DNA from: Patescibacteria group bacterium
GTDB taxonomy: Bacteria > Patescibacteriota > Patescibacteriia > SBBC01 > CAIJZX01
Assembly: GCA_038065275.1 (NCBI GenBank)
Contig: JBBTRH010000006.1
Location: forward strand, 1-49,340
Length of the DNA stretch: 49,340 bases
Reading direction: 5' to 3'
Shown: one piece after another, positions 1-49,340 of the stretch
Layout of the letters: each line of letters opens with the position of its first letter
Numbering within the stretch: position 1 is the stretch's first letter
Notes under the pieces: model-generated
Told to the model about the DNA's origin: nothing
The model's database searches: none
Seen by the model: the letters and a program-made list of their open reading frames with translations, nothing else
Made by a program: the position numbers and the translations under genes

Positions 1-2811
1 CCGTGCAACCCGCTCCAACCGAACGGCACGTTTACGATTAACGTTTCTTCGGCCGGCGGGACGGCCTATGAGATGGGATGCTTCAGCCCGCCGAATATGC
101 CGTACTCCTGCCCGCAGGCGGTCGCCGTGACAATCGTTCCCGGCGGGACGGTCACCAAGGACCTTGATTTGACGATGAACAATTCGGCGATCGTCGGACA
201 ACTCTACGATCAATCCGGCTTCCCGCTCTCAAACTGCGAGAGTTTCCGCGGCGGAAGAGTCTTCGCGGACAACCCGGGCGGCAACGGTGCCCACTACGAG
301 GGTGAAATCGGGACGGATTGTAAGTTCAAGATTTCGCTCGTGGCAGGGGTATACTTCATGAACTCCTTCTTCCCGCCGGATTCCGGAGCGATGAACTCGC
401 CGCCCGGAGCCCCGGTGCAGGTCTTCAGCGGGCAAACGGTCCAGAAGAACATCATGGTGGCTAAGGCCGACGCCTCCATTATCGTCGCGTTGCTCGACAA
501 GAACGGAAACGGCACCCAGGGGTACATCAACGTCGATAACAACGAAGAAATCAACATGTCCCGCGAAGGGAACAAAGGCCCGGGCGGTCCCGGCGATCAA
601 GGCGGCAAAGGCGCCGATCTCGGATTCGGCAAGAAAATGCCTTGCGGCGCGTCGAATTTTTCCGGGGTGCAGAAGTGCTGCAAGGATCCGAAGAACAAAG
701 CCCAGTGCGTCGCCTTCAAGGTTCCCGACGGTCCGAACGGTTGCACCAACGCTTACGATTGCGTCAAGCAGTGCACTAAAGACCCGAAGATCTGCAACGA
801 AGCAGATAAGGGAAATAAAAACGCCGGCCCGCAACCGGGACAGGGGGAGTTCAAGGTTGGTCCGGGCGGATGCAAGTCGGAAACGGAATGTCAGAAGTAC
901 TGCTCAACGCCGGCGAACCAAAATGAATGCGCCAAATTCGCGCCGCCTCCAGGCGTGCAGGGTCAAAGTGTAACCAAAGCCAAGCTGTTCAAGAAAATCC
1001 CGACCAGGATCATCAGCTCGGTCCCGGTCCGGGCGTTGGGTGAAGGCGATCAGGGCGGTGAAAAAGGTCCGGGTTTCGACAAAGGCATCCATTCCAGCGG
1101 CCCAACCGACTTCAATGGGAACGCCAAGATTGCGGTCCTGAGCGGCCACCGGTACAAAGTCTGCGCCGGCTTGCCGCCCGAATCTAACGACATGCCGCCC
1201 AAGTGCCAGTCAGTGGATCTGACCAGCGCCAAAACCGCGTCGGTCACGCTCCGACTCCGTGAGGCGGATGCGCAAATGACCGGCACCGTAAAGATGCCCA
1301 GCGGCACGCCGGCCACGCGTTGCTTCGTCCATGCCTGGGCGGAAGACGGCAGTTTCAGCGGCCAGCCATGTTCGGGTAGCGGGACGTACAAACTCAACCT
1401 GACGGCGGATACGACCTGGCACTACGGCGCGGACAGTATGGACGGCGCGAAGTTCTACCGGAGCGAAGAACAAACGCTAGTGGTCGTTAAAGGCAAGAAA
1501 TACACTCAGAACTTAGAACTGAAAGAGGGTGACTTCGAAATCCCGCAACCGGTGACGGCCAGCGGCGACTGCTCAAGCCCGCTAGTGATCAGCATGTCGA
1601 ATAAGGCCAAAATCAGCATCCCGGCCGGAAGCTTAAGCACCTCGACGACCGGTCAGTGCAGTTGTACCGCCACGCCGACGATCGACTTGATCGCCACGCA
1701 GTCCAATCAACCGCAAGGCGCCGGCTACACCATCGACTGTCGCGACGAAACCGGAGCGCAAGTGACGCAACTCAAATCTTCGGCCACGATCACGGTGCCG
1801 TACAATCTCTCGGCCGACGAAGAGGGGACGTCGATTGAAGACGCGCTCAAACCGGTGCTGTACCAGTCCGACTCGCAATCATACAAAACAGTCTCCTCAT
1901 ACACGCTCGATAAGGAAAATAACCTGATTACCTTCTCGGTTGACCACTTCTCGGCCTACACGGTTTCCAACAGTAGCGGTATTTCGTCGAAGAGTGCCGC
2001 CCTAAAAACCGTCACCAAGAACATCAAAAACAAAATCACGTCGTTCACAGTCAACAAAAAGAAGGTGACGCCGTTCCCGAAGTGTAAAGGAGATGTCAGC
2101 GTGGTGACCAAGAGCGTCAACGGCGCGCAATTGATCGGCGCGGTAGCCAGTTGCGACACCAACCTCAAGGTCTATGACGTGAAAGGTAAACTCAAGAAGA
2201 CCGTCGGCCTGGGGGCGGCCGCTAACACCGTCACCTTCGCCGACGTGACTCAAGACGGCAAAGCTGACCTGATCGTCGCGCCGGCCAGCGGTAAAAAGGT
2301 GCTGGTCATCCAGCCGGGCAGTAAATACAAGACGGTGACGGTTCAGTTGCCCTCGGCCGGCAAGCTGACCGCTAACGCCATTGATGTCAAAGGCAACGGC
2401 CTGGCCCAACTGGTCACCGGCGTGGTGAAGAATAACCAAGCCACCGATCTGAAGTTCTACAACTTCAAGAAAGGTAAGTTCACGGCCAGTAGTAGCGTCT
2501 ATACTGCCTACTTGTCCGGTAAGGGTAGCGCGATCAGCTTGAATATCCCCAAGCCGACCGTCGCCAGCCTGTCCGCCAAGTCGTTCAAAGCTACGGCCAC
2601 CAAAGCCAAGTTGACCGTCAAGGGCGACAAGCTGACGCCGGACACGACCGTCATGGTCGGTGGCGTCGGCGGGAAGGCCACCTTCAAGTCGGTCAACCGG
2701 ATTGACGTCACCTTCGACGCCACCAAGCTTGGCAAGGGTACGTATATCGTCAAGCTGACCAACCCCGGCGGCCTCGTCGTCAGCGCCAAGACCAAAGTTA
2801 CGGTCAAGTAA
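1..2811 (+). CDS. Large secreted/surface protein, 5'-truncated by the window edge: beta-sandwich (carboxypeptidase-regulatory-like) repeats, Cys-rich GPGGC motif, HFS motif domain, FG-GAP-like repeats, C-terminal IPT/TIG-like domain
   Basis: Frame is open from base 1 through the ATG at 73. Motifs: GPGGCKSETECQKYC, VDHFSAY, DVTQDGKADLIVA / DVKGNGLAQLVTG, C-terminal GTYIVKLTNPGG. Confidence 0.75.
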   Translation, partial: PCNPLQPNGTFTINVSSAGGTAYEMGCFSPPNMPYSCPQAVAVTIVPGGTVTKDLDLTMNNSAIVGQLYDQSGFPLSNCESFRGGRVFADNPGGNGAHYEGEIGTDCKFKISLVAGVYFMNSFFPPDSGAMNSPPGAPVQVFSGQTVQKNIMVAKADASIIVALLDKNGNGTQGYINVDNNEEINMSREGNKGPGGPGDQGGKGADLGFGKKMPCGASNFSGVQKCCKDPKNKAQCVAFKVPDGPNGCTNAYDCVKQCTKDPKICNEADKGNKNAGPQPGQGEFKVGPGGCKSETECQKYCSTPANQNECAKFAPPPGVQGQSVTKAKLFKKIPTRIISSVPVRALGEGDQGGEKGPGFDKGIHSSGPTDFNGNAKIAVLSGHRYKVCAGLPPESNDMPPKCQSVDLTSAKTASVTLRLREADAQMTGTVKMPSGTPATRCFVHAWAEDGSFSGQPCSGSGTYKLNLTADTTWHYGADSMDGAKFYRSEEQTLVVVKGKKYTQNLELKEGDFEIPQPVTASGDCSSPLVISMSNKAKISIPAGSLSTSTTGQCSCTATPTIDLIATQSNQPQGAGYTIDCRDETGAQVTQLKSSATITVPYNLSADEEGTSIEDALKPVLYQSDSQSYKTVSSYTLDKENNLITFSVDHFSAYTVSNSSGISSKSAALKTVTKNIKNKITSFTVNKKKVTPFPKCKGDVSVVTKSVNGAQLIGAVASCDTNLKVYDVKGKLKKTVGLGAAANTVTFADVTQDGKADLIVAPASGKKVLVIQPGSKYKTVTVQLPSAGKLTANAIDVKGNGLAQLVTGVVKNNQATDLKFYNFKKGKFTASSSVYTAYLSGKGSAISLNIPKPTVASLSAKSFKATATKAKLTVKGDKLTPDTTVMVGGVGGKATFKSVNRIDVTFDATKLGKGTYIVKLTNPGGLVVSAKTKVTVK

Positions 2812-2824
2812 CCACGATTTTTTC

Positions 2825-2870
2825 ACCCCGCCGCGTCAGTCGAGTCAGGCTCGATCAGACGCGGCGGGGT
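2825..2870 (+). terminator. GC-rich stem-loop after the surface protein gene
   Basis: accccgccgcgtc ... gacgcggcggggt 13-bp stem with an inner tcgag/ctcga stem. Confidence 0.6.
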
Positions 2871-2956
2871 TGGCGTATCCCTGGTCGCGCTTCAGAAATA
2901 ATTGGACGTAGCGGTAACACTGCTCAAAGAAACCAGATTTTTGGTATACTCTAGAC

Positions 2957-5905
2957 ATGCCAGGCGTAATACCGGAGAAAGTTAATGCCGAACAACAGGC
3001 CGCCATCGCTCACGGCCGCGGGCCGTTGTTAATCGTGGCCGGGGCGGGAACGGGCAAGACCACGGTCGTAACGGAACGAATCGCCGATTTGATCAGGCAT
3101 CGGCAGGTGCCGTCGGATAATATTCTAGCCCTGACCTTCACCGACAAAGCGGCCGGCGAGATGCAGGAGCGGGTGGAGAAAATCCTGCCGTACGGTTTCG
3201 TTGACCTGTGGATCATGACATTCCACAGCTTCGGCCAGAAATTATTGGAGCGACACGCGCTCGATATCGGATTGTCAAATGATTTTCGGATCTTAACACA
3301 AACTGACCAGTGGTTGTTGATCCGCCGACATCTCGATGATTTCGATCTCGATTATTACCGCCCGCGCGGCAACCCGACGAAATTTATCAGCGCGTTGGTC
3401 AAACATTTCTCGCGGCTAAAAGACGAAGACATCAAGTCGGAAGAATATTTAAAGTACGCCCAGAGCCTCAACCGGCCGAAAACAAAGATCTCTGATGAAG
3501 ACAAAGCTGAAGCGAAAAGGGTTATGGAGTTGGCTAAAGCCTACGCGACGTATAACCAATTGTTACTCGATAATAATGCCCTCGACTTCGGCGATTTAAT
3601 TCTCGATACGTTAAAACTTCTGCGCGAGCGGCCGGCTATACTAAAAAAATACCAACAGCAATTTCAACACATTCTGGTCGATGAATTCCAAGACACCAAC
3701 TGGGCGCAATATGAGTTGATTAAGTTAATTGGGCGATTGAGGAATAATTTGACCGTGGTCGGTGACGATGACCAATCCATTTACAAGTTCCGCGGCGCGT
3801 CGGTGTCGAATATCATTTCTTTTCAGAAAGATTATCCCGACGCGCGGGTAATCGTGCTGACCAAAAACTACCGGACCAAACAAAATATTCTCGATTTAGC
3901 CTACAAATTCGTCCAACTTAATAATCCCGACCGGCTCGAAGCGAAGATTGCCGACATCGGTGGCCAAAAGGTGACCAAACAACTCGCCGCACAGCGCGAA
4001 GGTCAGGGTCTGATAAATTTGATGCACGTCGAAACTCAGGAAGCGGAAGCGCGGAGCGTGGGGGGAAAGATTTCGGATTTAAGATTTAAGAATAAAGATT
4101 TAAGTTGGGACGCGTTTTGCGTATTGGTGCGGGCCAACGACCATGCCGATATATTCATTAACGAGTTTGAGCGGCGCGGAATGCCTTACGTTTTTCTGGC
4201 CGCGCGCGGTTTGTTTCTCAAGCCGCTAGTCATCGACCTATTGTCATATTTGCGGCTACTCGATGATTACCATGAGGGCCCGGCGATGTACCGCTGTTTA
4301 GCCATGCCGATTTTCAATATCGACCATGGCGACGTAGTGGAACTTTCATACCATGCTCGAAAGAATACGCGGTCGATGTATGAACAGCTACATCACCTTG
4401 AGGATGCTAAGATCAGCGAGACTACAACCAAGGGCGTTAAAAAACTTTTGAACCTTATTTCAAAACACGCGGAAATTGCCGCCGGCAAACCAGTCGGTGA
4501 AGTCCTGCTTCATTTCCTGAACGATTCCGGTTACTTACAATCAATTACCAGCGCTGAGACTGTTCAATCACACGAACAAATCCGAGTACTAAATCAACTT
4601 TTTAAGGTGATTCAAAACTATCAACGCGCTGAACGACGTCCAGCGTCCGTCAAAACCTTCCTGCACTATGTTGGACACGTGGCGGAATCCGGCGACGCCG
4701 GCAGTCTGGAACATGACATTGAGATCGGCCCGGAAACGATCAAAATCATGACCATCCACGGTGCTAAGGGATTGGAGTTCCCTTACGTTTTCGTCGGCAA
4801 CGTGGTCGAACAGCGGTTCCCCGGCCAGGATCGCCAGGATCCGATTCCGGTGCCCGACGCGTTGGTGCGGGAAATATTGCCGCAAGGCGACGCCCATACG
4901 CAGGAGGAGCGGCGGTTGATGTACGTCGCCATCACCCGGGCCCGAGACGGTATATTTTTCACCGCGGCCGAGGATTATGGCGGCGCGCGGCGGAAAAAAC
5001 CGTCGCCGTTTCTGTATGAGCTGGGCTTGCTAGCGCCGCCGGTCAAAGCGGACAAGGTAAAACCTCTGCCGGTGGAACGGCAATTCCGACCAAGCCCGAC
5101 CGCCGTGAACGAAGCGGTGGCTTACAATCAACGCCCGAAATCTTTCAGTTTTACCAAACTCTCAACCTACCGCGACTGCCCCTGGAAATACCGTTACGCC
5201 TTTGTGCTCCAGGTCCCGAAGCGGGGGAGCCATGTTTTGTCTTACGGCTCTTCGATTCATAAAACGCTGTTTAATTTCTTTACGCTTTGGAAAGAAAGAT
5301 CGGCCGACACGGAACACAAGAAAAGTTCGGTCAGTTTGAACGAACTCATGACGATTTATGATCAGGCGTTTATTGACGAGTGGTATCCGACGAAGAAAGA
5401 GCGGACAAAATATTTTGAGCAAGGACGGAAGGCATTGACCGCCTGGTATAAAAAAACCGTCAAGAGCATGCCAAACGTTTTGAGTTTGGAGCAAGTGTTC
5501 AACCTGAAAATTGATTCATTCAACGTCACCGGCGCGATTGATCGGATTGACCAGGTCGGTGTTGATGTCAAAACTAAGAAGCCGTTGGTCAAAATCGTCG
5601 ACTACAAAACCGGTCGGGTGAAGGAGAAGTTTGAGAAGGATGATAAATACCAGCTGTTGATTTACACCCTGGCGGTTCAAGACCCGAATATTCTCGCCGG
5701 CGAAGTGAAAGAGCTGGAATATTATTTTATTGACGTAAATGAATCACGAAGCATGACGCCCACGGTCAAAGACGCCGCGGCGGCGAAAGACTGGGTCCGC
5801 CAAACAGTAACTAAAATCCAAACCGGCGATTTCCGCGCGACGCCGGATCCGATGGTATGCAAGTTTTGCGACTATCGGGAGATTTGCGAGTATCGGGCGG
5901 TATAA
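2957..5905 (+). CDS. UvrD/PcrA-family ATP-dependent DNA helicase with C-terminal PD-(D/E)XK nuclease and probable 4Fe-4S cluster (AddA/AdnB-like)
   Basis: Walker A AGAGTGKT, LVDEFQD, VGDDDQSIY, TIHGAKGLEF, EERRLMYVAITRA; nuclease IDRID...IVDYKTG; cysteines in CPWKY and CKFCDYREIC. Confidence 0.9.
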   Translation: MPGVIPEKVNAEQQAAIAHGRGPLLIVAGAGTGKTTVVTERIADLIRHRQVPSDNILALTFTDKAAGEMQERVEKILPYGFVDLWIMTFHSFGQKLLERHALDIGLSNDFRILTQTDQWLLIRRHLDDFDLDYYRPRGNPTKFISALVKHFSRLKDEDIKSEEYLKYAQSLNRPKTKISDEDKAEAKRVMELAKAYATYNQLLLDNNALDFGDLILDTLKLLRERPAILKKYQQQFQHILVDEFQDTNWAQYELIKLIGRLRNNLTVVGDDDQSIYKFRGASVSNIISFQKDYPDARVIVLTKNYRTKQNILDLAYKFVQLNNPDRLEAKIADIGGQKVTKQLAAQREGQGLINLMHVETQEAEARSVGGKISDLRFKNKDLSWDAFCVLVRANDHADIFINEFERRGMPYVFLAARGLFLKPLVIDLLSYLRLLDDYHEGPAMYRCLAMPIFNIDHGDVVELSYHARKNTRSMYEQLHHLEDAKISETTTKGVKKLLNLISKHAEIAAGKPVGEVLLHFLNDSGYLQSITSAETVQSHEQIRVLNQLFKVIQNYQRAERRPASVKTFLHYVGHVAESGDAGSLEHDIEIGPETIKIMTIHGAKGLEFPYVFVGNVVEQRFPGQDRQDPIPVPDALVREILPQGDAHTQEERRLMYVAITRARDGIFFTAAEDYGGARRKKPSPFLYELGLLAPPVKADKVKPLPVERQFRPSPTAVNEAVAYNQRPKSFSFTKLSTYRDCPWKYRYAFVLQVPKRGSHVLSYGSSIHKTLFNFFTLWKERSADTEHKKSSVSLNELMTIYDQAFIDEWYPTKKERTKYFEQGRKALTAWYKKTVKSMPNVLSLEQVFNLKIDSFNVTGAIDRIDQVGVDVKTKKPLVKIVDYKTGRVKEKFEKDDKYQLLIYTLAVQDPNILAGEVKELEYYFIDVNESRSMTPTVKDAAAAKDWVRQTVTKIQTGDFRATPDPMVCKFCDYREICEYRAV

Positions 5906-6004
5906 AAATCTCGGACGCGGCGTCCGATCGGCCGGAAAAGAAAATCCCCACTTCCGAAGAGGTGGGGGGAACATAGTGGTGAGGTCTTGCACTGCGCGGT
6001 GGGA

Positions 6005-6158
6005 GGTGGTGGAGGAGGGATTCCCGCCGACGCAACGCTTTGGCGGGCAGGCGGACCCTCGACGCGGGGTGGCATCCGGGCTCTCGCCAGGCGACCATGG
6101 TTCCCCGTTGGCGGCGGTTGTGTTCCGCTGTATCTTTCGACCACTCAGGCACTTCACC
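6005..6158 (-). pseudogene. Degenerate class II (Tyr/Ser-like) tRNA remnant with a palindromic insertion in the T loop
   Basis: Minus strand reads GGTGAAG-TGCCTGAGTGGTCGAAAG ... GAGGG-T[ccgcctgcccgccaaagcgttgcgtcggcgg]GAAT-CCCTC-CTCCACC-ACC. Acceptor pairs 6/7, T stem 5/5, no recognisable anticodon arm. Confidence 0.55.
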
Positions 6159-6185
6159 ACCCTGACCGGTTCAGGCCGACACCGG

Positions 6186-6749
6186 TCAGCATGACGGGCG
6201 CCGGTCCTCCTGCCAGTAGCAGACCACGTGAACCGAGTAGTCGCGGTAAATGAGCATCTGCAGTCCGTCAACGAATGACTGGGCGATGGCCAAGCCGCGG
6301 CCGCGAGGTTCGAACAGGTGTTCACCCATCTCCGACCGGCGCACCGCATCGACCATCCCCCGCACCTGGTCGGCCCGGGCGCAGTTGCTGACCAGTAGCG
6401 TCACGACGCGGCGCGGGGCGTGCCCGTAGACATCGAGGTTGACGCCGACCGGTGTGGAAGGCGTGCCGTGCTGGAGCCCATTGGGTACGATTTCGGCCGC
6501 CGCCGGAATGAATCGATCCGTGATGAACGAGTCGGCAAACTCCCACCGGTAAAGTTTCAGCCGCAAGTAGCGCATGAACGGCTGGATCCAGCGCGGATCC
6601 GCCGGCCGGACGATATGCACATGCTCGATCGCTCCGAACCGCGCTTGGGCGATGGCGGTTTCATCGATGTCCGGAACAACTAAGATTCGAATCTGCTGAC
6701 GCGGCGGACTGGCCGGATTGGGGACTATCACCATGTCGCGTCCACGCAT
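6186..6749 (-). CDS. HATPase_c (RsbW/anti-sigma kinase-like) ATP-binding domain protein
   Basis: N-box AAEIVPNGLQHG and G2-box RGRGLAIAQSFVD; SD GGAGGTG upstream of the ATG at 6749. Confidence 0.65.
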   Translation of the reverse strand: MRGRDMVIVPNPASPPRQQIRILVVPDIDETAIAQARFGAIEHVHIVRPADPRWIQPFMRYLRLKLYRWEFADSFITDRFIPAAAEIVPNGLQHGTPSTPVGVNLDVYGHAPRRVVTLLVSNCARADQVRGMVDAVRRSEMGEHLFEPRGRGLAIAQSFVDGLQMLIYRDYSVHVVCYWQEDRRPSC

Positions 6750-6860
6750 GGAAGTTCACCTCCTCTTTTGGTTGGTAGTGAAAGGGACGTTGTCAACGGT
6801 GTACACCCCCGGAGCCCGACTTGTCAAATGGGACAAAAATCAGTACAATCATGATACCGT

Positions 6861-7253
6861 ATGTCGCTCGTTCGCTTCCTCGTTATTCTCGGCTTCGGGA
6901 CGCTCCTCTCTTGGACCGCGTGGATGCTGGTGCTGACGACTCTTGATCCGGCCAGCGGCGGCTTGGCGGCGCTCTTCCTGTTCTACGGCAGTTTTTTCCT
7001 GGCCCTGTTCGGCACCGCTACCATCGCCGGCTTCTTCACCCGCTACTGGCTCGAACGTCAGACTGTCCTGTTCCGACAAATCGCCGTCGCCTTGCGCCAC
7101 GGCACGTTGATCAGCGCCGGTTCGACCCTAGCCCTGCTCCTGCAGAGCCGCCGTCTCCTCAACCTGTGGTCGGTGGTGGCGCTGGTCGCTCTGGTCGTGG
7201 TCATTGAACTCTTCTTCCTGGCTGGTCAGACCCGCCGACCGGCGACCGAATAA
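6861..7253 (+). CDS. Small 4-TM membrane protein upstream of pheS
   Basis: Four hydrophobic segments; TTGTCA-N17-TACAAT promoter upstream; stop 3 nt before pheS. Confidence 0.8.
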   Translation: MSLVRFLVILGFGTLLSWTAWMLVLTTLDPASGGLAALFLFYGSFFLALFGTATIAGFFTRYWLERQTVLFRQIAVALRHGTLISAGSTLALLLQSRRLLNLWSVVALVALVVVIELFFLAGQTRRPATE

Positions 7254-7256
7254 CCT

Positions 7257-8237
7257 ATGGACACGCTCGCCACTCTGCTCGATCACGCTCGTATCGCCAT
7301 CCAATCCGCTCAAACCGCGGTCGATGTTGACCATGTGCGCATATCCCTGCTTGGCCGGAAAGGCACACTAACGGCACTGCTGTCGGTATTGCCGACTTTA
7401 CCGCCGCCGGAGCGTCGTCAACGCGGCCGGGACCTCAATGAAGCTAAGCACGAGATCGAAGGGTTATTGCATGACCGCGCCGCCGCGCTGACCGCGACGA
7501 CCCAGCCGCCGATCGACCCCACCTTGCCCGGAGAGCGTCCCGAGCGCGGTCACCTGCATCCGCTGTCACGGTACAGTCGCGAGATGATGGAGGTCTGGCG
7601 ATCGCTCGGGTACGACGTTCATGAAGGACCGGAGTTGGAAGAACAGTGGTATAATTTCGAAGGATTGAACATGCCACCCGAACATCCGGCCCGGGATATT
7701 CAGGACACGTTCTACCTTAAGGATCATCCGCAGTTGGTGCTCCGGACGCATTGTTCGACGGTGCAACTGCGCGCGGTGCTCCATCAGAAAAAACCGCCGC
7801 TTAAATACGTGGAAATCGGTCGTTCTTACCGACACGAGGCCACCGATGCGACGCATGAAGCGATGTTCACGCACTGCGACGGGATTGTCGTCGACCGGAA
7901 ACTGACCATGGCGCATTTGGTGACAACCCTGCGAGTGTTCCTGGGCCGAATGTTTCCACACCCGAAGATCAGGATTCGACCCGGATATTTCCCGTTTGTT
8001 GAACCGGGGATTGAGGTGGATATGGAATGGACCCAGAACGGGAAAACGGAATGGTTGGAAATGCTCGGCGCCGGCATGGTCCATCCCAATGTGATCCGGG
8101 CGATGGGCTTCAACCCGCGCGAGTGGAACGGATTCGCCTTCGGGATGGGCGTTGAACGGCAGGTGATGATCAAATCCGGCATCCCAGACATGCGTTTCTT
8201 TTTTAACGGCAATCTTGATTTCTTGAAACAGTTCTGA
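7257..8237 (+). CDS. pheS: Phenylalanine--tRNA ligase alpha subunit
   Basis: GHLHPL, HPARDIQDTFY, LRTHCS, YFPFVEPG, GAGMVHPNV, GFAFGMGVER. Confidence 0.97.
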   Translation: MDTLATLLDHARIAIQSAQTAVDVDHVRISLLGRKGTLTALLSVLPTLPPPERRQRGRDLNEAKHEIEGLLHDRAAALTATTQPPIDPTLPGERPERGHLHPLSRYSREMMEVWRSLGYDVHEGPELEEQWYNFEGLNMPPEHPARDIQDTFYLKDHPQLVLRTHCSTVQLRAVLHQKKPPLKYVEIGRSYRHEATDATHEAMFTHCDGIVVDRKLTMAHLVTTLRVFLGRMFPHPKIRIRPGYFPFVEPGIEVDMEWTQNGKTEWLEMLGAGMVHPNVIRAMGFNPREWNGFAFGMGVERQVMIKSGIPDMRFFFNGNLDFLKQF

Positions 8238-8243
8238 TATGAA

Positions 8244-8323
8244 TCCCGTTAGAAATTCCTGCGGTCAAGTCGAAATATGACGCCATATTTTATGTCATCA
8301 TTAGAAAATAATTTCTAACGGGA
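8244..8323. repeat. 80-bp MITE/REP-like element with 14-bp terminal inverted repeats at the pheT start
   Basis: tcccgttagaaatt (8244-8257) / aatttctaacggga (8310-8323); ATGAA occurs on both sides. Confidence 0.8.
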
Positions 8324-10614
8324 TGAAAATCCCACGGTCATGGCTGAGGGAATACGTCGAGACCACTTTGCCGTCGACCGCGCTGGCGGAGCGGTTGATG
8401 ATGCACGGGCTCGAGGTCGAGAAGATTATCGACCGTCGCGGCGACTACGATCGCATCGTGGTCGGCGCCATTGTCGGCATCAAACCGCATCCGAAGGCGG
8501 ATAAACTTCAACTGGCATCGGTGGTCATTGCGCCGTCCGGCGAAGCCGGATCCGGCTCCGCCGGAAACGGGAAACCGCAGACCGTGGTGTGCGGCGCGCC
8601 GAATATCAAAGTCGGTCAGAAAGTGCCGGTCGCTCTGCTCGGCGCCAAGCTTCCGAACGGCGTGACCATCGAGTCACGGTCGATTCGCGGCATAGTTTCG
8701 GAAGGGATGCTTTGTGCTGAAGATGAGCTGGGCTTAAGGAACAACCATCAGGGCATTCTCATTCTCGACCCGGCCCTGAGAGCGGGTATGCCCCTGGCCA
8801 CCGCCCTGGGTTTTGACGAGGTGGTGATCGACATCGCCACTCCGGCTAACCGGCCCGACCTGATGTCTGTTCGCGGGCTGGCCTGGGAAATCGCCGCGAT
8901 CCTCGGTTTGAAATTTCACGAGCCGAAGCGACCGCATTTTATCGCTACTCCCACCATGAAGAAACCCTGGGTGGTGAAAGTAACCAATTCGAAACTCTGT
9001 CCGTTGTACACCGCCCGGGTCATCCGTAACGTGACGGTCAAACCGTCGCCCAGTTGGCTGCAACAACGTCTGACCGCCGTCGGCATTCGGCCGATCAACG
9101 CCATTGTTGACGCGACGAATCTGATCCTCCTGGAATACGGACAGCCGTTGCATGCGTTCGATGCCGCGAAAGTTCGGGGAGACATCGTCGTGCGTACCGC
9201 TCGCGCGGATGAACGCATCGTTACGCTTGATCGGGTCGCTCGCCGTTTAAACGCTCAGCAGATCGTCATTGCCGATGACAGCGGACCAATCGCTCTGGCC
9301 GGCGTCATGGGCGGCGCGGCCACGGAAATATCGGCCAGGACTACGGATGTCCTCCTCGAATCGGCGATTTTCGATCCGGTCAGTATTCGTCGGACATCGC
9401 GGAGCCTGGGACTCGTTTCGGAAGCGTCGAAACGGTTCGAGAAGGGCCTCCCGCCGCCGTTGCCCGAGCGGGCCAGCCGCGCCGCCGCCGCGCTGATCGT
9501 TGACCTTTGTGGCGGTCAGGTCGTTCCGGGCGTGACGGCCATCGGGACATCATCGACGAAGCCGGTCGTGGTCGCCGTTTCCCCGTCGTACTTCAGCGAA
9601 CTCCTCGGTCGGCCGCTCATTCCCGCGAAAGCAAAGCAGATCCTGCAGCGGCTGGGCTTCAAAGTCAGCGGCACCGCTAAGCGCTGGAGCGTGACCGTGC
9701 CGTCGTGGCGGCTGGACGTGACGCTACCCGAAGACCTCGTCGACGAGGTCGGGCGGCTGATCGGCTACGAACAGTTGCCGGAATCGATGCCGCTCATCAA
9801 TACGATTCCGCAGGGAATTCCGAAAGTCGTGCAACTGAAAGAACAAATTCGAGATGCGCTCTCAGGCTGGGGGCTGACAGAAGTCATCACCCACTCCTAT
9901 TACGGCGAACCTTGGGCCCGGGAAGCGCCAGGTCGACATCTCAAAGTGGCTAATCCGATCGACAAATCCCAACACTACCTTCGCCGGACGCTCTACCCCC
10001 AGACGCAAAGCATCCTGCGAGGCGAAGTGAAGCAGGGGAAGGAAGCGCGGATCTTCCAAATAGGCCGAGTGTTTACCCCTGAAGTAAGTGCAAAAGTTGA
10101 AAAAATTCAGCCCTGGAAGCTGATCGTAGCGGCGACGGTTAAAGTCAAGGCCGGCTATATAGCACCGCGTCGCATCGACGGAATCGTCGAAAACCTGTAC
10201 CAACAACTGAGCGTCGCGCCGGGCAAACCGCGATTTATCAGCTCATTTGACGCCCGGAGTTTCCCCGGGTGGATCGTCGAGTGGTGCGAACTGGACGTCG
10301 CGGACTTAGGACGGAACCGCCGGTCGCAGGTTTTTCACGAAGTACCGAAAGTCCCGCCCAGCTATCGTGATTTATCTTTTTGGGCACCGACCGACAAAAA
10401 GTACGCCGAACTTGAACGCGTTATACGGAATAATGGCGGCCGGTCCTTGGTGACGGTTGAACTCTTTGATGCTTTCGAGAAGGATCGGCGGCGCAGTTAC
10501 GCAATCCACCTCAAATTTCAAGCTCCCGACCGGACCCTGACGAAGGGGGAGGTGGATGAGGTGATGAAGAAGATCGAAAGGGGTTTGCGGGACATGCGCG
10601 CGGACATCCGATGA
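8323..10614 (+). CDS. pheT: Phenylalanine--tRNA ligase beta subunit
   Basis: HPKADKL, VVCGAPN, SEGMLCA, NRPDLMS, YGQPLHAFD, ALAGVMGG, PSWRLDV...EDLVDEVGR, FQAPDRTL. Confidence 0.96.
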   Translation: MKIPRSWLREYVETTLPSTALAERLMMHGLEVEKIIDRRGDYDRIVVGAIVGIKPHPKADKLQLASVVIAPSGEAGSGSAGNGKPQTVVCGAPNIKVGQKVPVALLGAKLPNGVTIESRSIRGIVSEGMLCAEDELGLRNNHQGILILDPALRAGMPLATALGFDEVVIDIATPANRPDLMSVRGLAWEIAAILGLKFHEPKRPHFIATPTMKKPWVVKVTNSKLCPLYTARVIRNVTVKPSPSWLQQRLTAVGIRPINAIVDATNLILLEYGQPLHAFDAAKVRGDIVVRTARADERIVTLDRVARRLNAQQIVIADDSGPIALAGVMGGAATEISARTTDVLLESAIFDPVSIRRTSRSLGLVSEASKRFEKGLPPPLPERASRAAAALIVDLCGGQVVPGVTAIGTSSTKPVVVAVSPSYFSELLGRPLIPAKAKQILQRLGFKVSGTAKRWSVTVPSWRLDVTLPEDLVDEVGRLIGYEQLPESMPLINTIPQGIPKVVQLKEQIRDALSGWGLTEVITHSYYGEPWAREAPGRHLKVANPIDKSQHYLRRTLYPQTQSILRGEVKQGKEARIFQIGRVFTPEVSAKVEKIQPWKLIVAATVKVKAGYIAPRRIDGIVENLYQQLSVAPGKPRFISSFDARSFPGWIVEWCELDVADLGRNRRSQVFHEVPKVPPSYRDLSFWAPTDKKYAELERVIRNNGGRSLVTVELFDAFEKDRRRSYAIHLKFQAPDRTLTKGEVDEVMKKIERGLRDMRADIR
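8536..8565. repeat. 30-bp GGATCC-centred palindrome, in frame in pheT (SGEAGSGSAG)
   Basis: tccggcgaagccggatccggctccgccgga; near-identical copies at 21280, 25074 and 47843. Confidence 0.85.
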
Positions 10615-10615
10615 T

Positions 10616-11857
10616 ATGACTGAAGCGCAGGAACCGGCGATCGCTCGGAACGCGAACGGCGAACCCCGTCGTTTGACTAATGACGAGCTCTTGAGGTATA
10701 CGAAAGAACGGTTGCAGACCATGACGCCGGAGGAGGTGGTCGATATCTGTCATAAGCTTGAAAAACGCCTGTCCTTTTTGGAACTTGATGTCCCGCCGCC
10801 GACCATCGACGTCAACCTTTCTCCGGACGAAGCGAAGAAGCAACTCATACATCGCATTGATTTTTTTCTCCGCCCGCGATTAACGGAATACGCCGACCGC
10901 CGGCGCGATGCGGATCAGCGCCAGGAACAAAAGCATGAGCACCATTTGCGTGAACTCAGCGGTGCCCGGACGCTTGAGCGCGTAGCCCAATGGCAAGCGG
11001 CGGCCGTGACGACCGAACCACGAACCGAGACTGAACGCGCCGAACTCGAGAGGTTACACCGGCAACGGGGTGACGAAGGTCTCGAGAAACGAGACATGTA
11101 CGAGTTCACCAAGAAATCCGAACCGGTCATAGCGGCGATGCTTGAGATCGCTGATTCACTTGGCGGCGCCGCCACCTATGTTCCGGCCAGCGAGCATGAG
11201 GATCTGGCGAGTGGCGCCGATATTTTTGCCACTATCGCCGTTAACGACGGTCAGGGCGGAACGCACGGGATCAAACTGGGCTTGGACTACACCGTCACGA
11301 AGAAGGAAGAGATACAGCGGGATAAGTTGTTGAAGAATTTCCGCCGGCCGACACGGGAGGTGTTACACTCCACCATCGGCCACCCCGATCTTGGACAGCC
11401 CGGATTGCAGCGCGGCGATCGGTTCATCGGCGTACTCCTCGCGGTTCATAAGGAGCGGGTCGAGCAGATGTTCGATGACCTTAATGTCATGGAGGTCGGT
11501 CAGCCCTTCGTGCCGGACAAGGTCCGTCAATTAACGGATGAATACCGCCGTGACCCGTTGCTCCGGTACGTCATCCCGTGGTCCATTCACGAACAGCTGA
11601 AGACGCAGTTGGATCTTGTTCGACGGCGCCCGCGACGCTGGGAAGGCGGCCTCTACGAAAAGACGGCGGCGGATCTTCAACTGCTGATCGACCATTTCGG
11701 ACGTCTTCTGGAGGGTAGAAAAAAACTCCGCGGTGAAGCAGAGCAAATCGTGAACGATTTTCGTCTGAGCGATGTCTACCGCGTCGGCAATCCGGGTTTT
11801 CACGCCGACGTCCTTAGGAGTCTTCCTCCACGGGAGTACGCCGAACTTCACGGCTGA
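10616..11857 (+). CDS. Hypothetical protein (charged, helical), coupled to pheT
   Basis: 413-aa ORF starting 1 nt after the pheT stop; no family confidently recognised. Confidence 0.7.
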   Translation: MTEAQEPAIARNANGEPRRLTNDELLRYTKERLQTMTPEEVVDICHKLEKRLSFLELDVPPPTIDVNLSPDEAKKQLIHRIDFFLRPRLTEYADRRRDADQRQEQKHEHHLRELSGARTLERVAQWQAAAVTTEPRTETERAELERLHRQRGDEGLEKRDMYEFTKKSEPVIAAMLEIADSLGGAATYVPASEHEDLASGADIFATIAVNDGQGGTHGIKLGLDYTVTKKEEIQRDKLLKNFRRPTREVLHSTIGHPDLGQPGLQRGDRFIGVLLAVHKERVEQMFDDLNVMEVGQPFVPDKVRQLTDEYRRDPLLRYVIPWSIHEQLKTQLDLVRRRPRRWEGGLYEKTAADLQLLIDHFGRLLEGRKKLRGEAEQIVNDFRLSDVYRVGNPGFHADVLRSLPPREYAELHG

Positions 11858-12113
11858 TGGCGATCGTTCTCGCCAGCGACGGATCCGGAGCGGTTCTCGT
11901 CGCGCGCTTCCGTTCGATCAGGCGGTCGAGAACCGCGGTGAGGTAGGCTTTGAATGAACGGTGGCCCTCCGTGGCGTCGGGTCGCGGTTCTTCAGGGTGA
12001 CGACTCATGTGACCCTCGGCGGGTTGGCGTGAATGAGCAATCGCTCGCGTTTCGAGCGCGTCGACCGTAGCACGCCGGGGTGATTTTGTCAAGATTTCCG
12101 GCCCTTGCCATAA

Positions 12114-14315
<2,202 letters not shown>

Positions 14316-14333
14316 TAACTTAGGCACACAAAT

Positions 14334-14516
14334 ATGCACAAAGCATTACACGGGGCATTGATGGGATTATTGATCGGTGGGCCGTCAACATTGCTGGCCT
14401 ATTATATGGTGCGCACGGCAGTTGATAAAGGATTATGGCCGATCGCGTTATGGATTATCGGTTGGGTGATTTGGGGTGCGATCCTGGGCGTGTTGCTACC
14501 AAAGCACAAAGTCTAG
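14334..14516 (+). CDS. Small 2-TM membrane protein (passenger between duplicated gyrB 3' ends)
   Basis: 60-aa ORF with two hydrophobic segments, more AT-rich than gyrB. Confidence 0.6.
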   Translation: MHKALHGALMGLLIGGPSTLLAYYMVRTAVDKGLWPIALWIIGWVIWGAILGVLLPKHKV

Positions 14517-14520
14517 ACTT

Positions 14521-14583
14521 GTCGCGCCGCGAAAGAGGTTTATTAATACGCAGGCGAAATACGTGAAAAATTTGGATATTTAA
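14521..14583 (+). pseudogene. Displaced, recoded copy of the gyrB 3' end ([20 protein letters not shown])
   Basis: 18/20 aa identical to the gyrB end at 14253-14315; most differences are synonymous; same TAA. Confidence 0.9.
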
Positions 14584-14635
14584 CATATTTCGTCAAATTA
14601 GTCGATATTTCGGAGTTTGTGGCAGTAAACCGCGT

Positions 14636-14855
14636 CTTGGCGGACTGGAAAGTTCGCCAAGTTCCATTTTTAGGATTTTTTAATAGTAATCAACAATCCT
14701 GATAATTTTCACCCCAGGAAGGGGGCGGACTTTCCAGTCCGCCCCCGACCGACCCTGATTAGCGTTGAACAACAAGTTTATCCAGCAGTGTGCATTCTAC
14801 CCTGTGGATTGAAAAATTACCCACCAGGTAAGCCGCACTCTTTCCAGAGTGCGGC
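14636..14855. repeat. Three REP-like palindromes upstream of RAYT-1
   Basis: cttggcggactggaaagttcgccaag (14636-14661), gggggcggactttccagtccgccccc (14721-14746), gccgcactctttccagagtgcggc (14832-14855); shared TGGAAA/TTTCCA loop. Confidence 0.75.
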
Positions 14856-14856
14856 G

Positions 14857-14885
14857 TTGACAGCGGACAAATCTTGAATTAAGGT
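14857..14885 (+). promoter_or_regulatory. sigma70-type promoter of RAYT-1
   Basis: TTGACA-17 nt-TAAGGT. Confidence 0.6.
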
Positions 14886-14912
14886 GGAATCGGTGGCTGG
14901 CACGCGCCAGCA

Positions 14913-15467
14913 ATGCCCAAGATTCCCTACGATCCGAATTACCTTTGTTTTATCACGACCGTCACGCACAAGCGACGGCCGATATTTCGCGATCAAAAAT
15001 TAGCGGAACGGTTGGGGACGATGATTATGATGGCTTGTCGGTTGAAAGGATTCGTGCCGTTGGTGTACGCGATTTTGCCGGATCATTTACACCTTCTGGT
15101 TTGCTCTCAGCACCTGTTACTACGCACACTCGAAAGTGTGCGTAGTAACAACCAAACCTCTGGCGAGGCAGGAGGCGGACTTTTCCCGCCGTTAGCAGGA
15201 CCCCGCTTGTCGGCGGTGGCCAGTCTGCCTGCGCCACAAGTCGGTGCCCTAGTAAAATCCATTAAAGGTACGTTTTCGCGGACACTGCCGCACGGAACTG
15301 TTTGGAAGCGACGGTATCATTGTTGGATGATTATTGATGGGCGCGATGCGGCTCGCGTGGTTAAATACATCACTTACAATTACCGACACTCCGGTGTGCT
15401 AGAACGGTACGGCCGGGAACCATACGTTTGGTGCGATGATGGGATGATCGAACAGATCTTGTCGTGA
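14913..15467 (+). mobile_element. REP-associated tyrosine (Y1/HUH, IS200-like) transposase RAYT-1
   Basis: FITTVTHKRRPIF, AILPDHLHLL (HUH), KSIKG, WKRRYH, catalytic-like YITYN; contains an internal REP-like palindrome at 15120-15145. Confidence 0.85.
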
Positions 15468-15492
15468 TTTCAGAACGCGCTATACTCACCCC

Positions 15493-15804
15493 ATGACCCT
15501 CGCCGAAGATAGCGTCATCGCCGAGTACAAAAACCATGGCTTTCGCCGCGTGGTCGTCCGCCGCGACGAACCTAATTTCGATTACCCCATCCACTACCAC
15601 GCCTACAACCTGGCTTTCCAGGTGCTGGCGGGCTCGATGCACGTCACCACCAACCACCAACGCACGGTAGCCAACCCCGGCGACCACTTGCATATTCCCG
15701 CCGGCCAACTGCACACCGTCCATATCGGCCCGGCCGGGTGCGTTTACATTCACGCCGAAAAAGAACCGGCGAATGCAGGGGGCGGGTTCCGGGGCGGGGG
15801 ATAG
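15493..15804 (+). CDS. Cupin domain protein
   Basis: PIHYH...GSM and GDHLHIPAGQLH cupin motifs. Confidence 0.85.
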   Translation: MTLAEDSVIAEYKNHGFRRVVVRRDEPNFDYPIHYHAYNLAFQVLAGSMHVTTNHQRTVANPGDHLHIPAGQLHTVHIGPAGCVYIHAEKEPANAGGGFRGGG

Positions 15805-15882
15805 GAGGGTTGTCAGTCTGTCTGACCTGGGGTATACTCCTCGGTGCGTCGATTTTTACTGTTTCGGTGCCCGGCGCGCCCT

Positions 15883-16248
15883 ATGTCTAAACGTCTCGCG
15901 TTTCTTCTGCCGATCATCGTCTTGATGATCTCGTTCGTCATTCCCGCCGAGGCCAAAGCTTTGCCGAACACTTGTGCCAGGTGGGTGGCGTGCGGTCGGG
16001 GACAATACTACTGCGCGGGCCGAAAAGGCGAGAGTTGTAAGAATCCATCGTTCTACCAATCCAGTTACGATCTATCGCAATCGATCCGGCAACGGGCCAA
16101 AACGATTCCGCCGGCGAAGAAGGGGGTAGTCTATAAAAGCAGTCCGGCCGCAAAATACGTTTGGAAGTACAAGTACGTCTATAATAAAAAGGGCCAACGC
16201 GTTAAGAGGTGGTATCAGGTCAGAGTCACGACTACAGCTAAAAAGTAA
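15883..16248 (+). CDS. Small secreted basic Cys-containing protein
   Basis: Signal-peptide-like MSKRLAFLLPIIVLMISFVIPAEAKA, four Cys, Lys/Tyr-rich C-terminus. Confidence 0.65.
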   Translation: MSKRLAFLLPIIVLMISFVIPAEAKALPNTCARWVACGRGQYYCAGRKGESCKNPSFYQSSYDLSQSIRQRAKTIPPAKKGVVYKSSPAAKYVWKYKYVYNKKGQRVKRWYQVRVTTTAKK

Positions 16249-16295
16249 ACGGGAAGCGGACGGAATAACGGCCGTCGGTTTCGTGTTGTTTGAAG

Positions 16296-16328
16296 ACAGT
16301 TGACACATCAACTGTTTACATGTAAACT
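16296..16328 (+). promoter_or_regulatory. Promoter with two palindromic operators (probable MarR autoregulation)
   Basis: TTGACA (16300)-17 nt-TAAACT (16323); palindromes ACAGTTGA-caca-TCAACTGT over the -35 and GTTTACATGTAAAC over the -10. Confidence 0.75.
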
Positions 16329-16338
16329 GTGGATGATT

Positions 16339-16833
16339 ATGTCGCCGGTAGTAATAACCTCATCGTCAGCTTGGGACGTGGTAGTCATGCTCCACAAGAT
16401 CATCTTCCTGCTCGACCGCCGCGCCCACATTCTAGTGCGAGCTGAGCTGGGGTTGGCCTATTCGCAGTTTATGATCATCATGGCCCTGAAACACCGCGGG
16501 TCAATCTCCCAGCGGGCCCTGGCCGACTCCAGCGGTTTAACTCCCGCGGCAATTAGCCGGCAGGTTAGCGGCTTAGTGACTAAAGGACTGGTCAAATTCC
16601 AGGTTAATGCTCGCAACCGGCGCCAGCACGCATTGAGTCTGACCAGCCGCGGCGATCGGGCGGCGATTCAGGCCCAGCTCCTGCTCGGCCGCGCTTTCGA
16701 GCGTTTATTCCGTCGCCTGCCTGGTCGACAGCAAACCGGTCTCAACGCCGCCTTGCGCCAGCTATTGGACCTCATCTGTCAGGAGGCGTCGGCGGCGACG
16801 CGACTGCCGGGCGACAAATCAGTTCGCGCTTAA
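16339..16833 (+). CDS. MarR-family transcriptional regulator
   Basis: SQRALA...TPAAISRQVSGLVTKGLV...NRRQHALSLTSRG winged HTH. The track's TTG start at 16300 is the -35 box, so the real start is downstream. Confidence 0.88.
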   Translation: MSPVVITSSSAWDVVVMLHKIIFLLDRRAHILVRAELGLAYSQFMIIMALKHRGSISQRALADSSGLTPAAISRQVSGLVTKGLVKFQVNARNRRQHALSLTSRGDRAAIQAQLLLGRAFERLFRRLPGRQQTGLNAALRQLLDLICQEASAATRLPGDKSVRA

Positions 16834-16836
16834 CCT

Positions 16837-17754
16837 ATGCCCGACATCATCGAAGTCAAAAACCTGACCAAAACCTACGGCGACTTCACCGCCGTGGACG
16901 GTATCTCGTTCACAGTGAAAATGGGAGAAACCTTTGGTATTCTCGGACCGAACGGAGCGGGGAAGACGACCACCTTGGAGATGATGGAAGGGTTGAAGCC
17001 AGTCAGCTCCGGCACGATCGTCTTCGACGGCCTGGACGTCCAGAAGCGGACGCGCGACGTTAAGCAACGGATCGGCGTCCAGCTCCAGGCGTCATCGTTC
17101 TTCGACGGCTTAAGCCTCAAAGAACTCGTTGACACCTTCGCCTCACTCTACGGTCGAAAGGTCAAAGCCCTTGATTTATTGCGTCGGGTGCAACTTGATG
17201 AAAAGGCTAAGAGCAAAGTCAAAGAGCTGTCCGGCGGACAGAAACAGCGGCTGTCGATCGCCGTCGCCCTGGTCAACGACCCGAAAGCGATGTATCTCGA
17301 CGAGCCGACGACCGGCCTCGACCCGCAAGCTCGACGAAATCTGTGGGATCTCATTACCGACATCAAACGGCAGGGCAAGACGATTATCCTGACGACGCAC
17401 TACATGGAAGAAGCCGAAGTCCTGTGCGACCGGATCGCGATTATGGATCACGCCAAGATCATTGTCCTCGGCACGCCCCAAGAACTCCTCAAGCTGGCTG
17501 ACGTCGGTTCGACCGTCGAATTCCATGTTGATCGGCATCCGCCCCAGGGGGTGATGGATCACTTGCCGGGAGTGGAACGAGCCGAGCGCGAAGACCATGG
17601 ATACAAACTCCTGACCGGCGACCCGGAAAAAACCTTGCCGGCGCTGTTCGAATATGAAGTCACGCACGGCTTCAAAATATTCGATCTCCAGCTTCATCAG
17701 GCGACGCTAGAAGACGTCTTTTTGAAACTGACCGGCCGGAGTTTACGCGAATAA
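16837..17754 (+). CDS. ABC-2 type transporter ATP-binding protein
   Basis: GPNGAGKTT, LSGGQKQR, LDEPTTGLD, TTHYMEEA. Confidence 0.95.
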   Translation: MPDIIEVKNLTKTYGDFTAVDGISFTVKMGETFGILGPNGAGKTTTLEMMEGLKPVSSGTIVFDGLDVQKRTRDVKQRIGVQLQASSFFDGLSLKELVDTFASLYGRKVKALDLLRRVQLDEKAKSKVKELSGGQKQRLSIAVALVNDPKAMYLDEPTTGLDPQARRNLWDLITDIKRQGKTIILTTHYMEEAEVLCDRIAIMDHAKIIVLGTPQELLKLADVGSTVEFHVDRHPPQGVMDHLPGVERAEREDHGYKLLTGDPEKTLPALFEYEVTHGFKIFDLQLHQATLEDVFLKLTGRSLRE

Positions 17755-17773
17755 TCGGCCCACCAACCGTCCC

Positions 17774-18934
17774 GTGAACACTACCCTCACTCTCACCCGC
17801 TCGGCTATCAAGATGTTCGTCCGCAACCGGCAGTCGCTCTTCTTCACGCTGTTCATGCCGTTGATGATCATGGTTATCTTCGGATTCGTCGGCCTCGATA
17901 AAACGCCAAAGATAAGCTTGGGTATTGTGGTTGATCAGCCCACGGCGGCGACCCAGCAGTTTATCAATGACCTGAAGAAGTTCGAGGCTTTTGACGTGAC
18001 TCAAGGATCGGAAAACGCCGAGCGGGTTGCCCTGAAAAAAGGGGAGCGAGTGGCGGTCATCATCATGCCGTCGGATTTTTTTCCGAATCCGGCCGATCTT
18101 GTTATTAGCCCGCCGCCCGCGGGAGGAAAAAATACGGCTCCCCTCCAGCCGTCGTATTCGAAGCTGAAACCGAAGACGCTGGTTATGCTGGAGAACGTAG
18201 CGCAGCAACAGTTCGCGAAAACGGCCGAATCGATCATCCGGCAGATGCTCGACAAAACAACCCTCGGCATCGTTCAGGCGCCGACCTTCTTTGAGGTTCA
18301 AGCCGAAAATGTCAGCGTTAAGAGCACCAAGTACATCGATTTCCTGGTGCCCGGGATTCTCGGCATGGCCTTGATGCAGATGGCGGTATTTTCGGTGGCT
18401 TTCGTGTTCGCCGACTATAAAGAAAAGGGGATTTTGAAGCGGCTCCTGGCCACGCCGATGAAGCCCCAGCAATTCGTTACCGCCCAGGTCATTACCCGTT
18501 TGATCGTCGCCCTGGCCCAGTCGGCGATTCTGCTGGCCGTCGGCGTCTGGTTGCTCCATACGCATGTCTACGGGTCGCTGTGGTTGGTGGCGCTGATCGC
18601 CATCGTCGGCAGTGTCATGTTCCTCGGGTTGGGATTCACCATTTCCGGCTTAGCTAATACGGTCGATTCAGTGCCGGCCATCGCCAACCTGATCGTTTTT
18701 CCGATGCTCTTCCTCGGCGGGACGTTCTTTCCGATCAGCGGCATGCCGCAGATCATGCAGTCGATCGTCACCTACCTGCCCTTGCAGTACCTGACGCACA
18801 GCCTACGCGAAGTGATGGCGAACGGGGCGGGATTGAACGCGATCGCTCATGATATCTACTGGATGCTTGGCTGGGCCGTGATTATGGTTACCTTGGCCAT
18901 GTTTACGTTCCGGTTCGAGGAGCGGCGGGTGTAA
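17774..18934 (+). CDS. ABC-2 type transporter permease
   Basis: N-terminal TM, extracellular loop, YIDFLVPG, EKGILKRLLATP, FLGGTFFP. Confidence 0.93.
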   Translation: MNTTLTLTRSAIKMFVRNRQSLFFTLFMPLMIMVIFGFVGLDKTPKISLGIVVDQPTAATQQFINDLKKFEAFDVTQGSENAERVALKKGERVAVIIMPSDFFPNPADLVISPPPAGGKNTAPLQPSYSKLKPKTLVMLENVAQQQFAKTAESIIRQMLDKTTLGIVQAPTFFEVQAENVSVKSTKYIDFLVPGILGMALMQMAVFSVAFVFADYKEKGILKRLLATPMKPQQFVTAQVITRLIVALAQSAILLAVGVWLLHTHVYGSLWLVALIAIVGSVMFLGLGFTISGLANTVDSVPAIANLIVFPMLFLGGTFFPISGMPQIMQSIVTYLPLQYLTHSLREVMANGAGLNAIAHDIYWMLGWAVIMVTLAMFTFRFEERRV

Positions 18935-18940
18935 CGGCGC

Positions 18941-18969
18941 TTGACAGCTCCGAAGACCTGGGGTAAAGT
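18941..18969 (+). promoter_or_regulatory. secE-nusG promoter
   Basis: TTGACA-17 nt-TAAAGT. Confidence 0.65.
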
Positions 18970-19013
18970 ACCCCCATCACCGCCCCGTCGGGGCTATTTA
19001 GGACTGAAATCTA

Positions 19014-19196
19014 ATGGCAAATCGCCTTTCTTACTTCCGCGAAGCGCGGGAAGAACTACGTAAAGTGGCCTGGCCGACCTGGCTGGAGACCCGCAACAAC
19101 ACTATTCTCGTGATCGGCATTAGCGTTTTCGTGGCCGCCTTCCTGGGGCTGGCCGATATTGGGTTGAGCGCCTTGTTCCGCCTCGTCACAAAGTAA
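19014..19196 (+). CDS. secE: Preprotein translocase subunit SecE
   Basis: ELRKVAWP motif plus one TM, directly upstream of nusG. Confidence 0.93.
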   Translation: MANRLSYFREAREELRKVAWPTWLETRNNTILVIGISVFVAAFLGLADIGLSALFRLVTK

Positions 19197-19200
19197 CTTT

Positions 19201-19746
19201 ATGGCTAAACAAGTCCTGCAACAAGGCCGCCGCTGGTACGTCTTACACACCTATTCCGGATACGAAGAGAACGTGGCCCGCAACCTCCGCCAGCGGATCG
19301 AGTCGATGGATATGGAGGACAAGATCTTCAACGTCCTGATCCCGACCGAGAACCGCATCCGCATTAAGAACGGCAAGCGGAAAATCGTGACCGAGAAAAT
19401 CTTCCCCGGCTACGTGCTGGTGGAGATGATGGTCACCGATGATTCGTGGTACGTCGTCCGCAATACTCCGAACGTGACCGGCTTCGTCGGCTCCGGCACG
19501 ACCCCGACCCCGATTGCCGAAACGGAAGTCCGGGCCTTGCTGGAACGGATGGGCGTGGCCGAGCCGAAATACAAGATTGACGTCGAAACCGGCACGCCGG
19601 TGCGCATCACTGACGGCCCGTTCAAGGAATTTGAAGGTAAAGTATCGGAAGTCGACGAAGGCCGCGGCAAGGTCAAAGTCCTGGTTTCGATGTTTGGACG
19701 GGAAACGCCGGTTGAGTTAGACTTTTTACAGGTTAAGAAATTGTGA
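19201..19746 (+). CDS. nusG: Transcription termination/antitermination factor NusG
   Basis: WYVLHTYSGYE, FPGYVLVEM, VTGFVG, DGPF, MFGRETPVEL. Confidence 0.98.
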   Translation: MAKQVLQQGRRWYVLHTYSGYEENVARNLRQRIESMDMEDKIFNVLIPTENRIRIKNGKRKIVTEKIFPGYVLVEMMVTDDSWYVVRNTPNVTGFVGSGTTPTPIAETEVRALLERMGVAEPKYKIDVETGTPVRITDGPFKEFEGKVSEVDEGRGKVKVLVSMFGRETPVELDFLQVKKL

Positions 19747-19815
19747 CCCCACCCCCAACCCCCGCCCCTGAATTCATGGGCGGGGGCGACGGGGGGAGAG
19801 GTGATAACCACTACT

Positions 19816-20241
19816 ATGGCTAAGAAAGTAAAGACAGTAATCAAACTCCAAATCCCCGGCGGGAAAGCGACGCCGGCGCCTCCGGTTGGGACAGCGCTCG
19901 GGCCCCACGGGTTGAACATCGCCGAATTCGTCAAGAAGTTTAACGACGCGACCAAGGATCGGATGGGCGAAGTCACACCGGTGGAAATGACGATCTACGA
20001 AGATCGGACGTATACATTTATCCTGAAAACCGCGCCAGCTTCGGTCTTGCTGATGAAGGCCGCCAAGATCGAGAAGGGAAGCGGCGATTCGCTCCGGAAC
20101 AAGGTGGGTAAAGTAACGAAGGCGCAAGTGCAGGAGATCGCCGAAAAGAAAATGCCGGATTTAAACGCGAAGGACATGGCCGGCGCCATGCGCATCATCG
20201 AAGGCACGGCCCGCAACATGGGCATTACCGTCGAAGGTTAA
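19816..20241 (+). CDS. rplK: 50S ribosomal protein L11
   Basis: [27 protein letters not shown]. Confidence 0.98.
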
Positions 20242-20259
20242 ACCACTAACGCTACGCCT

Positions 20260-21234
20260 ATGGAAAGCCTCTCATTTCTCGCCCCGCTTCTCGGATTTTC
20301 CGGGGTGGCAGTAGTCGTCCTGGCGATCGTGGCGATCGTTCAGGATCTCAAGCAAGAACGAAAATACGGCTACCGGCAAGCGTTCTACACCATCGTCACG
20401 CTGGTAATGCTGGTCATGGCGGTCGGTGCGGTTGAATCACTGATGGTGGTGGGGTTGAAAGAAGCGATGCCGGACGCCAAACAGTACAACCAACGGTTTA
20501 ATCAACCCCCAGGTTTCTATGTAACCGGTGAAACTGCGACCACGACTAAACCGGCGGCTCCACCCCCGGTCTCGTATACCTGTGAGACCGATTGTCAGTT
20601 CACGGCTACTGATAAACAGGCGCTGAACGATTGGCGGGCCTCATACACCTCCTGGCGGGAGACTACGAATGTCTCGTTGCAAACACGCCGGAATATCGCT
20701 GGCGCGCTCTCGCTCCTGATTATCGCCTTGCCGCTCCTACTGCTGTTCATGCGCTGGATGAATCGCGGCGCGAGAGAGGAATATGCGATCCAGCACAAGC
20801 CTTCACCACTCCGTTCCATTTACTTCTACGGGATCTCGTTTGCCGGCTTGGTGGTAGCCGTCGTCGGCGGCGCGTTTCTCTTGAATACCGCCTTTAATAC
20901 CGTTTTGAAGACCGGCGCGGCGAGTAATTCCCGGGCTATGCCGATCAGCGTGTCCGCCAGCGACACCGGGGCGATCGACAGCGTTTTGGCCTGCGGAACG
21001 AAATGCAACTTCAGCCAGGCCGATCTCACTCTGGCGCAGGAATGGAAGCGGGACTGGCAGAAGTACCGTGATCTCCAAACGACCAGCGTCGGTTCCGCCC
21101 AGAATGACTTGGCGAATACCATCCCCCTTATCCTGGTCGGATTGCCGCTCTTCTGGTATCACTTCGTCCGCATCCGCCGCGAAGGACATGAAAGCGAAGG
21201 AACGCCGACCGCGCCAACTCCGACAATCGTCTAA
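20260..21234 (+). CDS. Membrane protein with two internal repeats (DUF5671-like) between rplK and rplA
   Basis: Repeated TM-loop-CxxxCxF...W...W-TM units (CETDCQF / CGTKCNF); ...VGLPLFWYH ending. Confidence 0.7.
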   Translation: MESLSFLAPLLGFSGVAVVVLAIVAIVQDLKQERKYGYRQAFYTIVTLVMLVMAVGAVESLMVVGLKEAMPDAKQYNQRFNQPPGFYVTGETATTTKPAAPPPVSYTCETDCQFTATDKQALNDWRASYTSWRETTNVSLQTRRNIAGALSLLIIALPLLLLFMRWMNRGAREEYAIQHKPSPLRSIYFYGISFAGLVVAVVGGAFLLNTAFNTVLKTGAASNSRAMPISVSASDTGAIDSVLACGTKCNFSQADLTLAQEWKRDWQKYRDLQTTSVGSAQNDLANTIPLILVGLPLFWYHFVRIRREGHESEGTPTAPTPTIV

Positions 21235-21243
21235 TTATTATTT

Positions 21244-21278
21244 GTGGGAGTCTTGACCATTCGGGACGTTAGCACCAC
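21244..21278 (+). promoter_or_regulatory. Probable L1 autoregulatory leader
   Basis: GTGGGAG...GACG...CACCAC motif directly upstream of rplA. Confidence 0.6.
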
Positions 21279-21279
21279 G

Positions 21280-21309
21280 TCCGGCGGAGCCGGATCCGGT
21301 TCCGCCGGA
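21280..21309. repeat. 30-bp GGATCC-centred palindrome (intergenic copy)
   Basis: tccggcggagccggatccggttccgccgga. Confidence 0.85.
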
Positions 21310-21322
21310 AAAGGAAGAATCT

Positions 21323-22000
21323 ATGCCCAGTAAACGTTTTCGCGCCGCTCAGCAACTGATCGACGTCAAGAAGAGTTATCCGATTGATGAAGCGATGGCG
21401 CTGATGAAGCAAACGGCCACCACTAAGTTCGATTCGAGCGTCGAGGTCCACGTCAAACTCGGCATTGACCCGGGGAAAGCCGACCAGTCGGTGCGTAGCA
21501 CCGCCCAGCTCCCGCACGGTACCGGCAAGAAACTTTCCATCGCCGTGTTTGCTAAGGGCGCGGCCGCCAAAGCGGCCAAGGACGCCGGCGCCGATACAGT
21601 CGGGGATGATGAGCTGATTGCCGAGATCAAGAAAACCGGCAAAACGGATTTTGACATCGCCCTGGCCGCGCCGGAGATGATGAAGCTCCTGGCGCCGATC
21701 GCCAAGACGCTCGGGACTAAGGGCCTGATGCCCAACCCGAAGAACGACACCGTTACGGCCGACCCGGCGGCCGCCGTGAAAGCCCTGCGTAGCGGCAAAA
21801 TCGCTTTCCGTTCCGATAACACCGGCAATGTCCATCAAATCATTGGCAAAGCTTCATTTCCTTCGGCCCAATTGAAAGCTAACCTAGAGACCTTCCTCGA
21901 CGCCCTGAAAAAGGCTAAGCCGAGCGACACCAAGGGCACGTACCTGAAATCCGTCACCCTGACCTCGTCCATGGGGCCGGGAATCAAGATTACGAAGTAA
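21323..22000 (+). CDS. rplA: 50S ribosomal protein L1
   Basis: KFDSSVE, LPHGTGK, LGTKGLMPNPK, SSMGPG. Confidence 0.98.
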   Translation: MPSKRFRAAQQLIDVKKSYPIDEAMALMKQTATTKFDSSVEVHVKLGIDPGKADQSVRSTAQLPHGTGKKLSIAVFAKGAAAKAAKDAGADTVGDDELIAEIKKTGKTDFDIALAAPEMMKLLAPIAKTLGTKGLMPNPKNDTVTADPAAAVKALRSGKIAFRSDNTGNVHQIIGKASFPSAQLKANLETFLDALKKAKPSDTKGTYLKSVTLTSSMGPGIKITK

Positions 22001-22062
22001 ACCTGTGTTTCCACACCGTCCCGCCGTTCACGGATAGGACGGTGTTTGGTAGGATGAAGATG

Positions 22063-22683
22063 ATGAGCATGGCCGGAAAATACATTTGCCTCTCCGGTGG
22101 GGAGGGGAGCGGTAAAACCACCGTGATTGACCAACTGCGCCTCGAATATCCCGACGCGGTGTTTGTCCGCGAACCGGGCGGAACGCCGTTCGGGTCGTCG
22201 CTACGCCAGCTGTTGCTCGGCCGCCAGTACGCGCCGGATCCGTGGACTGAGCTGTTTCTGCTGATGGCCGATCGGATAGAGCTGTACCACCGCGTCGTGC
22301 GACCCGCGCTGAACGACGGGGCCACGGTGATTTCTGACCGATGTTGGATTGAAACGTTAGTTTATCAAATCCTGACAAAAATCGGACTTGATGCAGTTCC
22401 CTTGTTTCTTGATCTGATGCGACGCAGTGGATGCTTGATGCCGAACCTGTGGATCTGGCTCGATATCGATCCGTCGACCGGCTTGGCGCGTCGACAGGCA
22501 AGCGGCGAAATGAACAGTTTCGACGCGGATGCGCTTGAACTGCATGAGAAGTATCGCCAAGGATTCGGGAAAGTCGCGACGCTGTTGCCGCAAATGCTAA
22601 CCGTTCGCATTGACGCCGGTCAAGCCCGCGACGCGGTGTTCGCGGCCGTAATAACTGCTATCATGGATATTCAGGGCCACTAA
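22063..22683 (+). CDS. tmk: Thymidylate kinase
   Basis: GGEGSGKTT P-loop, REPGG, VISDR; start uncertain (22060/22063/22069). Confidence 0.9.
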   Translation: MSMAGKYICLSGGEGSGKTTVIDQLRLEYPDAVFVREPGGTPFGSSLRQLLLGRQYAPDPWTELFLLMADRIELYHRVVRPALNDGATVISDRCWIETLVYQILTKIGLDAVPLFLDLMRRSGCLMPNLWIWLDIDPSTGLARRQASGEMNSFDADALELHEKYRQGFGKVATLLPQMLTVRIDAGQARDAVFAAVITAIMDIQGH

Positions 22684-22694
22684 CAATACGCACT

Positions 22695-23579
22695 ATGCCG
22701 CCGAGCATTCCCACCTTCTTTCCTGCTCATCACGCTCAGGTTTTTACCACGCCTGGCGGCGTGGCCTATCTGAAAGAACCCGGGGTCGTTCTGATCGCCC
22801 AGACCGCGACTGACATCATCGGCCTGCGGCCGTTTCTCGAACAGTTCGACCCGGCGCTGAAATTCGGCGAGTACGTCGACGACCCGACGCCGTTGCCGGC
22901 CGGAACGCACCTCTGTAAAACCGCCGGTCAGACCTGTTATTGCTCTTGGGGTGCCAAGCGGACGATGAACACCGAAGCGGCTAAGTACATCGCCAACATC
23001 GTCGAATCCGGCCACGGTTCGGTGCTCGAACACGCGGTCTACAGTTTTTTCATCTACGGCATCAGCCGGAGTCTGACCCACGAGCTCGTCCGTCACCGGG
23101 CCGGTTGCGCATATTCGCAAGTCAGCCAGCGCTACGTCGACGACACGACCCTGCGGTTCGTTATGCGGCCGGAGTATAACGGCGACCCGGAACTCGAACA
23201 GCGCTTCTTCACGAACATTGAACGGGCGGCCAGAGAGTACCGTGAAATCACCGATCTCCTGATGCAGCGCCAGGCGGCCGGTTCGGAGATTCTGTCCGGC
23301 GAGAAGAAGCGCGACGAGCGCAAGAAGCGCCAACAAGCCGCCCGTTCGGTCCTGCCGAACGAAACCGAAGCGCCGATCACTTTCACCGCCAACGCCCGAG
23401 CACTCCGCCACACCATGGAAATGCGCGCCTCCGACCACGCCGAAACGGAAATCCGGCGGTTGTTCATGAAGATTTACCGCGTAGCGTTGCAGGTCGATCC
23501 GATTCTGTTCGGCGATTACGAAGTTGTGAAATTGCCCGACGGAACGGAGTGTTTGAAGACCGAGCATCCGAAGGTGTAG
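22695..23579 (+). CDS. thyX: FAD-dependent thymidylate synthase
   Basis: GHGSVLEH, SRSLTHELVRHR...SQVSQRYV, ARSVLPN, AETEIR. Confidence 0.95.
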   Translation: MPPSIPTFFPAHHAQVFTTPGGVAYLKEPGVVLIAQTATDIIGLRPFLEQFDPALKFGEYVDDPTPLPAGTHLCKTAGQTCYCSWGAKRTMNTEAAKYIANIVESGHGSVLEHAVYSFFIYGISRSLTHELVRHRAGCAYSQVSQRYVDDTTLRFVMRPEYNGDPELEQRFFTNIERAAREYREITDLLMQRQAAGSEILSGEKKRDERKKRQQAARSVLPNETEAPITFTANARALRHTMEMRASDHAETEIRRLFMKIYRVALQVDPILFGDYEVVKLPDGTECLKTEHPKV

Positions 23580-23605
23580 TTCCGTTCAACCCCAGGAGGG
23601 AGAAC

Positions 23606-23791
23606 GTGGATTGTGTCCATGCGTTGGCCGTGCTCGAGCGGTATCGCCAGGGTGACCGGTCGTTGCCAACGATGCTGGAGTAGCAGGCGGCGATCGATCA
23701 CGCCAGCAACTACGGTTGCGGCACCTGCCGGCTGTCGAAAGACACGCTGAACGGTCCGCGGCCGACCGTCTCGATCGCCTTCGCCACTTGA
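23606..23791 (+). pseudogene. Small zf-HC2-like (anti-sigma zinc finger) ORF with one in-frame TAG
   Basis: SD AGGAGGG then GTG: MDCVHALAVLERYRQGDRSLPTMLE*QAAIDHASNYGCGTCRL...; TAG at 23681-23683; followed by a hairpin and T-run. Confidence 0.4.
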
Positions 23792-23798
23792 TCTTTCC

Positions 23799-23836
23799 CG
23801 GTCCCACTCGTTCGTCGAGTCGGGGCCGCTTTTTTT
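23799..23836 (+). terminator. Rho-independent terminator
   Basis: cggtccc-actcg...cgagt-cggggccg followed by a T7 run. Confidence 0.65.
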
Positions 23837-23837
23837 A

Positions 23838-23871
23838 TTTGCCGAAAAACTGGTACACTGCGAAAGCTATG
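23838..23871 (+). repeat. Copy 1 of the duplicated gatB promoter/start (34-nt direct repeat with 24835-24868)
   Basis: tttgccgaaaaactggtacactgcgaaagctatg vs tttgccgaaaaattggtacactgtaaaagctatg, 3 mismatches. Confidence 0.85.
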
Positions 23872-24052
23872 CCTCGCGGCGCGGGACGCAACGCTCGGCT
23901 TGGACTTGAAAGGATTGTATTGGTGAAAAGGAAAAGTATTCATTAATAGGGGCAAAGGGAATTTTTTATTACTGGATTAAATATTCCTTTCGTGTTAAGG
24001 TGGCGATTGTGAACTTTGATAACCACTAACCAAGAAAGGAGCGCTAAGCATT

Positions 24053-24787
24053 ATGGCTAAGAAATTGAGCGTTGTCGTGTCTGGATCGTTCCGCCGTTCT
24101 TTTGAGGGCATCGGCGCAACCGTGAGAACATTTGAGTCATTGGGAGTGGAAGTTATTTCGCCCAAGGCATCGAAAGTAATCAATCCGGGCGAAGAGTTTG
24201 CTGTTCTCGAATCGGACGACACCAGCAACCCGCAGACCTTGGAACAGCGACACCTTGACGCCATCACTGCCGCGGATGCGCTGTACCTGTACGATCCCGA
24301 GGGGTATATCGGCGACTCATCAAAGATGGAGCTTGGATGGGCAGTTGCGCTCGGCAAGCCCGTTTTCTGCAAGGAGCTGGTGTCGGATTCCACCCTCAAG
24401 TTCTTCTGTGGTAGTATCGCCACACCGGAACAGGTGAAGGACGCGCTCGACAATCGCTCACCCCTCGAGTCCATCAACGAACGCTCCTCGGTGGCCGCTC
24501 TTCAACACTACATTCACGAGATGGTGGCACGAAGAGGGTTCGACAAGGAGACGCCGCGGGACGTTCTCCTGCTTATGGTGGAGGAGGTTGGCGAACTCGC
24601 CAAAGCGCTTCGCAAATACCTCGGTATCAAGTCGGATCGAGAAAGGAAAGATCGGTATCCTGCGCTCGAAGGCGAGCTCGCCGATGTGTTCATCTACCTA
24701 CTAGATCTTTCGAACCTACTCGAGGTTCCTCTCTTTCACGCTCTTCATGAGAAAGAGCAGGAGAGCGAGAAGCGGTCTTGGGGGTAG
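24053..24787 (+). CDS. Fusion protein: N-terminal nucleoside 2-deoxyribosyltransferase-like Rossmann domain plus C-terminal MazG-like NTP pyrophosphohydrolase
   Basis: VSGSFRR...ADALY...GYIGDSSKMELGWAVALGKPV; EEVGELAKA...GELADVFIYL; SD AGGAG. Confidence 0.8.
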   Translation: MAKKLSVVVSGSFRRSFEGIGATVRTFESLGVEVISPKASKVINPGEEFAVLESDDTSNPQTLEQRHLDAITAADALYLYDPEGYIGDSSKMELGWAVALGKPVFCKELVSDSTLKFFCGSIATPEQVKDALDNRSPLESINERSSVAALQHYIHEMVARRGFDKETPRDVLLLMVEEVGELAKALRKYLGIKSDRERKDRYPALEGELADVFIYLLDLSNLLEVPLFHALHEKEQESEKRSWG

Positions 24788-24798
24788 ACAATCTAAAC

Positions 24799-24833
24799 GG
24801 GGTGTTTGGAAAATTTTCCACCACCCCTTTTTT
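24799..24833 (+). terminator. Rho-independent terminator after the NDT-MazG gene
   Basis: ggggtg..tggaaa/tttcca..cacccc followed by a T-run. Confidence 0.7.
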
Positions 24834-24865
24834 CTTTGCCGAAAAATTGGTACACTGTAAAAGCT

Positions 24866-24940
24866 ATGAAGCATCTGGAAGCCATCATTGGCCTGGAAGT
24901 CCACGTCCCACGTAGAGTTCAGCCTCGCTGAACCACGTGG
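24866..24940 (+). pseudogene. Truncated gatB 5' duplicate (MKHLEAIIGLEVHV) ending at a hairpin
   Basis: Matches GatB YLEPIIGLEVHV with different codons; broken by the hairpin ccacgt-aga-gttcagc-ctc-gctgaac-c-acgtgg (24908-24940). Confidence 0.85.
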
Positions 24941-24953
24941 CCCCTCAATAGCT

Positions 24954-26483
24954 ATGACTCATCGGCCAGAACCATCCCTCTATCTTGAACCGATCATTGG
25001 TTTAGAGGTTCATGTGCAGCTCAAGACCAAGAGTAAGATGTTCTGTCGTTGCGACAATACTGGAGGTGAACCACCCGGCGAAGCCGGGTCCGGCTCCGCC
25101 GGAAACAGCGCCATTTGTCCGATCTGCACCGGCCAGCCGGGGGCGTTACCGTTGCCGAACGCCCAGGCCATTGACTGGGCTTTGACTGCCACCCTAGCGC
25201 TTGGCTGTAAGGTGAACCAGGAGTCAAAATTCGACCGGAAGCACTATTTCTATCCCGATCTACCCAAAGGCTACCAAATCAGCCAATACGACCAGCCGTT
25301 CGGCGTGGCGGGGAAAGTAACCGTGCCAATCGATGGCCGGCAGAAAACGTTTCGCATTCACCGCCTCCACCTCGAAGAAGACGCCGGAAAGCTGTTGCAC
25401 CAGGGCCACCAGACGCTGATTGACCTGAATCGGGCCGGCACGCCACTGATGGAAATCGTCAGCGAGCCGGATTTCCGCACGCCGCAAGAAGCGAAAGCGT
25501 ACCTGCAGGAACTCCGGCTAATCATGCGCTACCTTGGCATCTCCGACGCGGACATGGAGAAAGGGCACTTGCGGTGCGACGCGAATATCTCCCTGCGGCC
25601 CGTTGGGAGCGATGAGCTGTATCCGAAAACGGAAATAAAAAATCTCAACTCGTTCAAAGCCGTCGAGCGCGCCTTGGCTTTTGAGGTCAAACGGCAACGC
25701 GATTTGTGGGAGAACGGCCAACCGCCCAAAGAACAATCAACCCGTGGTTGGGACGAAGCTGTCCAAAAAACGGTCGAACAGCGGACGAAAGAAGAAGCGG
25801 CCGACTATCGCTATTTCCCCGAACCGGACATTCCGCCGATTGTGACGAGCGATGAGCGCCTGTTGAAACTCAAAGGGATGATTCCGGAACTGCCGGCGGC
25901 GCGACGGGAACGACTGATGACGATGTACGGGATGAAAGGAGAACACAGCGCCGCACTCGTTGAAGATAAGGAACTGGCTGATTATTTCGAGCAGGTGGTC
26001 AGCGAGTTCCGCGGATACGTCGCATCTGAGATCGGCGGCGACAAAGCCGCGTCGCTCTGGAAGTCCGAAAAAGGCCAGGACGTATCGTTGATTGCCAACT
26101 GGTTGCTGAACAGGATTTCCGTTGAACATCGCGGGGCGCATGGTTTACCGGTACCGGCGCAAGACATGGGACGATTGCTGTGGATGCTTCACCAGGGCGC
26201 GATCAACGCTCCAGCCGCGCCGCAGGTGTATGAGGCGATGGTCAAGACGAAGAAAGGTCCGCACGCGTTAGTGAAGGAACTTGGTTTAGAGCAAGTCAGC
26301 GATACCGGTGAACTAGAAAAAATCATACGCGGCGTCATCGCGGCGAATGAGAAGGTCGTCGCCGACGTCAAAGCCGGCAAAGCCGCCGCCAACCAATTTC
26401 TCGTCGGCCAGGTGATGAAAGCGACGAAGGGGAAAGCGAATCCGCAGGTGGTGCAGGAGGTGTTGAAGAAGATGCTCTCCTGA
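24954..26483 (+). CDS. gatB: Asp-tRNA(Asn)/Glu-tRNA(Gln) amidotransferase subunit B
   Basis: IGLEVHVQL, FDRKHYFYPDLPKGYQISQ, HLEEDAGK, NRAGTPLMEIVSEPD, YRYFPEPD, FLVGQVMK; ATG at 24954. Confidence 0.96.
   Translation: MTHRPEPSLYLEPIIGLEVHVQLKTKSKMFCRCDNTGGEPPGEAGSGSAGNSAICPICTGQPGALPLPNAQAIDWALTATLALGCKVNQESKFDRKHYFYPDLPKGYQISQYDQPFGVAGKVTVPIDGRQKTFRIHRLHLEEDAGKLLHQGHQTLIDLNRAGTPLMEIVSEPDFRTPQEAKAYLQELRLIMRYLGISDADMEKGHLRCDANISLRPVGSDELYPKTEIKNLNSFKAVERALAFEVKRQRDLWENGQPPKEQSTRGWDEAVQKTVEQRTKEEAADYRYFPEPDIPPIVTSDERLLKLKGMIPELPAARRERLMTMYGMKGEHSAALVEDKELADYFEQVVSEFRGYVASEIGGDKAASLWKSEKGQDVSLIANWLLNRISVEHRGAHGLPVPAQDMGRLLWMLHQGAINAPAAPQVYEAMVKTKKGPHALVKELGLEQVSDTGELEKIIRGVIAANEKVVADVKAGKAAANQFLVGQVMKATKGKANPQVVQEVLKKMLS
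25074..25103. repeat. 30-bp palindrome in frame in gatB (PGEAGSGSAG)
   Basis: cccggcgaagccgggtccggctccgccgga, splitting the conserved P-N of CxN...PNxxxCP. Confidence 0.85.
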
Positions 26484-26485
26484 CA

Positions 26486-26572
26486 CAGCGCGGGCACTTC
26501 CACCTCCCCTGCGCCCCTCCTTCCCTCGGCAAAGCTCGGGACAGGCAGGCAGGAGGGGTGCGCCCGCGCTGT
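26486..26572. repeat. Composite nested palindrome between convergent gatB and miaA (probable bidirectional terminator)
   Basis: Outer cagcgcgggc/gcccgcgctg, inner cccctcct/aggagggg, innermost ccctcggcaaagctcggg. Confidence 0.6.
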
Positions 26573-26576
26573 ACGA

Positions 26577-27470
26577 TTAGGGTAAAAATGTTCGGACCAG
26601 TTTATCGGTTTGTTGACCTTTCGTCACCCACCCAATATCCTGATCCCGCTTCCACCAGGTCATTTGGCGTTTGGCGAAGTCGTGAATGGCGGATTTAAGT
26701 TGTCGAACGGCTTCGGTTTTTGCAATTTGGCCGCGTAGATAGCGACTCAAATAACGATATTCGAGTCCAAAATCATCGAGGCGTTTCCACGACAGTCCGT
26801 GTCGGTGGAGTCGACGAACTTCCGCAATCATGCCCTGTCGCAGGCGAGTATCCACGCGGCGGTCGATGTTCCGATGTAACATAGTTTTGGGCCGAGTGAT
26901 GCCGATCTTGAGAACCCGCATCGGTGGCACTCCCACCACTTCTTCACCCCTCCTCGTCAGAGGAGGGGGCTGGTAGGAGGCAATCTCAATCGCGCGGATG
27001 AGGCGGCGGCGGTTGGCCGGGTCGATTGTTTTGGCGCGGCCGGAATCAAGCGCCTGTAACCGCGCGATTAATTGCGCCGTCGTTTTAGCCGCTAACCGCC
27101 GCCGCAGTTTCGGATCCGGGGGAATAGGGGAGTAGGCGTCGGGTTTCGTCAGGGCGTCGATGTAGAACGGCGAGCCGCCGACAAGAAAAACCGGCGTGGA
27201 CGAATCAATCTTTTTGAGAACACGCCGAACATCACGGACGTAGCGAGCCACCGAGTACTGTCCGCGCGGCGAAGCTACATCGAGCAAAAAGTGGGGGACG
27301 CCGCGCATTTCTTTGGCCGTGATTTTCCCCGTTCCGATGTTCATGCCCTTGTACACTTGGCGCGAATCGGCGGAAATGACGATGCCATGAAACTTTTTAG
27401 CAAGACGGACGCCAAGCGCAGATTTGCCCGAGGCGGTCGGGCCGAGGATGACGATGACGCGGCGTTCCAT
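26577..27470 (-). CDS. miaA: tRNA dimethylallyltransferase
   Basis: GPTASGKS, ISADSRQVY, GTGK, VGGS, AKRQMTW. Confidence 0.95.
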   Translation of the reverse strand: MERRVIVILGPTASGKSALGVRLAKKFHGIVISADSRQVYKGMNIGTGKITAKEMRGVPHFLLDVASPRGQYSVARYVRDVRRVLKKIDSSTPVFLVGGSPFYIDALTKPDAYSPIPPDPKLRRRLAAKTTAQLIARLQALDSGRAKTIDPANRRRLIRAIEIASYQPPPLTRRGEEVVGVPPMRVLKIGITRPKTMLHRNIDRRVDTRLRQGMIAEVRRLHRHGLSWKRLDDFGLEYRYLSRYLRGQIAKTEAVRQLKSAIHDFAKRQMTWWKRDQDIGWVTKGQQTDKLVRTFLP

Positions 27471-27495
27471 GTCATCAGTATACCACGCCCCCTGA

Positions 27496-27596
27496 CCCCG
27501 TTAGAGGCGAATACTGATACCTGAAGAACGATTAATTTTTCCGGCACTCTGATTCGCATCAGCTGGGCCGACAAACCACGCTCGCCTCTAACGGGG
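27496..27596. repeat. ~100-bp CCCCGTTAGAGG MITE-like element abutting a -35 box
   Basis: ccccgttagaggcga / tcgcctctaacgggg TIR, followed by TTGACA-17-TAAGGT; interior homologous to the 39999 copy. Confidence 0.85.
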
Positions 27597-27670
27597 TTGA
27601 CAGCCTCGGGGGTTTGGCGTAAGGTGCGACCAATCGTTCTTTGACCCCCACCAGAATCCCGGAGGGAGCC

Positions 27671-28399
27671 GTGAAAACGTTTGTCATCGGTCTTGACCTT
27701 GATGACACGCTCTTGCCGACGGCGCGGGAGTATCACCGCGCCATGTGGCAGTGCGGTGCCATCATTGACAATGTCTTGGGAGAACGCAGCCCCCACCCGA
27801 AAGACATCATCGACTTCCAACAGCGAACGGACATCACCCTGATCGAACGGGAAGGATTCAAGCCGGACCGTTTCCCGACCAGCTGGGTCATGACGCTCGA
27901 TCACTTCGCTCACCTATGCAACGTGGCCGTCCCCACGGCCGTGAGCCAGGCAGTGTTCGAAGCCGCTCAACGCTTCTGCCAGGGCCCGTTCCGGCCCTTC
28001 CCCGGGGTCCTTCGGACATTGACCCGACTACGGGAAGGTGGGCACGAACTCCACTGCATCTCGGCCGGCATCGGAGCGGAGAGCCTCCAACACCGCAAGC
28101 TCCGGGAAGCTGATCTGACCGACTTCTTCCGGACGATCACCATCACCGGCGCTGACAAAACACCCGCCATGGAACGGGTCTTCAATGACCGGCGGGAACG
28201 AAGCGTCATGGTCGGCGATTCCAAGCGCCATGATATTCTGCCGGCCATTGCTCTCGGCGTGACCGCTGTCTGGGTGCCGAGTTCGTCCTGGAGTTTCGCC
28301 CAGGCTGACGTCGATCCGTCAACGCACTATACGATTCATCACCTGACCGAACTGCCGGGACTGATCACCCGGCTCAATGAACACCGACCGCAACCCTAA
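27671..28399 (+). CDS. HAD-superfamily hydrolase
   Basis: LDLDDTL motif I, MVGDSKRHDI motif IV; SD GGAGGGAG before GTG 27671. Confidence 0.9.
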   Translation: MKTFVIGLDLDDTLLPTAREYHRAMWQCGAIIDNVLGERSPHPKDIIDFQQRTDITLIEREGFKPDRFPTSWVMTLDHFAHLCNVAVPTAVSQAVFEAAQRFCQGPFRPFPGVLRTLTRLREGGHELHCISAGIGAESLQHRKLREADLTDFFRTITITGADKTPAMERVFNDRRERSVMVGDSKRHDILPAIALGVTAVWVPSSSWSFAQADVDPSTHYTIHHLTELPGLITRLNEHRPQP

Positions 28400-28417
28400 A
28401 AAAGTTGCGGTTTTTTC

Positions 28418-30181
28418 TTACAAACTCAGTGACCGTGCCGTGATCAGTTTCTGCAGCTGCGGCAACCAAGCTTTCACGGCGACTGTTTTTACTTGCTTCT
28501 TGCCACGTACCCGGACGGCCAATTTCCGTAACGATTTCTCCTTGTCGCCGACGACGATCATGTACGGTACTTTTTGCTTTTCGGCTTGGCGGATTTTGTA
28601 GCCGACCGTTTCGTCGCTGTCGTCGAGATAGACACGCACGCCGGCTTGGTGGAGCAAGGCGAACAGCTGACGGCCGGTGGCCTGGTGTTTCTTGGCCACC
28701 GTTAGGACCTGGATCTGGACCGGCGCTAACCACAGCGGGAACGCGCCAGCGAAATGCTCAATTAGAATAGCCAGGTAGCGTTCAAGCGAACCCATAATGG
28801 CGGTGTGGATCATGATAATCCGCTCGTGGTCACCCTTTTCGTTGGTACAGACCAGGTCGAAGCGTTCGGGCATGACCATGTCGAGTTGGATGGTGGCCAC
28901 TTGCCACTCGCGGCCCAGCGAATCCTTCGCCAGAAAATCGATTTTCGGTCCGTAGAAAGCGGCTTCGCCGACGGCCTCGATAACCTTGGCCTTTTCCGCT
29001 TTGACGACTTGCCGCAGGGTGGCTTCGGCCAGGTTCCAACGTTTGACGTCGCCGAGATATTTTTCCGGGTGGGTGGGGTCGCGGAGCGATAGACGGACAT
29101 CGAGTTGGAAACCGGCCGCGCGGTAAAAAGTCTTGACGATTTTCCAAATCTTGCGGCTTTCGGACACGACGTGATCCTGGCGGCAGAAGACGTGGGCGTC
29201 GTCCTGGGTGATGGCCCGGACGCGGACCAGGCCGGACAGCTCGCCGGTCTGTTCGTCGCGGTAGACTTTGGTGGTCGAGACGTAGCGCTGGGGGAGTTCG
29301 CGGTAGGAATGTTGTTTACGGGCGTAGATTTGGGTGTGGTGCGGACAGTTCATCGGTTTCATGGCGAACAGATGGCCCTCGCGAGTTTTGATCTGGAATA
29401 ATTCGTCGTGGAACTTTTGCCAGTGCCCGCTCTTTTCATATAGGTCTTTTTTGGTCAGGTGGGGGATGTCAACGCGTTCATAGCCGGCCGCTTGTCGCAA
29501 TTCCCAAACGAAGCTGTCGAGCAGATCGCGGATAAGCGTGCCGCGCGGAGTCCACAGCGGCAGGCCCCCGCCCACGAGTTCGGAGAAAGTAAATAAATCC
29601 AGCTCCGGACCGAGGATTTTGTGATCGCGCTTTTTCGCCTCGGCTTGCTGTTGTAGTGCGGCGTCAAGCTCTTCCTTGGTGGCGAAGGCCAGACCGTAAA
29701 TTCGCTGGAGCATCGGTTTAGTGCTGTCACCCCGCCAGTAGGCACCGGCGACGTGCGTCAGGGTGAAGGCCTCGGGATTAATATCGCCGGTATTGGCCAC
29801 GTGCCCGCCGCGGCAGAGGTCGATGAACTTCCCGACGTGGTAGAAGGTCACCTTGGCTCCTTGGCTGTCCAGTTCGCGCAACATTTCTTGTTTGAACGGT
29901 TGCTTGGCGATGAAAGCGGTGACGGCCGGGTCATCGGCCGGAACCGACTCTAGCAGCAGACGTTGTTTGATTAAGTGCTTCATCCGTTTCTCCAGCGGCT
30001 TCAGGTCTTCCGGAGTCAACGGCCGGTCGAGACCGAAATCATAGTAGAAACCGTCCGCGATAGTTGGGCCGATGGCGAACGTGGCCCGGGGAAAGGCGTC
30101 TTGAACGGCATGGGCCAAGAGATGGGCCAGGGTATGACGAAGGTGGTCGAGCAAGGGGGTTGATCCCGTTAGAGAAGACAT
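28418..30181 (-). CDS. thrS: Threonine--tRNA ligase
   Basis: RHTLAHLLA, GFYYDF, DLCRGGH, KRDHK, KPMNCP, AAFYGPKID, IHTAIMGSLER. Confidence 0.97.
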   Translation of the reverse strand: MSSLTGSTPLLDHLRHTLAHLLAHAVQDAFPRATFAIGPTIADGFYYDFGLDRPLTPEDLKPLEKRMKHLIKQRLLLESVPADDPAVTAFIAKQPFKQEMLRELDSQGAKVTFYHVGKFIDLCRGGHVANTGDINPEAFTLTHVAGAYWRGDSTKPMLQRIYGLAFATKEELDAALQQQAEAKKRDHKILGPELDLFTFSELVGGGLPLWTPRGTLIRDLLDSFVWELRQAAGYERVDIPHLTKKDLYEKSGHWQKFHDELFQIKTREGHLFAMKPMNCPHHTQIYARKQHSYRELPQRYVSTTKVYRDEQTGELSGLVRVRAITQDDAHVFCRQDHVVSESRKIWKIVKTFYRAAGFQLDVRLSLRDPTHPEKYLGDVKRWNLAEATLRQVVKAEKAKVIEAVGEAAFYGPKIDFLAKDSLGREWQVATIQLDMVMPERFDLVCTNEKGDHERIIMIHTAIMGSLERYLAILIEHFAGAFPLWLAPVQIQVLTVAKKHQATGRQLFALLHQAGVRVYLDDSDETVGYKIRQAEKQKVPYMIVVGDKEKSLRKLAVRVRGKKQVKTVAVKAWLPQLQKLITARSLSL

Positions 30182-30266
30182 AGGGTCAATATATCAGTAA
30201 AGCCGGACTCATGTAAGGGAAAGACTTTTAAGCTCCGGTGTGACTGTTTCCAACGGGGGGGGTTGA

Positions 30267-30366
30267 CCCCGTTAGAGGTGAGGGTGGCTGGCAGTTGAAA
30301 ACAGGCTTATCGAGTGTGTCGGCTACACAGTGGTTAGCTCTTTTTTCGACTTCACCTCTAACGGGG
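30267..30366. repeat. 100-bp CCCCGTTAGAGG MITE-like element, TTGA on both sides
   Basis: TTGA-[ccccgttagaggtga...tcacctctaacgggg]-TTGACA. Confidence 0.85.
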
Positions 30367-30446
30367 TTGACATTTTAAACATCGGCGGGTAGGTTAGCGG
30401 CAGGGAGCGATTGGTTGTTCTTGACATGACTTACCAGGAGGAGTCC

Positions 30447-30818
30447 ATGGAGTTTCATTTCCTGCGGGTGGTGGTGATGCTATGTTCTTTGGCGGTGGTC
30501 ATCGTTCTCTGGCCGCGGCGACGGGTGTATGATCGGACCGATGTCGAGCGGGAGGTTCTGCCGCCGGGACCAAGCGCGGTCTTCCGGACTGACCGCCCAT
30601 ATCGAATCGATCGGTCGGACCCGCACCGGCAGAAACTGGAAGCGTTGTTGCGGGCGCAACTCGACGAGCACCTGCGGCATCTGCCAGCCGGCGTCGAGGC
30701 CATCCCCGACACCGTCCAGGTCGACATCTCGACCCAACGGACGGTGACGCCGGAAGGAAAAAAGACATACCACGGATCGATCAAGATCCGGCTTCGAGAA
30801 CGGCGGTCAAATGCTTGA
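30447..30818 (+). CDS. Hypothetical protein with an N-terminal TM anchor
   Basis: SD GGAGGAG then ATG 30447; promoter TTGACA-17-TAGGTT beginning at the MITE end. Confidence 0.6.
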   Translation: MEFHFLRVVVMLCSLAVVIVLWPRRRVYDRTDVEREVLPPGPSAVFRTDRPYRIDRSDPHRQKLEALLRAQLDEHLRHLPAGVEAIPDTVQVDISTQRTVTPEGKKTYHGSIKIRLRERRSNA

Positions 30819-30843
30819 CCAGCCGTTTTTTATTGGACTCTTG

Positions 30844-31959
30844 TCACTCTTGAGCCGGGGCGACGCTGATGGATATGCGTTCCGGCTGATCGGGCGCGGT
30901 CGTCCGCCACCACGGCGCCAGTTTAACGGTGGCCGATTTCACCAGCGATGATCCCAGGAGTTTCGACTTGATGTCCGCGGCGGATAAACCGGTATACGCG
31001 GCGGCCGTGAGCAGAGGATTGGTCGTTGACAGCGTGGCCAATCCCCGGCCGGCCACTTCCAGGACCACGCGGTCGCTTGATGGTCGATCCTGGACGGTCA
31101 GTGACGGCGGGGTGAGACTGGCGACGTCTTGTCCGTCGCTTAAAGTCCGGCGCAGTTCCTGCCGCAGGAGGTCGTTCAACCGGTCAGCCGGATAGGTCAC
31201 GGTCGTGACGGCGGCGGTCACGGTGACGGTATACGAAGCACTCGGCACGGCGGGTTTTGGATCGGAGACGACGGCGACCGGTTTGAGCGTCACGAAGATG
31301 CCGGGCTGGCTACCGCCGACGACGTCGCGAATTTGCTGTTCGGCCTGGTTGCTGGCCGCAGTCAGTTCATCAAGCGACAACATCGATCCGCCGCTAGCCA
31401 TCCCGCCGCTCAGTGGTTGCGCGGTCTGGCCGTAAATTTTGTCCTGGAGTCCAGGCCACAGCGCGACAATAACGAATCGGCCGGCCGGCAAATTTCCTTC
31501 ATTTCCTAGCGGATCAGCCACGACCGGCGCGTCGATTGATCCGTTGGCGGGGACGTCGACCCGGGCCGTGGTACGGACAATGACGCCATTTTCAGCTCGC
31601 AGGCGTGTCCCAACGGCCAGCGGCTGGGATTTAGCGGTGATGTTGCGGAAAGTCATGGCTCCGGTCGCGTGGGCGGGAACCGATGGGCCGGCCGGCGGCG
31701 GTTGAACCGTCACGGCCGCCGATCGTTCCGCCGTATTGACCGTGCCGACCAGCTGGTTCGAGTCGGCGGCGGAGATGGTTGGTCCAACCGCCACCGGGAA
31801 AGTGGCGGTGACGGGTTTCAGCAACGGAGTGATGCTGATGACGGTCGACGACCAGCCGGCGTAGGCGGCGCCGGCCGCGATGAGGAGGACAAGCGCGACG
31901 AAAACGATGCTCAATGGTCGGTAGACACGCTGGACATGGGCCTGCCGGAGGTCGGTCAT
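30844..31959 (-). CDS. Membrane-anchored baseplate J/gp47-like domain protein (CPR-type)
   Basis: N-terminal TM; ATGxxTFxN...QPLxxGTR...ADxxGxEGN pattern; overlaps the dnaE stop. Confidence 0.65.
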   Translation of the reverse strand: MTDLRQAHVQRVYRPLSIVFVALVLLIAAGAAYAGWSSTVISITPLLKPVTATFPVAVGPTISAADSNQLVGTVNTAERSAAVTVQPPPAGPSVPAHATGAMTFRNITAKSQPLAVGTRLRAENGVIVRTTARVDVPANGSIDAPVVADPLGNEGNLPAGRFVIVALWPGLQDKIYGQTAQPLSGGMASGGSMLSLDELTAASNQAEQQIRDVVGGSQPGIFVTLKPVAVVSDPKPAVPSASYTVTVTAAVTTVTYPADRLNDLLRQELRRTLSDGQDVASLTPPSLTVQDRPSSDRVVLEVAGRGLATLSTTNPLLTAAAYTGLSAADIKSKLLGSSLVKSATVKLAPWWRTTAPDQPERISISVAPAQE

Positions 31960-34900
31960 GGCGTTTCCACGATACAGTCACCGAGCAGATCCTGCAAGGC
32001 GCGCCGCAAATCATCGGTCATGGCTACCCGATGCTCGGTCGGCAGGAACTTTTCTTGCGATCCGCGGGTGACCAGCAGTTCCACCGGCAGGTCGCCGCCC
32101 GACCGCGCCAACAGCGACTTCAAGGCCGCGAACACGGCCGGCGAAGCGGTTTCCAGCGGCAAGCGGAGGAGCAACCGCCGCGGCGCCGGCGTCGCGTCCC
32201 GCAGTTGGACGAGATCCCATACCCGGTCGACCAGGATTTTAAATTCACCGTCGCGCGCCGAACTTTTGCCCTCGATGACGACCAGTCGCCCGTCGGTCCA
32301 GAACGGTTGCGTCTGACGGTAAATGGAAGGGAAGACCACCGCTTCGACGGTGCCGGTCTGGTCTTCAAGTTTGACGAAAGCCATGCTCTCGTTCGCCCGC
32401 GTGCTGATCCGTTTGACGTTGGTCACCAAGCCGCCGACTTTGAATGACCCGCGACCGGCGTCCCGGACGTCAGTGATCGACTTGGCGGTGCGACGGAGCC
32501 AATCGCGGTGCTCGGAGAGCGGGTGATCGCTGAGGTAGAGGCCGAGCAGTTCTTTTTCCCATTGGCCGCGTTGGGCCTTCGAGGCGGGGATCGCGGCCTT
32601 GAGTTTTAAGGCCGGCGCGTGGCGGACCGGCAGGGAGGCGAACAGGCTGGACTGGCGCTTGGTCGCTTCGTCGTCGGCGCCCTTGGCGTATTTGAGCAGG
32701 TCCTCGACGTTCTCCCGCAGGGCCTGTCGTTCGCCGAACGCATCGAGAGCCCCGACTTTAATCAAGCTCTCGAGCGATTTCTTGTTCAGGTCTTTATGCT
32801 GGACGCGGCGGAGAACGTCGTCGAGGCTGGCAAACAGACCGCCCGCCTGCCGCTCAGCCATGATCGCTGACACCAAGTGGTCGCCGACGTTCTTGACCGC
32901 GTTCAGCCCGAACCGGATGCGCTTCGGTTGGCCGGACGCATCGTCAACGACGGTGAATGAAGCCGCGCTCTCGTTGAGGTCCGGCGGTAACACCTGGAGT
33001 CCCATTCGCCGCGCGTCATCGATCTCAATGGCGATGCGGTCGGTGTTGTGCTGGTCCGACGTCAGCAACGCGGCCATAAACTCGGCCGGGTAATTGGCTT
33101 TGCAGTAGGCCGTCTGATAGGCGATCACCGCGTAACAGGCGGCATGGGAGCGGTTGAATCCGTAGCGGGCGAACGGTTCGATGAAATCGAAGATCTTCTC
33201 CGCCACATTTTTTTTGGTGCCGCTATGCACCGCCCCGACGATAAACTTGTCGCGCTGTTCTCGCAATAGCTTGGTGATTTTTTTGCCGACCGCTTTCCGC
33301 AACACGTCGGCTTCCCCGAGCGTAAAACCGGCGATATCGCGAGCCAGCTGCATGACCTGTTCTTGGTAGACCGCCACGCCGTACGTCGGCCGGAGAATCG
33401 GTTCAAGTCGCGGGTCAAGGTAGGTCGGTTTCACTTTCCCGTGCTTGCCGGCGATAAACTGAGGGATCAGCTCCATTGGACCCGGGCGGTACAGCGCCAC
33501 CATGGCGATGATGTCTTCGAGGGACGTCGGCTTCAATTCGCGGAGATAGCGGCGCATGCCCCCGGACTCCAGCTGGAAGACGCCGGTCGTTTCCCCGCGT
33601 TGCAGTAGCTGGAAGGTGGCCGGGTCGTCGTAGGCAGAGGCATCGAGGTCAAGATCAATTCCGCGCGTCTTCTTGACTAACCGAATGCAGGTTTCCAAAG
33701 TGGTCAGGTTCGACAGGCCCAGGAAGTCTATTTTCAGCAACCCCAAATCCTCGATCGGATGAAGCGAGTATTGGGTGATGATCGATTTGTCGTCCGGTCC
33801 GGCGTACTGCAAGGGCACGTAATGATCGAGCGGTTCCTTGGTGATGATCACGCCGCAAGCGTGCCGCGAAGCATGTCGGGCCACCCCCTCCAGTTTTTTA
33901 GCGCCGTCCAATAGCCGCTTCGCTTCCGGATCATTCTGGTAGATGTCCTTGAGTTCGGCCACCTCGGCCATGGCTTTATCGAGCGTGGCGAACATGGGAA
34001 TCAACTTGGCCACGCGGTCGCAGTAGGCGTAGGGAAGTCCGAGCACCCGCCCCACGTCCCGAATTGCGGCCCGGGCGGCCATGGTGCCGAATGTAATAAT
34101 TTGCGATACATGGTCTGACCCGTAACGTTGCTCGACGTAGCGTAAGACCTCGTCGCGCCGGACATCGGCGAAGTCGATGTCAAAATCGGGCATGGCGATG
34201 CGTTCGGGGTTGAGAAACCGCTCAAAGAGCAGGTCGTACTTCAGGGGGTCGACGTTGGTGATATTGAGGAGGTAAGAAGTGATCGACCCGGCGGCTGAAC
34301 CCCGACCCGGGCCGACGACGATCCCTTGATTTTTCGCCCAGTTGACGAAGTCTTGAACAATCAGGAAAAAAGAAGCGAAACCGGTCTTGGCGATGACGCT
34401 CAGTTCGTACGCTAGCCGTTCCTGAATGACGGCGGTGGCCCGACCATAGCGTCCGGCGATACCGGCTTCAGCCAAGCGGCGGAGCTCGTCCATCGGGGCG
34501 GCCCCGCTCGGCACGTCATAATGGGGGAGCTGAACACGGCCGAGCTCGATCGTGACGTTACACCGGGCGGCCAGGCTGACGGTGTTGGCTAGGGCGGCCG
34601 GGGTAGCGGCGAAAATAGCGGCCATCTCCACCGCGGATTTTAAGGACAAATCGTCAGCCGCCATCGACATCCGGTCGGGGTCACTGAGTTGTTTCTTCAA
34701 GTGAATGCACAACAAAATGTCCTGCGCTTCCGCGTCTTCCGGTCGCAGGTAGTGGCTGTCGGCGGTCGCGACTAAGGGCGCATTGGTGGCGGCGCTGAGG
34801 CTTTTTAGCGCGGCATTGACCTGTTCCTGTTGCGGCCGGGAGGGGTGGTGCTGGAGTTCGAGGTAGAAATTGTCGCGGCCGAAGATGTCCTGGTATGTTT

Positions 34901-35381
34901 GAATCAGCCGTTCCGCGCCGGCCAAGTCATCGTTGAGAATGGCGGCCGGAATTTCACCTTTCAGGCAAGCGCTGAGCGCGATCAATCCGCGCGAGTACTG
35001 ACGCAGGAGGTCGTGGTCAATGCGCGGACGGTAGTAAAATCCCTCGAGGTGGGCGATGGTCACCAACTTGATCAGGTTCTGGTACCCTTCGTTCGAAGCC
35101 GCCAACAAGACCAGGTGATAGTTTTTTTCGTCGATCTTGGCGCGTTTGTGACGGTGCCCTTCGGGCGCGACGTAGGTCTCGACGCCGATGATCGGTTTGA
35201 TGCCGGCTTTCTGGCAGGCTTGATAAAACTCAATTGCCCCGTACAGCGCGCCGTGGTCAGTCAGGGCGAGGGCCGTTGCGCCCTGGGCTTTGGCGGCCGA
35301 CACTAACTCGTCGATCTTGGGCAGACCGTCGAGCAGGGAATAGTGGCTATGGACGTGGAGATTGACGAAGTCTTTTGGCAT
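31956..35381 (-). CDS. dnaE: DNA polymerase III alpha subunit
   Basis: LHVHSHYSLLDG, TDHG, GPGRGSAAGS, FERFLNPER..MPDFDIDF, LLKIDFLGL, YGFNRSH. Confidence 0.97.
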   Translation of the reverse strand: MPKDFVNLHVHSHYSLLDGLPKIDELVSAAKAQGATALALTDHGALYGAIEFYQACQKAGIKPIIGVETYVAPEGHRHKRAKIDEKNYHLVLLAASNEGYQNLIKLVTIAHLEGFYYRPRIDHDLLRQYSRGLIALSACLKGEIPAAILNDDLAGAERLIQTYQDIFGRDNFYLELQHHPSRPQQEQVNAALKSLSAATNAPLVATADSHYLRPEDAEAQDILLCIHLKKQLSDPDRMSMAADDLSLKSAVEMAAIFAATPAALANTVSLAARCNVTIELGRVQLPHYDVPSGAAPMDELRRLAEAGIAGRYGRATAVIQERLAYELSVIAKTGFASFFLIVQDFVNWAKNQGIVVGPGRGSAAGSITSYLLNITNVDPLKYDLLFERFLNPERIAMPDFDIDFADVRRDEVLRYVEQRYGSDHVSQIITFGTMAARAAIRDVGRVLGLPYAYCDRVAKLIPMFATLDKAMAEVAELKDIYQNDPEAKRLLDGAKKLEGVARHASRHACGVIITKEPLDHYVPLQYAGPDDKSIITQYSLHPIEDLGLLKIDFLGLSNLTTLETCIRLVKKTRGIDLDLDASAYDDPATFQLLQRGETTGVFQLESGGMRRYLRELKPTSLEDIIAMVALYRPGPMELIPQFIAGKHGKVKPTYLDPRLEPILRPTYGVAVYQEQVMQLARDIAGFTLGEADVLRKAVGKKITKLLREQRDKFIVGAVHSGTKKNVAEKIFDFIEPFARYGFNRSHAACYAVIAYQTAYCKANYPAEFMAALLTSDQHNTDRIAIEIDDARRMGLQVLPPDLNESAASFTVVDDASGQPKRIRFGLNAVKNVGDHLVSAIMAERQAGGLFASLDDVLRRVQHKDLNKKSLESLIKVGALDAFGERQALRENVEDLLKYAKGADDEATKRQSSLFASLPVRHAPALKLKAAIPASKAQRGQWEKELLGLYLSDHPLSEHRDWLRRTAKSITDVRDAGRGSFKVGGLVTNVKRISTRANESMAFVKLEDQTGTVEAVVFPSIYRQTQPFWTDGRLVVIEGKSSARDGEFKILVDRVWDLVQLRDATPAPRRLLLRLPLETASPAVFAALKSLLARSGGDLPVELLVTRGSQEKFLPTEHRVAMTDDLRRALQDLLGDCIVETP

Positions 35382-35402
35382 GACGAGAGGAACCCCCGAT
35401 GG

Positions 35403-35483
35403 ATAGCTCCTTAGCTCTTTAGCTCGCTAGCTCGTTAGTTTGCTAGTCGCTAGCGAGCTAAAGAGCTAACCTAGAGCTAACTC
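35403..35483. repeat. Tandem/inverted TAGCT(C) micro-repeat tract upstream of dnaE
   Basis: tagctc repeats followed by gagcta repeats; ttagctctt ttagctcgctagc pairs with gctagcgagctaa agagctaa. Confidence 0.65.
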
Positions 35484-35518
35484 ACTACTTCAGGGGTCAG
35501 CGCACCACCGGCGGGGGA

Positions 35519-35830
35519 CTAGAGGTCGTCCTCGTCGGCTGATGCTCGTTTGCTGGACTTGGCGCGCTTCTGGCGCCGATTATTAATGAAGGACATCAGT
35601 TGCTTCAGCCCGTCGACCAGGAGCGACAGCTGGACGTGCGTCGAGGTCAGTTTTTCGCGGATGGTGTGGAGGATTTCATCGATGGTGTTCAGCCGATCGC
35701 GGAAGTCGCTGACCAGCCCCTCAATTGACTTGAAGATGCGGATAATGTACCACAATAACCAGACCCAGAAGACGGTCGCCACCACCGCGGCTACCGCCAG
35801 CGAGACGTAGAGGATGTCGCGAGTAAGCAT
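35519..35830 (-). CDS. Small TM plus coiled-coil protein (DUF948-like)
   Basis: MLTRDILYVSLAVAAV...WLLWYII then heptad repeats; TATACT 6 nt before the ATG at 35830. Confidence 0.75.
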   Translation of the reverse strand: MLTRDILYVSLAVAAVVATVFWVWLLWYIIRIFKSIEGLVSDFRDRLNTIDEILHTIREKLTSTHVQLSLLVDGLKQLMSFINNRRQKRAKSSKRASADEDDL

Positions 35831-35849
35831 GGGGAAAGTATAGCAGGGC

Positions 35850-35878
35850 TTGACTATTTGAGGAAGGTATGCTATTGT
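35850..35878 (+). promoter_or_regulatory. Promoter of the DGR target gene
   Basis: TTGACT-17 nt-(TGc)TATTGT; the leader contains a 50-nt hairpin at 35911-35960. Confidence 0.6.
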
Positions 35879-36030
35879 GGTTCGTTCTTTGATAACCTTA
35901 GCGGACAACTGGCCGTAGCGCCTAGATCGGGCTTAAAAGCCTTATTTGAGCGCTACGGCTACCACTAGCCAAAGCTCGTTCGTTCGGGACGACCTACCCG
36001 GATATGCTTTCCCAAGAGGAGGATGACGAC

Positions 36031-36636
36031 ATGGCAACGTCCATGACCCCATCCGCAATGACCGATGGCCAGATCGAGCGCGCCATCGAGATCTTCCGCG
36101 CCCAGCTTCGCAAGCACGCCAACGAGCTTCCCTCGGACGCCGTCCAGCAGGTGTTCGGCCAGCCCGAACTCGGACCCGAGTGGCTCGCGGTGCTCCGCAA
36201 GCGCGTCGACGCGATCAGCGACATGATCGTGCGCCGCGTCACCGTCAACCGCAACCGCACTCCGCAGGACATGCTCGACGCCACCGGTCGGAATCAGCAC
36301 ACCGACAAGGGCGTCGTCAAGGCCATGCCCCGTGGAACCGGTGACGAGGTCGAAGTCGTCTTCTTCAAGGTCGGTCGCTACCTCAGCGACGCCGATCTCG
36401 AGAAGGAGTACGATCTGCGCAGTCTCAAGCCCGCCGACCTGTTCTCGCTGGGGAGCGTCAACGAGGCCGATCCGGCCTTCGCCGACGATCACCCGAACGG
36501 GACGCACTGGCAGGATGCCAACGGCAAGTGGTGCTACGCGGCGTTCGGCCGGTGGGGCGGCGAGCGGGACGTGGACGTCGACCGCCGCGGCGACGACTGG
36601 GGCGGCGGCTGGTGGTTCGCCGGCGTCCGCAAGTAG
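36031..36636 (+). CDS. DGR target (variable) protein, probable C-type-lectin-like fold, no signal peptide
   Basis: C-terminus YAAFGRWGGERDVDVDRRGDDWGGGWWFAGVRK is the VR; SD GAGGAGG before the ATG at 36031. Confidence 0.88.
   Translation: MATSMTPSAMTDGQIERAIEIFRAQLRKHANELPSDAVQQVFGQPELGPEWLAVLRKRVDAISDMIVRRVTVNRNRTPQDMLDATGRNQHTDKGVVKAMPRGTGDEVEVVFFKVGRYLSDADLEKEYDLRSLKPADLFSLGSVNEADPAFADDHPNGTHWQDANGKWCYAAFGRWGGERDVDVDRRGDDWGGGWWFAGVRK
36535..36632 (+). repeat. DGR variable repeat (VR)
   Basis: 98-nt ungapped match to 37071-37168 with 19 mismatches, all opposite TR adenines. Confidence 0.95.
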
Positions 36637-36660
36637 TCTGACCTTTTTCCCTTGGGCGCT

Positions 36661-36737
36661 GTGAGCTTGATCGCTCACTTTGTCCCTTGGTCGACGCTCC
36701 GCGAGAGCTTGTCTCACGCGGAGCGTTTTCTTTTTTT
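36661..36737 (+). terminator. Post-VR hairpin (GTGAGC-ttgatc-GCTCAC) plus GC-rich terminator
   Basis: 6-bp stem at 36661-36678; acgctccgcg/cgcggagcgt stem at 36694-36726 followed by T-rich sequence. Confidence 0.7.
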
Positions 36738-36762
36738 ACAAGCTTTTTGCTATACTCCTTTG

Positions 36763-37205
36763 TGGATAGTAGACGATTCAGCTCGCGGTCAAGGCTTCGA
36801 GCGGTCGAATTCTAGGGCGATGGTGTTGTCGGAATATTCGTGATCAAGGTCACGAATAGTGTACATGCCACGCCGCTTAAGCAAGTGAAGATACTTGGTG
36901 CAACGTACTGGAGGAGAACCTGAGTCTAACGACTGGGCAAGTGCTCCCGAATAAAATACAGCCCGGAGAGTCCCGACATTCCGCCCGGCGGAAGTCGGGA
37001 TCCCGACCATCATCTTGGATGAGGCATCGGGATATTCAATGGGCAGTGGTACGGATGGTGCGCTGTACATAACGCGACGTTCAACCGGTGGAACGACGAG
37101 CGGAACGTGAACGTCAACCGCAACGACAACGACTGGAACGACAACTGGTGGTTCGCCGGCGTCCGCAATTCTCTTCACGCTCTCCCCTGGATTATTCCGG
37201 GGGAG
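36763..37205 (+). ncRNA. Putative DGR template RNA (structured 5' leader, TR, 3' hairpin)
   Basis: TGcTATACT at 36748-36756; no credible ORF; hairpins tattcgtga/tcacgaata and 36971-37032; ctcccctgga-ttat-tccgggggag at 37182-37205; boundaries inferred. Confidence 0.6.
37071..37168 (+). repeat. DGR template repeat (TR)
   Basis: Ten AAC codons in the VR frame; invariant 3' ctggtggttcgccggcgtccgcaa shared with the VR. Confidence 0.95.
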
Positions 37206-37302
37206 TTTAGTTTCTGGTACGATTCTGTCGGTACGAGAAATGAGATTTGCCAAATATCTGGTAATCGGTTACAGTGTTTTCGGTGGCAAAAGATGAGCCA
37301 CC

Positions 37303-37992
37303 ATGCGTTTACCCGCGCACCGGGAGGCCACCGACTCTGTCGGTGGAGGAAAGCCGGTGCGCACGGCCTCCGGTGCGGGGTTCCGCCCCGCCACGTACAG
37401 CGCTTCGCTTCTACGTGGCCCCGCCCGGTATCGAGTGGAGCCGCCAACTCCTGTTGGCGGGGCTCCACCAGGATACGATTATTCGCTACCAGGACGGTAT
37501 TTTGTCACCATCTGCACGAAATATCGGCAGGAGATTTTTGGTGTCGTGCAGGATGGACAGATACGGCTGAATGTTTTTGGCGAGGCAGTACGAAAATGCT
37601 GGTTTGATCTACCGAATCATTATTATTGTACCCTCGATGTGTTCGCGGTGATGCCAAATCATATTCATGGGATAATTGTTATTCCTGAATTGTTGCACCC
37701 GCCACACACCGCAGGCGGGGGTTTAAACCCCCGCCTGCGGGAGGCCGAGACGCAATCAGGCGTGGAAACAATGCATATTTATCCGTTAACAGAAATGATA
37801 CGCGGTTTCAAAACATTCTCCGCCGCCGCGGTCAACCGTCTCAAGGGTACGAGAGGAGCCCCGCTGTGGCAGACATCTTTCCACGAGCATGTTCTTCGGG
37901 GGACTTCCGATTTGGAGATGGTTCGTGAGTATATTCGTCTTAATCCAATCAATTGGTATCGAGACAGCAAGAATTCCCGGAGGGGAAGATAG
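37303..37992 (+). mobile_element. REP-associated tyrosine transposase RAYT-2 (5' end possibly disrupted)
   Basis: GYDYS..GRYFVTICT, VMPNHIHGII (HUH), IRGFKTFS, LWQTSFHEHVLR, YIRLNP; internal palindrome gcaggcggggg-tttaaa-cccccgcctgc at 37711-37738. Confidence 0.85.
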
Positions 37993-38039
37993 GGAGTTTT
38001 TTAGACAAAACCATTGTTTATTGCTAGTCTGTTAGCAGT

Positions 38040-38867
38040 ATGCCCCCTAAAGGCGACCTCCAACTGGCGATCGGGTATTGGATTGTCAGCCACAAGCAAA
38101 CCCTCCGGAAATGGTGGGCCGTCACTTCCATGGCGGTCATGGCCTTCTCTTTGCTGTGGACGGTGGTGTTTTTCGCCCTGTTCTTCAGCCAGGAGTCGAA
38201 GGTCAGCGGCCTGCTGGTAAGGGCGGCGAACGGGACGGGTAGTTTCCGCGCCGCCGTCTTCAAACCACAACCCCTGGCGGTCGGCCCGGTGAGTGTCATC
38301 CCGCGCGATAAAACGCACGTCGACCTCGTTGCCGAGCTGACCAACCCAAATCAAGCCTGGGAAGCGCCGGCGGTGACCGTGCACTTTATCCTTGACGGCG
38401 CCGCCACCACGCCGCAACACCTGTTCGTCAACCAAGGAGACCGTCGTCCGGTGGTGCAGATTAACGCGACCGTGAGCCAGGCCGCGGCGGTCAAGGCAAC
38501 GCTGGTGGTCGACGATACGGCCTGGGTCCGGGCCGCGGCGACCGGTCGGCCGGAGTCCAAGTTCACCGTCGCCAACATTACTACCACGCCTTCGACCGTC
38601 ACCATCGACGGCCAGACGCAAAGTTCGGTCACGGTGCGGGCCGACGTCACCAATGCCTCGGTGTACAACTACTATCATGTTGAAGTTCCGGTCGTGTTGC
38701 AAAGCGGCGACCGCATCGTCGGCGCCGGGCAAGTCGGGCTGGACCGGTGGCCGACTTTGACGGCTCGACCGGTCACCCTGACCTTATCCTACCCGGTGCC
38801 CGACGTCACCAGCGTCCGCATCGAGCCGCAGGTCAGTCGTGAAGATATCAGCAATACCTACCGCTGA
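38040..38867 (+). CDS. Membrane-anchored hypothetical protein with beta-rich extracellular domains
   Basis: N-terminal TM, Ig-like composition, coupled to rodA. Confidence 0.75.
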   Translation: MPPKGDLQLAIGYWIVSHKQTLRKWWAVTSMAVMAFSLLWTVVFFALFFSQESKVSGLLVRAANGTGSFRAAVFKPQPLAVGPVSVIPRDKTHVDLVAELTNPNQAWEAPAVTVHFILDGAATTPQHLFVNQGDRRPVVQINATVSQAAAVKATLVVDDTAWVRAAATGRPESKFTVANITTTPSTVTIDGQTQSSVTVRADVTNASVYNYYHVEVPVVLQSGDRIVGAGQVGLDRWPTLTARPVTLTLSYPVPDVTSVRIEPQVSREDISNTYR

Positions 38868-38870
38868 GAA

Positions 38871-39983
38871 ATGGCCACGCTCCGTTTTCGACAGTTGGGG
38901 CGGGGACTCGACCTCGGCCTGCTGACCGTCACCCTGCTGTTGACGGTCATTGGCCTGGGGGCGCTGTTCAGCACCTCACTGAATGCCGAACCGGCCGGCT
39001 TCTCGATCTTCTACCGCCAGCTGTCGTACGTCCTAATCGGACTGGGGGTGATTGTCTTTTTCACCCGGCTTGATTATCGCTACCTGGGAGGCATTCACTG
39101 GGTCTTGTACTTGGTCGGGATGGCCATGCTGATCGCGGTCCGGTTGTTCGGGCGGACGGTCAATGGCACGACGGGCTGGTTTGAAATCGCCGGTTTCCAG
39201 TTACAGCCGGTCGAATTCGTCAAGATCATCGTCGGCCTGGTGCTGGCCAAATACTTCGCCGACCACCTGAACGAGCTCCAATCATGGCGGGTGATATTTG
39301 TTACTGGCGCGCTGGTAGTCGGGCCGATCGTGCTAGTCATGCTCCAACCCGATCTCGGTTCAGCCATGCTCCTGTTCGGTATCTGGTTCGGTCTGTTAGT
39401 GGCCCTGCCCGTTCCCCGCCGCCGGGTCGGACTCCTGTTGCTGTTGACGGTGGTCGGAGCGGTGGCCAGCTGGTTCCTCATCCTTCAGCCGTATCAGAAA
39501 GAGCGGGTCCTTATTTTCATCTCGCCGAATCGCGACCGTCTCGGGTCGGGGTACAACGTTCAACAGGCGATCACGGCCATTGGCTCCGGCCAGATCTTCG
39601 GCCGCGGGCTTGGCCTCGGGCCGCAGTCACAACTGAATTTCCTTCCCGAACGACACACCGATTTCATCTTCGCGGCGATCAGCGAAGAGCTAGGATTCGT
39701 CGGAGCCGGCACCATCTTGCTTCTCTTCACCTTGCTCTTCTGGCGATTCTTCGGGTTGAGTCAACGGTGCCGAGATACGTTCAGCGCCGTCCTGACTATG
39801 GCCCTAGCCCTGATGTTCTTCGTCCAGGTGGCGATTAATATCGGCATGAATCTCGGCGTTTTCCCGGTCACCGGCATCCCGCTACCGTTTATCAGCTACG
39901 GCGGCAGTTCCCTCCTGTCGAGCTTGATGGCCATCGGCATCGCCGAGAGCATCGCCATCCGCCAGCGGATCATCCCGCTGTGA
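38871..39983 (+). CDS. rodA: SEDS-family peptidoglycan glycosyltransferase RodA
   Basis: QPVEFVK, QPDLGS, GYNVQQAITAIGSG, FLPERHTDFIF, TGIPLPFISYGGSS. Confidence 0.88.
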   Translation: MATLRFRQLGRGLDLGLLTVTLLLTVIGLGALFSTSLNAEPAGFSIFYRQLSYVLIGLGVIVFFTRLDYRYLGGIHWVLYLVGMAMLIAVRLFGRTVNGTTGWFEIAGFQLQPVEFVKIIVGLVLAKYFADHLNELQSWRVIFVTGALVVGPIVLVMLQPDLGSAMLLFGIWFGLLVALPVPRRRVGLLLLLTVVGAVASWFLILQPYQKERVLIFISPNRDRLGSGYNVQQAITAIGSGQIFGRGLGLGPQSQLNFLPERHTDFIFAAISEELGFVGAGTILLLFTLLFWRFFGLSQRCRDTFSAVLTMALALMFFVQVAINIGMNLGVFPVTGIPLPFISYGGSSLLSSLMAIGIAESIAIRQRIIPL

Positions 39984-39998
39984 GGCGTTAGGGGTTGA

Positions 39999-40100
39999 CC
40001 CCGTTAGAGGCGAACGTAGACATCAGGAGAACGGTTGATTTTTTCGGCGCCCTGAATTGCGACAGCTGACTGAGGCCAACCACCCTCGCCTCTAACGGGG
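39999..40100. repeat. 102-bp CCCCGTTAGAGG MITE-like element, TTGA on both sides
   Basis: TTGA-[ccccgttagaggcga...tcgcctctaacgggg]-TTGACG-17-TATACT. Confidence 0.85.
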
Positions 40101-40150
40101 TTGACGATTGTCGCGCTTCTTGGTATACTTGACGCGTAAGGAAAGGCCCC

Positions 40151-40513
40151 ATGAGCGATCATCTCTTCTCGCCACTTCATCACGGACGCCGTGACCTCCA
40201 GATCCTGGCCGTCTGTCCGATGTGTCAGGCGACGTATCATCCGCTGAAAACGCGCATTATGGCTGAACGGGATGACGCTCATCTGTTGTATCTCGAATGT
40301 CGCCAGTGCGGTAGCGCCGTGGTCGCCATTGTCACCGCCGGATCGGCCGGCCTCAGTTCGGTCGGCACCCTGACCGACCTGACTAGCGCGGAGGTCGTCA
40401 ACGTGTCGTTGGAAGTCGCGGTTACGGTCGACGACGTCGTCGATCTTTATGCCTGGCTGGCCACTGAGCCGACCGGGCAACTGATTTTGCGGCGGGAGAA
40501 AGCAATTCCGTAA
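40151..40513 (+). CDS. Zinc-ribbon hypothetical protein
   Basis: CPMC...CRQC; upstream of rplY. Confidence 0.8.
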   Translation: MSDHLFSPLHHGRRDLQILAVCPMCQATYHPLKTRIMAERDDAHLLYLECRQCGSAVVAIVTAGSAGLSSVGTLTDLTSAEVVNVSLEVAVTVDDVVDLYAWLATEPTGQLILRREKAIP

Positions 40514-40516
40514 GGT

Positions 40517-41200
40517 ATGACCATCCTACATCTATCCGCCCAACCACGGGCCGTGGTGGGCAAGGCGGTTGACCGTTTGCGTCGTCAGCGGAACATTCCG
40601 GCCGTCGTCTACGGTCACAATCTCCCCAGCCGGCCGGTAACGCTTGAGGCTAAAACGTTTGATACCATCTATCGCCAAGCCGGTTCGACCAGCCTGGTCG
40701 ACCTGTCAGTCGGGTCAGCGTCGCCAGTCAAGGTGCTCATCCATGCGGTCCAACGCCATCCCACGACCAGCCAAGCGCTCCACGTGGATTTTTACCAGGT
40801 CAAGATGAGCGAGAAACTCGAAGCCGACATTGAACTGCGTTTCGTCGGTGAATCGGCGGCCGTCAAGGAACTCGGCGGGGTGTTGGTCCGGGCCTTGGAC
40901 GACGTCAAGGTCAGCTGTTTACCGTCCGACCTGGTATCGTCGATCGATGTCGACATCAATACCTTGAAGACCTTTGAGGACAAGATCCATGTCCGCGATC
41001 TGACGGTGCCCGCCGGGTTGACCATCCTCGATAAAGCCGAAGAAGTCGTCGCCAGCGTCACTCCGCCGCGCAGTGAAGCTGAGTTGGCCTCCTTGAGCGA
41101 GCAGGTCGAAGAGAACGTGGAGGCCGTCGAAGTGGAGAAGAAAGAGGAAGCGGCCGACGAAGCCGTCCCCGAAGCCGTCCCCGAAAAACCAAATCAATAA
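40517..41200 (+). CDS. rplY: 50S ribosomal protein L25/Ctc
   Basis: IPAVVYG, QRHP...HVDFYQV, GESAAVKELGG. Confidence 0.95.
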   Translation: MTILHLSAQPRAVVGKAVDRLRRQRNIPAVVYGHNLPSRPVTLEAKTFDTIYRQAGSTSLVDLSVGSASPVKVLIHAVQRHPTTSQALHVDFYQVKMSEKLEADIELRFVGESAAVKELGGVLVRALDDVKVSCLPSDLVSSIDVDINTLKTFEDKIHVRDLTVPAGLTILDKAEEVVASVTPPRSEAELASLSEQVEENVEAVEVEKKEEAADEAVPEAVPEKPNQ

Positions 41201-41218
41201 CTCATCGCCATCGCGCCT

Positions 41219-42421
41219 ATGCCGAAAACCCCCCGCTCCTCCCCCCCAGTTTCCCAGTCGCAGTCGGATGAAGATGAACCGCTTGACCGCCCACCGACGC
41301 CAACCCCCGTCCCCAAACCGGCATCGGCGGAAACTCCGAAACCGACCGTGGTGAAGTCCTCTTCCTCGGCCGGTAAGAAGACGTTACCAAAATGGTTGTG
41401 GATGGCCGTGGCCGGAGCGGCGGTCTTAATTGTCGCTGGCGTGGTCGGTTGGAAGATCTTTGGCGGGACGTCATCGCCGACGGTCAATTCGAACCCGGCC
41501 GCCGATGCCGCGAATGAAATATTGGTGGCGCGACTACTTGATGGCGTGCCGGTCTTGGCCGAAAAATCAAACTCGAATATTTACGCGATCGTGATCGAGA
41601 ACATCGTTGAATCGCGGCCGCCGTCGGCCTTGGATAAAGCCAGCGTCGTCTACGAAACACTGGCGGAAGGCGGCATCACGCGGTTCCTGACGCTCTACCC
41701 GGTGGGTGATAGCATCAGTCAAATTGGTCCAGTCCGCTCCGCCCGGCCGTACTTCATTTCCTGGGCGGAAGAGTATAAACCATTGTTCGTTCATGCCGGC
41801 GGCAGTCCCCAGGCGATCGACTACCTCCGGTCTGGCAAAGCGAACGTCTATGATTTTAATCAGTTCTCCCACGGCGGAAACTTCATTCGCGACGATACCC
41901 GGCCGGCTCCGCATAATCTTTACACGGACTCCGACAAGTTATTCATGGGGCTACGACGGACGGCGCCCGATGCCACCCCGACCTACACCTCCTGGACATT
42001 CAAAGACGAAGCACCGATCGACGCTCGACCGACCACGGTGAATGATGTCGTGATCGACTTCTCGTCGTTCAACTACAAGGTGACGTACGCCTACGATCGC
42101 GTCCAGAACCGTTACCAGCGTTTAGTGGCCGAGAAGCCGCACCTGACGCGAGAGAATAATCAGATCTACGCCAAGGACGTGGTAGTCGAGTTCGCCAAAA
42201 TTGGTCTGGTCGCCGGTGATAAACAGCGCCTCGACATCCAAACCGTCGGTTCCGGCAAGCTATTGCTGTTCCGCGACGGGACCGTGACCGAAGGAACCTG
42301 GAAGAAGGACAGCCCCACCGCCCGCACCCAGTTCCTCGATACCGGCGGCAATCCCTTGGCGCTTAATCCCGGGCCAATCTGGATCGAGGTGGTCCCGACG
42401 GACCGCAAAGTGACGTACTGA
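41219..42421 (+). CDS. DUF3048 domain membrane-anchored protein
   Basis: VYETLAEGGITRF, IGPVRSARPY, HAGGS, APHNLY. Confidence 0.85.
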   Translation: MPKTPRSSPPVSQSQSDEDEPLDRPPTPTPVPKPASAETPKPTVVKSSSSAGKKTLPKWLWMAVAGAAVLIVAGVVGWKIFGGTSSPTVNSNPAADAANEILVARLLDGVPVLAEKSNSNIYAIVIENIVESRPPSALDKASVVYETLAEGGITRFLTLYPVGDSISQIGPVRSARPYFISWAEEYKPLFVHAGGSPQAIDYLRSGKANVYDFNQFSHGGNFIRDDTRPAPHNLYTDSDKLFMGLRRTAPDATPTYTSWTFKDEAPIDARPTTVNDVVIDFSSFNYKVTYAYDRVQNRYQRLVAEKPHLTRENNQIYAKDVVVEFAKIGLVAGDKQRLDIQTVGSGKLLLFRDGTVTEGTWKKDSPTARTQFLDTGGNPLALNPGPIWIEVVPTDRKVTY

Positions 42422-42458
42422 CGATGTCAGCGTCGTCGCCCGGGCCAGTCCGAACGTA

Positions 42459-43337
42459 TCATCTCCGGGCGGGCGACGGGACGCAGGTGTTGATTCGGCC
42501 GCTACAAGCCAGTAACCCGCGAATGGCTAGGCCGTCACTGACGGTCGTGACCGTCGCGGTTGAGGACCAGCGGCGGAGCAAGTCGCGAGTCGTTCGGACT
42601 TGGCCCGGGTCGATTTCCAAGGCGATAAGCGATATCGTTGGGAAAGTCGCGGCTTGGCGCAGTAAACGCCGGATATGATCTAGGCCGTCTCGACCGCCGG
42701 CTAGCGCTAGGCGCGGTTCGTGGCTAATCGAAGGTTCAGCCAGTTGCTCCGGGCGGAGGTAAGGGAGGTTAGCAATGATGAAGTCTGGTTGTAGGGCGTT
42801 AGGTTGTAAGTTGTAGGATTTAAGTAGAGAACATTGTAGGAATGAAATGTGGTCGGCTAATCTTAATTGATGAGCATTCTTTTTCGCTGTAGCTAAAGCC
42901 GCTGACGAAATATCGGTGGCGATGATCGTGGCTTGAGGCAAATGTTTGGCTAGGGCTAGGGCGATGGCACCGCTACCGGTACCGATGTCGGCGATAGTCA
43001 GTCGCGAGTTTATCGGCAGGCGTTGCAGGATTGCTTCCACGAGAAGTTCCGTGCATGGCCGCGGGATAAGCGCCGCTGGCGTGACGCGCAGTTCCAATCC
43101 GAAAAAACAGCATCGGCCGGTCAGGTAGGGGACAGGGACTTTGTTGGCGCGTTGTAGGATTAAGGTTGTAAGTTTGCGGGTGACGGCTTGTTTAAGCACA
43201 CGATCCCCATGAATAAGCAGGCTCGCACGATCTTGGTTGAGGATGTAGCTGAGCAGAACTTCAGCGTCGAGCCGTGGCGAATCGCTGTGTCTCCGCAGTT
43301 TTTTTGTGGCCGCGGCTAGCGCCGCTCTAATGGTCAC
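42459..43337 (-). CDS. prmC: Release factor glutamine methyltransferase
   Basis: LIPRPCTE, DIGTGSGAIA, ANLPY, EPRLALAGGRDGL; the GTG start is formed at the end of a repeat element. Confidence 0.92.
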   Translation of the reverse strand: MTIRAALAAATKKLRRHSDSPRLDAEVLLSYILNQDRASLLIHGDRVLKQAVTRKLTTLILQRANKVPVPYLTGRCCFFGLELRVTPAALIPRPCTELLVEAILQRLPINSRLTIADIGTGSGAIALALAKHLPQATIIATDISSAALATAKKNAHQLRLADHISFLQCSLLKSYNLQPNALQPDFIIANLPYLRPEQLAEPSISHEPRLALAGGRDGLDHIRRLLRQAATFPTISLIALEIDPGQVRTTRDLLRRWSSTATVTTVSDGLAIRGLLACSGRINTCVPSPARR

Positions 43338-43509
43338 CCCGTTAGAAGTTCACTTGATAAGCGGAACCTTGACGGCCGTAATGGCACCATCTTACTTCAA
43401 ACAATTGAATACACACATGGGCCGTCGCGGCACTCCGACCGAGGAAGAAATTACCGTTGTTCATCATTTTAACAATTTGCGGTTGATATTAGGCGAACTT
43501 CTAACGGGG
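43337..43509. repeat. 173-bp CCCCGTTAGA element inserted into the original prmC start
   Basis: ccccgttagaagttc / gaacttctaacgggg 15-bp TIR; minus strand reads ATGA-[element]-TGACC. Confidence 0.85.
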
Positions 43510-43619
43510 TCATCCCCGTACCATAATGGTGAACACGTTGGTTGTCGAGTGGGTTTTATGTTTCTCCGGCGGTCTCATAGCCACTCGAGAAACGCTGTCT
43601 AAGCTATTGTGGTGCTGGG

Positions 43620-44684
43620 TCACGCCGCGTGCCGTTTGGCGCGGGCCGCGGCGCGCAGGGCGTCGATCAGCGGCTGGATGTCGCCGTCGAGAATGGCGGG
43701 AATGTGGTGGCGGGTCAATTTGATTCGGTGATCGGTGATGCGATCCTGGGGAAAGTTATAGGTCCGGATTTTTTCCGAGCGGTCGCCGCTCCCGATTTGG
43801 CTCTGGCGGAGATGGGAATCGCGCTGACGACGTTCGGCCTCTTGTTTGGCGAGGAGTCGCGAACGCAAAACTTGCATCGCTTTGATGCGATTCTGAGTCT
43901 GCGACCGCTCATCCTGCATCGAGACGGTAATGCCGGTCGGCAAGTGCGTCAGGCGGATGGCGGAGTAAGTGGTGTTGACCGATTGCCCGCCGGCGCCGCT
44001 CGAAGTGGAAGCCACGATTTTCAAATCTTTCGGATCAATCACTAGGTCGGCTTCTTCGGCGGCGGGAACCACGGCCACGGTTACGGTTGACGTATGCACC
44101 CGGCCGGTTTTCTCGGTGGCTGGAACGCGTTGGACGCGGTGCACCCCGCTTTCGTACTTCATGGCGCCGTAGGCATCAGGTCCGAGCATTTCGAAGATCA
44201 CTTCTTTCAAGCCGCCGATCCCGGTGTGACTCGACGAGATGAGGTTCGTCTTCCACCCCCGACGTTCGGCGTAACGGCCGTACATCCGCAGGAGCTCGGC
44301 GGCAAACAGCGCCGCTTCGTCGCCGCCGGCGCCGGCCCTGATTTCGACGATCACGTCCTGTTGGTCGTTCGAGTCGGGCGGGTCCAGCCGGTCCTCAACG
44401 TCGCGACGGACGGCGGCCAGTTCCCGGGCGATATTCGCCACTTCGTCCGCGGCCATTGACTGCACTTCTGGATCGGTCTCATCCGTGGCCGCCGTCCGGG
44501 CTTGGCCGAGCGCCCGCTCGAGTCCAGTCAGGCGTTCCGCGCGCGCTACTAGGTCGCTCAGCCGGGCGTATTCGCGGGCGAGATGTTTGAGCTTGGCGGC
44601 GTCATCGACAAGACTGGCGGCTTGGAGATCGTGTTCCAGCGCCTGACGTTGTTGTCGAAGGCGGTCGAGTTGAGCTGGGTCCAT
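43620..44684 (-). CDS. prfA: Peptide chain release factor 1
   Basis: [21 protein letters not shown] (PxT), [17 protein letters not shown]. Confidence 0.97.
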
Positions 44685-44738
44685 GGATGTGCCGAAGTAC
44701 CTCCACCCAAAAAATAGGGGAGGTTTTCAAGAGGGGGG

Positions 44739-45023
44739 TTATTCGTCGCGGGTCGCTTTAGCGACCTTTTTGGCCTGCTTGGCTTGCCGCTTGGCGCGTT
44801 TGCTCCGTAGCGGAACCGTCCCGCTACGCTTGACCCGTTTCTGGAAGCGATCGACACGGCCGGCGGTGTCGACCAGATTCTGCTTGCCGGTGAAGAATGG
44901 GTGGCAATTCGAACAGACCTCAACCGGGAGCTCCGCCACGGTTGAGCCGGTGGTAAAGGCGTGACCGCAGGCGCAGGTGACTTTGGCCGAGTGGGTGTAG
45001 GTGAGGTGGATGCCCGATTTCAT
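44739..45023 (-). CDS. rpmE: 50S ribosomal protein L31
   Basis: [26 protein letters not shown]. Confidence 0.96.
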
Positions 45024-45054
45024 AACTGGCCCAGCGTATCCTATTCTAGCACCC

Positions 45055-45083
45055 TTGTCAAGCCCGGACCGCCATGGTATACT
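45055..45083 (+). promoter_or_regulatory. rpsB promoter, overlapping the divergent rpmE promoter
   Basis: TTGTCA-17-TATACT on +; TTGACA-17-TACGCT on - sharing the -35 region. Confidence 0.65.
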
Positions 45084-45114
45084 CGCACCGGCTTATTAGA
45101 GATTATTAGTTGAT

Positions 45115-45190
45115 CACACATTCACCGCGCTGACGGCTAATCCTGCGGCGGCTCGTGGCGAGCCGACGTCCTGGCCGATAGCGGTGGAGC
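45115..45190 (+). promoter_or_regulatory. Probable S2 autoregulatory leader
   Basis: CACACA-TTCACCGC...GCGGTGGAG stem upstream of rpsB; followed by the palindrome tctccgcc-gaa-ggcggaga (45193-45211). Confidence 0.5.
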
Positions 45191-45230
45191 GGTCTCCGCC
45201 GAAGGCGGAGAAAGAAAGGAATTCAGTGCT

Positions 45231-46019
45231 ATGCGTGACATCGTCTTGCTCGACATGCTCAAAGCGGGTCTTCATTTCGGCCACCAGCAGAGCCGTCGGC
45301 ATCCAAAAATGGACCCCTACATCTTCACCACTCGGGGCGGGGTGTCCATCATCAACCTGGAAAAGACCAAGACCCTGTTAACCCAGGCTGGTGCCTATGC
45401 CCAGGAGGTCGTCGCCGGCGGCGGCACGGTCTTGTTCGTCGGCACCAAACGGCAGGCCCGCGACATCATCATCACGGCGGCGCAGACGGCCGGCATGCCG
45501 TACGTCGTCGACCGCTGGATCGGCGGACTGTTTACGAATTTCTCGCACGTGCGGCAGTTGATCATCAGCCTCGATCGGTTAAAAACGCAACGCGCCAGCG
45601 GTGAACTTGGGAAGTACACCAAGAAGGAACAACTCGATTTCGAAGCGGAGATCACGCGGCTGGAAAAACTGGTCGGCGGTTTGGGAGCGATGGAACGACT
45701 GCCGCAAGCGATCTTCGTGGTCGACATCAAGACCGAGAAAACCGCGGTCCGTGAAGCCCAGGCCGTGAATATCCCGATTCTAGCCATGTGCGATACGAAC
45801 GTCAACCCGGCCCCCATCCAATTCCCCATTCCGTCGAACGACGATGCGACGAAAGCCGTCACCTACGTGACCGGACTGCTGGTCGAGGCCATTACTGAGG
45901 GTCGGCGGCACCACGACCAGCGCCTGGCCACGGCGGCCCGGGAAGCGGCGGAAACGGCCGCCGCGGCCGAACCGGAACCCGTCGTAGCCGCGACCATCCC
46001 CGAACCGGCGGAACAATAA
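45231..46019 (+). CDS. rpsB: 30S ribosomal protein S2
   Basis: AGLHFGH, LFVGTK, RWIGGLFTN, DTN, PSNDD. Confidence 0.97.
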   Translation: MRDIVLLDMLKAGLHFGHQQSRRHPKMDPYIFTTRGGVSIINLEKTKTLLTQAGAYAQEVVAGGGTVLFVGTKRQARDIIITAAQTAGMPYVVDRWIGGLFTNFSHVRQLIISLDRLKTQRASGELGKYTKKEQLDFEAEITRLEKLVGGLGAMERLPQAIFVVDIKTEKTAVREAQAVNIPILAMCDTNVNPAPIQFPIPSNDDATKAVTYVTGLLVEAITEGRRHHDQRLATAAREAAETAAAAEPEPVVAATIPEPAEQ

Positions 46020-46020
46020 T

Positions 46021-46611
46021 ATGCCCACTATCTCCACCGCCGACATCCAGACGCTCCGCCGGCAGACCGGCGTCGGGATACTGGAAGCGAAAAAGGCCTT
46101 GACCACTGCGAACGGCGACATGACCTTGGCCGTGGACACCCTGCGCAAGGCCGGCCGGAAACTGGCCGCGGCCAAAAGCACCCGGACCGTGCGCGAGGGA
46201 CTGGTCGGCACCTACCTGCATGCGAACGGAAAGGTGGCGGCCATGGTGGTGCTTGCCTGCGAAACTGATTTCGTGGCCCGGACGGATGATTTTGCCGATT
46301 TAGCCCATGACCTGGCGCTCCACATTGCCGCCGTTGACCCGCGCTACCTCCGCCGTGAAGATGTTCCGGTCGCGGTGCTCGATCGGGAACGCGACATTTA
46401 CCGCGCCCAGCTCAAGACGGCCGGCCAGCCGAAAAAGATGTGGCCGGCGATCATCAACGGCCAGCTGGAAAAGTTTTACGCCGACGTCTGTCTGCTGGAT
46501 CAAGCGTACGTCAAAGACGATCGCCGGACCGTGGGACAGCTGATCGAGTCAACGGTGGCTAAACTCGGCGAGAACATCCAAGTGAGTTCCTTCGCCCGCC
46601 TGACCGTCTAA
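46021..46611 (+). CDS. tsf: Elongation factor Ts (short form)
   Basis: LRRQTGVG, CETDFVA, LGENIQV. Confidence 0.95.
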   Translation: MPTISTADIQTLRRQTGVGILEAKKALTTANGDMTLAVDTLRKAGRKLAAAKSTRTVREGLVGTYLHANGKVAAMVVLACETDFVARTDDFADLAHDLALHIAAVDPRYLRREDVPVAVLDRERDIYRAQLKTAGQPKKMWPAIINGQLEKFYADVCLLDQAYVKDDRRTVGQLIESTVAKLGENIQVSSFARLTV

Positions 46612-46616
46612 CCGCC

Positions 46617-47576
46617 ATGCTGATCGATAGTATCGCCATCATCGTTCTCGGGCTCAGCCTGATTAGCCTGGCCGTCATCATCGGTCGAAAATTCCCGACC
46701 TTGGCGGCAATTGATACGTCGGCGCCGGCGGAGGCGACGGCGGGACGCAAGCGGAACATTATTGAAGAACGGCTACGGCGTAAAGTGTCTATGCTCTGGA
46801 CCAAGGTCGCCGGACAAAGTACCCCGATCGCCGTCGCTACCGGCCGGCTCTGGACCGCGGCCCATAAAAAGCTGATTGATCTTGAACACGAATACAAGGT
46901 GCGGTCACTGCCGGTCTTCCTGTCGCGGCGCCAGCGGCGGAAAATCGATCACGAAATCGCCGCGATGCTAGAACAGGCGCGGGCACTCGTTGACGACAAG
47001 GAATATGCCGCGGCCGAAGAAAAGGCGTTGCAGGCGATTCGCCTCGAACCCCGCTCGGTTCCCGCCTTCGAACTTCTCGGCCAGCTCTACCTGGTTACCA
47101 AGGAGCACGGCCACGCCAAAGAGGTGTATCAGTACTTGCTCAAGCTGACGGGCGACTCCGACGCCATCTACGAGCACCTGGGATCAGCTGATCTCGGCGC
47201 CGGACATCTCGCCGAGGCGCGCGACGAGCTCCAACACGCCGTCGAACTCAACCGCACGGTGGCCACCTATCATTTGGAACTGGCCCAGGTGTACACTGCT
47301 CTCGGCGACGCGGCTAAAGCGTTTACCAGCATTCAAGAAGCCGTTCGTCTCGAGCCGAACAACCCCAAACTGCTCGACCAGTACGTTGAAATAAGTATCG
47401 CCGCCGGCAAGAAACAGTTTGCCGAGGATGCGGTGGCCCGTATCGAGGCCGTCAACCCCGAAAACTCGAAGATCGCCGAGTGGCGCGAACGGATTACGGC
47501 GATTGAGGGTCGGCCCTTGACGAATCTCATTGAAACATCCGATACTGCCGACTCGACAACTTCCGCGCCGTTGTAG
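46617..47576 (+). CDS. Membrane-anchored tetratricopeptide repeat protein
   Basis: N-terminal TM; TPR-like A..LEP, LG..Y repeats. Confidence 0.85.
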   Translation: MLIDSIAIIVLGLSLISLAVIIGRKFPTLAAIDTSAPAEATAGRKRNIIEERLRRKVSMLWTKVAGQSTPIAVATGRLWTAAHKKLIDLEHEYKVRSLPVFLSRRQRRKIDHEIAAMLEQARALVDDKEYAAAEEKALQAIRLEPRSVPAFELLGQLYLVTKEHGHAKEVYQYLLKLTGDSDAIYEHLGSADLGAGHLAEARDELQHAVELNRTVATYHLELAQVYTALGDAAKAFTSIQEAVRLEPNNPKLLDQYVEISIAAGKKQFAEDAVARIEAVNPENSKIAEWRERITAIEGRPLTNLIETSDTADSTTSAPL

Positions 47577-47614
47577 TCCCGATGTTCCGCCAGGCAGTTG
47601 GCCCCGCTACTTCT

Positions 47615-47689
47615 GCCCACGTAGCTCAGTGGTAGAGCAGCTCCATGGTAAGGAGCAGGTCCGCGGTTCAAGCCCGCGCGTGGGCTCCA
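47615..47689 (+). tRNA. tRNA-Thr(GGT), intact
   Basis: GCCCACG/CGTGGGC acceptor, GCTCC-atGGTaa-GGAGC, TTCAAGC T loop, encoded CCA. Confidence 0.93.
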
Positions 47690-47719
47690 GAAGCGGCGGG
47701 GTGAATGACACAACACTAT

Positions 47720-47800
47720 GCCTGTCCCGCACCCGAGTGGAACAAGTGGTGCGGGGGGCTAAGGAGTAGGTCCGCGGTTCAAATCCGCGCATAGGCTCCA
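47720..47800 (+). pseudogene. tRNA-Thr(GGT)-like remnant; D arm and 5' anticodon arm replaced by a CCCGCACC...GGTGCGGG palindrome
   Basis: 5' GCCTGT pairs with 3' ATAGGC; intact 3' half taaggagtaggtccgcggttcaaatccgcgcataggctcca (47760-47800). Confidence 0.8.
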
Positions 47801-47842
47801 CGTTTCTCGCAACAACACTTTCAGGCTAAGTCACAGATGGTT

Positions 47843-47893
47843 TCCGGCAAAGCCGGATCCGGCTCCGCCGGACAAATCCGGTCATCGGCTCCA
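47843..47893 (+). pseudogene. 30-bp GGATCC palindrome fused to a tRNA-Thr-like 3' end
   Basis: tccggcaaagccggatccggctccgccgga + caaatccggtcatcggctcca. Confidence 0.7.
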
Positions 47894-47918
47894 CGTTTTC
47901 CGAAGAACAGTACATCAT

Positions 47919-48127
47919 GGGTCGGTAGCGAAGTGGTCATCCCGCACCACTTTCCTTCACAATATTATTGAGTAATCTGCATTTACGGGCAGGTGACGGA
48001 GCGGTCAATCGTACCTGACTGTAAATCAGGCGGCCTCGTGCCTACGCAGGTTCGAATCCTGCCCTGCCCACCAGATTACTCTCTCATGAAGGAAAGTGGT
48101 GCGGGACGAATCCTGCCCGGCCCACCA
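47919..48127 (+). pseudogene. Outer split tRNA-Tyr (5' 47919-47939, 3' 48107-48127) enclosing an IR cassette
   Basis: GGGTCGG pairs with CCGGCCC-ACCA; 20-bp perfect IR at 47940-47959 / 48087-48106 forms the junctions. Confidence 0.85.
47987..48073 (+). tRNA. tRNA-Tyr(GTA), intact, nested
   Basis: GGGCAGG/CCTGCCC, CCTGA-ctGTAaa-TCAGG, long variable arm, ACCA. Confidence 0.95.
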
Positions 48128-48132
48128 AATAT

Positions 48133-48459
48133 ATGTACATCGTGTACATTTTACAAAGCGTCAAAACAGCCCGGTATTATATTGGACACTGTGAAGATTT
48201 GTCTGTACGCTTAAAGAAACACAACGCAGGTAAAGTTCGCTCAACGAAATCCGGGCGGCCCTGGAAAGTTGTTCGAACGAAAAAGTATCCTGCCCGTGCC
48301 GAAACATATAGGCGAGAGAGGCAGATAAAGTCCTATAAAGGCGGGAAGGCATTTAAATCGCCACTGACCGCCACCGCTTCGAGCGGGGTGTCGGCTGGTG
48401 CCTCCATAAATCAGGCGGCCTCGCGCCTTCGCAGGTTCTCCCGCCCATTCATAAGATAA
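48133..48459 (+). CDS. GIY-YIG nuclease (small, YhbQ-like); C-terminus reads into a tRNA remnant
   Basis: VYILQS...YYIG...RLKKHN.G...STK...RPW...RERQIKSYKGG. Confidence 0.85.
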   Translation: MYIVYILQSVKTARYYIGHCEDLSVRLKKHNAGKVRSTKSGRPWKVVRTKKYPARAETYRRERQIKSYKGGKAFKSPLTATASSGVSAGASINQAASRLRRFSRPFIR

Positions 48460-48511
48460 TAAACACTGGCGGGATCCCGCCGGAGGTAGGAGAATCCTGC
48501 CCTGCCCACCA
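48407..48511 (+). pseudogene. tRNA-Tyr 3' half with a 53-nt double-hairpin insertion in the T loop
   Basis: taaatcaggcggcctcgcgccttcgcaggttc-[tcccgcc...ggcgggatcccgccggaggtagga]-gaatcctgccctgcccacca. Confidence 0.85.
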
Positions 48512-48563
48512 CGAAGACGAAAACGAAAGAAAGTTGTGCTGGGTGAGAAATCCTGCCCCCCAG

Positions 48564-48798
48564 GCCTGAGTAGCTCAGCTGGCAGAGCAACGGTTTTATC
48601 CCGCCCCTGAGAATAGGATATAGTAGGCGGGATCATCGAAGTTCTTTCAAAATCTTGCCGGAGTAGCTCAGCGGTAGAGCAACGGTTTTGTAAACCGTAG
48701 GTCGGAGGTTCAAATCCTCTCTCCGGCTCCACCGGCAAGATTTTGGGAACTTCGGGATAAACCGTAGGTCGCCGGTTCGATCCCGGCCTCAGGCTCCA
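48564..48798 (+). pseudogene. Outer tRNA-Thr-type gene split in the anticodon (5' 48564-48597, 3' 48758-48798) by a 160-nt insert
   Basis: All four stems pair perfectly (GCCTGAG/CTCAGGC, GCTC/GAGC, ACGGT/ACCGT, GCCGG/CCGGC), TCCA end; only position 35 is replaced by the insert. Confidence 0.9.
48657..48731 (+). tRNA. tRNA-Thr(TGT), intact, nested
   Basis: GCCGGAG/CTCCGGC, ACGGT-ttTGTaa-ACCGT, TTCAAAT, TCCA. Confidence 0.95.
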
Positions 48799-48866
48799 GA
48801 GAAGTGTAAGTTAATTAAGTTGATTAGTTAATTAAGTTGTCAAAGTTGGTGGCCGGAAAGGAAATT

Positions 48867-49238
48867 ATGGCACAATCATTCTATGAACTTGATATTTGGA
48901 AGAACGGATACAAATTGGTTCTCAAAGTCTATCGCGCCACTGAACGCTTTCCGACTTCGGAAAGGTACGGTCTGATAGATCAGCTGAGGCGATCGGCCAA
49001 CGCAGTTATCGCCAATATCGCCGAAAGTCAAGGCCGGTACTCCTACAGTGATAAAATTCGCGTCCTCTACCAATCCCGCGGCGAGATATTTGAAACAAGA
49101 AGTCATCTCCAGGTCGCCCATGGTCTCGGATATTTTCCAGCCGAAGAATTCAAAAAATTAGATCAAGCGTATGAAGGCTTGCTAGTTGGACTCAACACAT
49201 ATATAAAGTATCTAGCCAAAGCCCGCACGACAAAATAA
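48867..49238 (+). CDS. Four-helix bundle protein (23S rRNA IVP-like / bAvd-like fold)
   Basis: FYELDIW...FPTSERYGLIDQLRRSA..V.ANIAES.GR...SRGE..ET; flanked by AT-rich TTAATTAA micro-repeats. Confidence 0.88.
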   Translation: MAQSFYELDIWKNGYKLVLKVYRATERFPTSERYGLIDQLRRSANAVIANIAESQGRYSYSDKIRVLYQSRGEIFETRSHLQVAHGLGYFPAEEFKKLDQAYEGLLVGLNTYIKYLAKARTTK

Positions 49239-49289
49239 CGAAAAACTTAATTAACTCAATTTCCTCAATTAACTCAATCAACAAACCCT

Positions 49290-49340
49290 ATGTCCCAAGA
49301 CAACCTGATCAAACTCCAGTGTACGGTGTGCAAGCACATC
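49290..49340 (+). CDS. rpmG: 50S ribosomal protein L33 (partial, runs off the window)
   Basis: MSQDNLIKLQCTVCKHI; CxxC; follows the tRNA-Thr/Tyr/Thr cluster. Confidence 0.8.
   Translation, partial: MSQDNLIKLQCTVCKHI

Follow-up and report, generated by a model that had tools for sequence, protein, structure and literature searches.

Two families of small hairpin-ended mobile elements in a Patescibacteria genome, probably associated with single-domain GIY-YIG nucleases

We analyzed a stretch of 49,340 nt from a Patescibacteria group bacterium (contig JBBTRH010000006.1, assembly GCA_038065275.1; hereafter the window), in which ten sites are copies of small hairpin-ended mobile DNA. These copies fall into two related families, whose ends both start with YCCCG. 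The families have paired terminal stems, flank duplications and orthologous sites that are empty in related genomes, and the complete form of one encloses a nuclease gene. Both are probably associated with tiny single-domain GIY-YIG nucleases from the UPF0213/Slx1-like branch, and not with a normal transposase. We infer that the nuclease is the mobilizing enzyme, and likewise the insertion route described below; by analogy, it may work like the Ssn single-strand nucleases. Judged by sequence, insertions into start codons, promoter boxes and tRNA genes appear to leave the signals intact, with the promoter activity being predicted.

Results

Family 1 copies at start codons and promoter boxes

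An earlier note on this DNA had listed ten elements, all of which are present, and its view of them as inserted hairpin-ended elements with very different interiors is supported. The single shared system that it proposed divides into two or more YCCCG families that differ in their targets, alongside unrelated palindrome families. Family 1 is represented in the window by five gene-less copies (80–173 nt) and a sixth, degenerate copy, none assigned to a strand, with termini YCCCGTTAGA...TCTAACGGGR. The 80-nt element at 8244–8323 lies in the pheT start codon and has a 15-bp terminal stem (z −5.35). TGAA is duplicated at its flanks and its own terminal A rebuilds the pheT ATG, while the empty pheS/pheT site reads TAATATG in two same-genus genomes, G001 and G004. 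The 173-nt element at 43337–43509 lies in the prmC start codon, with TGA duplicated and its own terminal G giving a GTG start, and the prfA/prmC site in G003, also of the same genus, is an uninterrupted ACATGACGATAGCC.

Three further copies adjoin promoter-like boxes. The 101-nt element at 27496–27596 lies between the divergent miaA and HAD genes and has TTGACA at its right end. The 100-nt element at 30267–30366 (fold z −6.65) has TTGA duplicated and TTGACA on its right flank, and the 102-nt element at 39999–40100, 3' of the ftsW stop codon, also has TTGA duplicated and is followed by TTGACG-17 nt-TATACT. The orthologous miaA/HAD spacer of G001 lacks the element, in a less clean case than pheS/pheT or prfA/prmC. 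In the degenerate copy at 30164–30259, thrS (minus strand) now takes its ATG and initial codons from the left repeat, with ATGTCTTCTCTAACGGG encoding the ThrS N-terminus MSSLTG. The empty alleles suggested as a check exist as uninterrupted orthologous sites in same-genus genomes (G001, G003 and G004), but contigs from four metagenome runs contained no empty allele of any family 1 element.

Family 1 across the genome

The family 1 9-mer and its complement occur 187 times over both strands of the 1.09-Mb genome, compared to a mean of 8.65 over all 9-mers, making this the most frequent of all 9-mers that contain A or T. The ends form 78 pairs in discrete size classes, and for 16 of 33 "orphan" ends a partner with one mismatch lies at those same distances. 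Gene-less derivatives, which retain nothing but the paired ends, number approximately 90 and measure 75, 99, 130 or 170 nt. Their ends pair over 13–15 bp, with Watson-Crick pairing at 93% for the flanking Y/R position (C-G 53, T-A 18) and at 92–93% for stem positions 9–11, which show 3–4 pair types each, compared to ~25% past position 13. In single-stranded DNA folds, the ends of the elements join in a terminal stem of 15 bp (z −3.4 to −6.7).

An exact 3–5-nt flank duplication is found at 49 of 76 elements, against ~9.6 with shuffled flanks. The duplications are mostly 3–4 nt, with an overall spread of 3 to 11 nt. An outward ORF start adjoins 32 of the 76 elements (random 16.6%) and TTGAC adjoins 21 (random 0.8%). 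The targets are xTGA-type sites, namely ATGA/GTGA start codons and TTGAC −35 boxes, within a near-palindromic GTYRAC-like sequence; other copies lie in tRNA loops or are nested within one another. Together, the duplicated bases and the terminal R/Y base of the element rebuild the start codon or −35 signal, although survivorship may explain part of this pattern. Terminal inverted repeats with target-site duplication give family 1 the traits of MITEs and insertion sequences. Inverted repeats and a short duplication at a near-palindromic target are the trace of a classical transposase, an observation that counts against a nuclease as the mover.

Family 2 and layered tRNA genes

Family 2 comprises TCCCGC, TCCCGCC and TCCCGAC hairpins, starting at 36971, 47725, 47940, 48439 and 48599. 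As a generic class, short CCCG...CGGG hairpins number 82 in the genome, against 20–37 in Markov-simulated genomes, while other G+C-rich four-letter hairpin ends number 38–134. Thus, a census of termini separates the family 1 9-mer, far above chance, from the generic hairpins, only ~3-fold enriched, and the shared YCCCG end alone is weak evidence. The position of family 2 at tRNA fragments is strong evidence: 18 of the 38 tRNA gene fragments in the genome lie within ~10 nt of YCCCG/CGGGR, against 7.4% of random intervals. The breakpoints of the 38 fragments cluster at tRNA positions 33–37 and in the T-loop.

Four of the family 2 sites in the window, as well as two hairpin-bounded cassettes with a whole tRNA gene each, are located in loops within older copies of tRNA-Thr and tRNA-Tyr, next to a small GIY-YIG gene of a second type. 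All features here are on the plus strand, except for one palindrome with no strand assignment. The working tRNA-Thr(GGT) at 47615–47689 is intact and precedes the hairpin TCCCGCACC...GGTGCGGGG (47725–47756), which adjoins a displaced tRNA-Thr 3' half (47757–47800). A third tRNA-Thr 3' end (47873–47893), now decayed, has a perfect 30-nt palindrome from a separate family (47843–47872) in its T-loop. An older tRNA-Tyr is divided into a 5' piece with the acceptor and D arm (47919–47939, broken after GGTCA) and a 3' piece (48107–48127, broken in the T-loop). Between them is a cassette (47940–48106) with 20-nt inverted repeats, TCCCGCACCACTTTCCTTCA and TGAAGGAAAGTGGTGCGGGA, whose arms at 47940–47959 and 48087–48106 pair around an intact tRNA-Tyr (47987–48073). 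The small stand-alone GIY-YIG nuclease ORF follows at 48133–48459 (Pfam GIY-YIG, residues 1–67), its tail entering a decayed tRNA-Tyr copy (48407–48438). The T-loop of this copy holds a 36-nt TCCCGCC...GGCGGGA hairpin with a 17-nt half copy (48439–48491; 48439–48474 and 48475–48491, respectively), and its 3' end is at 48492–48511. An older tRNA-Thr 5' half (48564–48598), broken in the anticodon loop, is separated from its 3' half (48758–48798) by a 34-nt hairpin, TCCCGCCCC...GGCGGGA (48599–48632), and a cassette with a 23-bp terminal stem (48633–48757, z −9.73) that encloses an intact tRNA-Thr(TGT) (48657–48731). In contigs of X2 and X6, position 48594 is joined to 48758.

Away from this region, 36971–37032 (plus strand) holds two tandem TCCCGAC...GTCGGGA hairpins of 30 and 32 nt, a copy of a double-hairpin subfamily (z −4.37). 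It had been proposed that function was restored at most insertion sites. This is borne out for the pheT ATG and prmC GTG by uninterrupted orthologous sites, and also for the replacement tRNAs, and may extend to the TTGAC boxes after 27496, 30267 and 39999, which are −35-like by sequence, but the in-frame length fails at 36971, where the hairpin pair measures 62 nt. Duplicated gyrB and gatB ends, cited as following the same logic, are real and present in the window but are not bounded by these termini.

The complete form encloses a GIY-YIG nuclease gene

The complete form of family 1 is ~275–300 nt and holds between its repeats only the gene for a stand-alone GIY-YIG nuclease of ~85 residues. 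The genome has one complete copy, at 19525–19823 of contig C32 (299 nt), which is also its largest repeat-bounded unit; the few longer pairings (654–2950 nt) resemble unrelated ends. In other genomes of the class, the same repeats enclose a GIY-YIG ORF at 13 of 16 loci. At least 587 relatives were found, and 69 of the best 80 are enclosed by CCCGTTAG...CTAACGGG, 68 of them in units spanning 272–294 nt and one in a unit of 312 nt. These best 80 come from Patescibacteria, Omnitrophota, Planctomycetota, Nitrospirota, Thermodesulfobacteriota, Elusimicrobiota, Clostridia and others. The nuclease-only unit of ~275 nt keeps both repeats and gene across many phyla, at 62–73% protein identity. Where a host ORF starts at the unit boundary, it follows the nuclease gene in the same orientation in 23 of 25 cases. 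The link to a small GIY-YIG enzyme raised in the earlier note is thereby upheld, and its proposal of movement with no integrase also stands, none being involved at these sites. No transposase with the same repeats was found; the sole enclosed gene was the GIY-YIG nuclease (spacings ≤430 nt outside this genome).

The repeat-bounded nucleases have 83–93 residues, and UPF0213 (1zg2, 1ywl) and SLX1 are the nearest solved relatives of the nucleases. In the protein tree the two nuclease types do not resolve, the repeat-bounded group needs three changes and no inner branch is starred. Among the results that count against the nuclease reading, the same-genus genome G002 has nine gene-less copies and no enclosed nuclease at exact termini, and just four of the 12 small GIY-YIG ORFs in our genome have an exact CCCG-initiated inverted repeat within 300 nt, against a background of 11.75%. 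For nine of these 12 ORFs, a tRNA gene is found at a distance of ≤400 nt.

Discussion

On balance, we lean towards two kinds of YCCCG-ended element together with small GIY-YIG nucleases, the nuclease being the putative mobilizer. The first kind consists of a 13–17-bp inverted repeat (YCCCGTTAGAR...) around one nuclease gene of ~85 residues, with gene-less derivatives that keep the ends, and inserts at xTGA-type sites with a 3–4-nt duplication and a rebuilt signal. The second consists of TCCCGC-type hairpins and tRNA cassettes, with or without a nuclease gene, located within resident tRNA genes in the D-, anticodon- or T-loop, with the old gene left in pieces and the working copy supplied by the cassette. 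In single-stranded DNA the two ends could pair irrespective of the loop content. The nuclease may then bind the terminal stem and nick beside it, and, in a manner resembling homing, host replication or repair may copy the element into a target that has been nicked. Such copying would explain the variable 3–11-nt duplications and the displaced gene ends.

The gene-less copies could instead be ordinary MITEs, moved in trans by an unrecognized DDE-type transposase, with the GIY-YIG gene as cargo or a domesticated passenger. Inverted repeats and short flank duplications are typical of cut-and-paste transposition, and are seen here with 3–4 nt duplicated at a near-palindromic GTYRAC-like target. 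GIY-YIG enzymes hydrolyze DNA and are not known to have strand-transfer chemistry, and the G002 copies persist with no enclosed nuclease gene. However, no repeat-bounded unit in the genome is bigger than the 299-nt nuclease element, and the conservation of the ~275-nt nuclease-only unit over many phyla would not be expected of a mere passenger. Moreover, the duplications range from 3 to 11 nt, whereas transposases usually make a fixed length, and we consider this explanation unlikely. RAYT-like HUH (Y1) proteins are a weaker candidate still, and REP/REPIN-like hairpins moved by them seem very improbable, despite five RAYT-like loci in the genome, two of these in the window (14913–15467 and 37303–37992), one with the double hairpin at 36971 ~270 nt upstream. 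Among 41 related genomes, with kinship ignored, a RAYT-like match occurs in 12 of 14 with 99-nt-class elements and in 11 of 27 without. Nevertheless, G002 (100% complete) lacks any RAYT-like match despite its nine elements, and G033 has nine such matches and no element. The earlier note's HUH/RAYT link is not sustained: none of the five RAYT-like ORFs has a CCCG-initiated inverted repeat within 300 nt, and all five loci fall below the NCBIfam cut-off (NF047646; best locus-level score 66.8 bits against 80, and 61 and 54.2 bits for the whole window ORFs). In-frame palindromes interrupt both copies in the window, and every enclosed unit examined has a GIY-YIG gene between its repeats, never a RAYT.

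For the tRNA region only, homing is possible, if rather doubtful: a nuclease would cut a tRNA-gene loop in incoming or sister DNA and repair would copy in the nuclease gene with an intact tRNA, leaving the hairpins as scars or immunity marks. T4 SegB acts in this way at the tRNA T-stem-loop (PMC2330249). The fragment breaks at anticodon and T-loops, the nine of 12 nuclease ORFs that adjoin tRNA genes, and the stacked tRNA-Thr 3' halves with similar spacers all agree with homing. Yet the same hairpin types are also found away from tRNA genes, two cassettes have long terminal stems around the tRNA, as for an inserted unit, and the tRNA-Thr(TGT) cassette lies between the two old halves, in a simple insertion pattern. 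It is hardly credible that selection maintains the elements as regulatory modules of the host (promoter or leader hairpins) and that they are not mobile DNA. Their location at promoters and start codons and their covarying stems would fit, but the orthologous sites without elements disfavor it, as do the flank duplications, the copies in tRNA loops and within other copies, and a complete form with a nuclease gene common to many phyla.

Our preferred reading, of nuclease-mobilized elements, has several known counterparts. Correia elements (Neisseria) and Rickettsia palindromic elements are small inverted-repeat elements whose transposase is not known; the former create promoters at their ends and the latter insert in frame in genes. 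They differ from the present elements in sequence and duplication (TA for Correia), and we know of no enclosed nuclease gene in either. REP/REPIN elements with RAYTs, and IS200/IS605, also resemble the present elements: their hairpins are recognized in single-stranded form by a small enzyme, the gene has its own repeats on both sides, and many copies have no gene, as discussed in part in PMC11893778. In contrast, the enzyme here is by class a hydrolytic GIY-YIG nuclease, whereas theirs uses a covalent HUH tyrosine, and the RAYT-like genes here are unlinked to these ends. IS200/IS605 elements are not known to have terminal inverted repeats or to duplicate their target.

The closest known system is the Ssn nuclease and its NTS hairpin (Chenal 2025, PMC11893778), with T4 SegB closest for the tRNA part. 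SegB, a free-standing homing endonuclease from the tRNA gene cluster of phage T4, recognizes a tRNA T-stem-loop motif and spreads itself and neighboring tRNA genes (PMC2330249). It likewise places a GIY-YIG nuclease gene among tRNA genes, here with breaks at tRNA loops, but works on double-stranded DNA in phage crosses, and the parts of that source drawn on here mention neither hairpin repeats nor displaced tRNA fragments (PMC2330249). The genome studied here is cellular, its tRNA cassettes are bounded by hairpins and its tRNA debris is layered. SegB is also a larger, multi-domain protein.

In our genome the degenerate SRM motif as published shows no enrichment (10 matches against 6–8 in simulated genomes), and the window has no match. 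The published account of Ssn (PMC11893778) offers several parallels. Like SsnA from Neisseria meningitidis, a single-domain GIY-YIG protein of ~90 residues occurs with hundreds of hairpin repeats, TCCCG...CGGGA stands at the stem base, and the nuclease gene is flanked by the repeats, here as half-stems. The authors liken the NTS-ssnA-NTS layout to an insertion sequence, but Ssn has a complete hairpin on each side, whereas here the half-stems are terminal inverted repeats around gene or cargo. Our elements further depart from that account in that their flanks are duplicated, orthologous sites are empty, and start codons, −35 boxes and tRNA loops serve as targets. In single-stranded DNA, Ssn nucleases bind a TCCCGCG...CGCGGGA stem and cleave immediately upstream of it, whatever the loop and even when the stem is split (PMC11893778). 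Since the loop is not needed in vitro, stems that enclose long cargo as their loop are plausible substrates.

Two families of hairpin-ended elements

The window is one entire contig (C6, 49,340 nt) of a 1.09 Mb genome in 33 contigs, with a G+C content of about 57%. Its gene set is that of Patescibacteria (CPR), with pheST, gyrB, gatB, thrS, dnaE, ftsW, prfA/prmC, ribosomal proteins, DUF5671 and a 23S-IVS protein, and it carries three tRNA genes, one small GIY-YIG ORF (48133–48459) and two RAYT-like ORFs (14913–15467 and 37303–37992). The ten palindrome-bounded elements described in the earlier note are all present where it placed them, while the single element system that it had seen in them separates into two sequence families. 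Family 1, with the termini YCCCGTTAGA...TCTAACGGGR, is found at 8244, 27496, 30267, 39999 and 43337, with a degenerate sixth copy at 30164–30259. At the remaining sites (family 2) the elements are hairpins, the stems of which are of the TCCCGC, TCCCGCC or TCCCGAC type.

Counted together with its complement, the terminal 9-mer of family 1 is present 187 times in the genome, whereas 9-mers overall average 8.65; it is the commonest genome word not composed of G+C alone. For short CCCG...CGGG hairpins as a general class the enrichment is only about three-fold, and other G+C-rich ends are equally common. The excess of these termini over composition is large for family 1 and modest for the general class. 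Pairing of both ends across the genome yields 78 family 1 elements in discrete size classes (70–78 nt, 20 elements; 94–101 nt, 37; 129–132 nt, 5; 168–175 nt, 10; a few others). Of the 33 ends left unpaired, 16 find a partner at the same spacings once one mismatch is allowed. The interiors of the copies are mostly unrelated to each other, and pairing of the ends extends over about 15 bp. Among 76 elements, 71 have complementary bases outside CCCG (C-G in 53, T-A in 18). Stem positions 9–11 are 92–93% paired, each with three or four kinds of base pair, and background level is reached past position 13. The terminal stem closes the four window copies that were folded as single-stranded DNA (8244, 27496, 30267 and 39999; z of −3.4 to −6.7).

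Insertion signs and empty sites of family 1

When the Y/R base is assigned to the element, an exact 3–5-nt direct repeat flanks 49 of 76 family 1 copies, compared with about 9.6 for shuffled flanks. Of the 76 copies, 32 adjoin an outward ORF (at least 80 aa) at its start (16.6% at random points) and 21 adjoin TTGAC (0.8% at random). These associations divide by size, the 99-nt class lying mostly with GTTGAC/GTCAAC and the 75-, 130- and 170-nt classes mostly with ATG/GTG starts.

We sought empty sites in same-genus genomes, at a DNA identity of about 70%. The pheS/pheT junction reads ...TAATATG... without interruption in two of these (G001 and G004) and TGATATGAA[T...A]TGAAAATC here, with TGAA duplicated and the last A of the element completing the pheT ATG. 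At prfA/prmC, the uninterrupted ACATGACGATAGCC (M-T-I-A) of a further genome (G003) is replaced here by ATGA[C...G]TGACCATT, and the terminal G of the element thus builds the GTG start of prmC. The miaA/HAD spacer is TTGACCTTGACA in G001, without the element. On the minus strand, the start codon and first five codons of thrS lie in the inverted repeat (30164–30181) of the decayed family 1 copy at 30164–30259. Comparison of 29000–48900 with contigs from four metagenome runs (X2, X4, X6 and X9) listed no empty family 1 allele; same-strain contigs span or break at the elements, and many joints stem from tRNAs of other organisms, so that the comparison is neutral. The tRNA-Thr halves joined by ATCG in contigs from X2 and X6 were considered as a true empty allele and are read instead as intact tRNA-Thr genes of other organisms.

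A separate 33-nt segment at 37385–37417 is absent from X2, X4 and X6 contigs. A CACGTA...TACGTG hairpin of 26 nt and a 7–8-nt direct repeat (GCCCCGC) make up this segment, which belongs to a different mini-hairpin family and is polymorphic between filled and empty states. Sister copies elsewhere have GCGGAGC flank repeats.

A GIY-YIG nuclease gene enclosed by the repeat

One family 1 unit in this genome, C32:19525–19823 (299 nt) on another contig, codes for a small GIY-YIG protein from repeat to repeat. The two terminal 9-mers, spaced 230–330 nt apart, were found in 17 of the 301 genomes of the class that were scanned, and none were found with a reversed control. The interior is a GIY-YIG frame in 13 of 16 loci examined from other genomes (E at most 3e-17), and is not such a frame in the other three (L014–L016). 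A profile of eight repeat-bounded proteins, searched against one-genome-per-species contigs, recovered at least 587 relatives.

The best 80 of these at least 587 relatives come from many Patescibacteria lineages, Omnitrophota, Planctomycetota, Nitrospirota, Thermodesulfobacteriota, Elusimicrobiota, Clostridia and others, with identities of 62–73% except for one locus (L064) that is the same as the first sequence of the profile. Within this best 80, CCCGTTAG...CTAACGGG encloses 69 loci, with unit spans of 272–294 nt in 68 and 312 nt in one. Most units carry an ATG of their own immediately interior to the left repeat, and the frame ends within the right repeat or shortly beyond it. A host ORF begins at the unit boundary in 25 loci, and in 23 of the 25 this ORF lies downstream of the nuclease gene in the same orientation, typically in the layout ATGAAT|CCCG...CGGG|ATGAA. 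A search of this genome gave no convincing larger unit bounded by family 1 repeats. The class scan at 331–430-nt spacing gave nine matches in five genomes, several of which are nuclease units with nested copies, as judged on their first 80 bases.

Alignment divides the nucleases into a repeat-bounded type (…YYE.C…YLKSGMGKRYLKNR…) and a tRNA-linked type that includes the window protein; a tree of the two is poorly resolved. The nearest solved structures for both are UPF0213 proteins and Slx1. In a strict proximity test within this genome, only 2 of 12 small GIY-YIG ORFs have a short hairpin within 300 nt; a CCCG-initiated inverted repeat lies within 300 nt of 4 of the 12, and a tRNA gene within 400 nt of 9.

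The earlier note had envisaged a hairpin-guided system with HUH and GIY-YIG enzymes nearby. The GIY-YIG part is supported, since the same repeats enclose the nuclease gene, but the HUH part is not, as none of five RAYT-like genes has a CCCG-initiated repeat within 300 nt. All RAYT-like genes score below the curated cut-off, and both window ORFs are split between their HUH and Tyr halves by perfect palindromes (15115–15150 and 37709–37740) that keep the reading frame open. Across 41 relatives, RAYT-like matches go together with 99-nt-class elements (a match in 12 of 14 genomes with elements, versus 11 of 27 without), but G002, of the same genus, has nine elements and no RAYT-like match, and G033 shows the reverse. 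A likeness of GTTAGAG/CTCTAAC to integron attC cores was dropped because the polarity is reversed and no integrase lies near these ends.

Family 2 and layered tRNA genes

The region 47615–48801 reads as stacked layers of tRNA genes, fragments and hairpins. It holds an intact tRNA-Thr(GGT), a hairpin next to a displaced tRNA-Thr 3′ half, and the decayed 3′ end of a third tRNA-Thr, whose T-loop contains a 30-nt palindrome. Old tRNA-Tyr 5′ and 3′ pieces flank a cassette in which 20-nt inverted repeats surround the working tRNA-Tyr, and the tail of the GIY-YIG ORF runs into a further decayed tRNA-Tyr with a hairpin in the T-loop. Finally, a hairpin and a cassette interrupt an old tRNA-Thr at its anticodon loop; the cassette has a terminal stem of 23 bp (z of −9.7) and surrounds the working tRNA-Thr(TGT).

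Genome-wide, 38 tRNA fragments lie outside annotated tRNA genes, beside intact copies and often several layers deep (for example C9:12662–12961 and C5:127174–127851). Their breakpoints cluster at tRNA positions 33–37, in the anticodon loop, and in the T-loop. YCCCG/CGGGR is found within about 10 nt of 18 of the 38, compared with 7.4% of random intervals. The YCCCG end common to both families is suggestive of one system without proving one. A TCCCGAC double hairpin, like that at window position 36971, also lies upstream of thrS in the same-genus genome G002 (L028).

Gene-end duplications and other palindromes

A copy of the final 20 gyrB codons (90% protein identity) lies at 14521–14580, after an ORF for a 60-aa membrane protein. 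At the same position, same-genus genome G004 (C110, 1166–1858; L059) has instead an ORF for a 207-aa HAD-type hydrolase and then the tail copy. The gyrB 3′ end (14316–14583) is a hot spot in which the passenger varies by genome and comes, in both, before a displaced copy of the final ~20 codons, with hairpin termini absent. At gatB (24866–24940), a 14-codon duplicate of its 5′ end (24866–24907) is cut off by a 33-nt CCACGT...ACGTGG hairpin (z of −5.2), 13 nt after which gatB has its working start. The duplications in which the earlier note saw the same logic exist, but both lack YCCCG ends and so do not show a shared system.

The genome contains 15 copies of a perfect palindrome of 30 nt, YCCGGCnnAGCCGGR YCCGGCTnCGCCGGR, including 8536–8565, 21280–21309, 25074–25103 and 47843–47872 in the window. 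Its insertions in pheT and gatB preserve the reading frame and encode a Gly/Ser-rich loop of 10 aa, and it occurs once in a decayed tRNA T-loop; copies are also found in G003, G004 and G009.

Discussion

The observation in the earlier note was largely right. Most likely, the elements work by pairing, nicking and copying, carried out by the nuclease and the host. The ends would pair once the DNA is single-stranded, the small GIY-YIG nuclease would bind the paired stem and nick beside it, and host replication or repair would copy the unit into the nicked target. This route would fit both the variable 3–11-nt duplications and the displaced gene pieces at the tRNA cassettes. A classical transposase acting in trans might move the elements instead, which we regard as improbable. 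That the tRNA layers arose by pure homing is rather unlikely. A known relative, SegB of phage T4, is a GIY-YIG homing endonuclease that recognises the tRNA T-stem-loop and takes neighbouring tRNA genes along (PMC2330249).

Returning to nicking and copying, we tentatively put forward, as a possibility short of even chances, that the ~275-bp unit, with only a 13–17-bp inverted repeat and a gene for a ~85-aa GIY-YIG nuclease, may be an autonomous cross-phylum transposon, moved by a hydrolytic single-strand nuclease and host repair without a transposase or recombinase, and that sister nucleases may plant tRNA-carrying cassettes into tRNA genes through the same stem recognition. We know of no smaller self-mobilising DNA element, should the unit mobilise itself. 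If the nuclease does the moving, DNA would have a new way to transpose, and the unit would offer programmable insertion at a very small size. The same activity would account for the hairpins and gene fragments that litter the tRNA genes, promoters and start codons of ultra-small bacteria and mislead gene and tRNA annotation.

Ssn-type nucleases are single-strand DNA cutters tied to hairpin repeats, and the article describing them leaves mobility of the gene and repeat unit as a hypothesis (Chenal et al. 2025, PMC11893778). As described there, SsnA (~94 aa) binds only single-stranded DNA, at the hairpin TCCCGCG...CGCGGGA, and cuts just upstream of the stem; the loop is dispensable and a split stem is accepted. 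The ssnA gene is often flanked by its repeat, a layout that the authors compare to an insertion sequence (PMC11893778). Our literature searches gave no account of the present elements in Patescibacteria, nor of Ssn-type mobility, although the supplements of the Ssn article may list such genomes. The present sequences supply the genomic signs of mobility that were lacking for such a unit, namely ends that pair on either side of the gene, duplicated flanks, orthologous sites without the element, about 90 derivatives without the gene in 1.09 Mb and an occurrence in many phyla. The published degenerate SRM motif is not enriched in this genome, whereas the loop-independent stem binding described for SsnA fits the stems found here, which hold arbitrary cargo in the loop.

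Follow-up and report, generated by a model that had tools for sequence, protein, structure and literature searches.

A probably orphaned diversity-generating retroelement cassette in a Patescibacteria genome

Results

A target gene with a variable repeat and a template repeat

The window analysed here, a 49,340-nucleotide stretch of contig C6 of a Patescibacteria genome, carries the target gene, variable repeat (VR) and template repeat (TR) of a diversity-generating retroelement (DGR). The host is an ultra-small groundwater bacterium. Its genome was assembled in metagenome style into 33 contigs, and runs of N occur in some of them.

The target gene lies at positions 36031 to 36636 of the forward strand and encodes a protein of 201 amino acids. 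Its N-terminal part is helical, and the VR is borne by a C-terminal domain that is putatively lectin-like. The ATG at 36031 is preceded, 8 nt upstream, by GAGGAGG, and the start is supported by homologues that begin at the aligned methionine. A consensus scan found a promoter-like site (TTGACT, 17 nt, TG-TATTGT) on the same strand at 35850 to 35878. The site is found at the same position in a second cassette of this genome, on contig C8, and its sequence suggests that it may act as the promoter of the target gene. It is followed at 35912 to 35959 by an inverted repeat with 23-nt arms that also aligns with the C8 cassette and would form a hairpin in the 5' leader of the target mRNA.

The target protein matched no Pfam family, and a search of its structure model (pLDDT 89.5) against pdb with Foldseek returned nothing at E ≤ 0.001. 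When residues 64 to 201 were compared with VIA-align in its wide setting, the top rows were nearly all C-type-lectin-like, with all Z scores at or below 6.2; these rows included Mtd (1yu0, Z 5.2, 105 aligned) and TvpA (2y3c, Z 5.0, 119 aligned).

The VR constitutes the last 32 codons of the target gene (36535 to 36632, forward strand), and the TR lies 536 nt further on at 37071 to 37168 of the same strand. The two 98-nt repeats align without gaps and differ at 19 positions, every one of them an adenine in the TR (17 A to G, one A to T and one A to C). This is the adenine-only signature that a first-pass annotation of the DNA had described. Given the composition of the TR, the chance that 19 of 19 random mismatches would fall on adenines is about 4.6e-11. 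In the target frame, all 19 variable sites occupy codon position 1 or 2. Of the 28 adenines in the TR, 26 come before the invariant 3' block, and 19 of these 26 are altered in the VR; the TR also has ten AAC codons in frame. Both counts reproduce those of the first-pass annotation. There were no mismatches among the 70 template positions that are not adenine, and the TR has no other match anywhere in the genome.

The VR ends in an invariant, G+C-rich block of 24 nt (36609 to 36632, forward strand) that resembles an IMH and is identical to positions 37145 to 37168 of the TR. By analogy with the Bordetella phage DGR, as outlined in PMC3240598, this block may have a role in homing. The first-pass annotation had placed one hairpin after the VR. 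There are in fact two in the region 36661 to 36726 of the forward strand, one with a 6-bp stem (36661 to 36678) and a terminator-like one (36694 to 36726) followed by a T-run. They are flanked by CCCTTGG boxes that are common to the C8 cassette and to relatives.

A predicted template-RNA gene with a structured leader

The TR had been thought to carry its own extended -10 promoter and a 3' hairpin. The hairpin was confirmed, but the box does not lie directly at the TR. The extended -10 box, TGCTATACT, is at 36748 to 36756 of the forward strand, about 315 nt upstream of the TR and at the start of a structured leader. This TATACT-like box is found in the same place in all eight aligned cassettes and is predicted to serve a template-RNA gene.

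The structured leader (36763 to 37070, forward strand; core 36893 to 37069) immediately precedes the TR. RNAalifold predicted 49 base pairs from eight leader sequences, 32 of them with compensatory changes. In an alignment of 14 sequences, 95.8% of the cells pair and both partners have changed in 15 of 22 pairs, a level that none of 500 shuffles attained. A covariance model of the leader core (R1; 93 positions, taken from a shortened alignment of the 103-position core) scored 79.2 bits on the C6 leader (E 4.8e-16). The C6 and C8 leaders, which are favoured because they were in the training set, scored 76 to 79 bits, within the 36 to 96 bits of leaders linked to a reverse transcriptase (RT). 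We took leader frequencies from the covariance model and did not use pattern counts, because an exact IUPAC pattern (gap bound 40) found 8 relatives, vs 27 with the model.

The leader matched no Rfam family. At gathering thresholds, Rfam searches of the window, the C8 cassette and the DGR locus on contig C7 (see below) returned solely tRNAs and LSU rRNA, and a permissive scan of 35800 to 37400 gave three rows at chance level. A tRNA-like element in the leader was considered and rejected, as ARAGORN found none. The apical loop of leader helix P5 contains a palindromic repeat, GTCCCGAC ... GTCGGGATCCCGAC (36971 to 37029, forward strand). This insertion, which 11 of the 14 aligned leaders do not have, is shared with the C8 leader and with that of G003, a genome of the same genus, and has similar copies elsewhere in this genome and in relatives.

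Downstream of the TR, at 37182 to 37215 of the forward strand, is a stem-loop of 10 pairs with a 4-nt loop and a T-rich tail. It is kept in the C8 cassette, in an RT-less cassette of another genome (G058:C22) and in RT-linked relatives. This stem-loop is predicted to be a terminator and/or an Avd-binding element, and probably is one or both; stem-loops just downstream of the TR have been described as Avd-binding in structural work (bioRxiv 10.1101/2023.10.23.563531). The promoter and terminator roles within the cassette are putative.

The enzyme half is missing after the template repeat

Relatives show what should follow. The leader core was matched 34 times in 100 relatives, and in 28 of these cases an RT gene is no more than about 0.7 kb away. 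In six relatives compared first, the homologous cassette adjoins (avd)-RT. Eight of 13 target-homologue loci in genome contigs are full DGRs, as are both metagenome-contig loci with enough downstream DNA. In these relatives the homologous cassettes are followed by avd on the reverse strand and then by the RT gene. By homology, then, the cassette corresponds to the target, VR and template portion of a compact Patescibacteria DGR with the layout target/VR, leader, TR, (avd), RT.

In the window this homology stops just past the post-TR stem-loop. Neither a six-frame search with Pfam RVT_1 nor tblastn, run with four queries for RT and Avd, found an RT or Avd in the window, in agreement with the first-pass annotation. 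What is left of avd is a stub of its last seven or so codons, which lies antisense to the stem-loop (37192 to 37215, reverse strand) and reads R N stop T P P E stop; the corresponding ends read ...QLQNETPPE stop in relative G017 and ...QLQNETPSE stop in G016. The presence of this stub shows that the DNA once ran on into avd. The same stub is found in C8 and in G058:C22, and all three RT-less cassettes end at the identical point right after the stem-loop.

Beyond the stub lies a G+C-rich dispersed repeat with REP-like hairpins (37308 to 37470, forward strand). Its translation matches at least seven other places in the genome, and its depth in metagenome contigs is 4 to 10 times that of its flanks. 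The repeat is upstream of an IS200-like Y1 (RAYT-type) transposase gene (37468 to 37992, forward strand; Pfam Y1_Tnp, 26.7 bits, cut-off 23), which occupies the place of avd and RT in relatives. The suggestion that avd-RT had been lost near the RAYT fits these observations.

Loss of the enzyme with retention of the TR is rare elsewhere, at one of the 34 leader copies in relatives and none of 23 target-homologue loci. Other forms of decay were seen. L043 has lost its leader and TR and is left with a 32-aa Avd stub, the RT of G031:C80 has a large internal deletion, and G054:C80 retains only a partial leader.

One intact but distant RT and the wreck of a matching one

A six-frame Pfam RVT_1 search of the whole 1.09-Mb genome at E ≤ 10 gave a single match (C7:43802-44467). 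This match belongs to an intact DGR on contig C7, with an RT of 360 aa, the only bAvd gene of the genome (126 aa) and its own TR and VR, the latter at about C7:46344-46467; of the 18 mismatches between them, 17 are at adenines. The genome-wide search for an RT and Avd that the first-pass annotation had proposed therefore found a distant pair.

The C7 pair is not of the kind that accompanies C6-type cassettes. With RT clades defined by pairwise identities, the C7 RT is 35-41% identical to the RTs beside C6-type cassettes, vs 57-76% among those RTs themselves, and no RT in the 100 relatives exceeds 45% identity to it. Between the C7 Avd and the Avds that adjoin C6-type cassettes in relatives, identity is 26-34%. 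At the C7 template, nhmmer gave no leader match at E ≤ 10, MAFFT aligned nothing, and the covariance model run with filters off scored 5.6-7 bits vs 76-79 for C6 and C8. The C7 template also has no stem-loop after the TR comparable to that of C6.

The C8 cassette is a second RT-less unit in this genome. In both it and the C6 cassette, everything between the target promoter and the post-TR stem-loop is intact, and the ORFs are open. Their targets fall into separate lineages, both of which have RT-linked relatives. The C8 VR, at C8:2474-2605, and its TR have two non-adenine mismatches. The complete absence of such mismatches from C6 had been taken as a sign of recent activity, but this is weak evidence: RT-linked relatives have between zero and two, the RT-less C8 cassette has two and the intact C7 DGR has one.

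A matching RT did once exist here, to judge from contig C12. There a Y1 gene separates a 60-nt leader fragment from a 64-aa C-terminal RT fragment that is 50-67% identical to RTs of the matching clade. This fragment and C7 were the only hits when two matching-clade RTs were used as tblastn queries against the genome. The leader fragment directly follows a gene that we take, by eye from an HxHxH-type motif, to be HIT-family-like, with no target gene before it. The C12 wreck indicates that the matching RT was destroyed. As that RT survives only as a 64-aa fragment, the C6 cassette and its C8 sister are most likely orphaned, and the VR static.

Could the C6 and C8 template RNAs instead be used in trans by the C7 RT-Avd, so that one enzyme serves three template/target pairs? 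We consider this unlikely, though it has points in its favour. The enzyme pair is intact and has its own TR and VR with adenine mismatches, the two RT-less cassettes are intact with the same 3' border, and C6 has no non-adenine mismatches. Because the template RNA is a separate gene and avd is on the opposite strand, the enzyme must find its RNA in trans even in RT-linked relatives. Plasmid-borne avd, TR and brt are recorded as working in trans in Bordetella (PMC5758913), and incomplete Thiohalocapsa DGR loci as being diversified in trans (PMC10907252). A strong A to G bias is also common to all three VRs of the genome (17 of 19 in C6; 10 of 18 and 16 of 17 in the other two), but RT-linked relatives have this bias as well, so it does not point to C7. 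Against service in trans by a distant RT, as the first-pass annotation had offered, stand the low identity of the C7 RT and Avd to the matching proteins, a C7 template at which neither the leader nor a comparable stem-loop was found, and a VR allele that recurs across metagenome runs (see below). Structural work that stresses RNA-specific contacts (bioRxiv 10.1101/2023.10.23.563531) also argues against it.

The cassette lies in an inserted block

Pfam places the alpha subunit of DNA polymerase III on one side of the cassette (31956 to 35381, reverse strand) and, on the other, the Y1 transposase domain and then FtsW/RodA (38871 to 39983, forward strand), in agreement with the dnaE, RAYT and rodA of the first-pass annotation. 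Its DUF948-like neighbour did not hold up, as the 129-aa ORF at 35519 to 35908 has no DUF948 match.

We compared the dnaE-rodA interval with that of relatives. In the three genomes with contiguous flanks (G002, G001 and G005), the dnaE-side and rodA-side flanks are 112-444 nt apart and the cassette is absent. Alignment with the empty site of G002 puts the borders of an inserted block of 2.15 kb near 35849 and 37999 (forward strand); it comprises the cassette, the dispersed repeat and the Y1 transposase gene. Since the -35 box of the target promoter lies inside the block, we discarded the idea of a cassette retro-copied as cDNA of a read-through transcript.

These borders bear on whether the cassettes were ever autonomous in this genome. 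A unit from the target promoter to the template-RNA terminator might have been moved or copied without avd-RT, perhaps along with the Y1 transposase element, and have depended from the start on a common RT whose remains are now on C12. The block does begin at the -35 box and end at the transposase gene, the three RT-less cassettes share a 3' border, and the C12 leader fragment is not preceded by a target gene. We nevertheless regard this history as very improbable. It does not account for the avd stub, it sits poorly with C6 and C8 targets of separate lineages that each have RT-linked relatives, the C8 and G058:C22 cassettes have no adjoining transposase gene, and no target-site duplication was seen at the insertion borders.

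Metagenome contigs carry a single VR allele

Contigs with no differences across the VR were found in all four metagenome runs, from two studies. These are Logan contigs, from which rare variants are dropped, so their identity leaves low-level VR variation possible. In two runs of the second study, zero-difference contigs also join the end of the TR to the transposase side. Minor contigs with 12-15 VR differences were rejected as VR variants; their 44-47 flanking letters are unlike the window, and we take them to be from other strains or paralogues. Many TR-like contigs with other 3' hairpins were likewise set aside as belonging to the DGRs of other organisms. One X4 contig (depth 2.1) joins position 36531 to 37080.

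The contigs that span the RT-less junction also speak to the chance that the assembly has missed a matching-clade RT-Avd which the organism, or some of its population, does possess and which serves the cassette. The fragmentation of the assembly into contigs with runs of N leaves room for such an enzyme. G003 has a complete matching-clade DGR, and G058 pairs its RT-less cassette C22 (21 of 21 mismatches at adenines) with one matching RT on another contig. In Thiohalocapsa, long reads are reported to have shown variants with an intact RT at seemingly disrupted loci (PMC10907252). On the other side, the genome is scored as 100% complete with 0.57% contamination (a figure that counts marker genes only), the permissive RVT_1 and tblastn searches gave nothing beyond C7 and the C12 fragment, that fragment is what remains of a destroyed matching RT, and the RT-less junction recurs in a second study. 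We think a missing enzyme of this kind improbable, about as much so as service by C7.

Discussion

We favour, with some reserve, the interpretation that the C6 unit is an orphaned cassette recording past retrohoming. The tip of a once-hypervariable protein is then probably frozen, unless the distantly related enzyme in the genome serves it. Both the past activity and the present inactivity of the cassette are our inference from the evidence above.

Based on these results, we propose a model with two transcription units between 35850 and 37215. One would be the target gene and the other a separate template-RNA gene, consisting of the extended -10 box, a structured leader of about 310 nt, the 98-nt TR and the stem-loop with its T-run. 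We propose that an RT-Avd complex prone to misreading adenines turned the TR RNA into cDNA, which then replaced the VR as far as the invariant 3' block. The adenine-only differences would be the record of this mutagenic retrohoming. Later, the enzyme half, that is avd on the opposite strand and then the RT gene, would have been removed right after the post-TR stem-loop, and the dispersed repeat and Y1 transposase gene now stand in its place.

The orphan interpretation is favoured by a Y1 gene exactly where avd-RT should be and another at the C12 wreck, and by the distance of the genome's one RT, whose own template has no leader. Several observations weigh against it. The C6 and C8 cassettes are intact, C6 without a single non-adenine mismatch, and an intact RT-Avd pair exists in the genome. 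The common end point of the three RT-less cassettes is what selection for a working template RNA would give. The presence of two RT-less cassettes in one genome, when they are rare elsewhere, may point to one underlying cause, for example an enzyme that serves both in trans. Additionally, a matching RT could sit in unassembled DNA or in a subpopulation.

If the cassettes are simply orphaned, they add a further example of how DGRs decay in streamlined Patescibacteria genomes. The decay series is nevertheless unusually complete, with full elements in relatives, two intact cassettes without enzymes, an RT wreck and, elsewhere, bare target genes, and with Y1 (RAYT-type) transposase genes and palindromic repeats at the break points. 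In this DGR family the template RNA appears to have a gene of its own, and its leader of about 220-310 nt is conserved, covaries and matches no Rfam family. If service in trans were true, two hypervariable lectin-fold proteins would be kept on a borrowed enzyme after a transposase insertion destroyed the matching RT, DGR RT-Avd would be far less template-specific than the Bordetella model implies, and template RNA genes would be swappable between enzymes. Cassettes that still work would be a natural experiment on RT template specificity, with a bearing on DGRs as programmable mutagenesis tools.

We compared the locus with known systems from the covered parts of the cited papers. The CPR/Patescibacteria cassette architecture called B3 is TR-(avd)-RT (Wu et al. 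2018, PMC5758913), and DGR clade 2 is restricted to Patescibacteria (Roux et al. 2021, PMC8144416). Like B3 DGRs, the C6 cassette has a C-terminal VR in its target, a downstream TR and adenine-specific mismatches, and like CPR DGRs it has a single small target (PMC5758913). Unlike them, it has lost avd and RT, barring the seven-codon stub, and it has a structured leader of about 220-310 nt before the TR; in the covered passages of the CPR/Patescibacteria DGR literature we found no description of such a leader.

Incomplete DGR loci are already in print (Dore et al. 2024, PMC10907252). Like Thiohalocapsa PB-PSB1 in that account, this genome has several DGR loci, in some of which the RT is disrupted or missing, and this poses the same question of service from elsewhere in the genome. 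Service in trans was inferred in PB-PSB1 for remote VRs that match a TR at a different locus, whereas here each RT-less cassette has its own TR. Metagenome variation was reported at most PB-PSB1 loci, and here none was seen in contigs.

The C6 cassette resembles the Bordetella BPP-1 DGR in its TR-to-VR adenine mutagenesis and invariant 3' block, and in its post-VR hairpin and the stem-loop just downstream of the TR (PMC6182149; bioRxiv 10.1101/2023.10.23.563531). It differs from BPP-1 (mtd-avd-TR-brt) in gene order and strand and in having no enzyme at the locus. The large structured RNA is 5' of the TR here, whereas the BPP-1 spacer (Sp) is 3' of the TR. In Bordetella, according to the same structural study, many essential contacts between the RNA and RT-Avd restrict mutagenesis to the cognate template. 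Last, as with remote DGR targets such as those of Treponema (PMC5758913), the C6 VR and the RT of this genome are far apart, but unlike Treponema-type targets, which are described as using the TR beside the RT, the C6 cassette has a TR of its own.

Repeat pair, target and template RNA

The cassette on contig C6 contains the repeat pair that the first-pass annotation had claimed. The variable region (VR, 36535-36632, plus strand) and the template repeat (TR, 37071-37168, plus strand), 536 nt apart, align without gaps over 98 nt, and 19 of the 19 mismatches fall on TR adenines (17 A>G, one A>T and one A>C). As 28 of the 98 template positions are adenines, the chance that 19 random mismatches would all hit them is about 4.6e-11. 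Every mismatch occupies codon position 1 or 2 of the ORF ending at 36636, the TR has ten AAC codons in the target frame, and the final 24 nt are the same in both repeats. As claimed, both repeats have hairpin structures on their 3' side: hairpins after the VR, and after the TR a stem-loop of ten pairs whose tail is rich in T. We propose that the adenine-only pattern records mutagenic retrohoming by a reverse transcriptase (RT) and accessory protein (Avd) of the matching clade, the RTs that accompany this cassette type in relatives. Substitution was uneven over the three bases in all VR/TR pairs of this family, A>G being strongly favoured (for example 17/19, 16/21 and 15/21).

The 201-aa target gene (36031-36636, plus strand) most likely starts at ATG 36031, judging from its homologues, which begin at the aligned methionine; GAGGAGG lies 8 nt upstream. 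The target matched no Pfam family. Its AlphaFold model, built with 15 homologues, was confident (pLDDT 89.5), and a Foldseek search with the model against the PDB gave no match. Residues 64-201, compared by VIA-align with 48,161 chains, matched almost exclusively C-type-lectin-like domains, among them those of Mtd (1yu0; Z 5.2, rmsd 3.4, 105 aligned) and TvpA (2y3c; Z 5.0, rmsd 3.3, 119 aligned), which are both variable proteins of DGRs. With all Z scores at or below 6.2, the model is only suggestive of such a fold for these residues.

Between VR and TR lies a predicted second transcription unit, opening with an extended -10 box that is conserved (TGCTATACT, 36748-36756, plus strand). A leader of about 310 nt (36763-37070, plus strand) abuts the TR. 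RNAalifold on eight cassettes predicted 49 pairs in the leader, 32 with compensatory changes. In the leader core (93 positions, 14 sequences), 95.8% of cells were paired and both sides had changed in 15 of 22 pairs; none of 500 shuffles matched these values, and shifting the partners by 1-3 columns reduced pairing to 32-53%. The leader had no match in Rfam. In C6, in C8 (another contig of this genome) and in the relative G003, leader helix P5 has one copy of a palindromic repeat (GTCCCGAC ... GTCGGGATCCCGAC) in its apical loop. Copies of this family were seen at 36971-37029 of the window, C12:76647-76686, C9:15012 and C9:16884, and similar short matches are present in several relatives.

The cassette in relatives and its break point in C6

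We searched 100 relatives for the same cassette type, first by DNA and then by protein. There, a small target, VR, leader, TR and stem-loop, with about 450-510 nt from VR to TR, lead into avd, encoded on the opposite strand, with the RT after it. This layout corresponds to architecture B3, TR-(avd)-RT, which according to Wu et al. 2018 (PMC5758913) makes up 90% of their CPR set. The C6 cassette corresponds to one half of such a standard element.

The covariance model R1 found 34 leader cores in 27 of the 100 relatives, and 28 of them lie no more than about 0.7 kb from an RT gene of the same orientation. Among the exceptions, two contigs stop after avd (G095:C24, G019:C57), G031:C80 has an intact avd with the RT down to fragments, G054:C80 retains a partial leader and nothing else, and G023:C6 has the cassette duplicated in tandem before one RT. 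This 3,116-bp duplication (L094 1546-7767; 99.9% identical) runs from the target through VR, leader and TR into avd, part of which it includes. Its copies differ at three sites, all at the extreme 5' or leading edge of the repeat and none in the VR, and the duplication may be an artefact of assembly. The last exception, G058:C22, is an intact RT-less cassette (21/21 mismatches at adenines) with neither avd nor RT within 12 kb; the one matching RT of that genome is on another contig.

Target homologues, recorded mostly under Paceibacteria, Parcubacteria or Patescibacteria, occupy 13 loci on genome contigs: eight are full elements, four, whose contigs extend 1.7 kb or more downstream, show no other element part, and one is too short to judge. 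On metagenome contigs, six of ten loci have the leader, and avd and RT are present in both of those with enough downstream DNA; L043 has lost leader and TR and kept a 32-aa Avd fragment, two are bare and one is uninformative. In the nearly closed genome G053 (G053:C1, places at about 442.8 kb and 696.7 kb; L038 and L064), a homologue with 50% identity to the C6 target and a VR-like end lacks a TR within 20 kb, and the only RT of the genome is some 250 kb distant; this homologue may be a fossil or a remotely served target.

In C6, homology to the RT-linked cassettes ends at about 37216. Relatives encode the Avd C-terminus opposite the post-TR stem-loop (in G017, ...QLQNETPPE stop), and on the same opposite strand C6 has the remnant R-N-stop-T-P-P-E-stop (37192-37215). 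A G+C-rich dispersed repeat (37308-37470), with at least seven further copies in the genome, then precedes a gene with an IS200-like Y1 transposase domain by Pfam (37468-37992), the RAYT of the first-pass annotation. The suggested loss of avd-RT near the RAYT fits the avd remnant, the repeat and the transposase gene at the break. The outer neighbours were correctly named (DNA polymerase III alpha and FtsW/RodA by Pfam). When the dnaE-rodA interval was compared, all three relatives with both flanks on one contig (G001 and G002, same genus; G005, another genus) lacked the whole block of about 35849-37999 in this spacer. Other Y1 transposase-like genes lie at 14913-15455 and on C2, C16 and C20.

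Other DGR loci in the genome

Neither RT nor Avd is encoded in the window, which makes up the entire contig C6, as first reported, and a six-frame Pfam RVT_1 search of the whole genome (1.09 Mb, 33 contigs, scored 100% complete; E<=10) had its sole match on C7.

C8 carries a second RT-less cassette (L003 1737-3270, minus strand) with the layout and 3' border of C6: a 202-aa target, leader, stem-loop and an avd stub reading N-K-T-P-P-E-stop. Its VR (2474-2605) and TR (1807-1938) differ at 20 positions, 18 of them adenines, and it is flanked by a family-1 glycosidase gene and a PGA_cap gene. The C8 and C6 targets did not match by BLASTP, and each has RT-linked relatives of its own.

C12 holds the wreck of a matching-clade DGR (L039 1323-2232). 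The first 60 nt or so of a leader (nhmmer E 0.003) directly follow a HIT-like gene; a Y1 transposase gene on the other strand separates them from a 64-aa RT C-terminal fragment. The fragment, free of gaps and stops, is 50-67% identical to the matching clade, within the 50-80% spanned by intact RTs over this stretch. Elsewhere on C12 (L039 4850-5050), two tandem copies that resemble a tRNA 3' half in reverse complement adjoin the palindromic repeat and a tRNA-Val gene, and may be an integration scar.

C7 carries the sole intact DGR, made up of an AAA_5 ATPase target, a TR/VR pair of its own, an RT and, on the strand opposite the RT, bAvd. The C7 RT shares 35-41% identity with RTs of the matching clade, which are 57-76% identical to one another, and at most 45% with any RT of the 100 relatives. 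No leader was detected at the C7 template by profile or covariance model (5.6-7 bits, against 76-79 bits at C6 and C8), nor a stem-loop comparable to the post-TR stem-loop of C6. The VR and TR of the C7 DGR are separated by a pair of genes, DUF6922 and AbiEii, of type IV toxin-antitoxin-like character (L002 9387-10258).

Is the C6 cassette still served?

The matching-clade enzyme is gone from the C6 locus, and all that this assembly retains of it is the C12 fragment. We therefore favour, as the probable reading, an orphaned cassette with a frozen VR. In four of four public runs, which come from two studies (2021 and 2025), contigs span the VR without a single difference. Two runs of the second study also have contigs, again free of differences, that connect the TR end with the transposase side. 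Because rare variants are hidden in assembled contigs, this uniformity argues only weakly against activity. The minor contigs that differ at 12-15 positions across the VR are flanked by sequence dissimilar to the window and were taken as other strains or related elements.

Several observations speak against an orphan. The C6 and C8 cassettes are both intact, all three RT-less cassettes seen have a common border, the RT-less state is seldom seen outside this genome (one of 34 leader copies and none of 23 target-homologue loci), and an RT-Avd pair exists on C7. For these reasons C7 might serve the C6 template RNA in trans. Since the predicted template RNA has a gene to itself, the matching enzyme too would have to find it in trans. 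However, the account of the Bordetella DGR structure (bioRxiv 10.1101/2023.10.23.563531) stresses many specific RNA contacts, and we regard service by C7 as unlikely. We give a similarly low chance to a matching RT that escaped assembly or occurs in only part of the population, for which Thiohalocapsa offers a precedent (PMC10907252). Of the two readings first offered, loss of avd-RT is favoured, as an orphaned cassette, over service in trans.

Comparison with known DGRs

DGRs of the B3 layout, TR-(avd)-RT, are already well described. Incomplete loci and action in trans have been published for Thiohalocapsa (PMC10907252). Our literature search, which covered the main texts of articles other than Paul et al. 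2017, found no account of a leader RNA for CPR DGRs, nor of RT-less CPR cassettes with their own TR. What the present case adds is a decay series that is complete within a single genome, two break points out of three marked by transposase genes, and two orphan template RNAs naturally paired with a single foreign enzyme.

What the first reader, a model, noticed from the sequence alone, without database searches (positions are those of the whole stretch)
47919..48127. Second nested tRNA: tRNA-Tyr inside a 20-bp IR cassette inside a divergent tRNA-Tyr
Seen: a tRNA-Tyr 5' end (GGGTCGGTAGCGAAGTGGTCA) and its complementary 3' end (CGAATCCTGCCCGGCCCACCA) are separated by a 167-nt cassette. The cassette has perfect 20-bp terminal IRs (TCCCGCACCACTTTCCTTCA), an inner 10-bp IR (GAGTAATCTG/CAGATTACTC) and an intact tRNA-Tyr(GTA). 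Here the centre of the outer gene, from D loop to T stem, is deleted. Two independent cases within 900 bp, each matching cargo to the same tRNA type and each with TCCCG...CGGGA ends, argue for a mechanism rather than an accident (inference).
Basis: partly seen in the sequence, partly recalled or inferred. Interest (0 to 1): 0.85.

Follow-up and report, generated by a model that had tools for sequence, protein, structure and literature searches.

The report
tRNA gene nested inside dead tRNA
A small palindrome-ended DNA cassette carrying a working tyrosine tRNA gene sits inside the broken remains of the organism's original tyrosine tRNA gene, one case of a genome-wide process that keeps replacing tRNA genes in this group of ultra-small bacteria.

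Summary
At 47919-48127 two 21-nt pieces of a tRNA-Tyr gene flank a 167-bp cassette (47940-48106). The cassette has perfect 20-bp terminal inverted repeats and holds the genome's only intact tRNA-Tyr.

- **Outer pieces are native.** They are identical (21/21 and 21/21) to the uninterrupted tRNA-Tyr of a same-genus relative.
- **Inner gene looks imported.** It is an outlier in its own family (79-85% identity) and closest (91%, 87%) to tRNAs inside the same cassette in another family.
- **The pattern is general.** TCCCG...CGGGA-ended hairpins and cassettes sit exactly, without target duplication, in the D, anticodon and T loops of many tRNA genes. At least seven nests and a three-level tRNA-Gly doll occur in this 1.09-Mb genome. 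The elements mark its whole 21-genome order, which includes Candidatus Kerfeldbacteria MAGs.
- **Splicing is unlikely.** Every amino acid has an uninterrupted tRNA, and no splicing endonuclease or RtcB was found.

Best reading (0.5): a non-autonomous palindromic mobile element replaces the tRNA gene it destroys. The enzyme is unknown; candidates are REP-transposase-like Y1 genes and small tRNA-adjacent GIY-YIG genes. Seven literature searches found no description.

The parts
47919..47939 (+). Relic 5' end (acceptor strand, D-stem strand, D loop to A21) of the resident tRNA-Tyr gene
   Evidence: 21/21 identical to the first 21 nt of the uninterrupted tRNA-Tyr of same-genus G003. G001, G004 and G011 start the same way.
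47940..47959 (+). Left terminal inverted repeat of the cassette, TCCCGCACCACTTTCCTTCA
   Evidence: Exact reverse complement at 48087-48106. Nearly invariant in the cassettes of G020, G017, L041 and G019, while the adjacent spacers do not align.
47970..47979 (+). Inner inverted repeat, left arm (leader of the inner tRNA)
   Evidence: Pairs 10/10 with 48072-48081, which includes the last two bases of the encoded CCA (I12; fold).
47987..48073 (+). Intact tRNA-Tyr(GTA), the only one in the genome
   Evidence: ARAGORN; Rfam 60.9 bits. 91% identical to the cassette-borne tRNA-Tyr of G019, 87% to that of G020, and 79-85% to the 10 tRNA-Tyr genes of its own family.
48072..48081 (+). Inner inverted repeat, right arm (trailer)
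   Evidence: I12.
48087..48106 (+). Right terminal inverted repeat, TGAAGGAAAGTGGTGCGGGA
   Evidence: Covaries with the left arm across genomes.
48107..48127 (+). Relic 3' end (T loop from C56, T-stem strand, acceptor strand, ACCA) of the resident tRNA-Tyr gene
   Evidence: 21/21 identical to the last 21 nt of G003's tRNA-Tyr. 20/21 to the inner gene's 3' end.
48133..48459 (+). Small GIY-YIG nuclease ORF (domain 48133-48333) that runs on into hairpins and a tRNA-Tyr fragment
   Evidence: Pfam PF01541, 46.8 bits. The syntenic gene follows the intact tRNA-Tyr in same-genus G004.
48407..48562 (+). Older relic. It holds tRNA-Tyr positions 36-67 (48407-48438); two palindromes inserted in the T loop (48439-48474, 48475-48491); an inner-type 3' end (48492-48511); and a decayed right repeat plus outer 3' end (48528-48562).
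   Evidence: (D5, D10). Aligns with [inner 3' end - trailer - right repeat - outer 3' end] of G017 and of the live copy.
47595..47800 (+). Decayed tRNA-Thr(GGT) nest. Outer D-loop remnant 47595-47601; repeat arms 47602-47614 and 47690-47701 around the intact gene 47615-47689; TCCCGCACC...GGTGCGGGG hairpin 47725-47756; outer 3' half 47757-47800.
   Evidence: (D2, I8). Better-preserved homologues in G017, G018 and G019.
48564..48798 (+). tRNA-Thr(TGT) nest. Outer 5' half 48564-48598; hairpin 48599-48632; leader repeat; intact gene 48657-48731; trailer repeat ending CGGGA at 48757; outer 3' half 48758-48798.
   Evidence: I3, D2, D11, D12. Excising 48599-48757 restores a complete tRNA, read by ARAGORN as anticodon TAT. 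83% identical over 270 nt to G017.
14913..15467 (+). Y1 (HUH) transposase-like ORF, candidate mobilising enzyme acting in trans
   Evidence: Pfam Y1_Tnp 29.4 bits. Best NCBIfam match is REP-associated tyrosine transposase, 61 bits against a cut-off of 80.
37303..37992 (+). Second Y1 transposase-like ORF; two tandem TCCCG hairpins lie upstream at 36971-37031
   Evidence: Pfam Y1_Tnp 25.2 bits; NCBIfam REP_Tyr_transpos 54.2 bits, below the cut-off of 80. Hairpins.

Best explanation
**What it is.** The 167 bp at 47940-48106 are a non-autonomous, palindrome-ended mobile cassette. It belongs to a family of TCCCG...CGGGA hairpin and inverted-repeat elements typical of this Patescibacteria order. Its cargo is a complete tRNA-Tyr gene. 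It sits inside the resident tRNA-Tyr gene and has taken over that gene's function. The two 21-nt flanks are what is left of the resident gene.

**How it most likely works** (each step marked shown or inferred):
1. Members of the family insert exactly, without target-site duplication, at a few positions of tRNA genes: D stem 10|11, D loop after G19-A21, anticodon positions 33-37, T loop around C56. They also insert into the loops of each other. *Shown.*
2. The target is probably the tRNA gene folded as a single-stranded cloverleaf. The enzyme is supplied in trans. *Inferred.* The first candidate is the REP-transposase-like Y1/HUH proteins, whose relatives move DNA as single strands, precisely and without duplications (recalled from the IS200/IS605 literature). 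The second candidate is the small GIY-YIG nucleases encoded beside many of these tRNA genes.
3. tRNA genes are single-copy here, so an insertion is lethal unless it brings a working tRNA of the same identity, in the same orientation, to be read from the upstream promoter. That filter would explain why cargo always matches target. Re-invasion of a cassette's own cargo would explain the multi-level nests. *Inferred.*
4. The dead outer gene then collects more hairpins and loses segments between hot spots. Here that is D loop to T loop. *Partly shown by comparison.*
5. Cassettes move between lineages. *Inferred from the allele pattern.*
For: **Native outer, foreign-looking inner**
- The outer pieces match G003's tRNA-Tyr 42/42.
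- Same-genus G001, G003 and G004 carry that allele uninterrupted at the same Thr-Tyr-Thr locus.
- The inner gene is 91% and 87% identical to the cassette-borne tRNAs of G019 and G020, which belong to another family. It is only 79-85% identical to the 10 tRNA-Tyr genes of its own family, and those are 80-100% identical to each other.

**The repeat behaves like an element end**
- 20 nt are nearly invariant across 5 cassettes, while the spacers next to them do not align. Two changes are compensated in the other arm.
- TCCCGCACC...GGTGCGGGA ends also flank tRNA-Ala(CGC) and tRNA-Ser(GCT) in this genome, and tRNA-Thr(TGT) in G020 and G013.

**Exact insertion without duplication**
- Junctions read TAG|..|CTCAG (Ala), TTTC|..|CAA (Gly), CTG|..|CAAAA (Cys) and GGTTC|..|GAAT (Tyr).
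- Empty versus filled site: locus L041 has an intact anticodon loop where G017 has two hairpins.
- G007 has a perfect nest whose outer 39 + 48 nt equal the inner gene 87/87.
- Excising one cassette restores complete outer tRNAs for Cys, Gly(TCC), an Ala(TGC)-like gene and Thr.
- tRNA-Gly(TCC) is a three-level nest, split each time at 35|36.

**Association with tRNA genes**
- 38 of 75 TCCCG hairpins lie within 400 nt of an intact tRNA. That zone is 3.7% of the genome; for all hairpins the figure is 389 of 7220.
- Fragment break points cluster at tRNA positions 33-36.

**A copy-and-spread family**
- One 33-nt hairpin has 3 copies here (0, 2 and 3 mismatches) and an identical copy in G011, another genus.
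- Meanwhile the neighbouring protein gene is only 69% identical even within the genus.

**Order-specific**
- The tandem junction CGGGATCCCG occurs 18 times here and 8-16 times in 7 other genomes of the order. It occurs 0-3 times in 20 genomes of other families, and 0-1 times for the reversed control.

**Enzyme hint**
- All 8 genomes with 8 or more junctions have Y1_Tnp hits. Only 4 of the 13 order genomes with 5 or fewer do.

**Not spliced**
- All 20 amino acids have an uninterrupted tRNA.
- No EndA and no RtcB were found in a genome rated 100% complete.
- Removing all 112 small hairpins restores 0 tRNAs.
Against: - **No movement seen.** No transposition event, excised circle or autonomous copy with these ends was observed. 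The full Tyr cassette is single-copy in the genome.
- **No common target word.** The insertion sites share no tetranucleotide, as IS200/IS605 elements would require.
- **Y1 genes are weak candidates.** They score below NCBIfam's cut-off (61 and 54 bits against 80). Only 1 of the 5 whose flanks I printed has TCCCG hairpins nearby. Outside the order, Y1 genes occur without the hairpins (10 of 20 genomes).
- **GIY-YIG numbers do not track the hairpins**.
- **Some nests look home-made.** The outer copy is 100% identical to the inner one in G007's tRNA-Tyr. The flanking tRNA-Phe fragments here are also 100% identical to the intact gene. That fits local duplication or gene conversion better than import.
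- **Same junctions twice.** G006 has the same two junctions with different alleles, at another locus. That could mean one-step replacement of the tRNA core, or a function for the outer stem, rather than insertion followed by decay.
- **The same repeat holds a different cargo allele in G017 and L041**. Cassette and cargo are therefore not strictly co-inherited.
- **Cargo-target matching by selection is untested.**
Confidence: 0.5

Rival explanations
1. Homing-type gene replacement. A nuclease, such as the small GIY-YIG proteins encoded beside the nests, breaks tRNA genes in a loop. The break is repaired by recombination from an allele that already carries the cassette, either a sister copy or DNA taken up from a relative. 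The outer tRNA halves serve as homology arms. On this reading the cassette is not a transposon. Cargo matches target because homology guides the event.
For: - About 9 of the 12 small GIY-YIG genes lie within roughly 400 nt of a tRNA or inside a nest, and all 9 have the orientation of that tRNA.
- One GIY-YIG gene is itself inside a TCCCG-started 18-bp inverted-repeat cassette, in the anticodon loop of an outer tRNA-Ala.
- In G004 and G013, GIY-YIG genes sit in the tRNA-Tyr anticodon loop with a duplicated tRNA half.
- Every tRNA-Tyr cassette found lies in a tRNA-Tyr gene, never elsewhere.
- Nests with identical inner and outer copies fit repair from a local template.
Against: - The proteins are about 70-110 aa, a bare nuclease domain with no recognisable DNA-binding domain.
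- Their number (1-12 per genome in 41 of 41 genomes) does not follow hairpin abundance.
- Homing does not explain the 15-40-nt hairpins that insert exactly into tRNA loops and into each other.
- Only 21-nt arms remain here, and the outer arms are native rather than co-converted.
Confidence: 0.2
2. No dedicated mobile element. tRNA loci in these genomes undergo local duplication, template switching at palindromes, unequal recombination and gene conversion. GC-rich hairpins arise or spread as by-products. Nests are chance outcomes that survive because one copy must remain intact.
For: - Tandem arrays of partial copies exist: four tRNA-Leu(GAG) 3' parts in a row, and tRNA-Phe copies that overlap at positions 34-44.
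- Fragments 100% identical to the resident gene are common: Phe, Leu, Ser, Glu and Gly(CCC).
- By a loose criterion (E up to 0.5), 39 of 47 tRNAs have some same-gene fragment within 1 kb.
- Nests visibly decay by deletion between strains: L041 lacks the right half of the Thr nest that G017 has.
Against: - It does not explain invariant TCCCG...CGGGA termini on inserts of unrelated interior.
- It does not explain exact junctions at the same tRNA positions across isotypes and genera.
- It does not explain an identical 33-nt hairpin in two genera, or a 20-nt repeat conserved across families beside unalignable spacers.
- It does not explain an inner tRNA-Tyr that is foreign to its own family.
- Tandem triplication would leave direct, not inverted, flanking repeats.
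Confidence: 0.15
3. RNA-level design. The whole nest is one precursor RNA. The inserts are removed as introns so that outer tRNAs work. Alternatively, the outer acceptor stem plus the long repeat stem is a conserved processing scaffold for releasing the inner tRNA.
For: - The 209 nt fold into a rod-plus-cloverleaf structure with z = -8.27.
- The outer pieces carry no change against the live allele of G003, and the repeat is perfect.
- G006 keeps the same junctions with a covarying, perfectly paired outer acceptor stem.
- Leader and trailer pair across the CCA end in several nests.
- Only one promoter-like site lies on the + strand, upstream of the whole cluster.
- Some outer genes are complete apart from the inserts and carry compensatory acceptor changes, for example Cys and Thr(TGT).
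Against: - The outer tRNA-Tyr has no anticodon arm, so it cannot be a tRNA.
- No EndA or RtcB was found, and there is no Rfam intron match.
- No tRNA is interrupted by hairpins alone, and every isotype has an uninterrupted copy.
- G019 and G020 carry the cassette with one outer half missing, so the outer stem is dispensable.
- Many outer copies are truncated.
Confidence: 0.08
4. Assembly artefact at the inverted repeats.
For: - The region lies 1.2 kb from a contig end.
- The genome is a 33-contig assembly with runs of N.
Against: - Contigs from three runs in two studies match with 0 differences across the junctions. The left junction is covered in one study only.
- A 20-bp repeat is shorter than usual assembly word sizes (general knowledge).
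- The same anatomy occurs in independent assemblies: G006, G017 and L041.
Confidence: 0.01

Closest known systems
REP / REPIN elements with REP-associated tyrosine transposases (RAYTs), and the related IS200/IS605 single-strand transposons
   Same: - Short GC-rich palindromes in many copies, often in tandem, with conserved ends. They are non-autonomous, and Y1/HUH genes are present in the genome.
- No target duplication and exact boundaries, as in IS200/IS605 (recalled).
- The TCCCGA-type hairpins often follow GTAG: 6 of 150 flanks against 0.36 expected. GTAG is the tag of classical REPs (title and abstract start of PMC3733652, seen in the listing).
   Different: - REPs are extragenic; these sit inside tRNA genes.
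- The conserved end is TCCCG.
- The elements nest in each other's loops.
- Some carry a whole tRNA gene between perfect terminal repeats.
- No single target tetranucleotide exists.
- The Y1 genes are not clearly flanked by the repeats.
[quoted passage not shown]
   Same: A short, non-coding-for-protein element with terminal inverted repeats. It depends on an enzyme supplied in trans, and its end-sequence family is shared by several copies.
   Different: - No target-site duplication.
- No matching autonomous element was found.
- The cargo is a functional tRNA gene of the same type as the target.
Integrase-driven islands and prophages that integrate into tRNA genes and carry a replacement 3' end
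   Same: - The tRNA gene is the target and its function is restored by sequence the element brings.
- The displaced 3' end remains as a direct repeat: 20/21 here.
- Anticodon and T loops are preferred crossover places (recalled: Williams 2002).
   Different: - The whole gene is replaced, not the 3' part.
- A 5' relic lies upstream.
- The ends are inverted repeats.
- The element is 167 bp with no integrase. The genome's two tyrosine recombinase genes lie on other contigs.
Intervening sequences (IVS) of bacterial 23S rRNA genes
   Same: - Extended hairpins inserted in loops of a stable-RNA gene, sporadic among relatives, sometimes carrying the four-helix-bundle '23S rRNA IVS protein'.
- Such a gene, flanked by a 13-bp inverted repeat, lies 70 nt downstream of the Thr nest.
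- The 23S gene of this genome has hairpin inserts of its own.
   Different: - rRNA tolerates being cut into pieces; a tRNA does not. Here the host gene dies and a new copy rides in the insert.
- The rRNA inserts here are AT-rich and not of the TCCCG type.
Archaeal tRNA introns at non-canonical positions, split tRNAs, and their proposed transposition
   Same: - Inserts at D, anticodon and T loop positions, several per gene, with related inserts in different tRNAs.
- A long complementary stem joins a 5' and a 3' tRNA piece, as in the split tRNAs of Nanoarchaeum (recalled).
   Different: - This is a bacterium with encoded CCA ends.
- No splicing endonuclease or RtcB was found.
- The hairpin is flush with the junction rather than forming a bulge-helix-bulge.
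- Interrupted genes are never the only copy.
Free-standing homing endonuclease genes that invade a host gene together with a replacement part of it (e.g. atp6 of Allomyces mitochondria; recalled)
   Same: - A GIY-YIG gene lies next to duplicated gene parts.
- A foreign replacement segment sits beside the displaced native segment.
   Different: - The Tyr cassette itself encodes no protein.
- The GIY-YIG proteins here are bare nuclease domains.

Membership tests
MITE | Terminal inverted repeats | tested here: met
   20/20 bp perfect, 47940-47959 against 48087-48106.
MITE | Target-site duplication flanking the element | tested here: not met
   The flanks GTGGTCA| and |CGAATCC are different parts of the tRNA. 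Exact nests elsewhere show no duplicated base.
MITE | Autonomous partner with the same ends encoding a transposase | tested here: not met
   The 20-mer occurs only twice in the genome. No transposase ORF was seen between TCCCG ends; only a GIY-YIG gene in one such cassette.
REP/RAYT system | Many copies of a short palindrome with a conserved end | tested here: met
   75 TCCCG...CGGGA hairpins of 60 nt or less with a stem of 7 or more. The tandem junction CGGGATCCCG occurs 18 times.
REP/RAYT system | RAYT gene present and flanked by its REPs | tested here: inconclusive
   5 Y1_Tnp hits. Two window ORFs best match REP_Tyr_transpos but score below its cut-off (61 and 54 against 80). Hairpins lie near 1 of the 5 loci printed.
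REP/RAYT system | Extragenic location | tested here: not met
   38 of 75 lie at tRNA genes, many inside tRNA gene sequence.
IS200/IS605-type single-strand transposition | Insertion 3' of one fixed tetra- or pentanucleotide | tested here: not met
   The flanks are diverse. The commonest are GGGA (tandem) 19, GAAG 12 and GTAG 6 of 150.
IS200/IS605-type single-strand transposition | No target duplication, exact ends | tested here: met
Archaeal-type (BHB) tRNA intron | Splicing endonuclease and RNA ligase encoded | tested here: not met
   PF01974: 0 hits. PF01139: 0 hits. The genome is rated 100% complete, and the controls matched in 4 and 10 of 14 genomes.
Archaeal-type (BHB) tRNA intron | The interrupted gene yields the functional tRNA | tested here: not met
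   The outer tRNA-Tyr lacks positions 22-55. Every isotype has an uninterrupted gene. Stripping 112 hairpins restores 0 tRNAs. RNA itself was not examined.
Group I intron in tRNA | Group I ribozyme core | tested here: not met
   The Rfam scan of 47000-49340 at E up to 1 lists only the three tRNAs.
Integrase-mediated tRNA-targeting island | Tyrosine or serine integrase within or beside the element | tested here: not met
   The two PF00589 hits are on C17 and C11, not on this contig. Serine recombinases were not searched.
Integrase-mediated tRNA-targeting island | Direct repeat of the tRNA 3' part at the far end | tested here: met
   48053-48076 against 48107-48130, 92% (D3).
rRNA-type intervening sequence | Hairpin insert removed from the RNA by RNase III without re-joining | not testable with these tools
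   No RNA run holds the stretch.

The most novel reading that the evidence does not exclude
A previously undescribed class of selfish DNA. Palindrome-ended cassettes recognise tRNA genes by their fold: the loops of the single-stranded cloverleaf, including the D-loop/T-loop pair of sites that touch in the folded molecule. They insert without duplication and survive only because they carry a substitute tRNA. They would then drive serial turnover of tRNA genes (the multi-level nests) and move tRNA alleles between families of Patescibacteria. That would make tRNA genes themselves mobile cargo and give a DNA-level route to split and interrupted tRNA genes in bacteria.
Probability: 0.35. Interest if true: 0.9.

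Novelty: new variant of a known kind. Interest (0 to 1): 0.8.

Why it matters
tRNA genes are usually treated as fixed landmarks that mobile elements land beside or repair.
- **Turnover of an essential gene set.** In genomes of about 1 Mb with a single copy of most tRNAs, the genes appear to be overwritten again and again by small cassettes that bring their own copy. The layered relics record the order of events.
- **A route for tRNA allele exchange.** If the mobile-element reading holds, it explains how tRNA alleles could cross family boundaries.
- **A structure-directed insertion activity.** It points to a small DNA-insertion activity that could be tested at the bench and would act without target duplication.
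- **A link to old questions.** It offers a bacterial counterpart to the long debate on how interrupted and split tRNA genes arise.
- **A practical warning.** tRNA fragments and inserts of this kind will confuse tRNA counting, genome annotation and code inference in Patescibacteria.

Tried and rejected
**Dead ends and negatives**
- **ARAGORN with long introns:** four calls, on C12, C17 and two on C32, none at a nest. I took them for false positives and did not inspect them.
- **Single excision of every TCCCG...CGGGA pair:** 9 of 1641 pairs gave a junction-spanning tRNA. Several were chimeras of an intact gene with a downstream fragment.
- **After stripping hairpins:** 6 of 1367 pairs restored a tRNA. 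Two had no tRNA in the insert, and one was an Ala(GGC)/Ala(CGC) chimera.
- **Hairpin-only stripping for eight end motifs:** no tRNA restored for TCCCG. One was restored for TCCGG, but two existing tRNAs were lost.
- **Enzyme families not found in the genome:** Cas12f/TnpB-like PF07282 and IS110 PF01548, 0 hits each.
- **Genome-contig scan with an 18-nt repeat pattern:** 28 loci. 26 were unrelated organisms, which I took for chance matches without inspecting them. 2 were Candidatus Kerfeldbacteria MAGs, equal to G017 and G019.
- **Metagenome-contig scans:** first pattern 0 loci; second pattern 1 locus.
- **Phage and plasmid collections:** 25 and 6 records match the tRNA body only. None covers 80% of the query or the repeats.
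- **Pattern GCGGGRCGAATCC in the order:** 13 hits, 2 of them the known tRNA-Tyr nests. Of the other 11 that I printed, 3 are tRNA nests or pseudogenes and 8 lie in what looks like coding DNA.
- **RNA evidence:** no RNA holder was listed for the stretch.
- **Contig gaps:** in X3 and X4 some parts of 47560-48830 have little or no contig cover. I draw nothing from that.
- **23S rRNA:** the inserts are AT-rich hairpins, not the TCCCG family, so the link to rRNA intervening sequences is by analogy only.
- **Promoter scan:** 3 sites against 1.1 expected. Weak.
- **Flank tetranucleotides:** no single target word.
- **Literature:** 7 searches found no paper on nested tRNA genes, palindromic inserts in bacterial tRNA genes, or tRNA-linked GIY-YIG genes in Patescibacteria. 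I read passages of one preprint; it was irrelevant. Of the other papers I saw listings only. Supplementary files were not opened.
- **Considered and dropped:**
  - Palindromic additions at hairpin-sealed breaks, because the constant TCCCG ends are not copies of the flanks.
  - Tandem triplication, because it would leave direct rather than inverted flanking repeats.
  - Anticodon-nuclease cuts followed by reverse transcription, because no reverse transcriptase was looked for or seen and the idea is far-fetched.
Full report
**1. What is there**

The window is the whole of contig C6 of a 1,091,590-base, 33-contig genome rated 100% complete. The genome belongs to an order of 21 sampled genomes. 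Two of them are public MAGs titled Candidatus Kerfeldbacteria, so this is a Patescibacteria (CPR) bacterium.

At 47919-48127 the sequence reads as follows:
- a 21-nt tRNA-Tyr 5' end (47919-47939);
- a perfect 20-bp terminal inverted repeat (47940-47959 and 48087-48106);
- an inner 10-bp repeat (47970-47979 and 48072-48081);
- an intact tRNA-Tyr(GTA) (47987-48073; Rfam 60.9 bits);
- a 21-nt tRNA-Tyr 3' end starting at C56 of the T loop (48107-48127).

The inner gene is the only tRNA-Tyr in the genome. The 209 nt fold as a rod ending in a cloverleaf at -101 kcal/mol, z = -8.27, with 0 of 200 shuffles as stable.

Contigs from public runs bridge both junctions without a difference. The right junction is covered in two studies and the left in one.

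**2. Which copy is native**

- Same-genus G003 has a compact Thr-Tyr-Thr cluster with one uninterrupted tRNA-Tyr. Its first 21 and last 21 nt are identical to the two outer pieces (42/42). The inner gene matches the outer pieces at 15/21 and 20/21.
- G001, G004, G007, G010 and G011 carry the same GGGTCGG-type allele, uninterrupted except in G007, where it is nested in an identical split copy.
- The inner gene is 79-85% identical to the 10 tRNA-Tyr genes of its own family, which are 80-100% identical among themselves. It is 91% and 87% identical to the tRNA-Tyr genes of G019 and G020, from another family, which sit behind the same TCCCGCACCACTTTC repeat.
- G004 shares the downstream order tRNA-Tyr, GIY-YIG gene, tRNA-Tyr 3' half. 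The cassette therefore entered a locus that already looked like G004's.
- Downstream of the GIY-YIG gene lies an older, decayed copy of the same design at 48491-48562. It consists of an inner-type 3' end, a trailer, a worn right repeat and an outer 3' end.

**3. It is a general process**

- *Within the window.*
  - tRNA-Thr(GGT) and tRNA-Thr(TGT) are nested as well (parts list).
- *Genome-wide counts.*
  - 40 extra tRNA fragments were found, most of them next to a gene of the same isotype.
  - 7 of 47 tRNA genes have a 5'-end fragment upstream and a 3'-end fragment downstream.
  - Break points cluster at positions 33-36.
- *Exactness of the inserts.*
  - tRNA-Gly(TCC) is a three-level nest, split each time at TTTC|CAA.
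  - Excising one TCCCG...CGGGA-bounded insert restores complete outer genes for Cys, Gly(TCC), an Ala(TGC)-like gene and Thr. Each of those inserts holds a same-isotype tRNA.
  - The inserts begin with TCCCG and end with CGGGA, and they leave no duplicated base.
- *The small hairpins.*
  - 38 of the 75 short hairpins of this kind lie within 400 nt of a tRNA. That zone is 3.7% of the genome; for all hairpins the figure is 389 of 7220.
  - They also sit in each other's loops and abut as CGGGA|TCCCG, 18 times.
- *Beyond this genome.*
  - The tandem junction is frequent in 8 of the 21 order genomes (8-18 copies). It is rare in 20 genomes of other families (0-3 copies).
  - The end motif TCCCGCACCAC is found in 92 of 201 genomes sampled from the class.
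  - One 33-nt hairpin has three copies here and an identical copy in another genus. The neighbouring protein gene, by contrast, is only 69% identical even within the genus.
  - G006 has a tRNA-Tyr nest with exactly the same two junctions. It has other alleles, a variant repeat with compensated changes, and a different genomic place. G006 also has a tRNA-Cys nest with a 19-bp perfect repeat of the same variant.
  - G017 and locus L041 carry the cassette in the T loop of a full-length outer gene. They differ by two hairpins in the outer anticodon loop, which gives an empty site against a filled one.
  - G019 and G017 have reciprocal inner and outer acceptor types.

**4. What it is not**

- *Not spliced introns.*
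  - Every amino acid has an uninterrupted tRNA. tRNA-His was missed by ARAGORN but found by Rfam.
  - No splicing endonuclease or RtcB was found, and there is no ribozyme match.
  - Stripping 112 hairpins restores no tRNA.
  - This outer gene has no anticodon arm.
- *Not an integrase island.* No integrase gene lies on the contig.
- *Not known from phages or plasmids*.

**5. How it most likely works**

The shown facts are:
- exact ends and no duplication;
- loop-specific sites;
- conserved termini beside free-evolving interiors;
- copies shared across genera;
- a native outer gene and a foreign inner gene.

These fit a non-autonomous palindromic mobile element. Its tRNA-bearing versions replace the gene they destroy.

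The enzyme is inferred, not shown. There are two candidates.
- *Y1/HUH genes that best match REP-associated tyrosine transposases.*
  - There are 5 hits, two of them in the window, but they score below the family cut-off.
  - Their presence tracks hairpin abundance within the order: 8 of 8 hairpin-rich genomes against 4 of 13 hairpin-poor ones. Relatives are not independent samples.
  - Their known relatives move single-stranded DNA precisely and without duplications (recalled).
- *Small GIY-YIG genes.*
  - There are 12 here, about 9 of them beside or inside tRNA nests and all 9 co-oriented with the tRNA.
  - They are common throughout the class regardless of hairpins.

Cargo-target matching, and the uniform co-orientation of about a dozen nests read by eye, are most simply explained by selection. 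These tRNA genes are single-copy, and only one promoter-like site precedes the cluster. Re-invasion of a cassette's own cargo would explain the multi-level nests. None of this has been tested.

**6. What does not fit neatly**

- Nests with 100% identical inner and outer copies (G007 Tyr; Phe fragments here) suggest local copying or gene conversion.
- The shared D-loop and T-loop junctions of G000 and G006 may mean one-step replacement of the tRNA core at the two loops that touch in the folded molecule, rather than insertion plus later deletion.
- The insertion sites share no target word.
- No autonomous element or excised form was seen.

I therefore put 0.5 on the mobile-cassette reading, 0.2 on nuclease-driven homing, 0.15 on local rearrangement alone, 0.08 on an RNA-level design and 0.01 on artefact.

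**7. Novelty**

Seven full-text searches found no description of nested tRNA genes or of palindromic inserts in bacterial tRNA genes. I rate the finding a new variant of known kinds: REP/MITE-like elements and tRNA-targeting elements that restore their target. Interest is high.

Noticed in passing
window 48809-49256: A four-helix-bundle '23S rRNA intervening sequence protein' gene (48867-49238; Pfam 104.7 bits, TIGR02436 101.1 bits). It is framed by a perfect 13-bp AT-rich inverted repeat (48809-48821 / 49244-49256), directly after the Thr nest. It is 75-77% identical to the same gene at the same place in G017, G020 and G003.
   Followed up: partly
window 14913-15467 and 37303-37992: Two ORFs that best match REP-associated tyrosine transposase, below the cut-off. 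Both show an H-x-H motif and a Y-I-x-x-N motif by eye; the motif names are recalled. The genome has 5 Y1_Tnp hits in 1.09 Mb.
   Followed up: partly
window 36945-37031: Two abutting TCCCG hairpins (36971-37000, 37001-37031), about 270 nt upstream of the second Y1-like ORF and far from any intact tRNA. What they interrupt was not worked out.
   Followed up: no
window 47843-47898: A further worn tRNA-Thr 3' end, 83% identical to 47771-47805. It is preceded by two abutting TCCGG...CCGGA palindromes, a variant end motif also seen in the tRNA-Phe locus.
   Followed up: no
window 35411-35470: A perfect 20-bp or longer palindrome made of TAGCTC-like units, with no link to tRNAs.
   Followed up: no
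G000:C13:34703-34812 and G000:C20:7095-7208: A second inverted-repeat family, GTCAACCCCGTTAGA...TCTAACGGGGTTGAC. The arms are perfect 20-bp repeats about 70-75 nt apart.
   Followed up: no
G000:C8:7578-9417: The 23S rRNA gene carries AT-rich hairpin inserts (aggttgtaagatttaag...cttaaatcttacaacct type). The Rfam match is broken into pieces that are 164 and 249 nt longer than the model spans.
   Followed up: partly
G000:C11:11696-11766: tRNA-His(GTG) with an unusual T loop (GGCAGAA). ARAGORN misses it; Rfam finds it at 49.7 bits. A GIY-YIG gene lies 140 nt downstream.
   Followed up: partly
G000:C9:4676-4748: A tRNA-Ile(TAT) gene is present, and only two CAT-anticodon tRNAs were found. The outer tRNA-Thr(TGT) relic in the window also reads TAT after excision.
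   Followed up: no
window 47756-47987 (run X3): One contig of a second study joins 47756 to 47987 through 40 other letters. This looks like a related strain without the outer Thr 3' half, the outer Tyr 5' piece and the left repeat (tables 5 and 5c).
   Followed up: no
G000:C9:12608-12985: Downstream of tRNA-Leu(GAG) lie three to four tandem units. Each is a truncated tRNA-Leu (about positions 25-87) with a palindrome in the anticodon loop. The first is 100% identical to the live gene over 52 nt.
   Followed up: partly

What the first reader, a model, noticed from the sequence alone, without database searches (positions are those of the whole stretch)
48564..48798. Nested tRNA: an intact tRNA-Thr(TGT) inside the anticodon of another complete tRNA-Thr gene
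Seen: the outer halves (34 + 41 nt) form a perfect cloverleaf with CCA and lack only the middle anticodon base. The 160-nt insert (48598-48757) is bounded by TATCCCG...CGGGATA and carries an intact tRNA-Thr(TGT) wrapped in further IRs (cgaagttc..aaaatcttgccgg / ccggcaagatttt..gaacttcg). The two genes differ in acceptor, D loop and T stem, so this is not a simple tandem duplication. The inner trailer is complementary to the inner tRNA's own 5' end and could compete with its acceptor stem. AT is repeated at both junctions, so clean excision leaving one copy would give anticodon TAT on a Thr body. Inference: an IR-bounded mini-element inserts into a host tRNA while delivering a replacement isoacceptor; a decoy attachment site or a processable nested precursor are alternatives. 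Known integrative elements restore only a tRNA fragment, and I know of no described tRNA-in-cognate-tRNA cassette.
Basis: partly seen in the sequence, partly recalled or inferred. Interest (0 to 1): 0.9.

Follow-up and report, generated by a model that had tools for sequence, protein, structure and literature searches.

The report
Russian-doll tRNA gene replacement cassette
A small palindrome-ended DNA cassette that carries its own threonine tRNA gene has landed exactly inside the anticodon of the resident threonine tRNA gene, killing it and replacing it, and related genomes show the same trick repeated layer upon layer.

Summary
Removing 159 nt (48599-48757) restores a perfect cloverleaf; the insert holds the genome's only tRNA-Thr(UGU). 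Independent assemblies carry both junctions.

The arrangement recurs in 8 of 29 related loci and in 7 metagenome loci, up to three layers deep. Only the innermost tRNA is intact in every locus; outer layers are often truncated. Empty and filled alleles exist, and cassette types invade each other's cargo in either order.

In this genome 16 of 47 tRNA genes have cognate half-gene relics beside them. A sister tRNA-Ala cassette has the same architecture but holds a small GIY-YIG nuclease gene where the Thr cassette has a 34-nt hairpin. No splicing endonuclease, RtcB or intron RNA family was found, and no sole-copy tRNA is interrupted.

Best reading: an ORF-less member of a DNA-level family of tRNA-replacement cassettes, probably spread by nuclease-triggered repair. 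The enzyme is not shown. Five literature searches found no description.

The parts
48564..48598 (+). Outer tRNA-Thr 5' half (positions 1-35): acceptor, D arm, anticodon stem 5' strand, loop TTT and A48598 (= position 35, G in all four aligned relatives)
48599..48632 (+). Cassette unit 1: 34-nt hairpin, 7-bp stem TCCCGCC/GGCGGGA with an AT-rich loop. It sits where the sister tRNA-Ala cassette has a stem enclosing a GIY-YIG ORF
48633..48656 (+). Cassette unit 2 leader, complementary to the trailer. Two compensatory changes are seen across relatives
48657..48731 (+). Inner (cargo) tRNA-Thr(UGU) with encoded CCA; the only tRNA-Thr(UGU) found in the genome
48732..48757 (+). Cassette trailer: pairs with the leader and with the first 5 nt of the cargo tRNA; ends in CGGGA, complementary to the cassette's first 5 nt TCCCG
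48758..48798 (+). Outer tRNA-Thr 3' half (T36 to CCA)
47987..48073 (+). Context: intact tRNA-Tyr(GTA) of the conserved Thr-Tyr-Thr cluster
48107..48127 (+). Context: relic of a tRNA-Tyr 3' end (matches tRNA positions 67-87, 95%)
48133..48459 (+). Context: small GIY-YIG nuclease ORF (Pfam domain over residues 1-67) lying between the intact tRNA-Tyr and a displaced tRNA-Tyr 3' half
48407..48511 (+). Context: displaced tRNA-Tyr 3' half starting at T35 (48407-48438 and 48492-48511). Its T loop is split by hairpins of the same TCCCG...CGGGA kind (48439-48474 and the next unit)
47760..47800 (+). Context: relic 3' half of tRNA-Thr(GGT), 88% identical to positions 35-75 of the intact gene at 47615-47689

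Best explanation
The 235-nt feature is a dead tRNA-Thr(UGU) gene. It was split at the DNA level, between anticodon positions 35 and 36 (TTTTG|TAAAC), by a 159-nt cassette bounded by TCCCG...CGGGA. The cassette has two units: a 34-nt hairpin, and a complete tRNA-Thr(UGU) gene held between a complementary leader and trailer. The cargo gene now supplies the cell's only tRNA-Thr(UGU). Because the cassette brings a replacement, no splicing is needed and the outer halves are free to decay; here the first sign of decay is G35A. The cassette is the ORF-less member of a family in which unit 1 is a stem enclosing a small stand-alone GIY-YIG nuclease gene of the UPF0213/Slx1-like kind. I think the most likely route of spread is homing. 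The nuclease, supplied in cis or in trans, breaks an uninterrupted cognate tRNA gene in or near its anticodon loop. Repair then copies the cassette from an interrupted allele, using the split tRNA halves and the conserved neighbouring tRNA genes as homology. The cargo tRNA offers a fresh target, so cassettes overwrite one another and build Russian-doll loci. SHOWN: the anatomy, precise empty and filled alleles, layering with only the innermost copy intact, reversed nesting orders, the sister cassette with a GIY-YIG ORF, and no need for splicing in this genome. INFERRED: that the GIY-YIG protein is the mobilising nuclease, where it cuts, that repair is homologous, and that the leader-trailer helix serves processing of the cargo tRNA. 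My odds: DNA-level replacement cassette with a dead outer gene, about 0.85. GIY-YIG-triggered homing as the route, about 0.4-0.45. The confidence given below is for the whole statement.
For: Anatomy. Homologues with a TGT outer anticodon: G017 85% and G014 79% over all 235 nt, aligned. Empty and filled pairs: the cargo tRNA of a type B cassette is intact in L012 and split exactly at TTTTG|TAAAC by a type A cassette in L088; the intact innermost tRNA of L009 is near-identical to the split outer tRNA of L007. Reversed orders: type B lies inside type A cargo in L011, type A lies inside type B cargo in L088/L089, and a third type lies inside type A cargo in L009. In each of the 15 nested or relic Thr loci read (8 of the 29 related loci L006-L034; L044; and 6 of the 7 metagenome hits, L057, L063, L088, L089, L100, L102) ARAGORN finds one intact tRNA-Thr(tgt), always the innermost. 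Outer layers are truncated in L011, L012, L009, L030, L044 and L100. Same-genus genomes G001 and G003 have a compact un-nested Thr-Tyr-Thr cluster. The strict type A motif occurs in only 4 other species genomes of the whole GTDB set (5 stretches, 1 of them chance) and is patchy across three families. Sister cassette in G000 contig C9: the outer Ala 5' part ends at G35, then a stem encloses the GIY-YIG ORF, then the shared motif GGATCCTCGA, leader, intact tRNA-Ala and a trailer ending CGGGA, then the outer Ala 3' half from C36. In G000 16 of 47 tRNA genes have cognate fragments within 500 nt. Of 12 small GIY-YIG frames, 9 lie within 400 nt of an intact tRNA gene; in three relatives the figure is 6 of 13. 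TCCCG...CGGGA hairpins: 37 of 70 lie within 500 nt of a tRNA gene, against 3.84% of the genome. No splicing needed: no PF01974 and no PF01139 in a genome scored 100% complete, no intron or ribozyme family, and every amino acid has an uninterrupted tRNA, including His at C11:11696. Precedent: the GIY-YIG homing endonuclease SegB recognises the T-psi-C stem-loop motif of tRNA genes, drives inheritance of the T4 tRNA region and drives segmental amplification of tRNA genes (PMC2330249 abstract; PMC13096335 abstract and section 10).
Against: This cassette holds no nuclease gene. The nearest GIY-YIG ORF (48133-48459) belongs to the tRNA-Tyr relic structure, not to the cassette. The small GIY-YIG proteins carry only the catalytic domain. 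They have no tblastn match in 50,697 phage records, and their nearest solved relatives are UPF0213 and the structure-specific nuclease SLX1, not sequence-specific homing enzymes. [quoted passage not shown] The outer halves next to the cassette differ between genomes even in the anticodon stem, so long co-conversion tracts are not evident. The homology arms are only 34 and 41 nt. The shared ends TCCCG/CGGGA and the recurrent junction just after TG in several different tRNA species look like the signature of an enzyme acting on element ends, which simple homing does not require. The outer stems of the window, L006, L007 and L088 are still fully paired with compensatory differences (helices 1, 3 and 10 are 96-100% paired). 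I read this as recent, independent insertions, but it is also what selection on a functional outer tRNA would give. No RNA data exist.
Confidence: 0.55

Rival explanations
1. Transposition rather than homing. The TCCCG...CGGGA-bounded stem-loops are REP- or MITE-like single-strand elements, moved by an HUH tyrosine (IS200/RAYT-like) transposase or another end-recognising enzyme. They insert 3' of a short target (YTG) exposed in the loops of tRNA genes. Cognate-only survivors are then a result of selection, because hitting a non-cognate single-copy tRNA gene is lethal.
For: Four PF01797 (Y1_Tnp) frames with HUH-like motifs are present in G000, one of them in the window at 14883-15467. Insertions are precise, without target duplication, and lie just after TG in Thr, Ala, Cys, Phe, Tyr and Leu. 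Plain hairpins of the same kind stand in tandem (CGGGA|TCCCG), also inside T loops of relics, and 33 of 70 lie away from tRNA genes. Type B cassette ends match free-standing hairpins such as C8:6132 and C25:27894.
Against: The Y1_Tnp frames are not flanked by these hairpins. Every cargo-bearing cassette seen sits in its cognate tRNA gene: all Thr loci, plus Ala, Cys and Phe. None was seen in a neutral intergenic site, where selection would allow it. IS200/IS605 ends are subterminal hairpins in direct orientation, not a terminal inverted repeat.
Confidence: 0.2
2. No dedicated mobility. The nested and half-gene structures are by-products of breakage and sloppy repair at structure-prone tRNA genes (one-ended invasion plus end joining, slippage between palindromes). 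They are later passed between relatives by ordinary recombination through the conserved tRNA cluster.
For: Other arrangements in the same genome fit one-ended repair: intact tRNA, then GIY-YIG, then a displaced 3' half (Tyr; Val), and three tandem 3' halves of tRNA-Leu(GAG). The outer halves of tRNA-Phe are 100% identical to the inner gene, as after an in-situ duplication. In G004 the unit of Tyr 3' half plus GIY-YIG is tandemly repeated.
Against: The same two-unit architecture with the same ends and the motif GGATCCTCGA recurs with different cargo (Thr, Ala) and in different families. Insertions are exact to the base in independent events. Leader and trailer keep pairing through compensatory changes, and in L063 through a wholly different sequence.
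Confidence: 0.1
3. RNA intron. The insert is removed from the outer pre-tRNA and the halves are ligated, so both outer and inner tRNAs are made (a processable nested precursor), by a bacterial splicing route not yet known.
For: The insertion is exact and lies in the anticodon loop, as for known tRNA introns. The cassette ends pair into a helix abutting the loop. Outer stems are intact with compensatory differences in four loci. A genome of the same class (G032) has tRNA-like genes with 46-60-nt inserts in the anticodon loop and no inner tRNA (not followed up).
Against: No group I or II intron or ribozyme match at E up to 10. No EndA and no RtcB. The junction geometry is a 4x3 internal loop, not bulge-helix-bulge. 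The product here would carry anticodon UAU on a Thr body, while a separate tRNA-Ile(UAU) exists. Outer layers are truncated in at least 6 loci, and it is never the inner copy that has decayed. No sole-copy tRNA of G000 is interrupted.
Confidence: 0.05
4. Remnant of a classical integrase-mediated island, or an assembly chimera of two strains.
For: tRNA genes are the usual integration sites. The feature lies 540 nt from a contig end.
Against: An integrase product would be host 5' half plus element 3' half, not a full gene between two halves. The only two PF00589 frames are on other contigs. Both junctions are carried by contigs from three further runs of two studies and by homologous loci in other genomes.
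Confidence: 0.02

Closest known systems
Free-standing GIY-YIG homing endonuclease SegB of T-even phages (PMC2330249 abstract; PMC13096335 abstract and section 10)
   Same: A GIY-YIG nuclease gene embedded among tRNA genes. Its recognition site includes the conserved T-psi-C stem-loop motif of tRNA genes. It causes non-reciprocal transfer of itself with neighbouring tRNA genes and segmental amplification of tRNA genes. SegB homologues are enriched within 1 kb of tRNA genes in phage genomes.
   Different: SegB sits between tRNA genes and splits none. No replacement tRNA nested in its own target has been described. It is about twice as long and has a DNA-binding part. The proteins here have no tblastn match in phage records and lie nearest to UPF0213/SLX1. 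The setting here is a cellular genome of about 1.1 Mb, not a phage.
Integrative elements (phages, ICEs, islands) that target tRNA genes (recalled general knowledge, no call)
   Same: They insert in the anticodon or T loop region of a tRNA gene and keep the cell alive by bringing a copy of what they displace. They leave displaced tRNA fragments as scars, as in the Tyr, Val and Leu arrangements of this genome.
   Different: They restore only the 3' segment through an identity block, use tyrosine or serine integrases, and are kilobases long. Here a whole tRNA gene of different sequence lies between both halves of the old gene, in 159 nt, with no integrase nearby.
Intervening sequences of rRNA genes in CPR bacteria that hold GIY-YIG or 23S_rRNA_IVP ORFs and are neither group I nor group II introns (PMC11270868, passages)
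   Same: The same lineage, the same two small ORF families (both flank this locus), and palindromic stems inserted at loops of structured RNA genes.
   Different: That paper does not mention tRNA (0 occurrences). rRNA hosts are thought to stay functional after excision or fragmentation, whereas here the host gene is abandoned and replaced.
tRNA introns: bacterial group I introns in anticodon loops; archaeal BHB introns, split and tri-split tRNAs, and transposing tRNA introns of Thermoproteales (PMC10714607 passage; the rest recalled)
   Same: An exact interruption of the anticodon loop. Complementary leader and trailer sequences recall the way split-tRNA halves pair.
   Different: No ribozyme core, no BHB motif, no EndA or RtcB. 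The interrupted gene decays instead of being maintained.

Membership tests
Group I intron in a tRNA anticodon loop | Catalytic core (P3-P9) detectable as Rfam Intron_gpI | tested here: not met
   cmscan at E up to 10 over 47400-49340 gave 9 matches; only the 3 tRNA matches passed their gathering score and none of the 9 was an intron or ribozyme family. The insert is 159 nt, of which 75 are a tRNA.
Group I intron in a tRNA anticodon loop | 5' exon ends in U paired with G in P1; intron ends in G | tested here: inconclusive
   By homology the 5' exon ends in G35 (A here) and the insert ends in A. With the one-base ambiguity other cuts can be drawn.
Archaeal-type (BHB) tRNA intron | Splicing endonuclease (PF01974) and RtcB ligase (PF01139) encoded | tested here: not met
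   0 matches each in G000, scored 100% complete; the controls ring in archaea.
Archaeal-type (BHB) tRNA intron | Bulge-helix-bulge at the two splice sites | tested here: not met
   The junctions face each other across a 4x3 internal loop next to the anticodon stem. This was judged by eye; no BHB scoring tool was run.
Homing-endonuclease mobile element | Filled and empty alleles differing by an exact insertion | tested here: met
   L012 against L088, and L009 against L007.
Homing-endonuclease mobile element | Endonuclease gene inside or beside the element | tested here: inconclusive
   Absent from this cassette. Present in the same position of the sister tRNA-Ala cassette and beside relic structures of Tyr, Ser, Gln and Val.
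Homing-endonuclease mobile element | The nuclease cuts the empty allele and spares the filled one | not testable with these tools
   Needs a biochemical assay.
SegB-like Seg endonucleases | Sequence similarity beyond the GIY-YIG motif; C-terminal DNA-binding domain | tested here: not met
   No tblastn match in the phage collection at E 1e-3. TIGR01453 scores 16.3 bits against a cut-off of 56. The Pfam domain spans residues 1-67 of the 108-aa frame. The nearest solved structure is UPF0213.
IS200/IS605 or REP-RAYT elements | Y1 HUH transposase encoded in the genome | tested here: met
   4 PF01797 frames; the best scores 35.2 bits.
IS200/IS605 or REP-RAYT elements | Transposase gene flanked by the repeats it moves; copies at many unrelated sites | tested here: not met
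   The flanks of the 4 frames lack the hairpins. Cargo cassettes were seen only in cognate tRNA genes. Plain hairpins are scattered, 33 of 70 away from tRNA genes.
Integrase-mediated tRNA-targeting island | Integrase next to the tRNA; direct repeat of the tRNA 3' segment only | tested here: not met
   The two PF00589 frames lie on contigs C17 and C11. A full gene lies between both halves.

The most novel reading that the evidence does not exclude
CPR bacteria harbour a class of selfish elements, not described so far, that solve the 'how to sit inside an essential RNA gene' problem by replacement instead of splicing. A palindrome-bounded cassette, with or without a stand-alone Slx1/UPF0213-like GIY-YIG nuclease, enters the anticodon loop of the cognate tRNA gene, destroys it and supplies its own copy. 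That copy is the next cassette's target, so tRNA genes are serially overwritten and horizontally exchanged, leaving Russian-doll graveyards at a third of the tRNA loci. On this reading, tRNA identity sets in these tiny genomes are continuously re-seeded by mobile DNA.
Probability: 0.5. Interest if true: 0.85.

Novelty: new variant of a known kind. Interest (0 to 1): 0.78.

Why it matters
If this is right, three things follow. First, it adds a third strategy for mobile DNA living in essential genes, beside self-splicing (introns, inteins) and partial restoration (integrative islands). That strategy is full replacement of the host gene, which removes any need for RNA processing and explains how such elements can thrive in bacteria that lack tRNA splicing. 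Second, single-copy tRNA genes of CPR bacteria would be turned over horizontally. That matters for using tRNAs as markers, for tRNA annotation (half genes and nested genes confuse finders), and for how aminoacyl-tRNA synthetase and tRNA pairs co-evolve. Third, it gives the very common small GIY-YIG proteins of these genomes a testable role. The layered loci are also a natural record of the order of invasions.

Tried and rejected
ARAGORN with introns allowed (0-400 nt) did not report the outer gene on the native sequence. Its three intron calls elsewhere in the genome (C17, C32 twice) were not pursued.

The Rfam scan at E up to 10 found no intron or ribozyme family.

The corrected pattern, run over 401 genomes of the class, was too strict. 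It missed G014, whose 3' junction reads TAAAG. Of 7 genomes with a match only G054 was a true cassette, and the reversed-pattern control gave 1. That count is no measure of spread.

The genome-contig scan with the type A leader motif gave 5 stretches, 1 of them a chance hit in coding DNA.

It reported 120 stretches and listed 80 loci. Of those 80, 73 were chance matches without a tRNA context and were dropped after script inspection; 7 were kept.

The promoter scan found no promoter in the cassette. The idea that the junction plus hairpin loop form a -35/-10 pair (TTGTCC, 17 nt, TATAGT in G017 and G020) stays an untested observation.

No RNA holder was listed among the public runs, so expression and splicing could not be examined. 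The 'joints' that skip the insert have short sides (20-27 nt) and foreign letters between them. I read them as other organisms' tRNA genes, not as empty alleles.

The search for GIY-YIG relatives in phages found nothing.

One NCBIfam call failed because a third reference contained a stop codon. It was repeated without that reference.

Decoy att site: nothing supports it. Supplementary files of papers were closed; Supplementary Data of PMC13096335 and the tables of PMC11270868 could hold tRNA-linked GIY-YIG cases that I could not see.

Structure prediction, complex prediction, the protein atlas and the large protein searches were not used.
Full report
WHAT IS THERE. The window is a whole 49.3-kb contig of a 1.09-Mb, 33-contig genome scored 100% complete. 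Its last 2 kb hold the conserved tRNA cluster Thr(GGT)-Tyr(GTA)-Thr(TGT). At 48564-48798 the sequence reads as follows:
- 35 nt of a tRNA, from the acceptor to anticodon position 35;
- a 34-nt hairpin with stem TCCCGCC/GGCGGGA;
- a 24-nt leader;
- a complete tRNA-Thr(TGT) with CCA (48657-48731; ARAGORN; Rfam 75.5 bits);
- a 26-nt trailer that pairs with the leader and with the first 5 nt of the inner tRNA, and ends in CGGGA;
- the remaining 41 nt of the outer tRNA.
Cutting 159 nt out in a script gives a canonical 76-nt cloverleaf. Cuts of 158, 160 or 161 nt do not. Contigs of three further runs from two studies carry the junctions without a single difference, so the feature is not a chimera of one assembly.

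ONE CORRECTION. Four homologous nested loci (G017, G014, G054 and a metagenome contig) align over the whole feature. All have TTTTG before the insert where the window has TTTTA. The outer gene is thus a tRNA-Thr(TGT) gene with a G35A substitution. The insert is 48599-48757 and sits between positions 35 and 36, with a one-base T ambiguity. The 'TAT on a Thr body' is a mutation of a disabled gene, not a designed product. The genome has its own tRNA-Ile(TAT) on contig C9.

IT RECURS AND IT IS LAYERED. Of the 29 related loci fetched around tRNA-Thr genes (L006-L034), 8 show a nested or relic structure: L006, L007, L009, L011, L012, L014, L026 and L030. L044 from a class-wide search adds one more. 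A metagenome scan for 'tRNA-Thr 5' half followed by TCCCG' adds 7 of the 80 loci listed; the other 73 were chance hits and were dropped. At least three cassette types share the ends (T)CCCG...CGGG(A) and the site TTTTG|TAAAC but have unrelated leader and trailer sequences.

Loci hold up to three layers. L088 is an old relic that contains a type B cassette, whose cargo tRNA is in turn split by a type A cassette. L011 is the reverse, with a type A cargo split by type B. L009 has a third type inside a type A cargo. Two pairs of alleles differ by exactly the cassette: the type B cargo is intact in L012 and split in L088, and the innermost tRNA of L009 equals, bar one base, the split outer tRNA of L007.

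In all 15 loci where the downstream gene could be read, the one intact tRNA-Thr(TGT) is the innermost. Outer layers have lost D arms, acceptor strands or T arms in L009, L011, L012, L030, L044 and L100. Same-genus genomes G001 and G003 have a compact, un-nested cluster with a different tRNA-Thr(TGT). G004 keeps the type A leader remnant and cargo but no outer halves. The strict type A leader motif occurs in only four other species genomes of the GTDB set. Together these results argue for repeated, independent, exact DNA insertions, not for one inherited oddity.

THE WIDER FAMILY IN THIS GENOME. I blasted the 46 ARAGORN tRNAs against the tRNA-masked genome and added the tRNA-His that only Rfam found. 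By this count 16 of 47 tRNA genes have fragments of themselves within 500 nt. tRNA-Phe and tRNA-Cys are nested like tRNA-Thr. tRNA-Leu(GAG) is followed by three tandem 3' halves. Tyr, Val, Gln, Ser and others show an intact gene, a small GIY-YIG ORF and a displaced half.

The tRNA-Ala(TGC) locus is the key. The outer 5' part ends at G35. A stem beginning TCCCG then encloses a GIY-YIG ORF between 15-nt perfect inverted repeats. After it come the motif GGATCCTCGA, a leader, an intact tRNA-Ala and a trailer ending CGGGA. The outer 3' half follows from C36. This is the architecture of the window's cassette, with an ORF where the window has a 34-nt hairpin. I therefore read the Thr cassette as an ORF-less derivative.

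Where I could read them, the junctions fall just after a G that follows T in the anticodon loop: Thr, Ala, Cys, Phe, Tyr and Leu. Nine of 12 small GIY-YIG frames lie within 400 nt of an intact tRNA gene, and 6 of 13 do so in three relatives. Hairpins with TCCCG...CGGGA ends and stems of at least 7 bp are enriched near tRNA genes, 37 of 70 against 3.84% of the genome.

IS THE OUTER GENE SPLICED? I found nothing that would do it and nothing that needs it.
- No intron or ribozyme family matched.
- No splicing endonuclease and no RtcB were found.
- The junctions face each other across an internal loop, not a bulge-helix-bulge.
- Every amino acid is served by an uninterrupted gene.
- Decay always hits outer copies.

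Against this stands one result: the outer stems of the four best-kept loci are 96-100% paired, with compensatory differences. I attribute that to insertion into already different resident genes, as the empty and filled pairs show, but only RNA data can settle it, and none were available. The leader-trailer helix does show two compensatory changes among type A copies, and a wholly different but still complementary sequence in L063. It is therefore kept by selection or by palindrome-templated repair. A role in releasing the cargo tRNA is my inference.

HOW IT MOVES. This part is inferred. The strongest clue is cognate specificity: every cargo-bearing cassette seen sits in a gene for the same tRNA. 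A homology-guided process such as homing gives that for free. The GIY-YIG ORF in the sister cassette, and the phage precedent SegB, make a nuclease-triggered route plausible. SegB is a GIY-YIG enzyme that recognises the T-psi-C motif of tRNA genes, drives inheritance of the tRNA region and amplifies tRNA genes (PMC2330249, abstract; PMC13096335, abstract and section 10).

There are caveats.
- These proteins are catalytic domain only.
- They have no phage match.
- They are closest to UPF0213 and to the structure-specific nuclease SLX1. That fits cutting of extruded stem-loops better than reading of a long site.
- The conserved element ends and the 'after TG' rule look like an end-recognising enzyme.
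- The genome has four IS200/RAYT-like Y1 frames.
I therefore give homing about 0.4-0.45, transposition about 0.2, unspecialised break repair about 0.1 and RNA splicing about 0.05.

COMPARISON AND NOVELTY. The feature works like a homing or integrative element that protects its host by restoring what it breaks. It differs in restoring the whole gene with a foreign copy nested inside the old one, in 159 nt, and in serial self-overwriting. It fails the tested membership criteria for group I introns, BHB introns, integrase islands and SegB-like enzymes (see Membership tests).

Five full-text searches and passages of PMC11270868 and PMC10714607 gave no description of a tRNA gene nested in its cognate tRNA gene, nor of GIY-YIG-linked tRNA replacement in CPR bacteria. 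The library lacks most subscription journals, and supplements were closed. I rate it a new variant of a known kind, with a fair chance of being a class of its own once the enzyme is known.

Noticed in passing
window 48867-49238 (ORF), with flanks at about 48805-48840 and 49243-49285: A 23S_rRNA_IVP / four-helix-bundle ORF (Pfam 3.7e-30, TIGR02436) sits between the nested tRNA-Thr and the start of an rpmG-like gene. It is bracketed by AT-rich inverted repeats (TTAATTAAG-type). The same insert follows the nested tRNA in G017 and G020 but not in G014 or G054, so it looks like a second, independent palindromic insertion.
   Followed up: partly
window 47987-48511: The sequence runs: intact tRNA-Tyr; a 21-nt relic of a Tyr 3' end; a GIY-YIG ORF starting 5 nt after that relic's CCA; then a displaced Tyr 3' half from T35, whose T loop is split by two TCCCG...CGGGA hairpins. 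In same-genus G004 the unit 'Tyr 3' half plus GIY-YIG' is tandemly repeated (L008).
   Followed up: partly
G000 contigs C9:12521-12961, C9:16280-16850, C25:21380-21680, C9:14120-14760: Genome-wide tRNA graveyards. There are three tandem 3' halves after tRNA-Leu(GAG). tRNA-Phe is nested between halves 100% identical to itself. tRNA-Cys is nested with TCCCG/CGGGA ends. tRNA-Ala is nested together with a GIY-YIG ORF. In all, 16 of 47 tRNA genes have cognate fragments within 500 nt.
   Followed up: partly
window 14883-15467 (+); also G000 C2:3236-3733, C12:73118-73783, C16:1011-1571: Four IS200/RAYT-like (PF01797) frames with HUH-type motifs. None is flanked by the tRNA-associated hairpins. They are possible movers of the hairpin family, untested.
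   Followed up: partly
G000 C11:11696-11769: tRNA-His(GTG) with an unusual T loop, missed by ARAGORN and found by Rfam at 49.7 bits. A GIY-YIG ORF starts 138 nt downstream of it.
   Followed up: yes
L175 (G032:C1:135400-136400), about 306-409, 431-548 and 669-801: A one-contig genome of the same class has a cluster of tRNA-like genes with about 30-60-nt AT-rich inserts in the anticodon loop and no inner tRNA, without the TCCCG/CGGGA ends. If any of them is a sole copy, this class would need a tRNA-splicing route. That bears on the intron rival.
   Followed up: no
L006 and L011 5' junctions; window 48594-48625: In G017 and G020 the target's TTG plus the cassette's first bases read TTGTCC, followed after 17 nt by TATAGT in the hairpin loop. 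That is a sigma-70-like pair which could drive the cargo tRNA. The window has TTATCC, and the promoter scan did not list it.
   Followed up: partly
G000 C9:4676-4748 and the tRNA list: The genome has tRNA-Ile(TAT) and only two CAT tRNAs, so AUA seems to be read by a UAU anticodon rather than by a lysidine tRNA. tilS was not searched.
   Followed up: no
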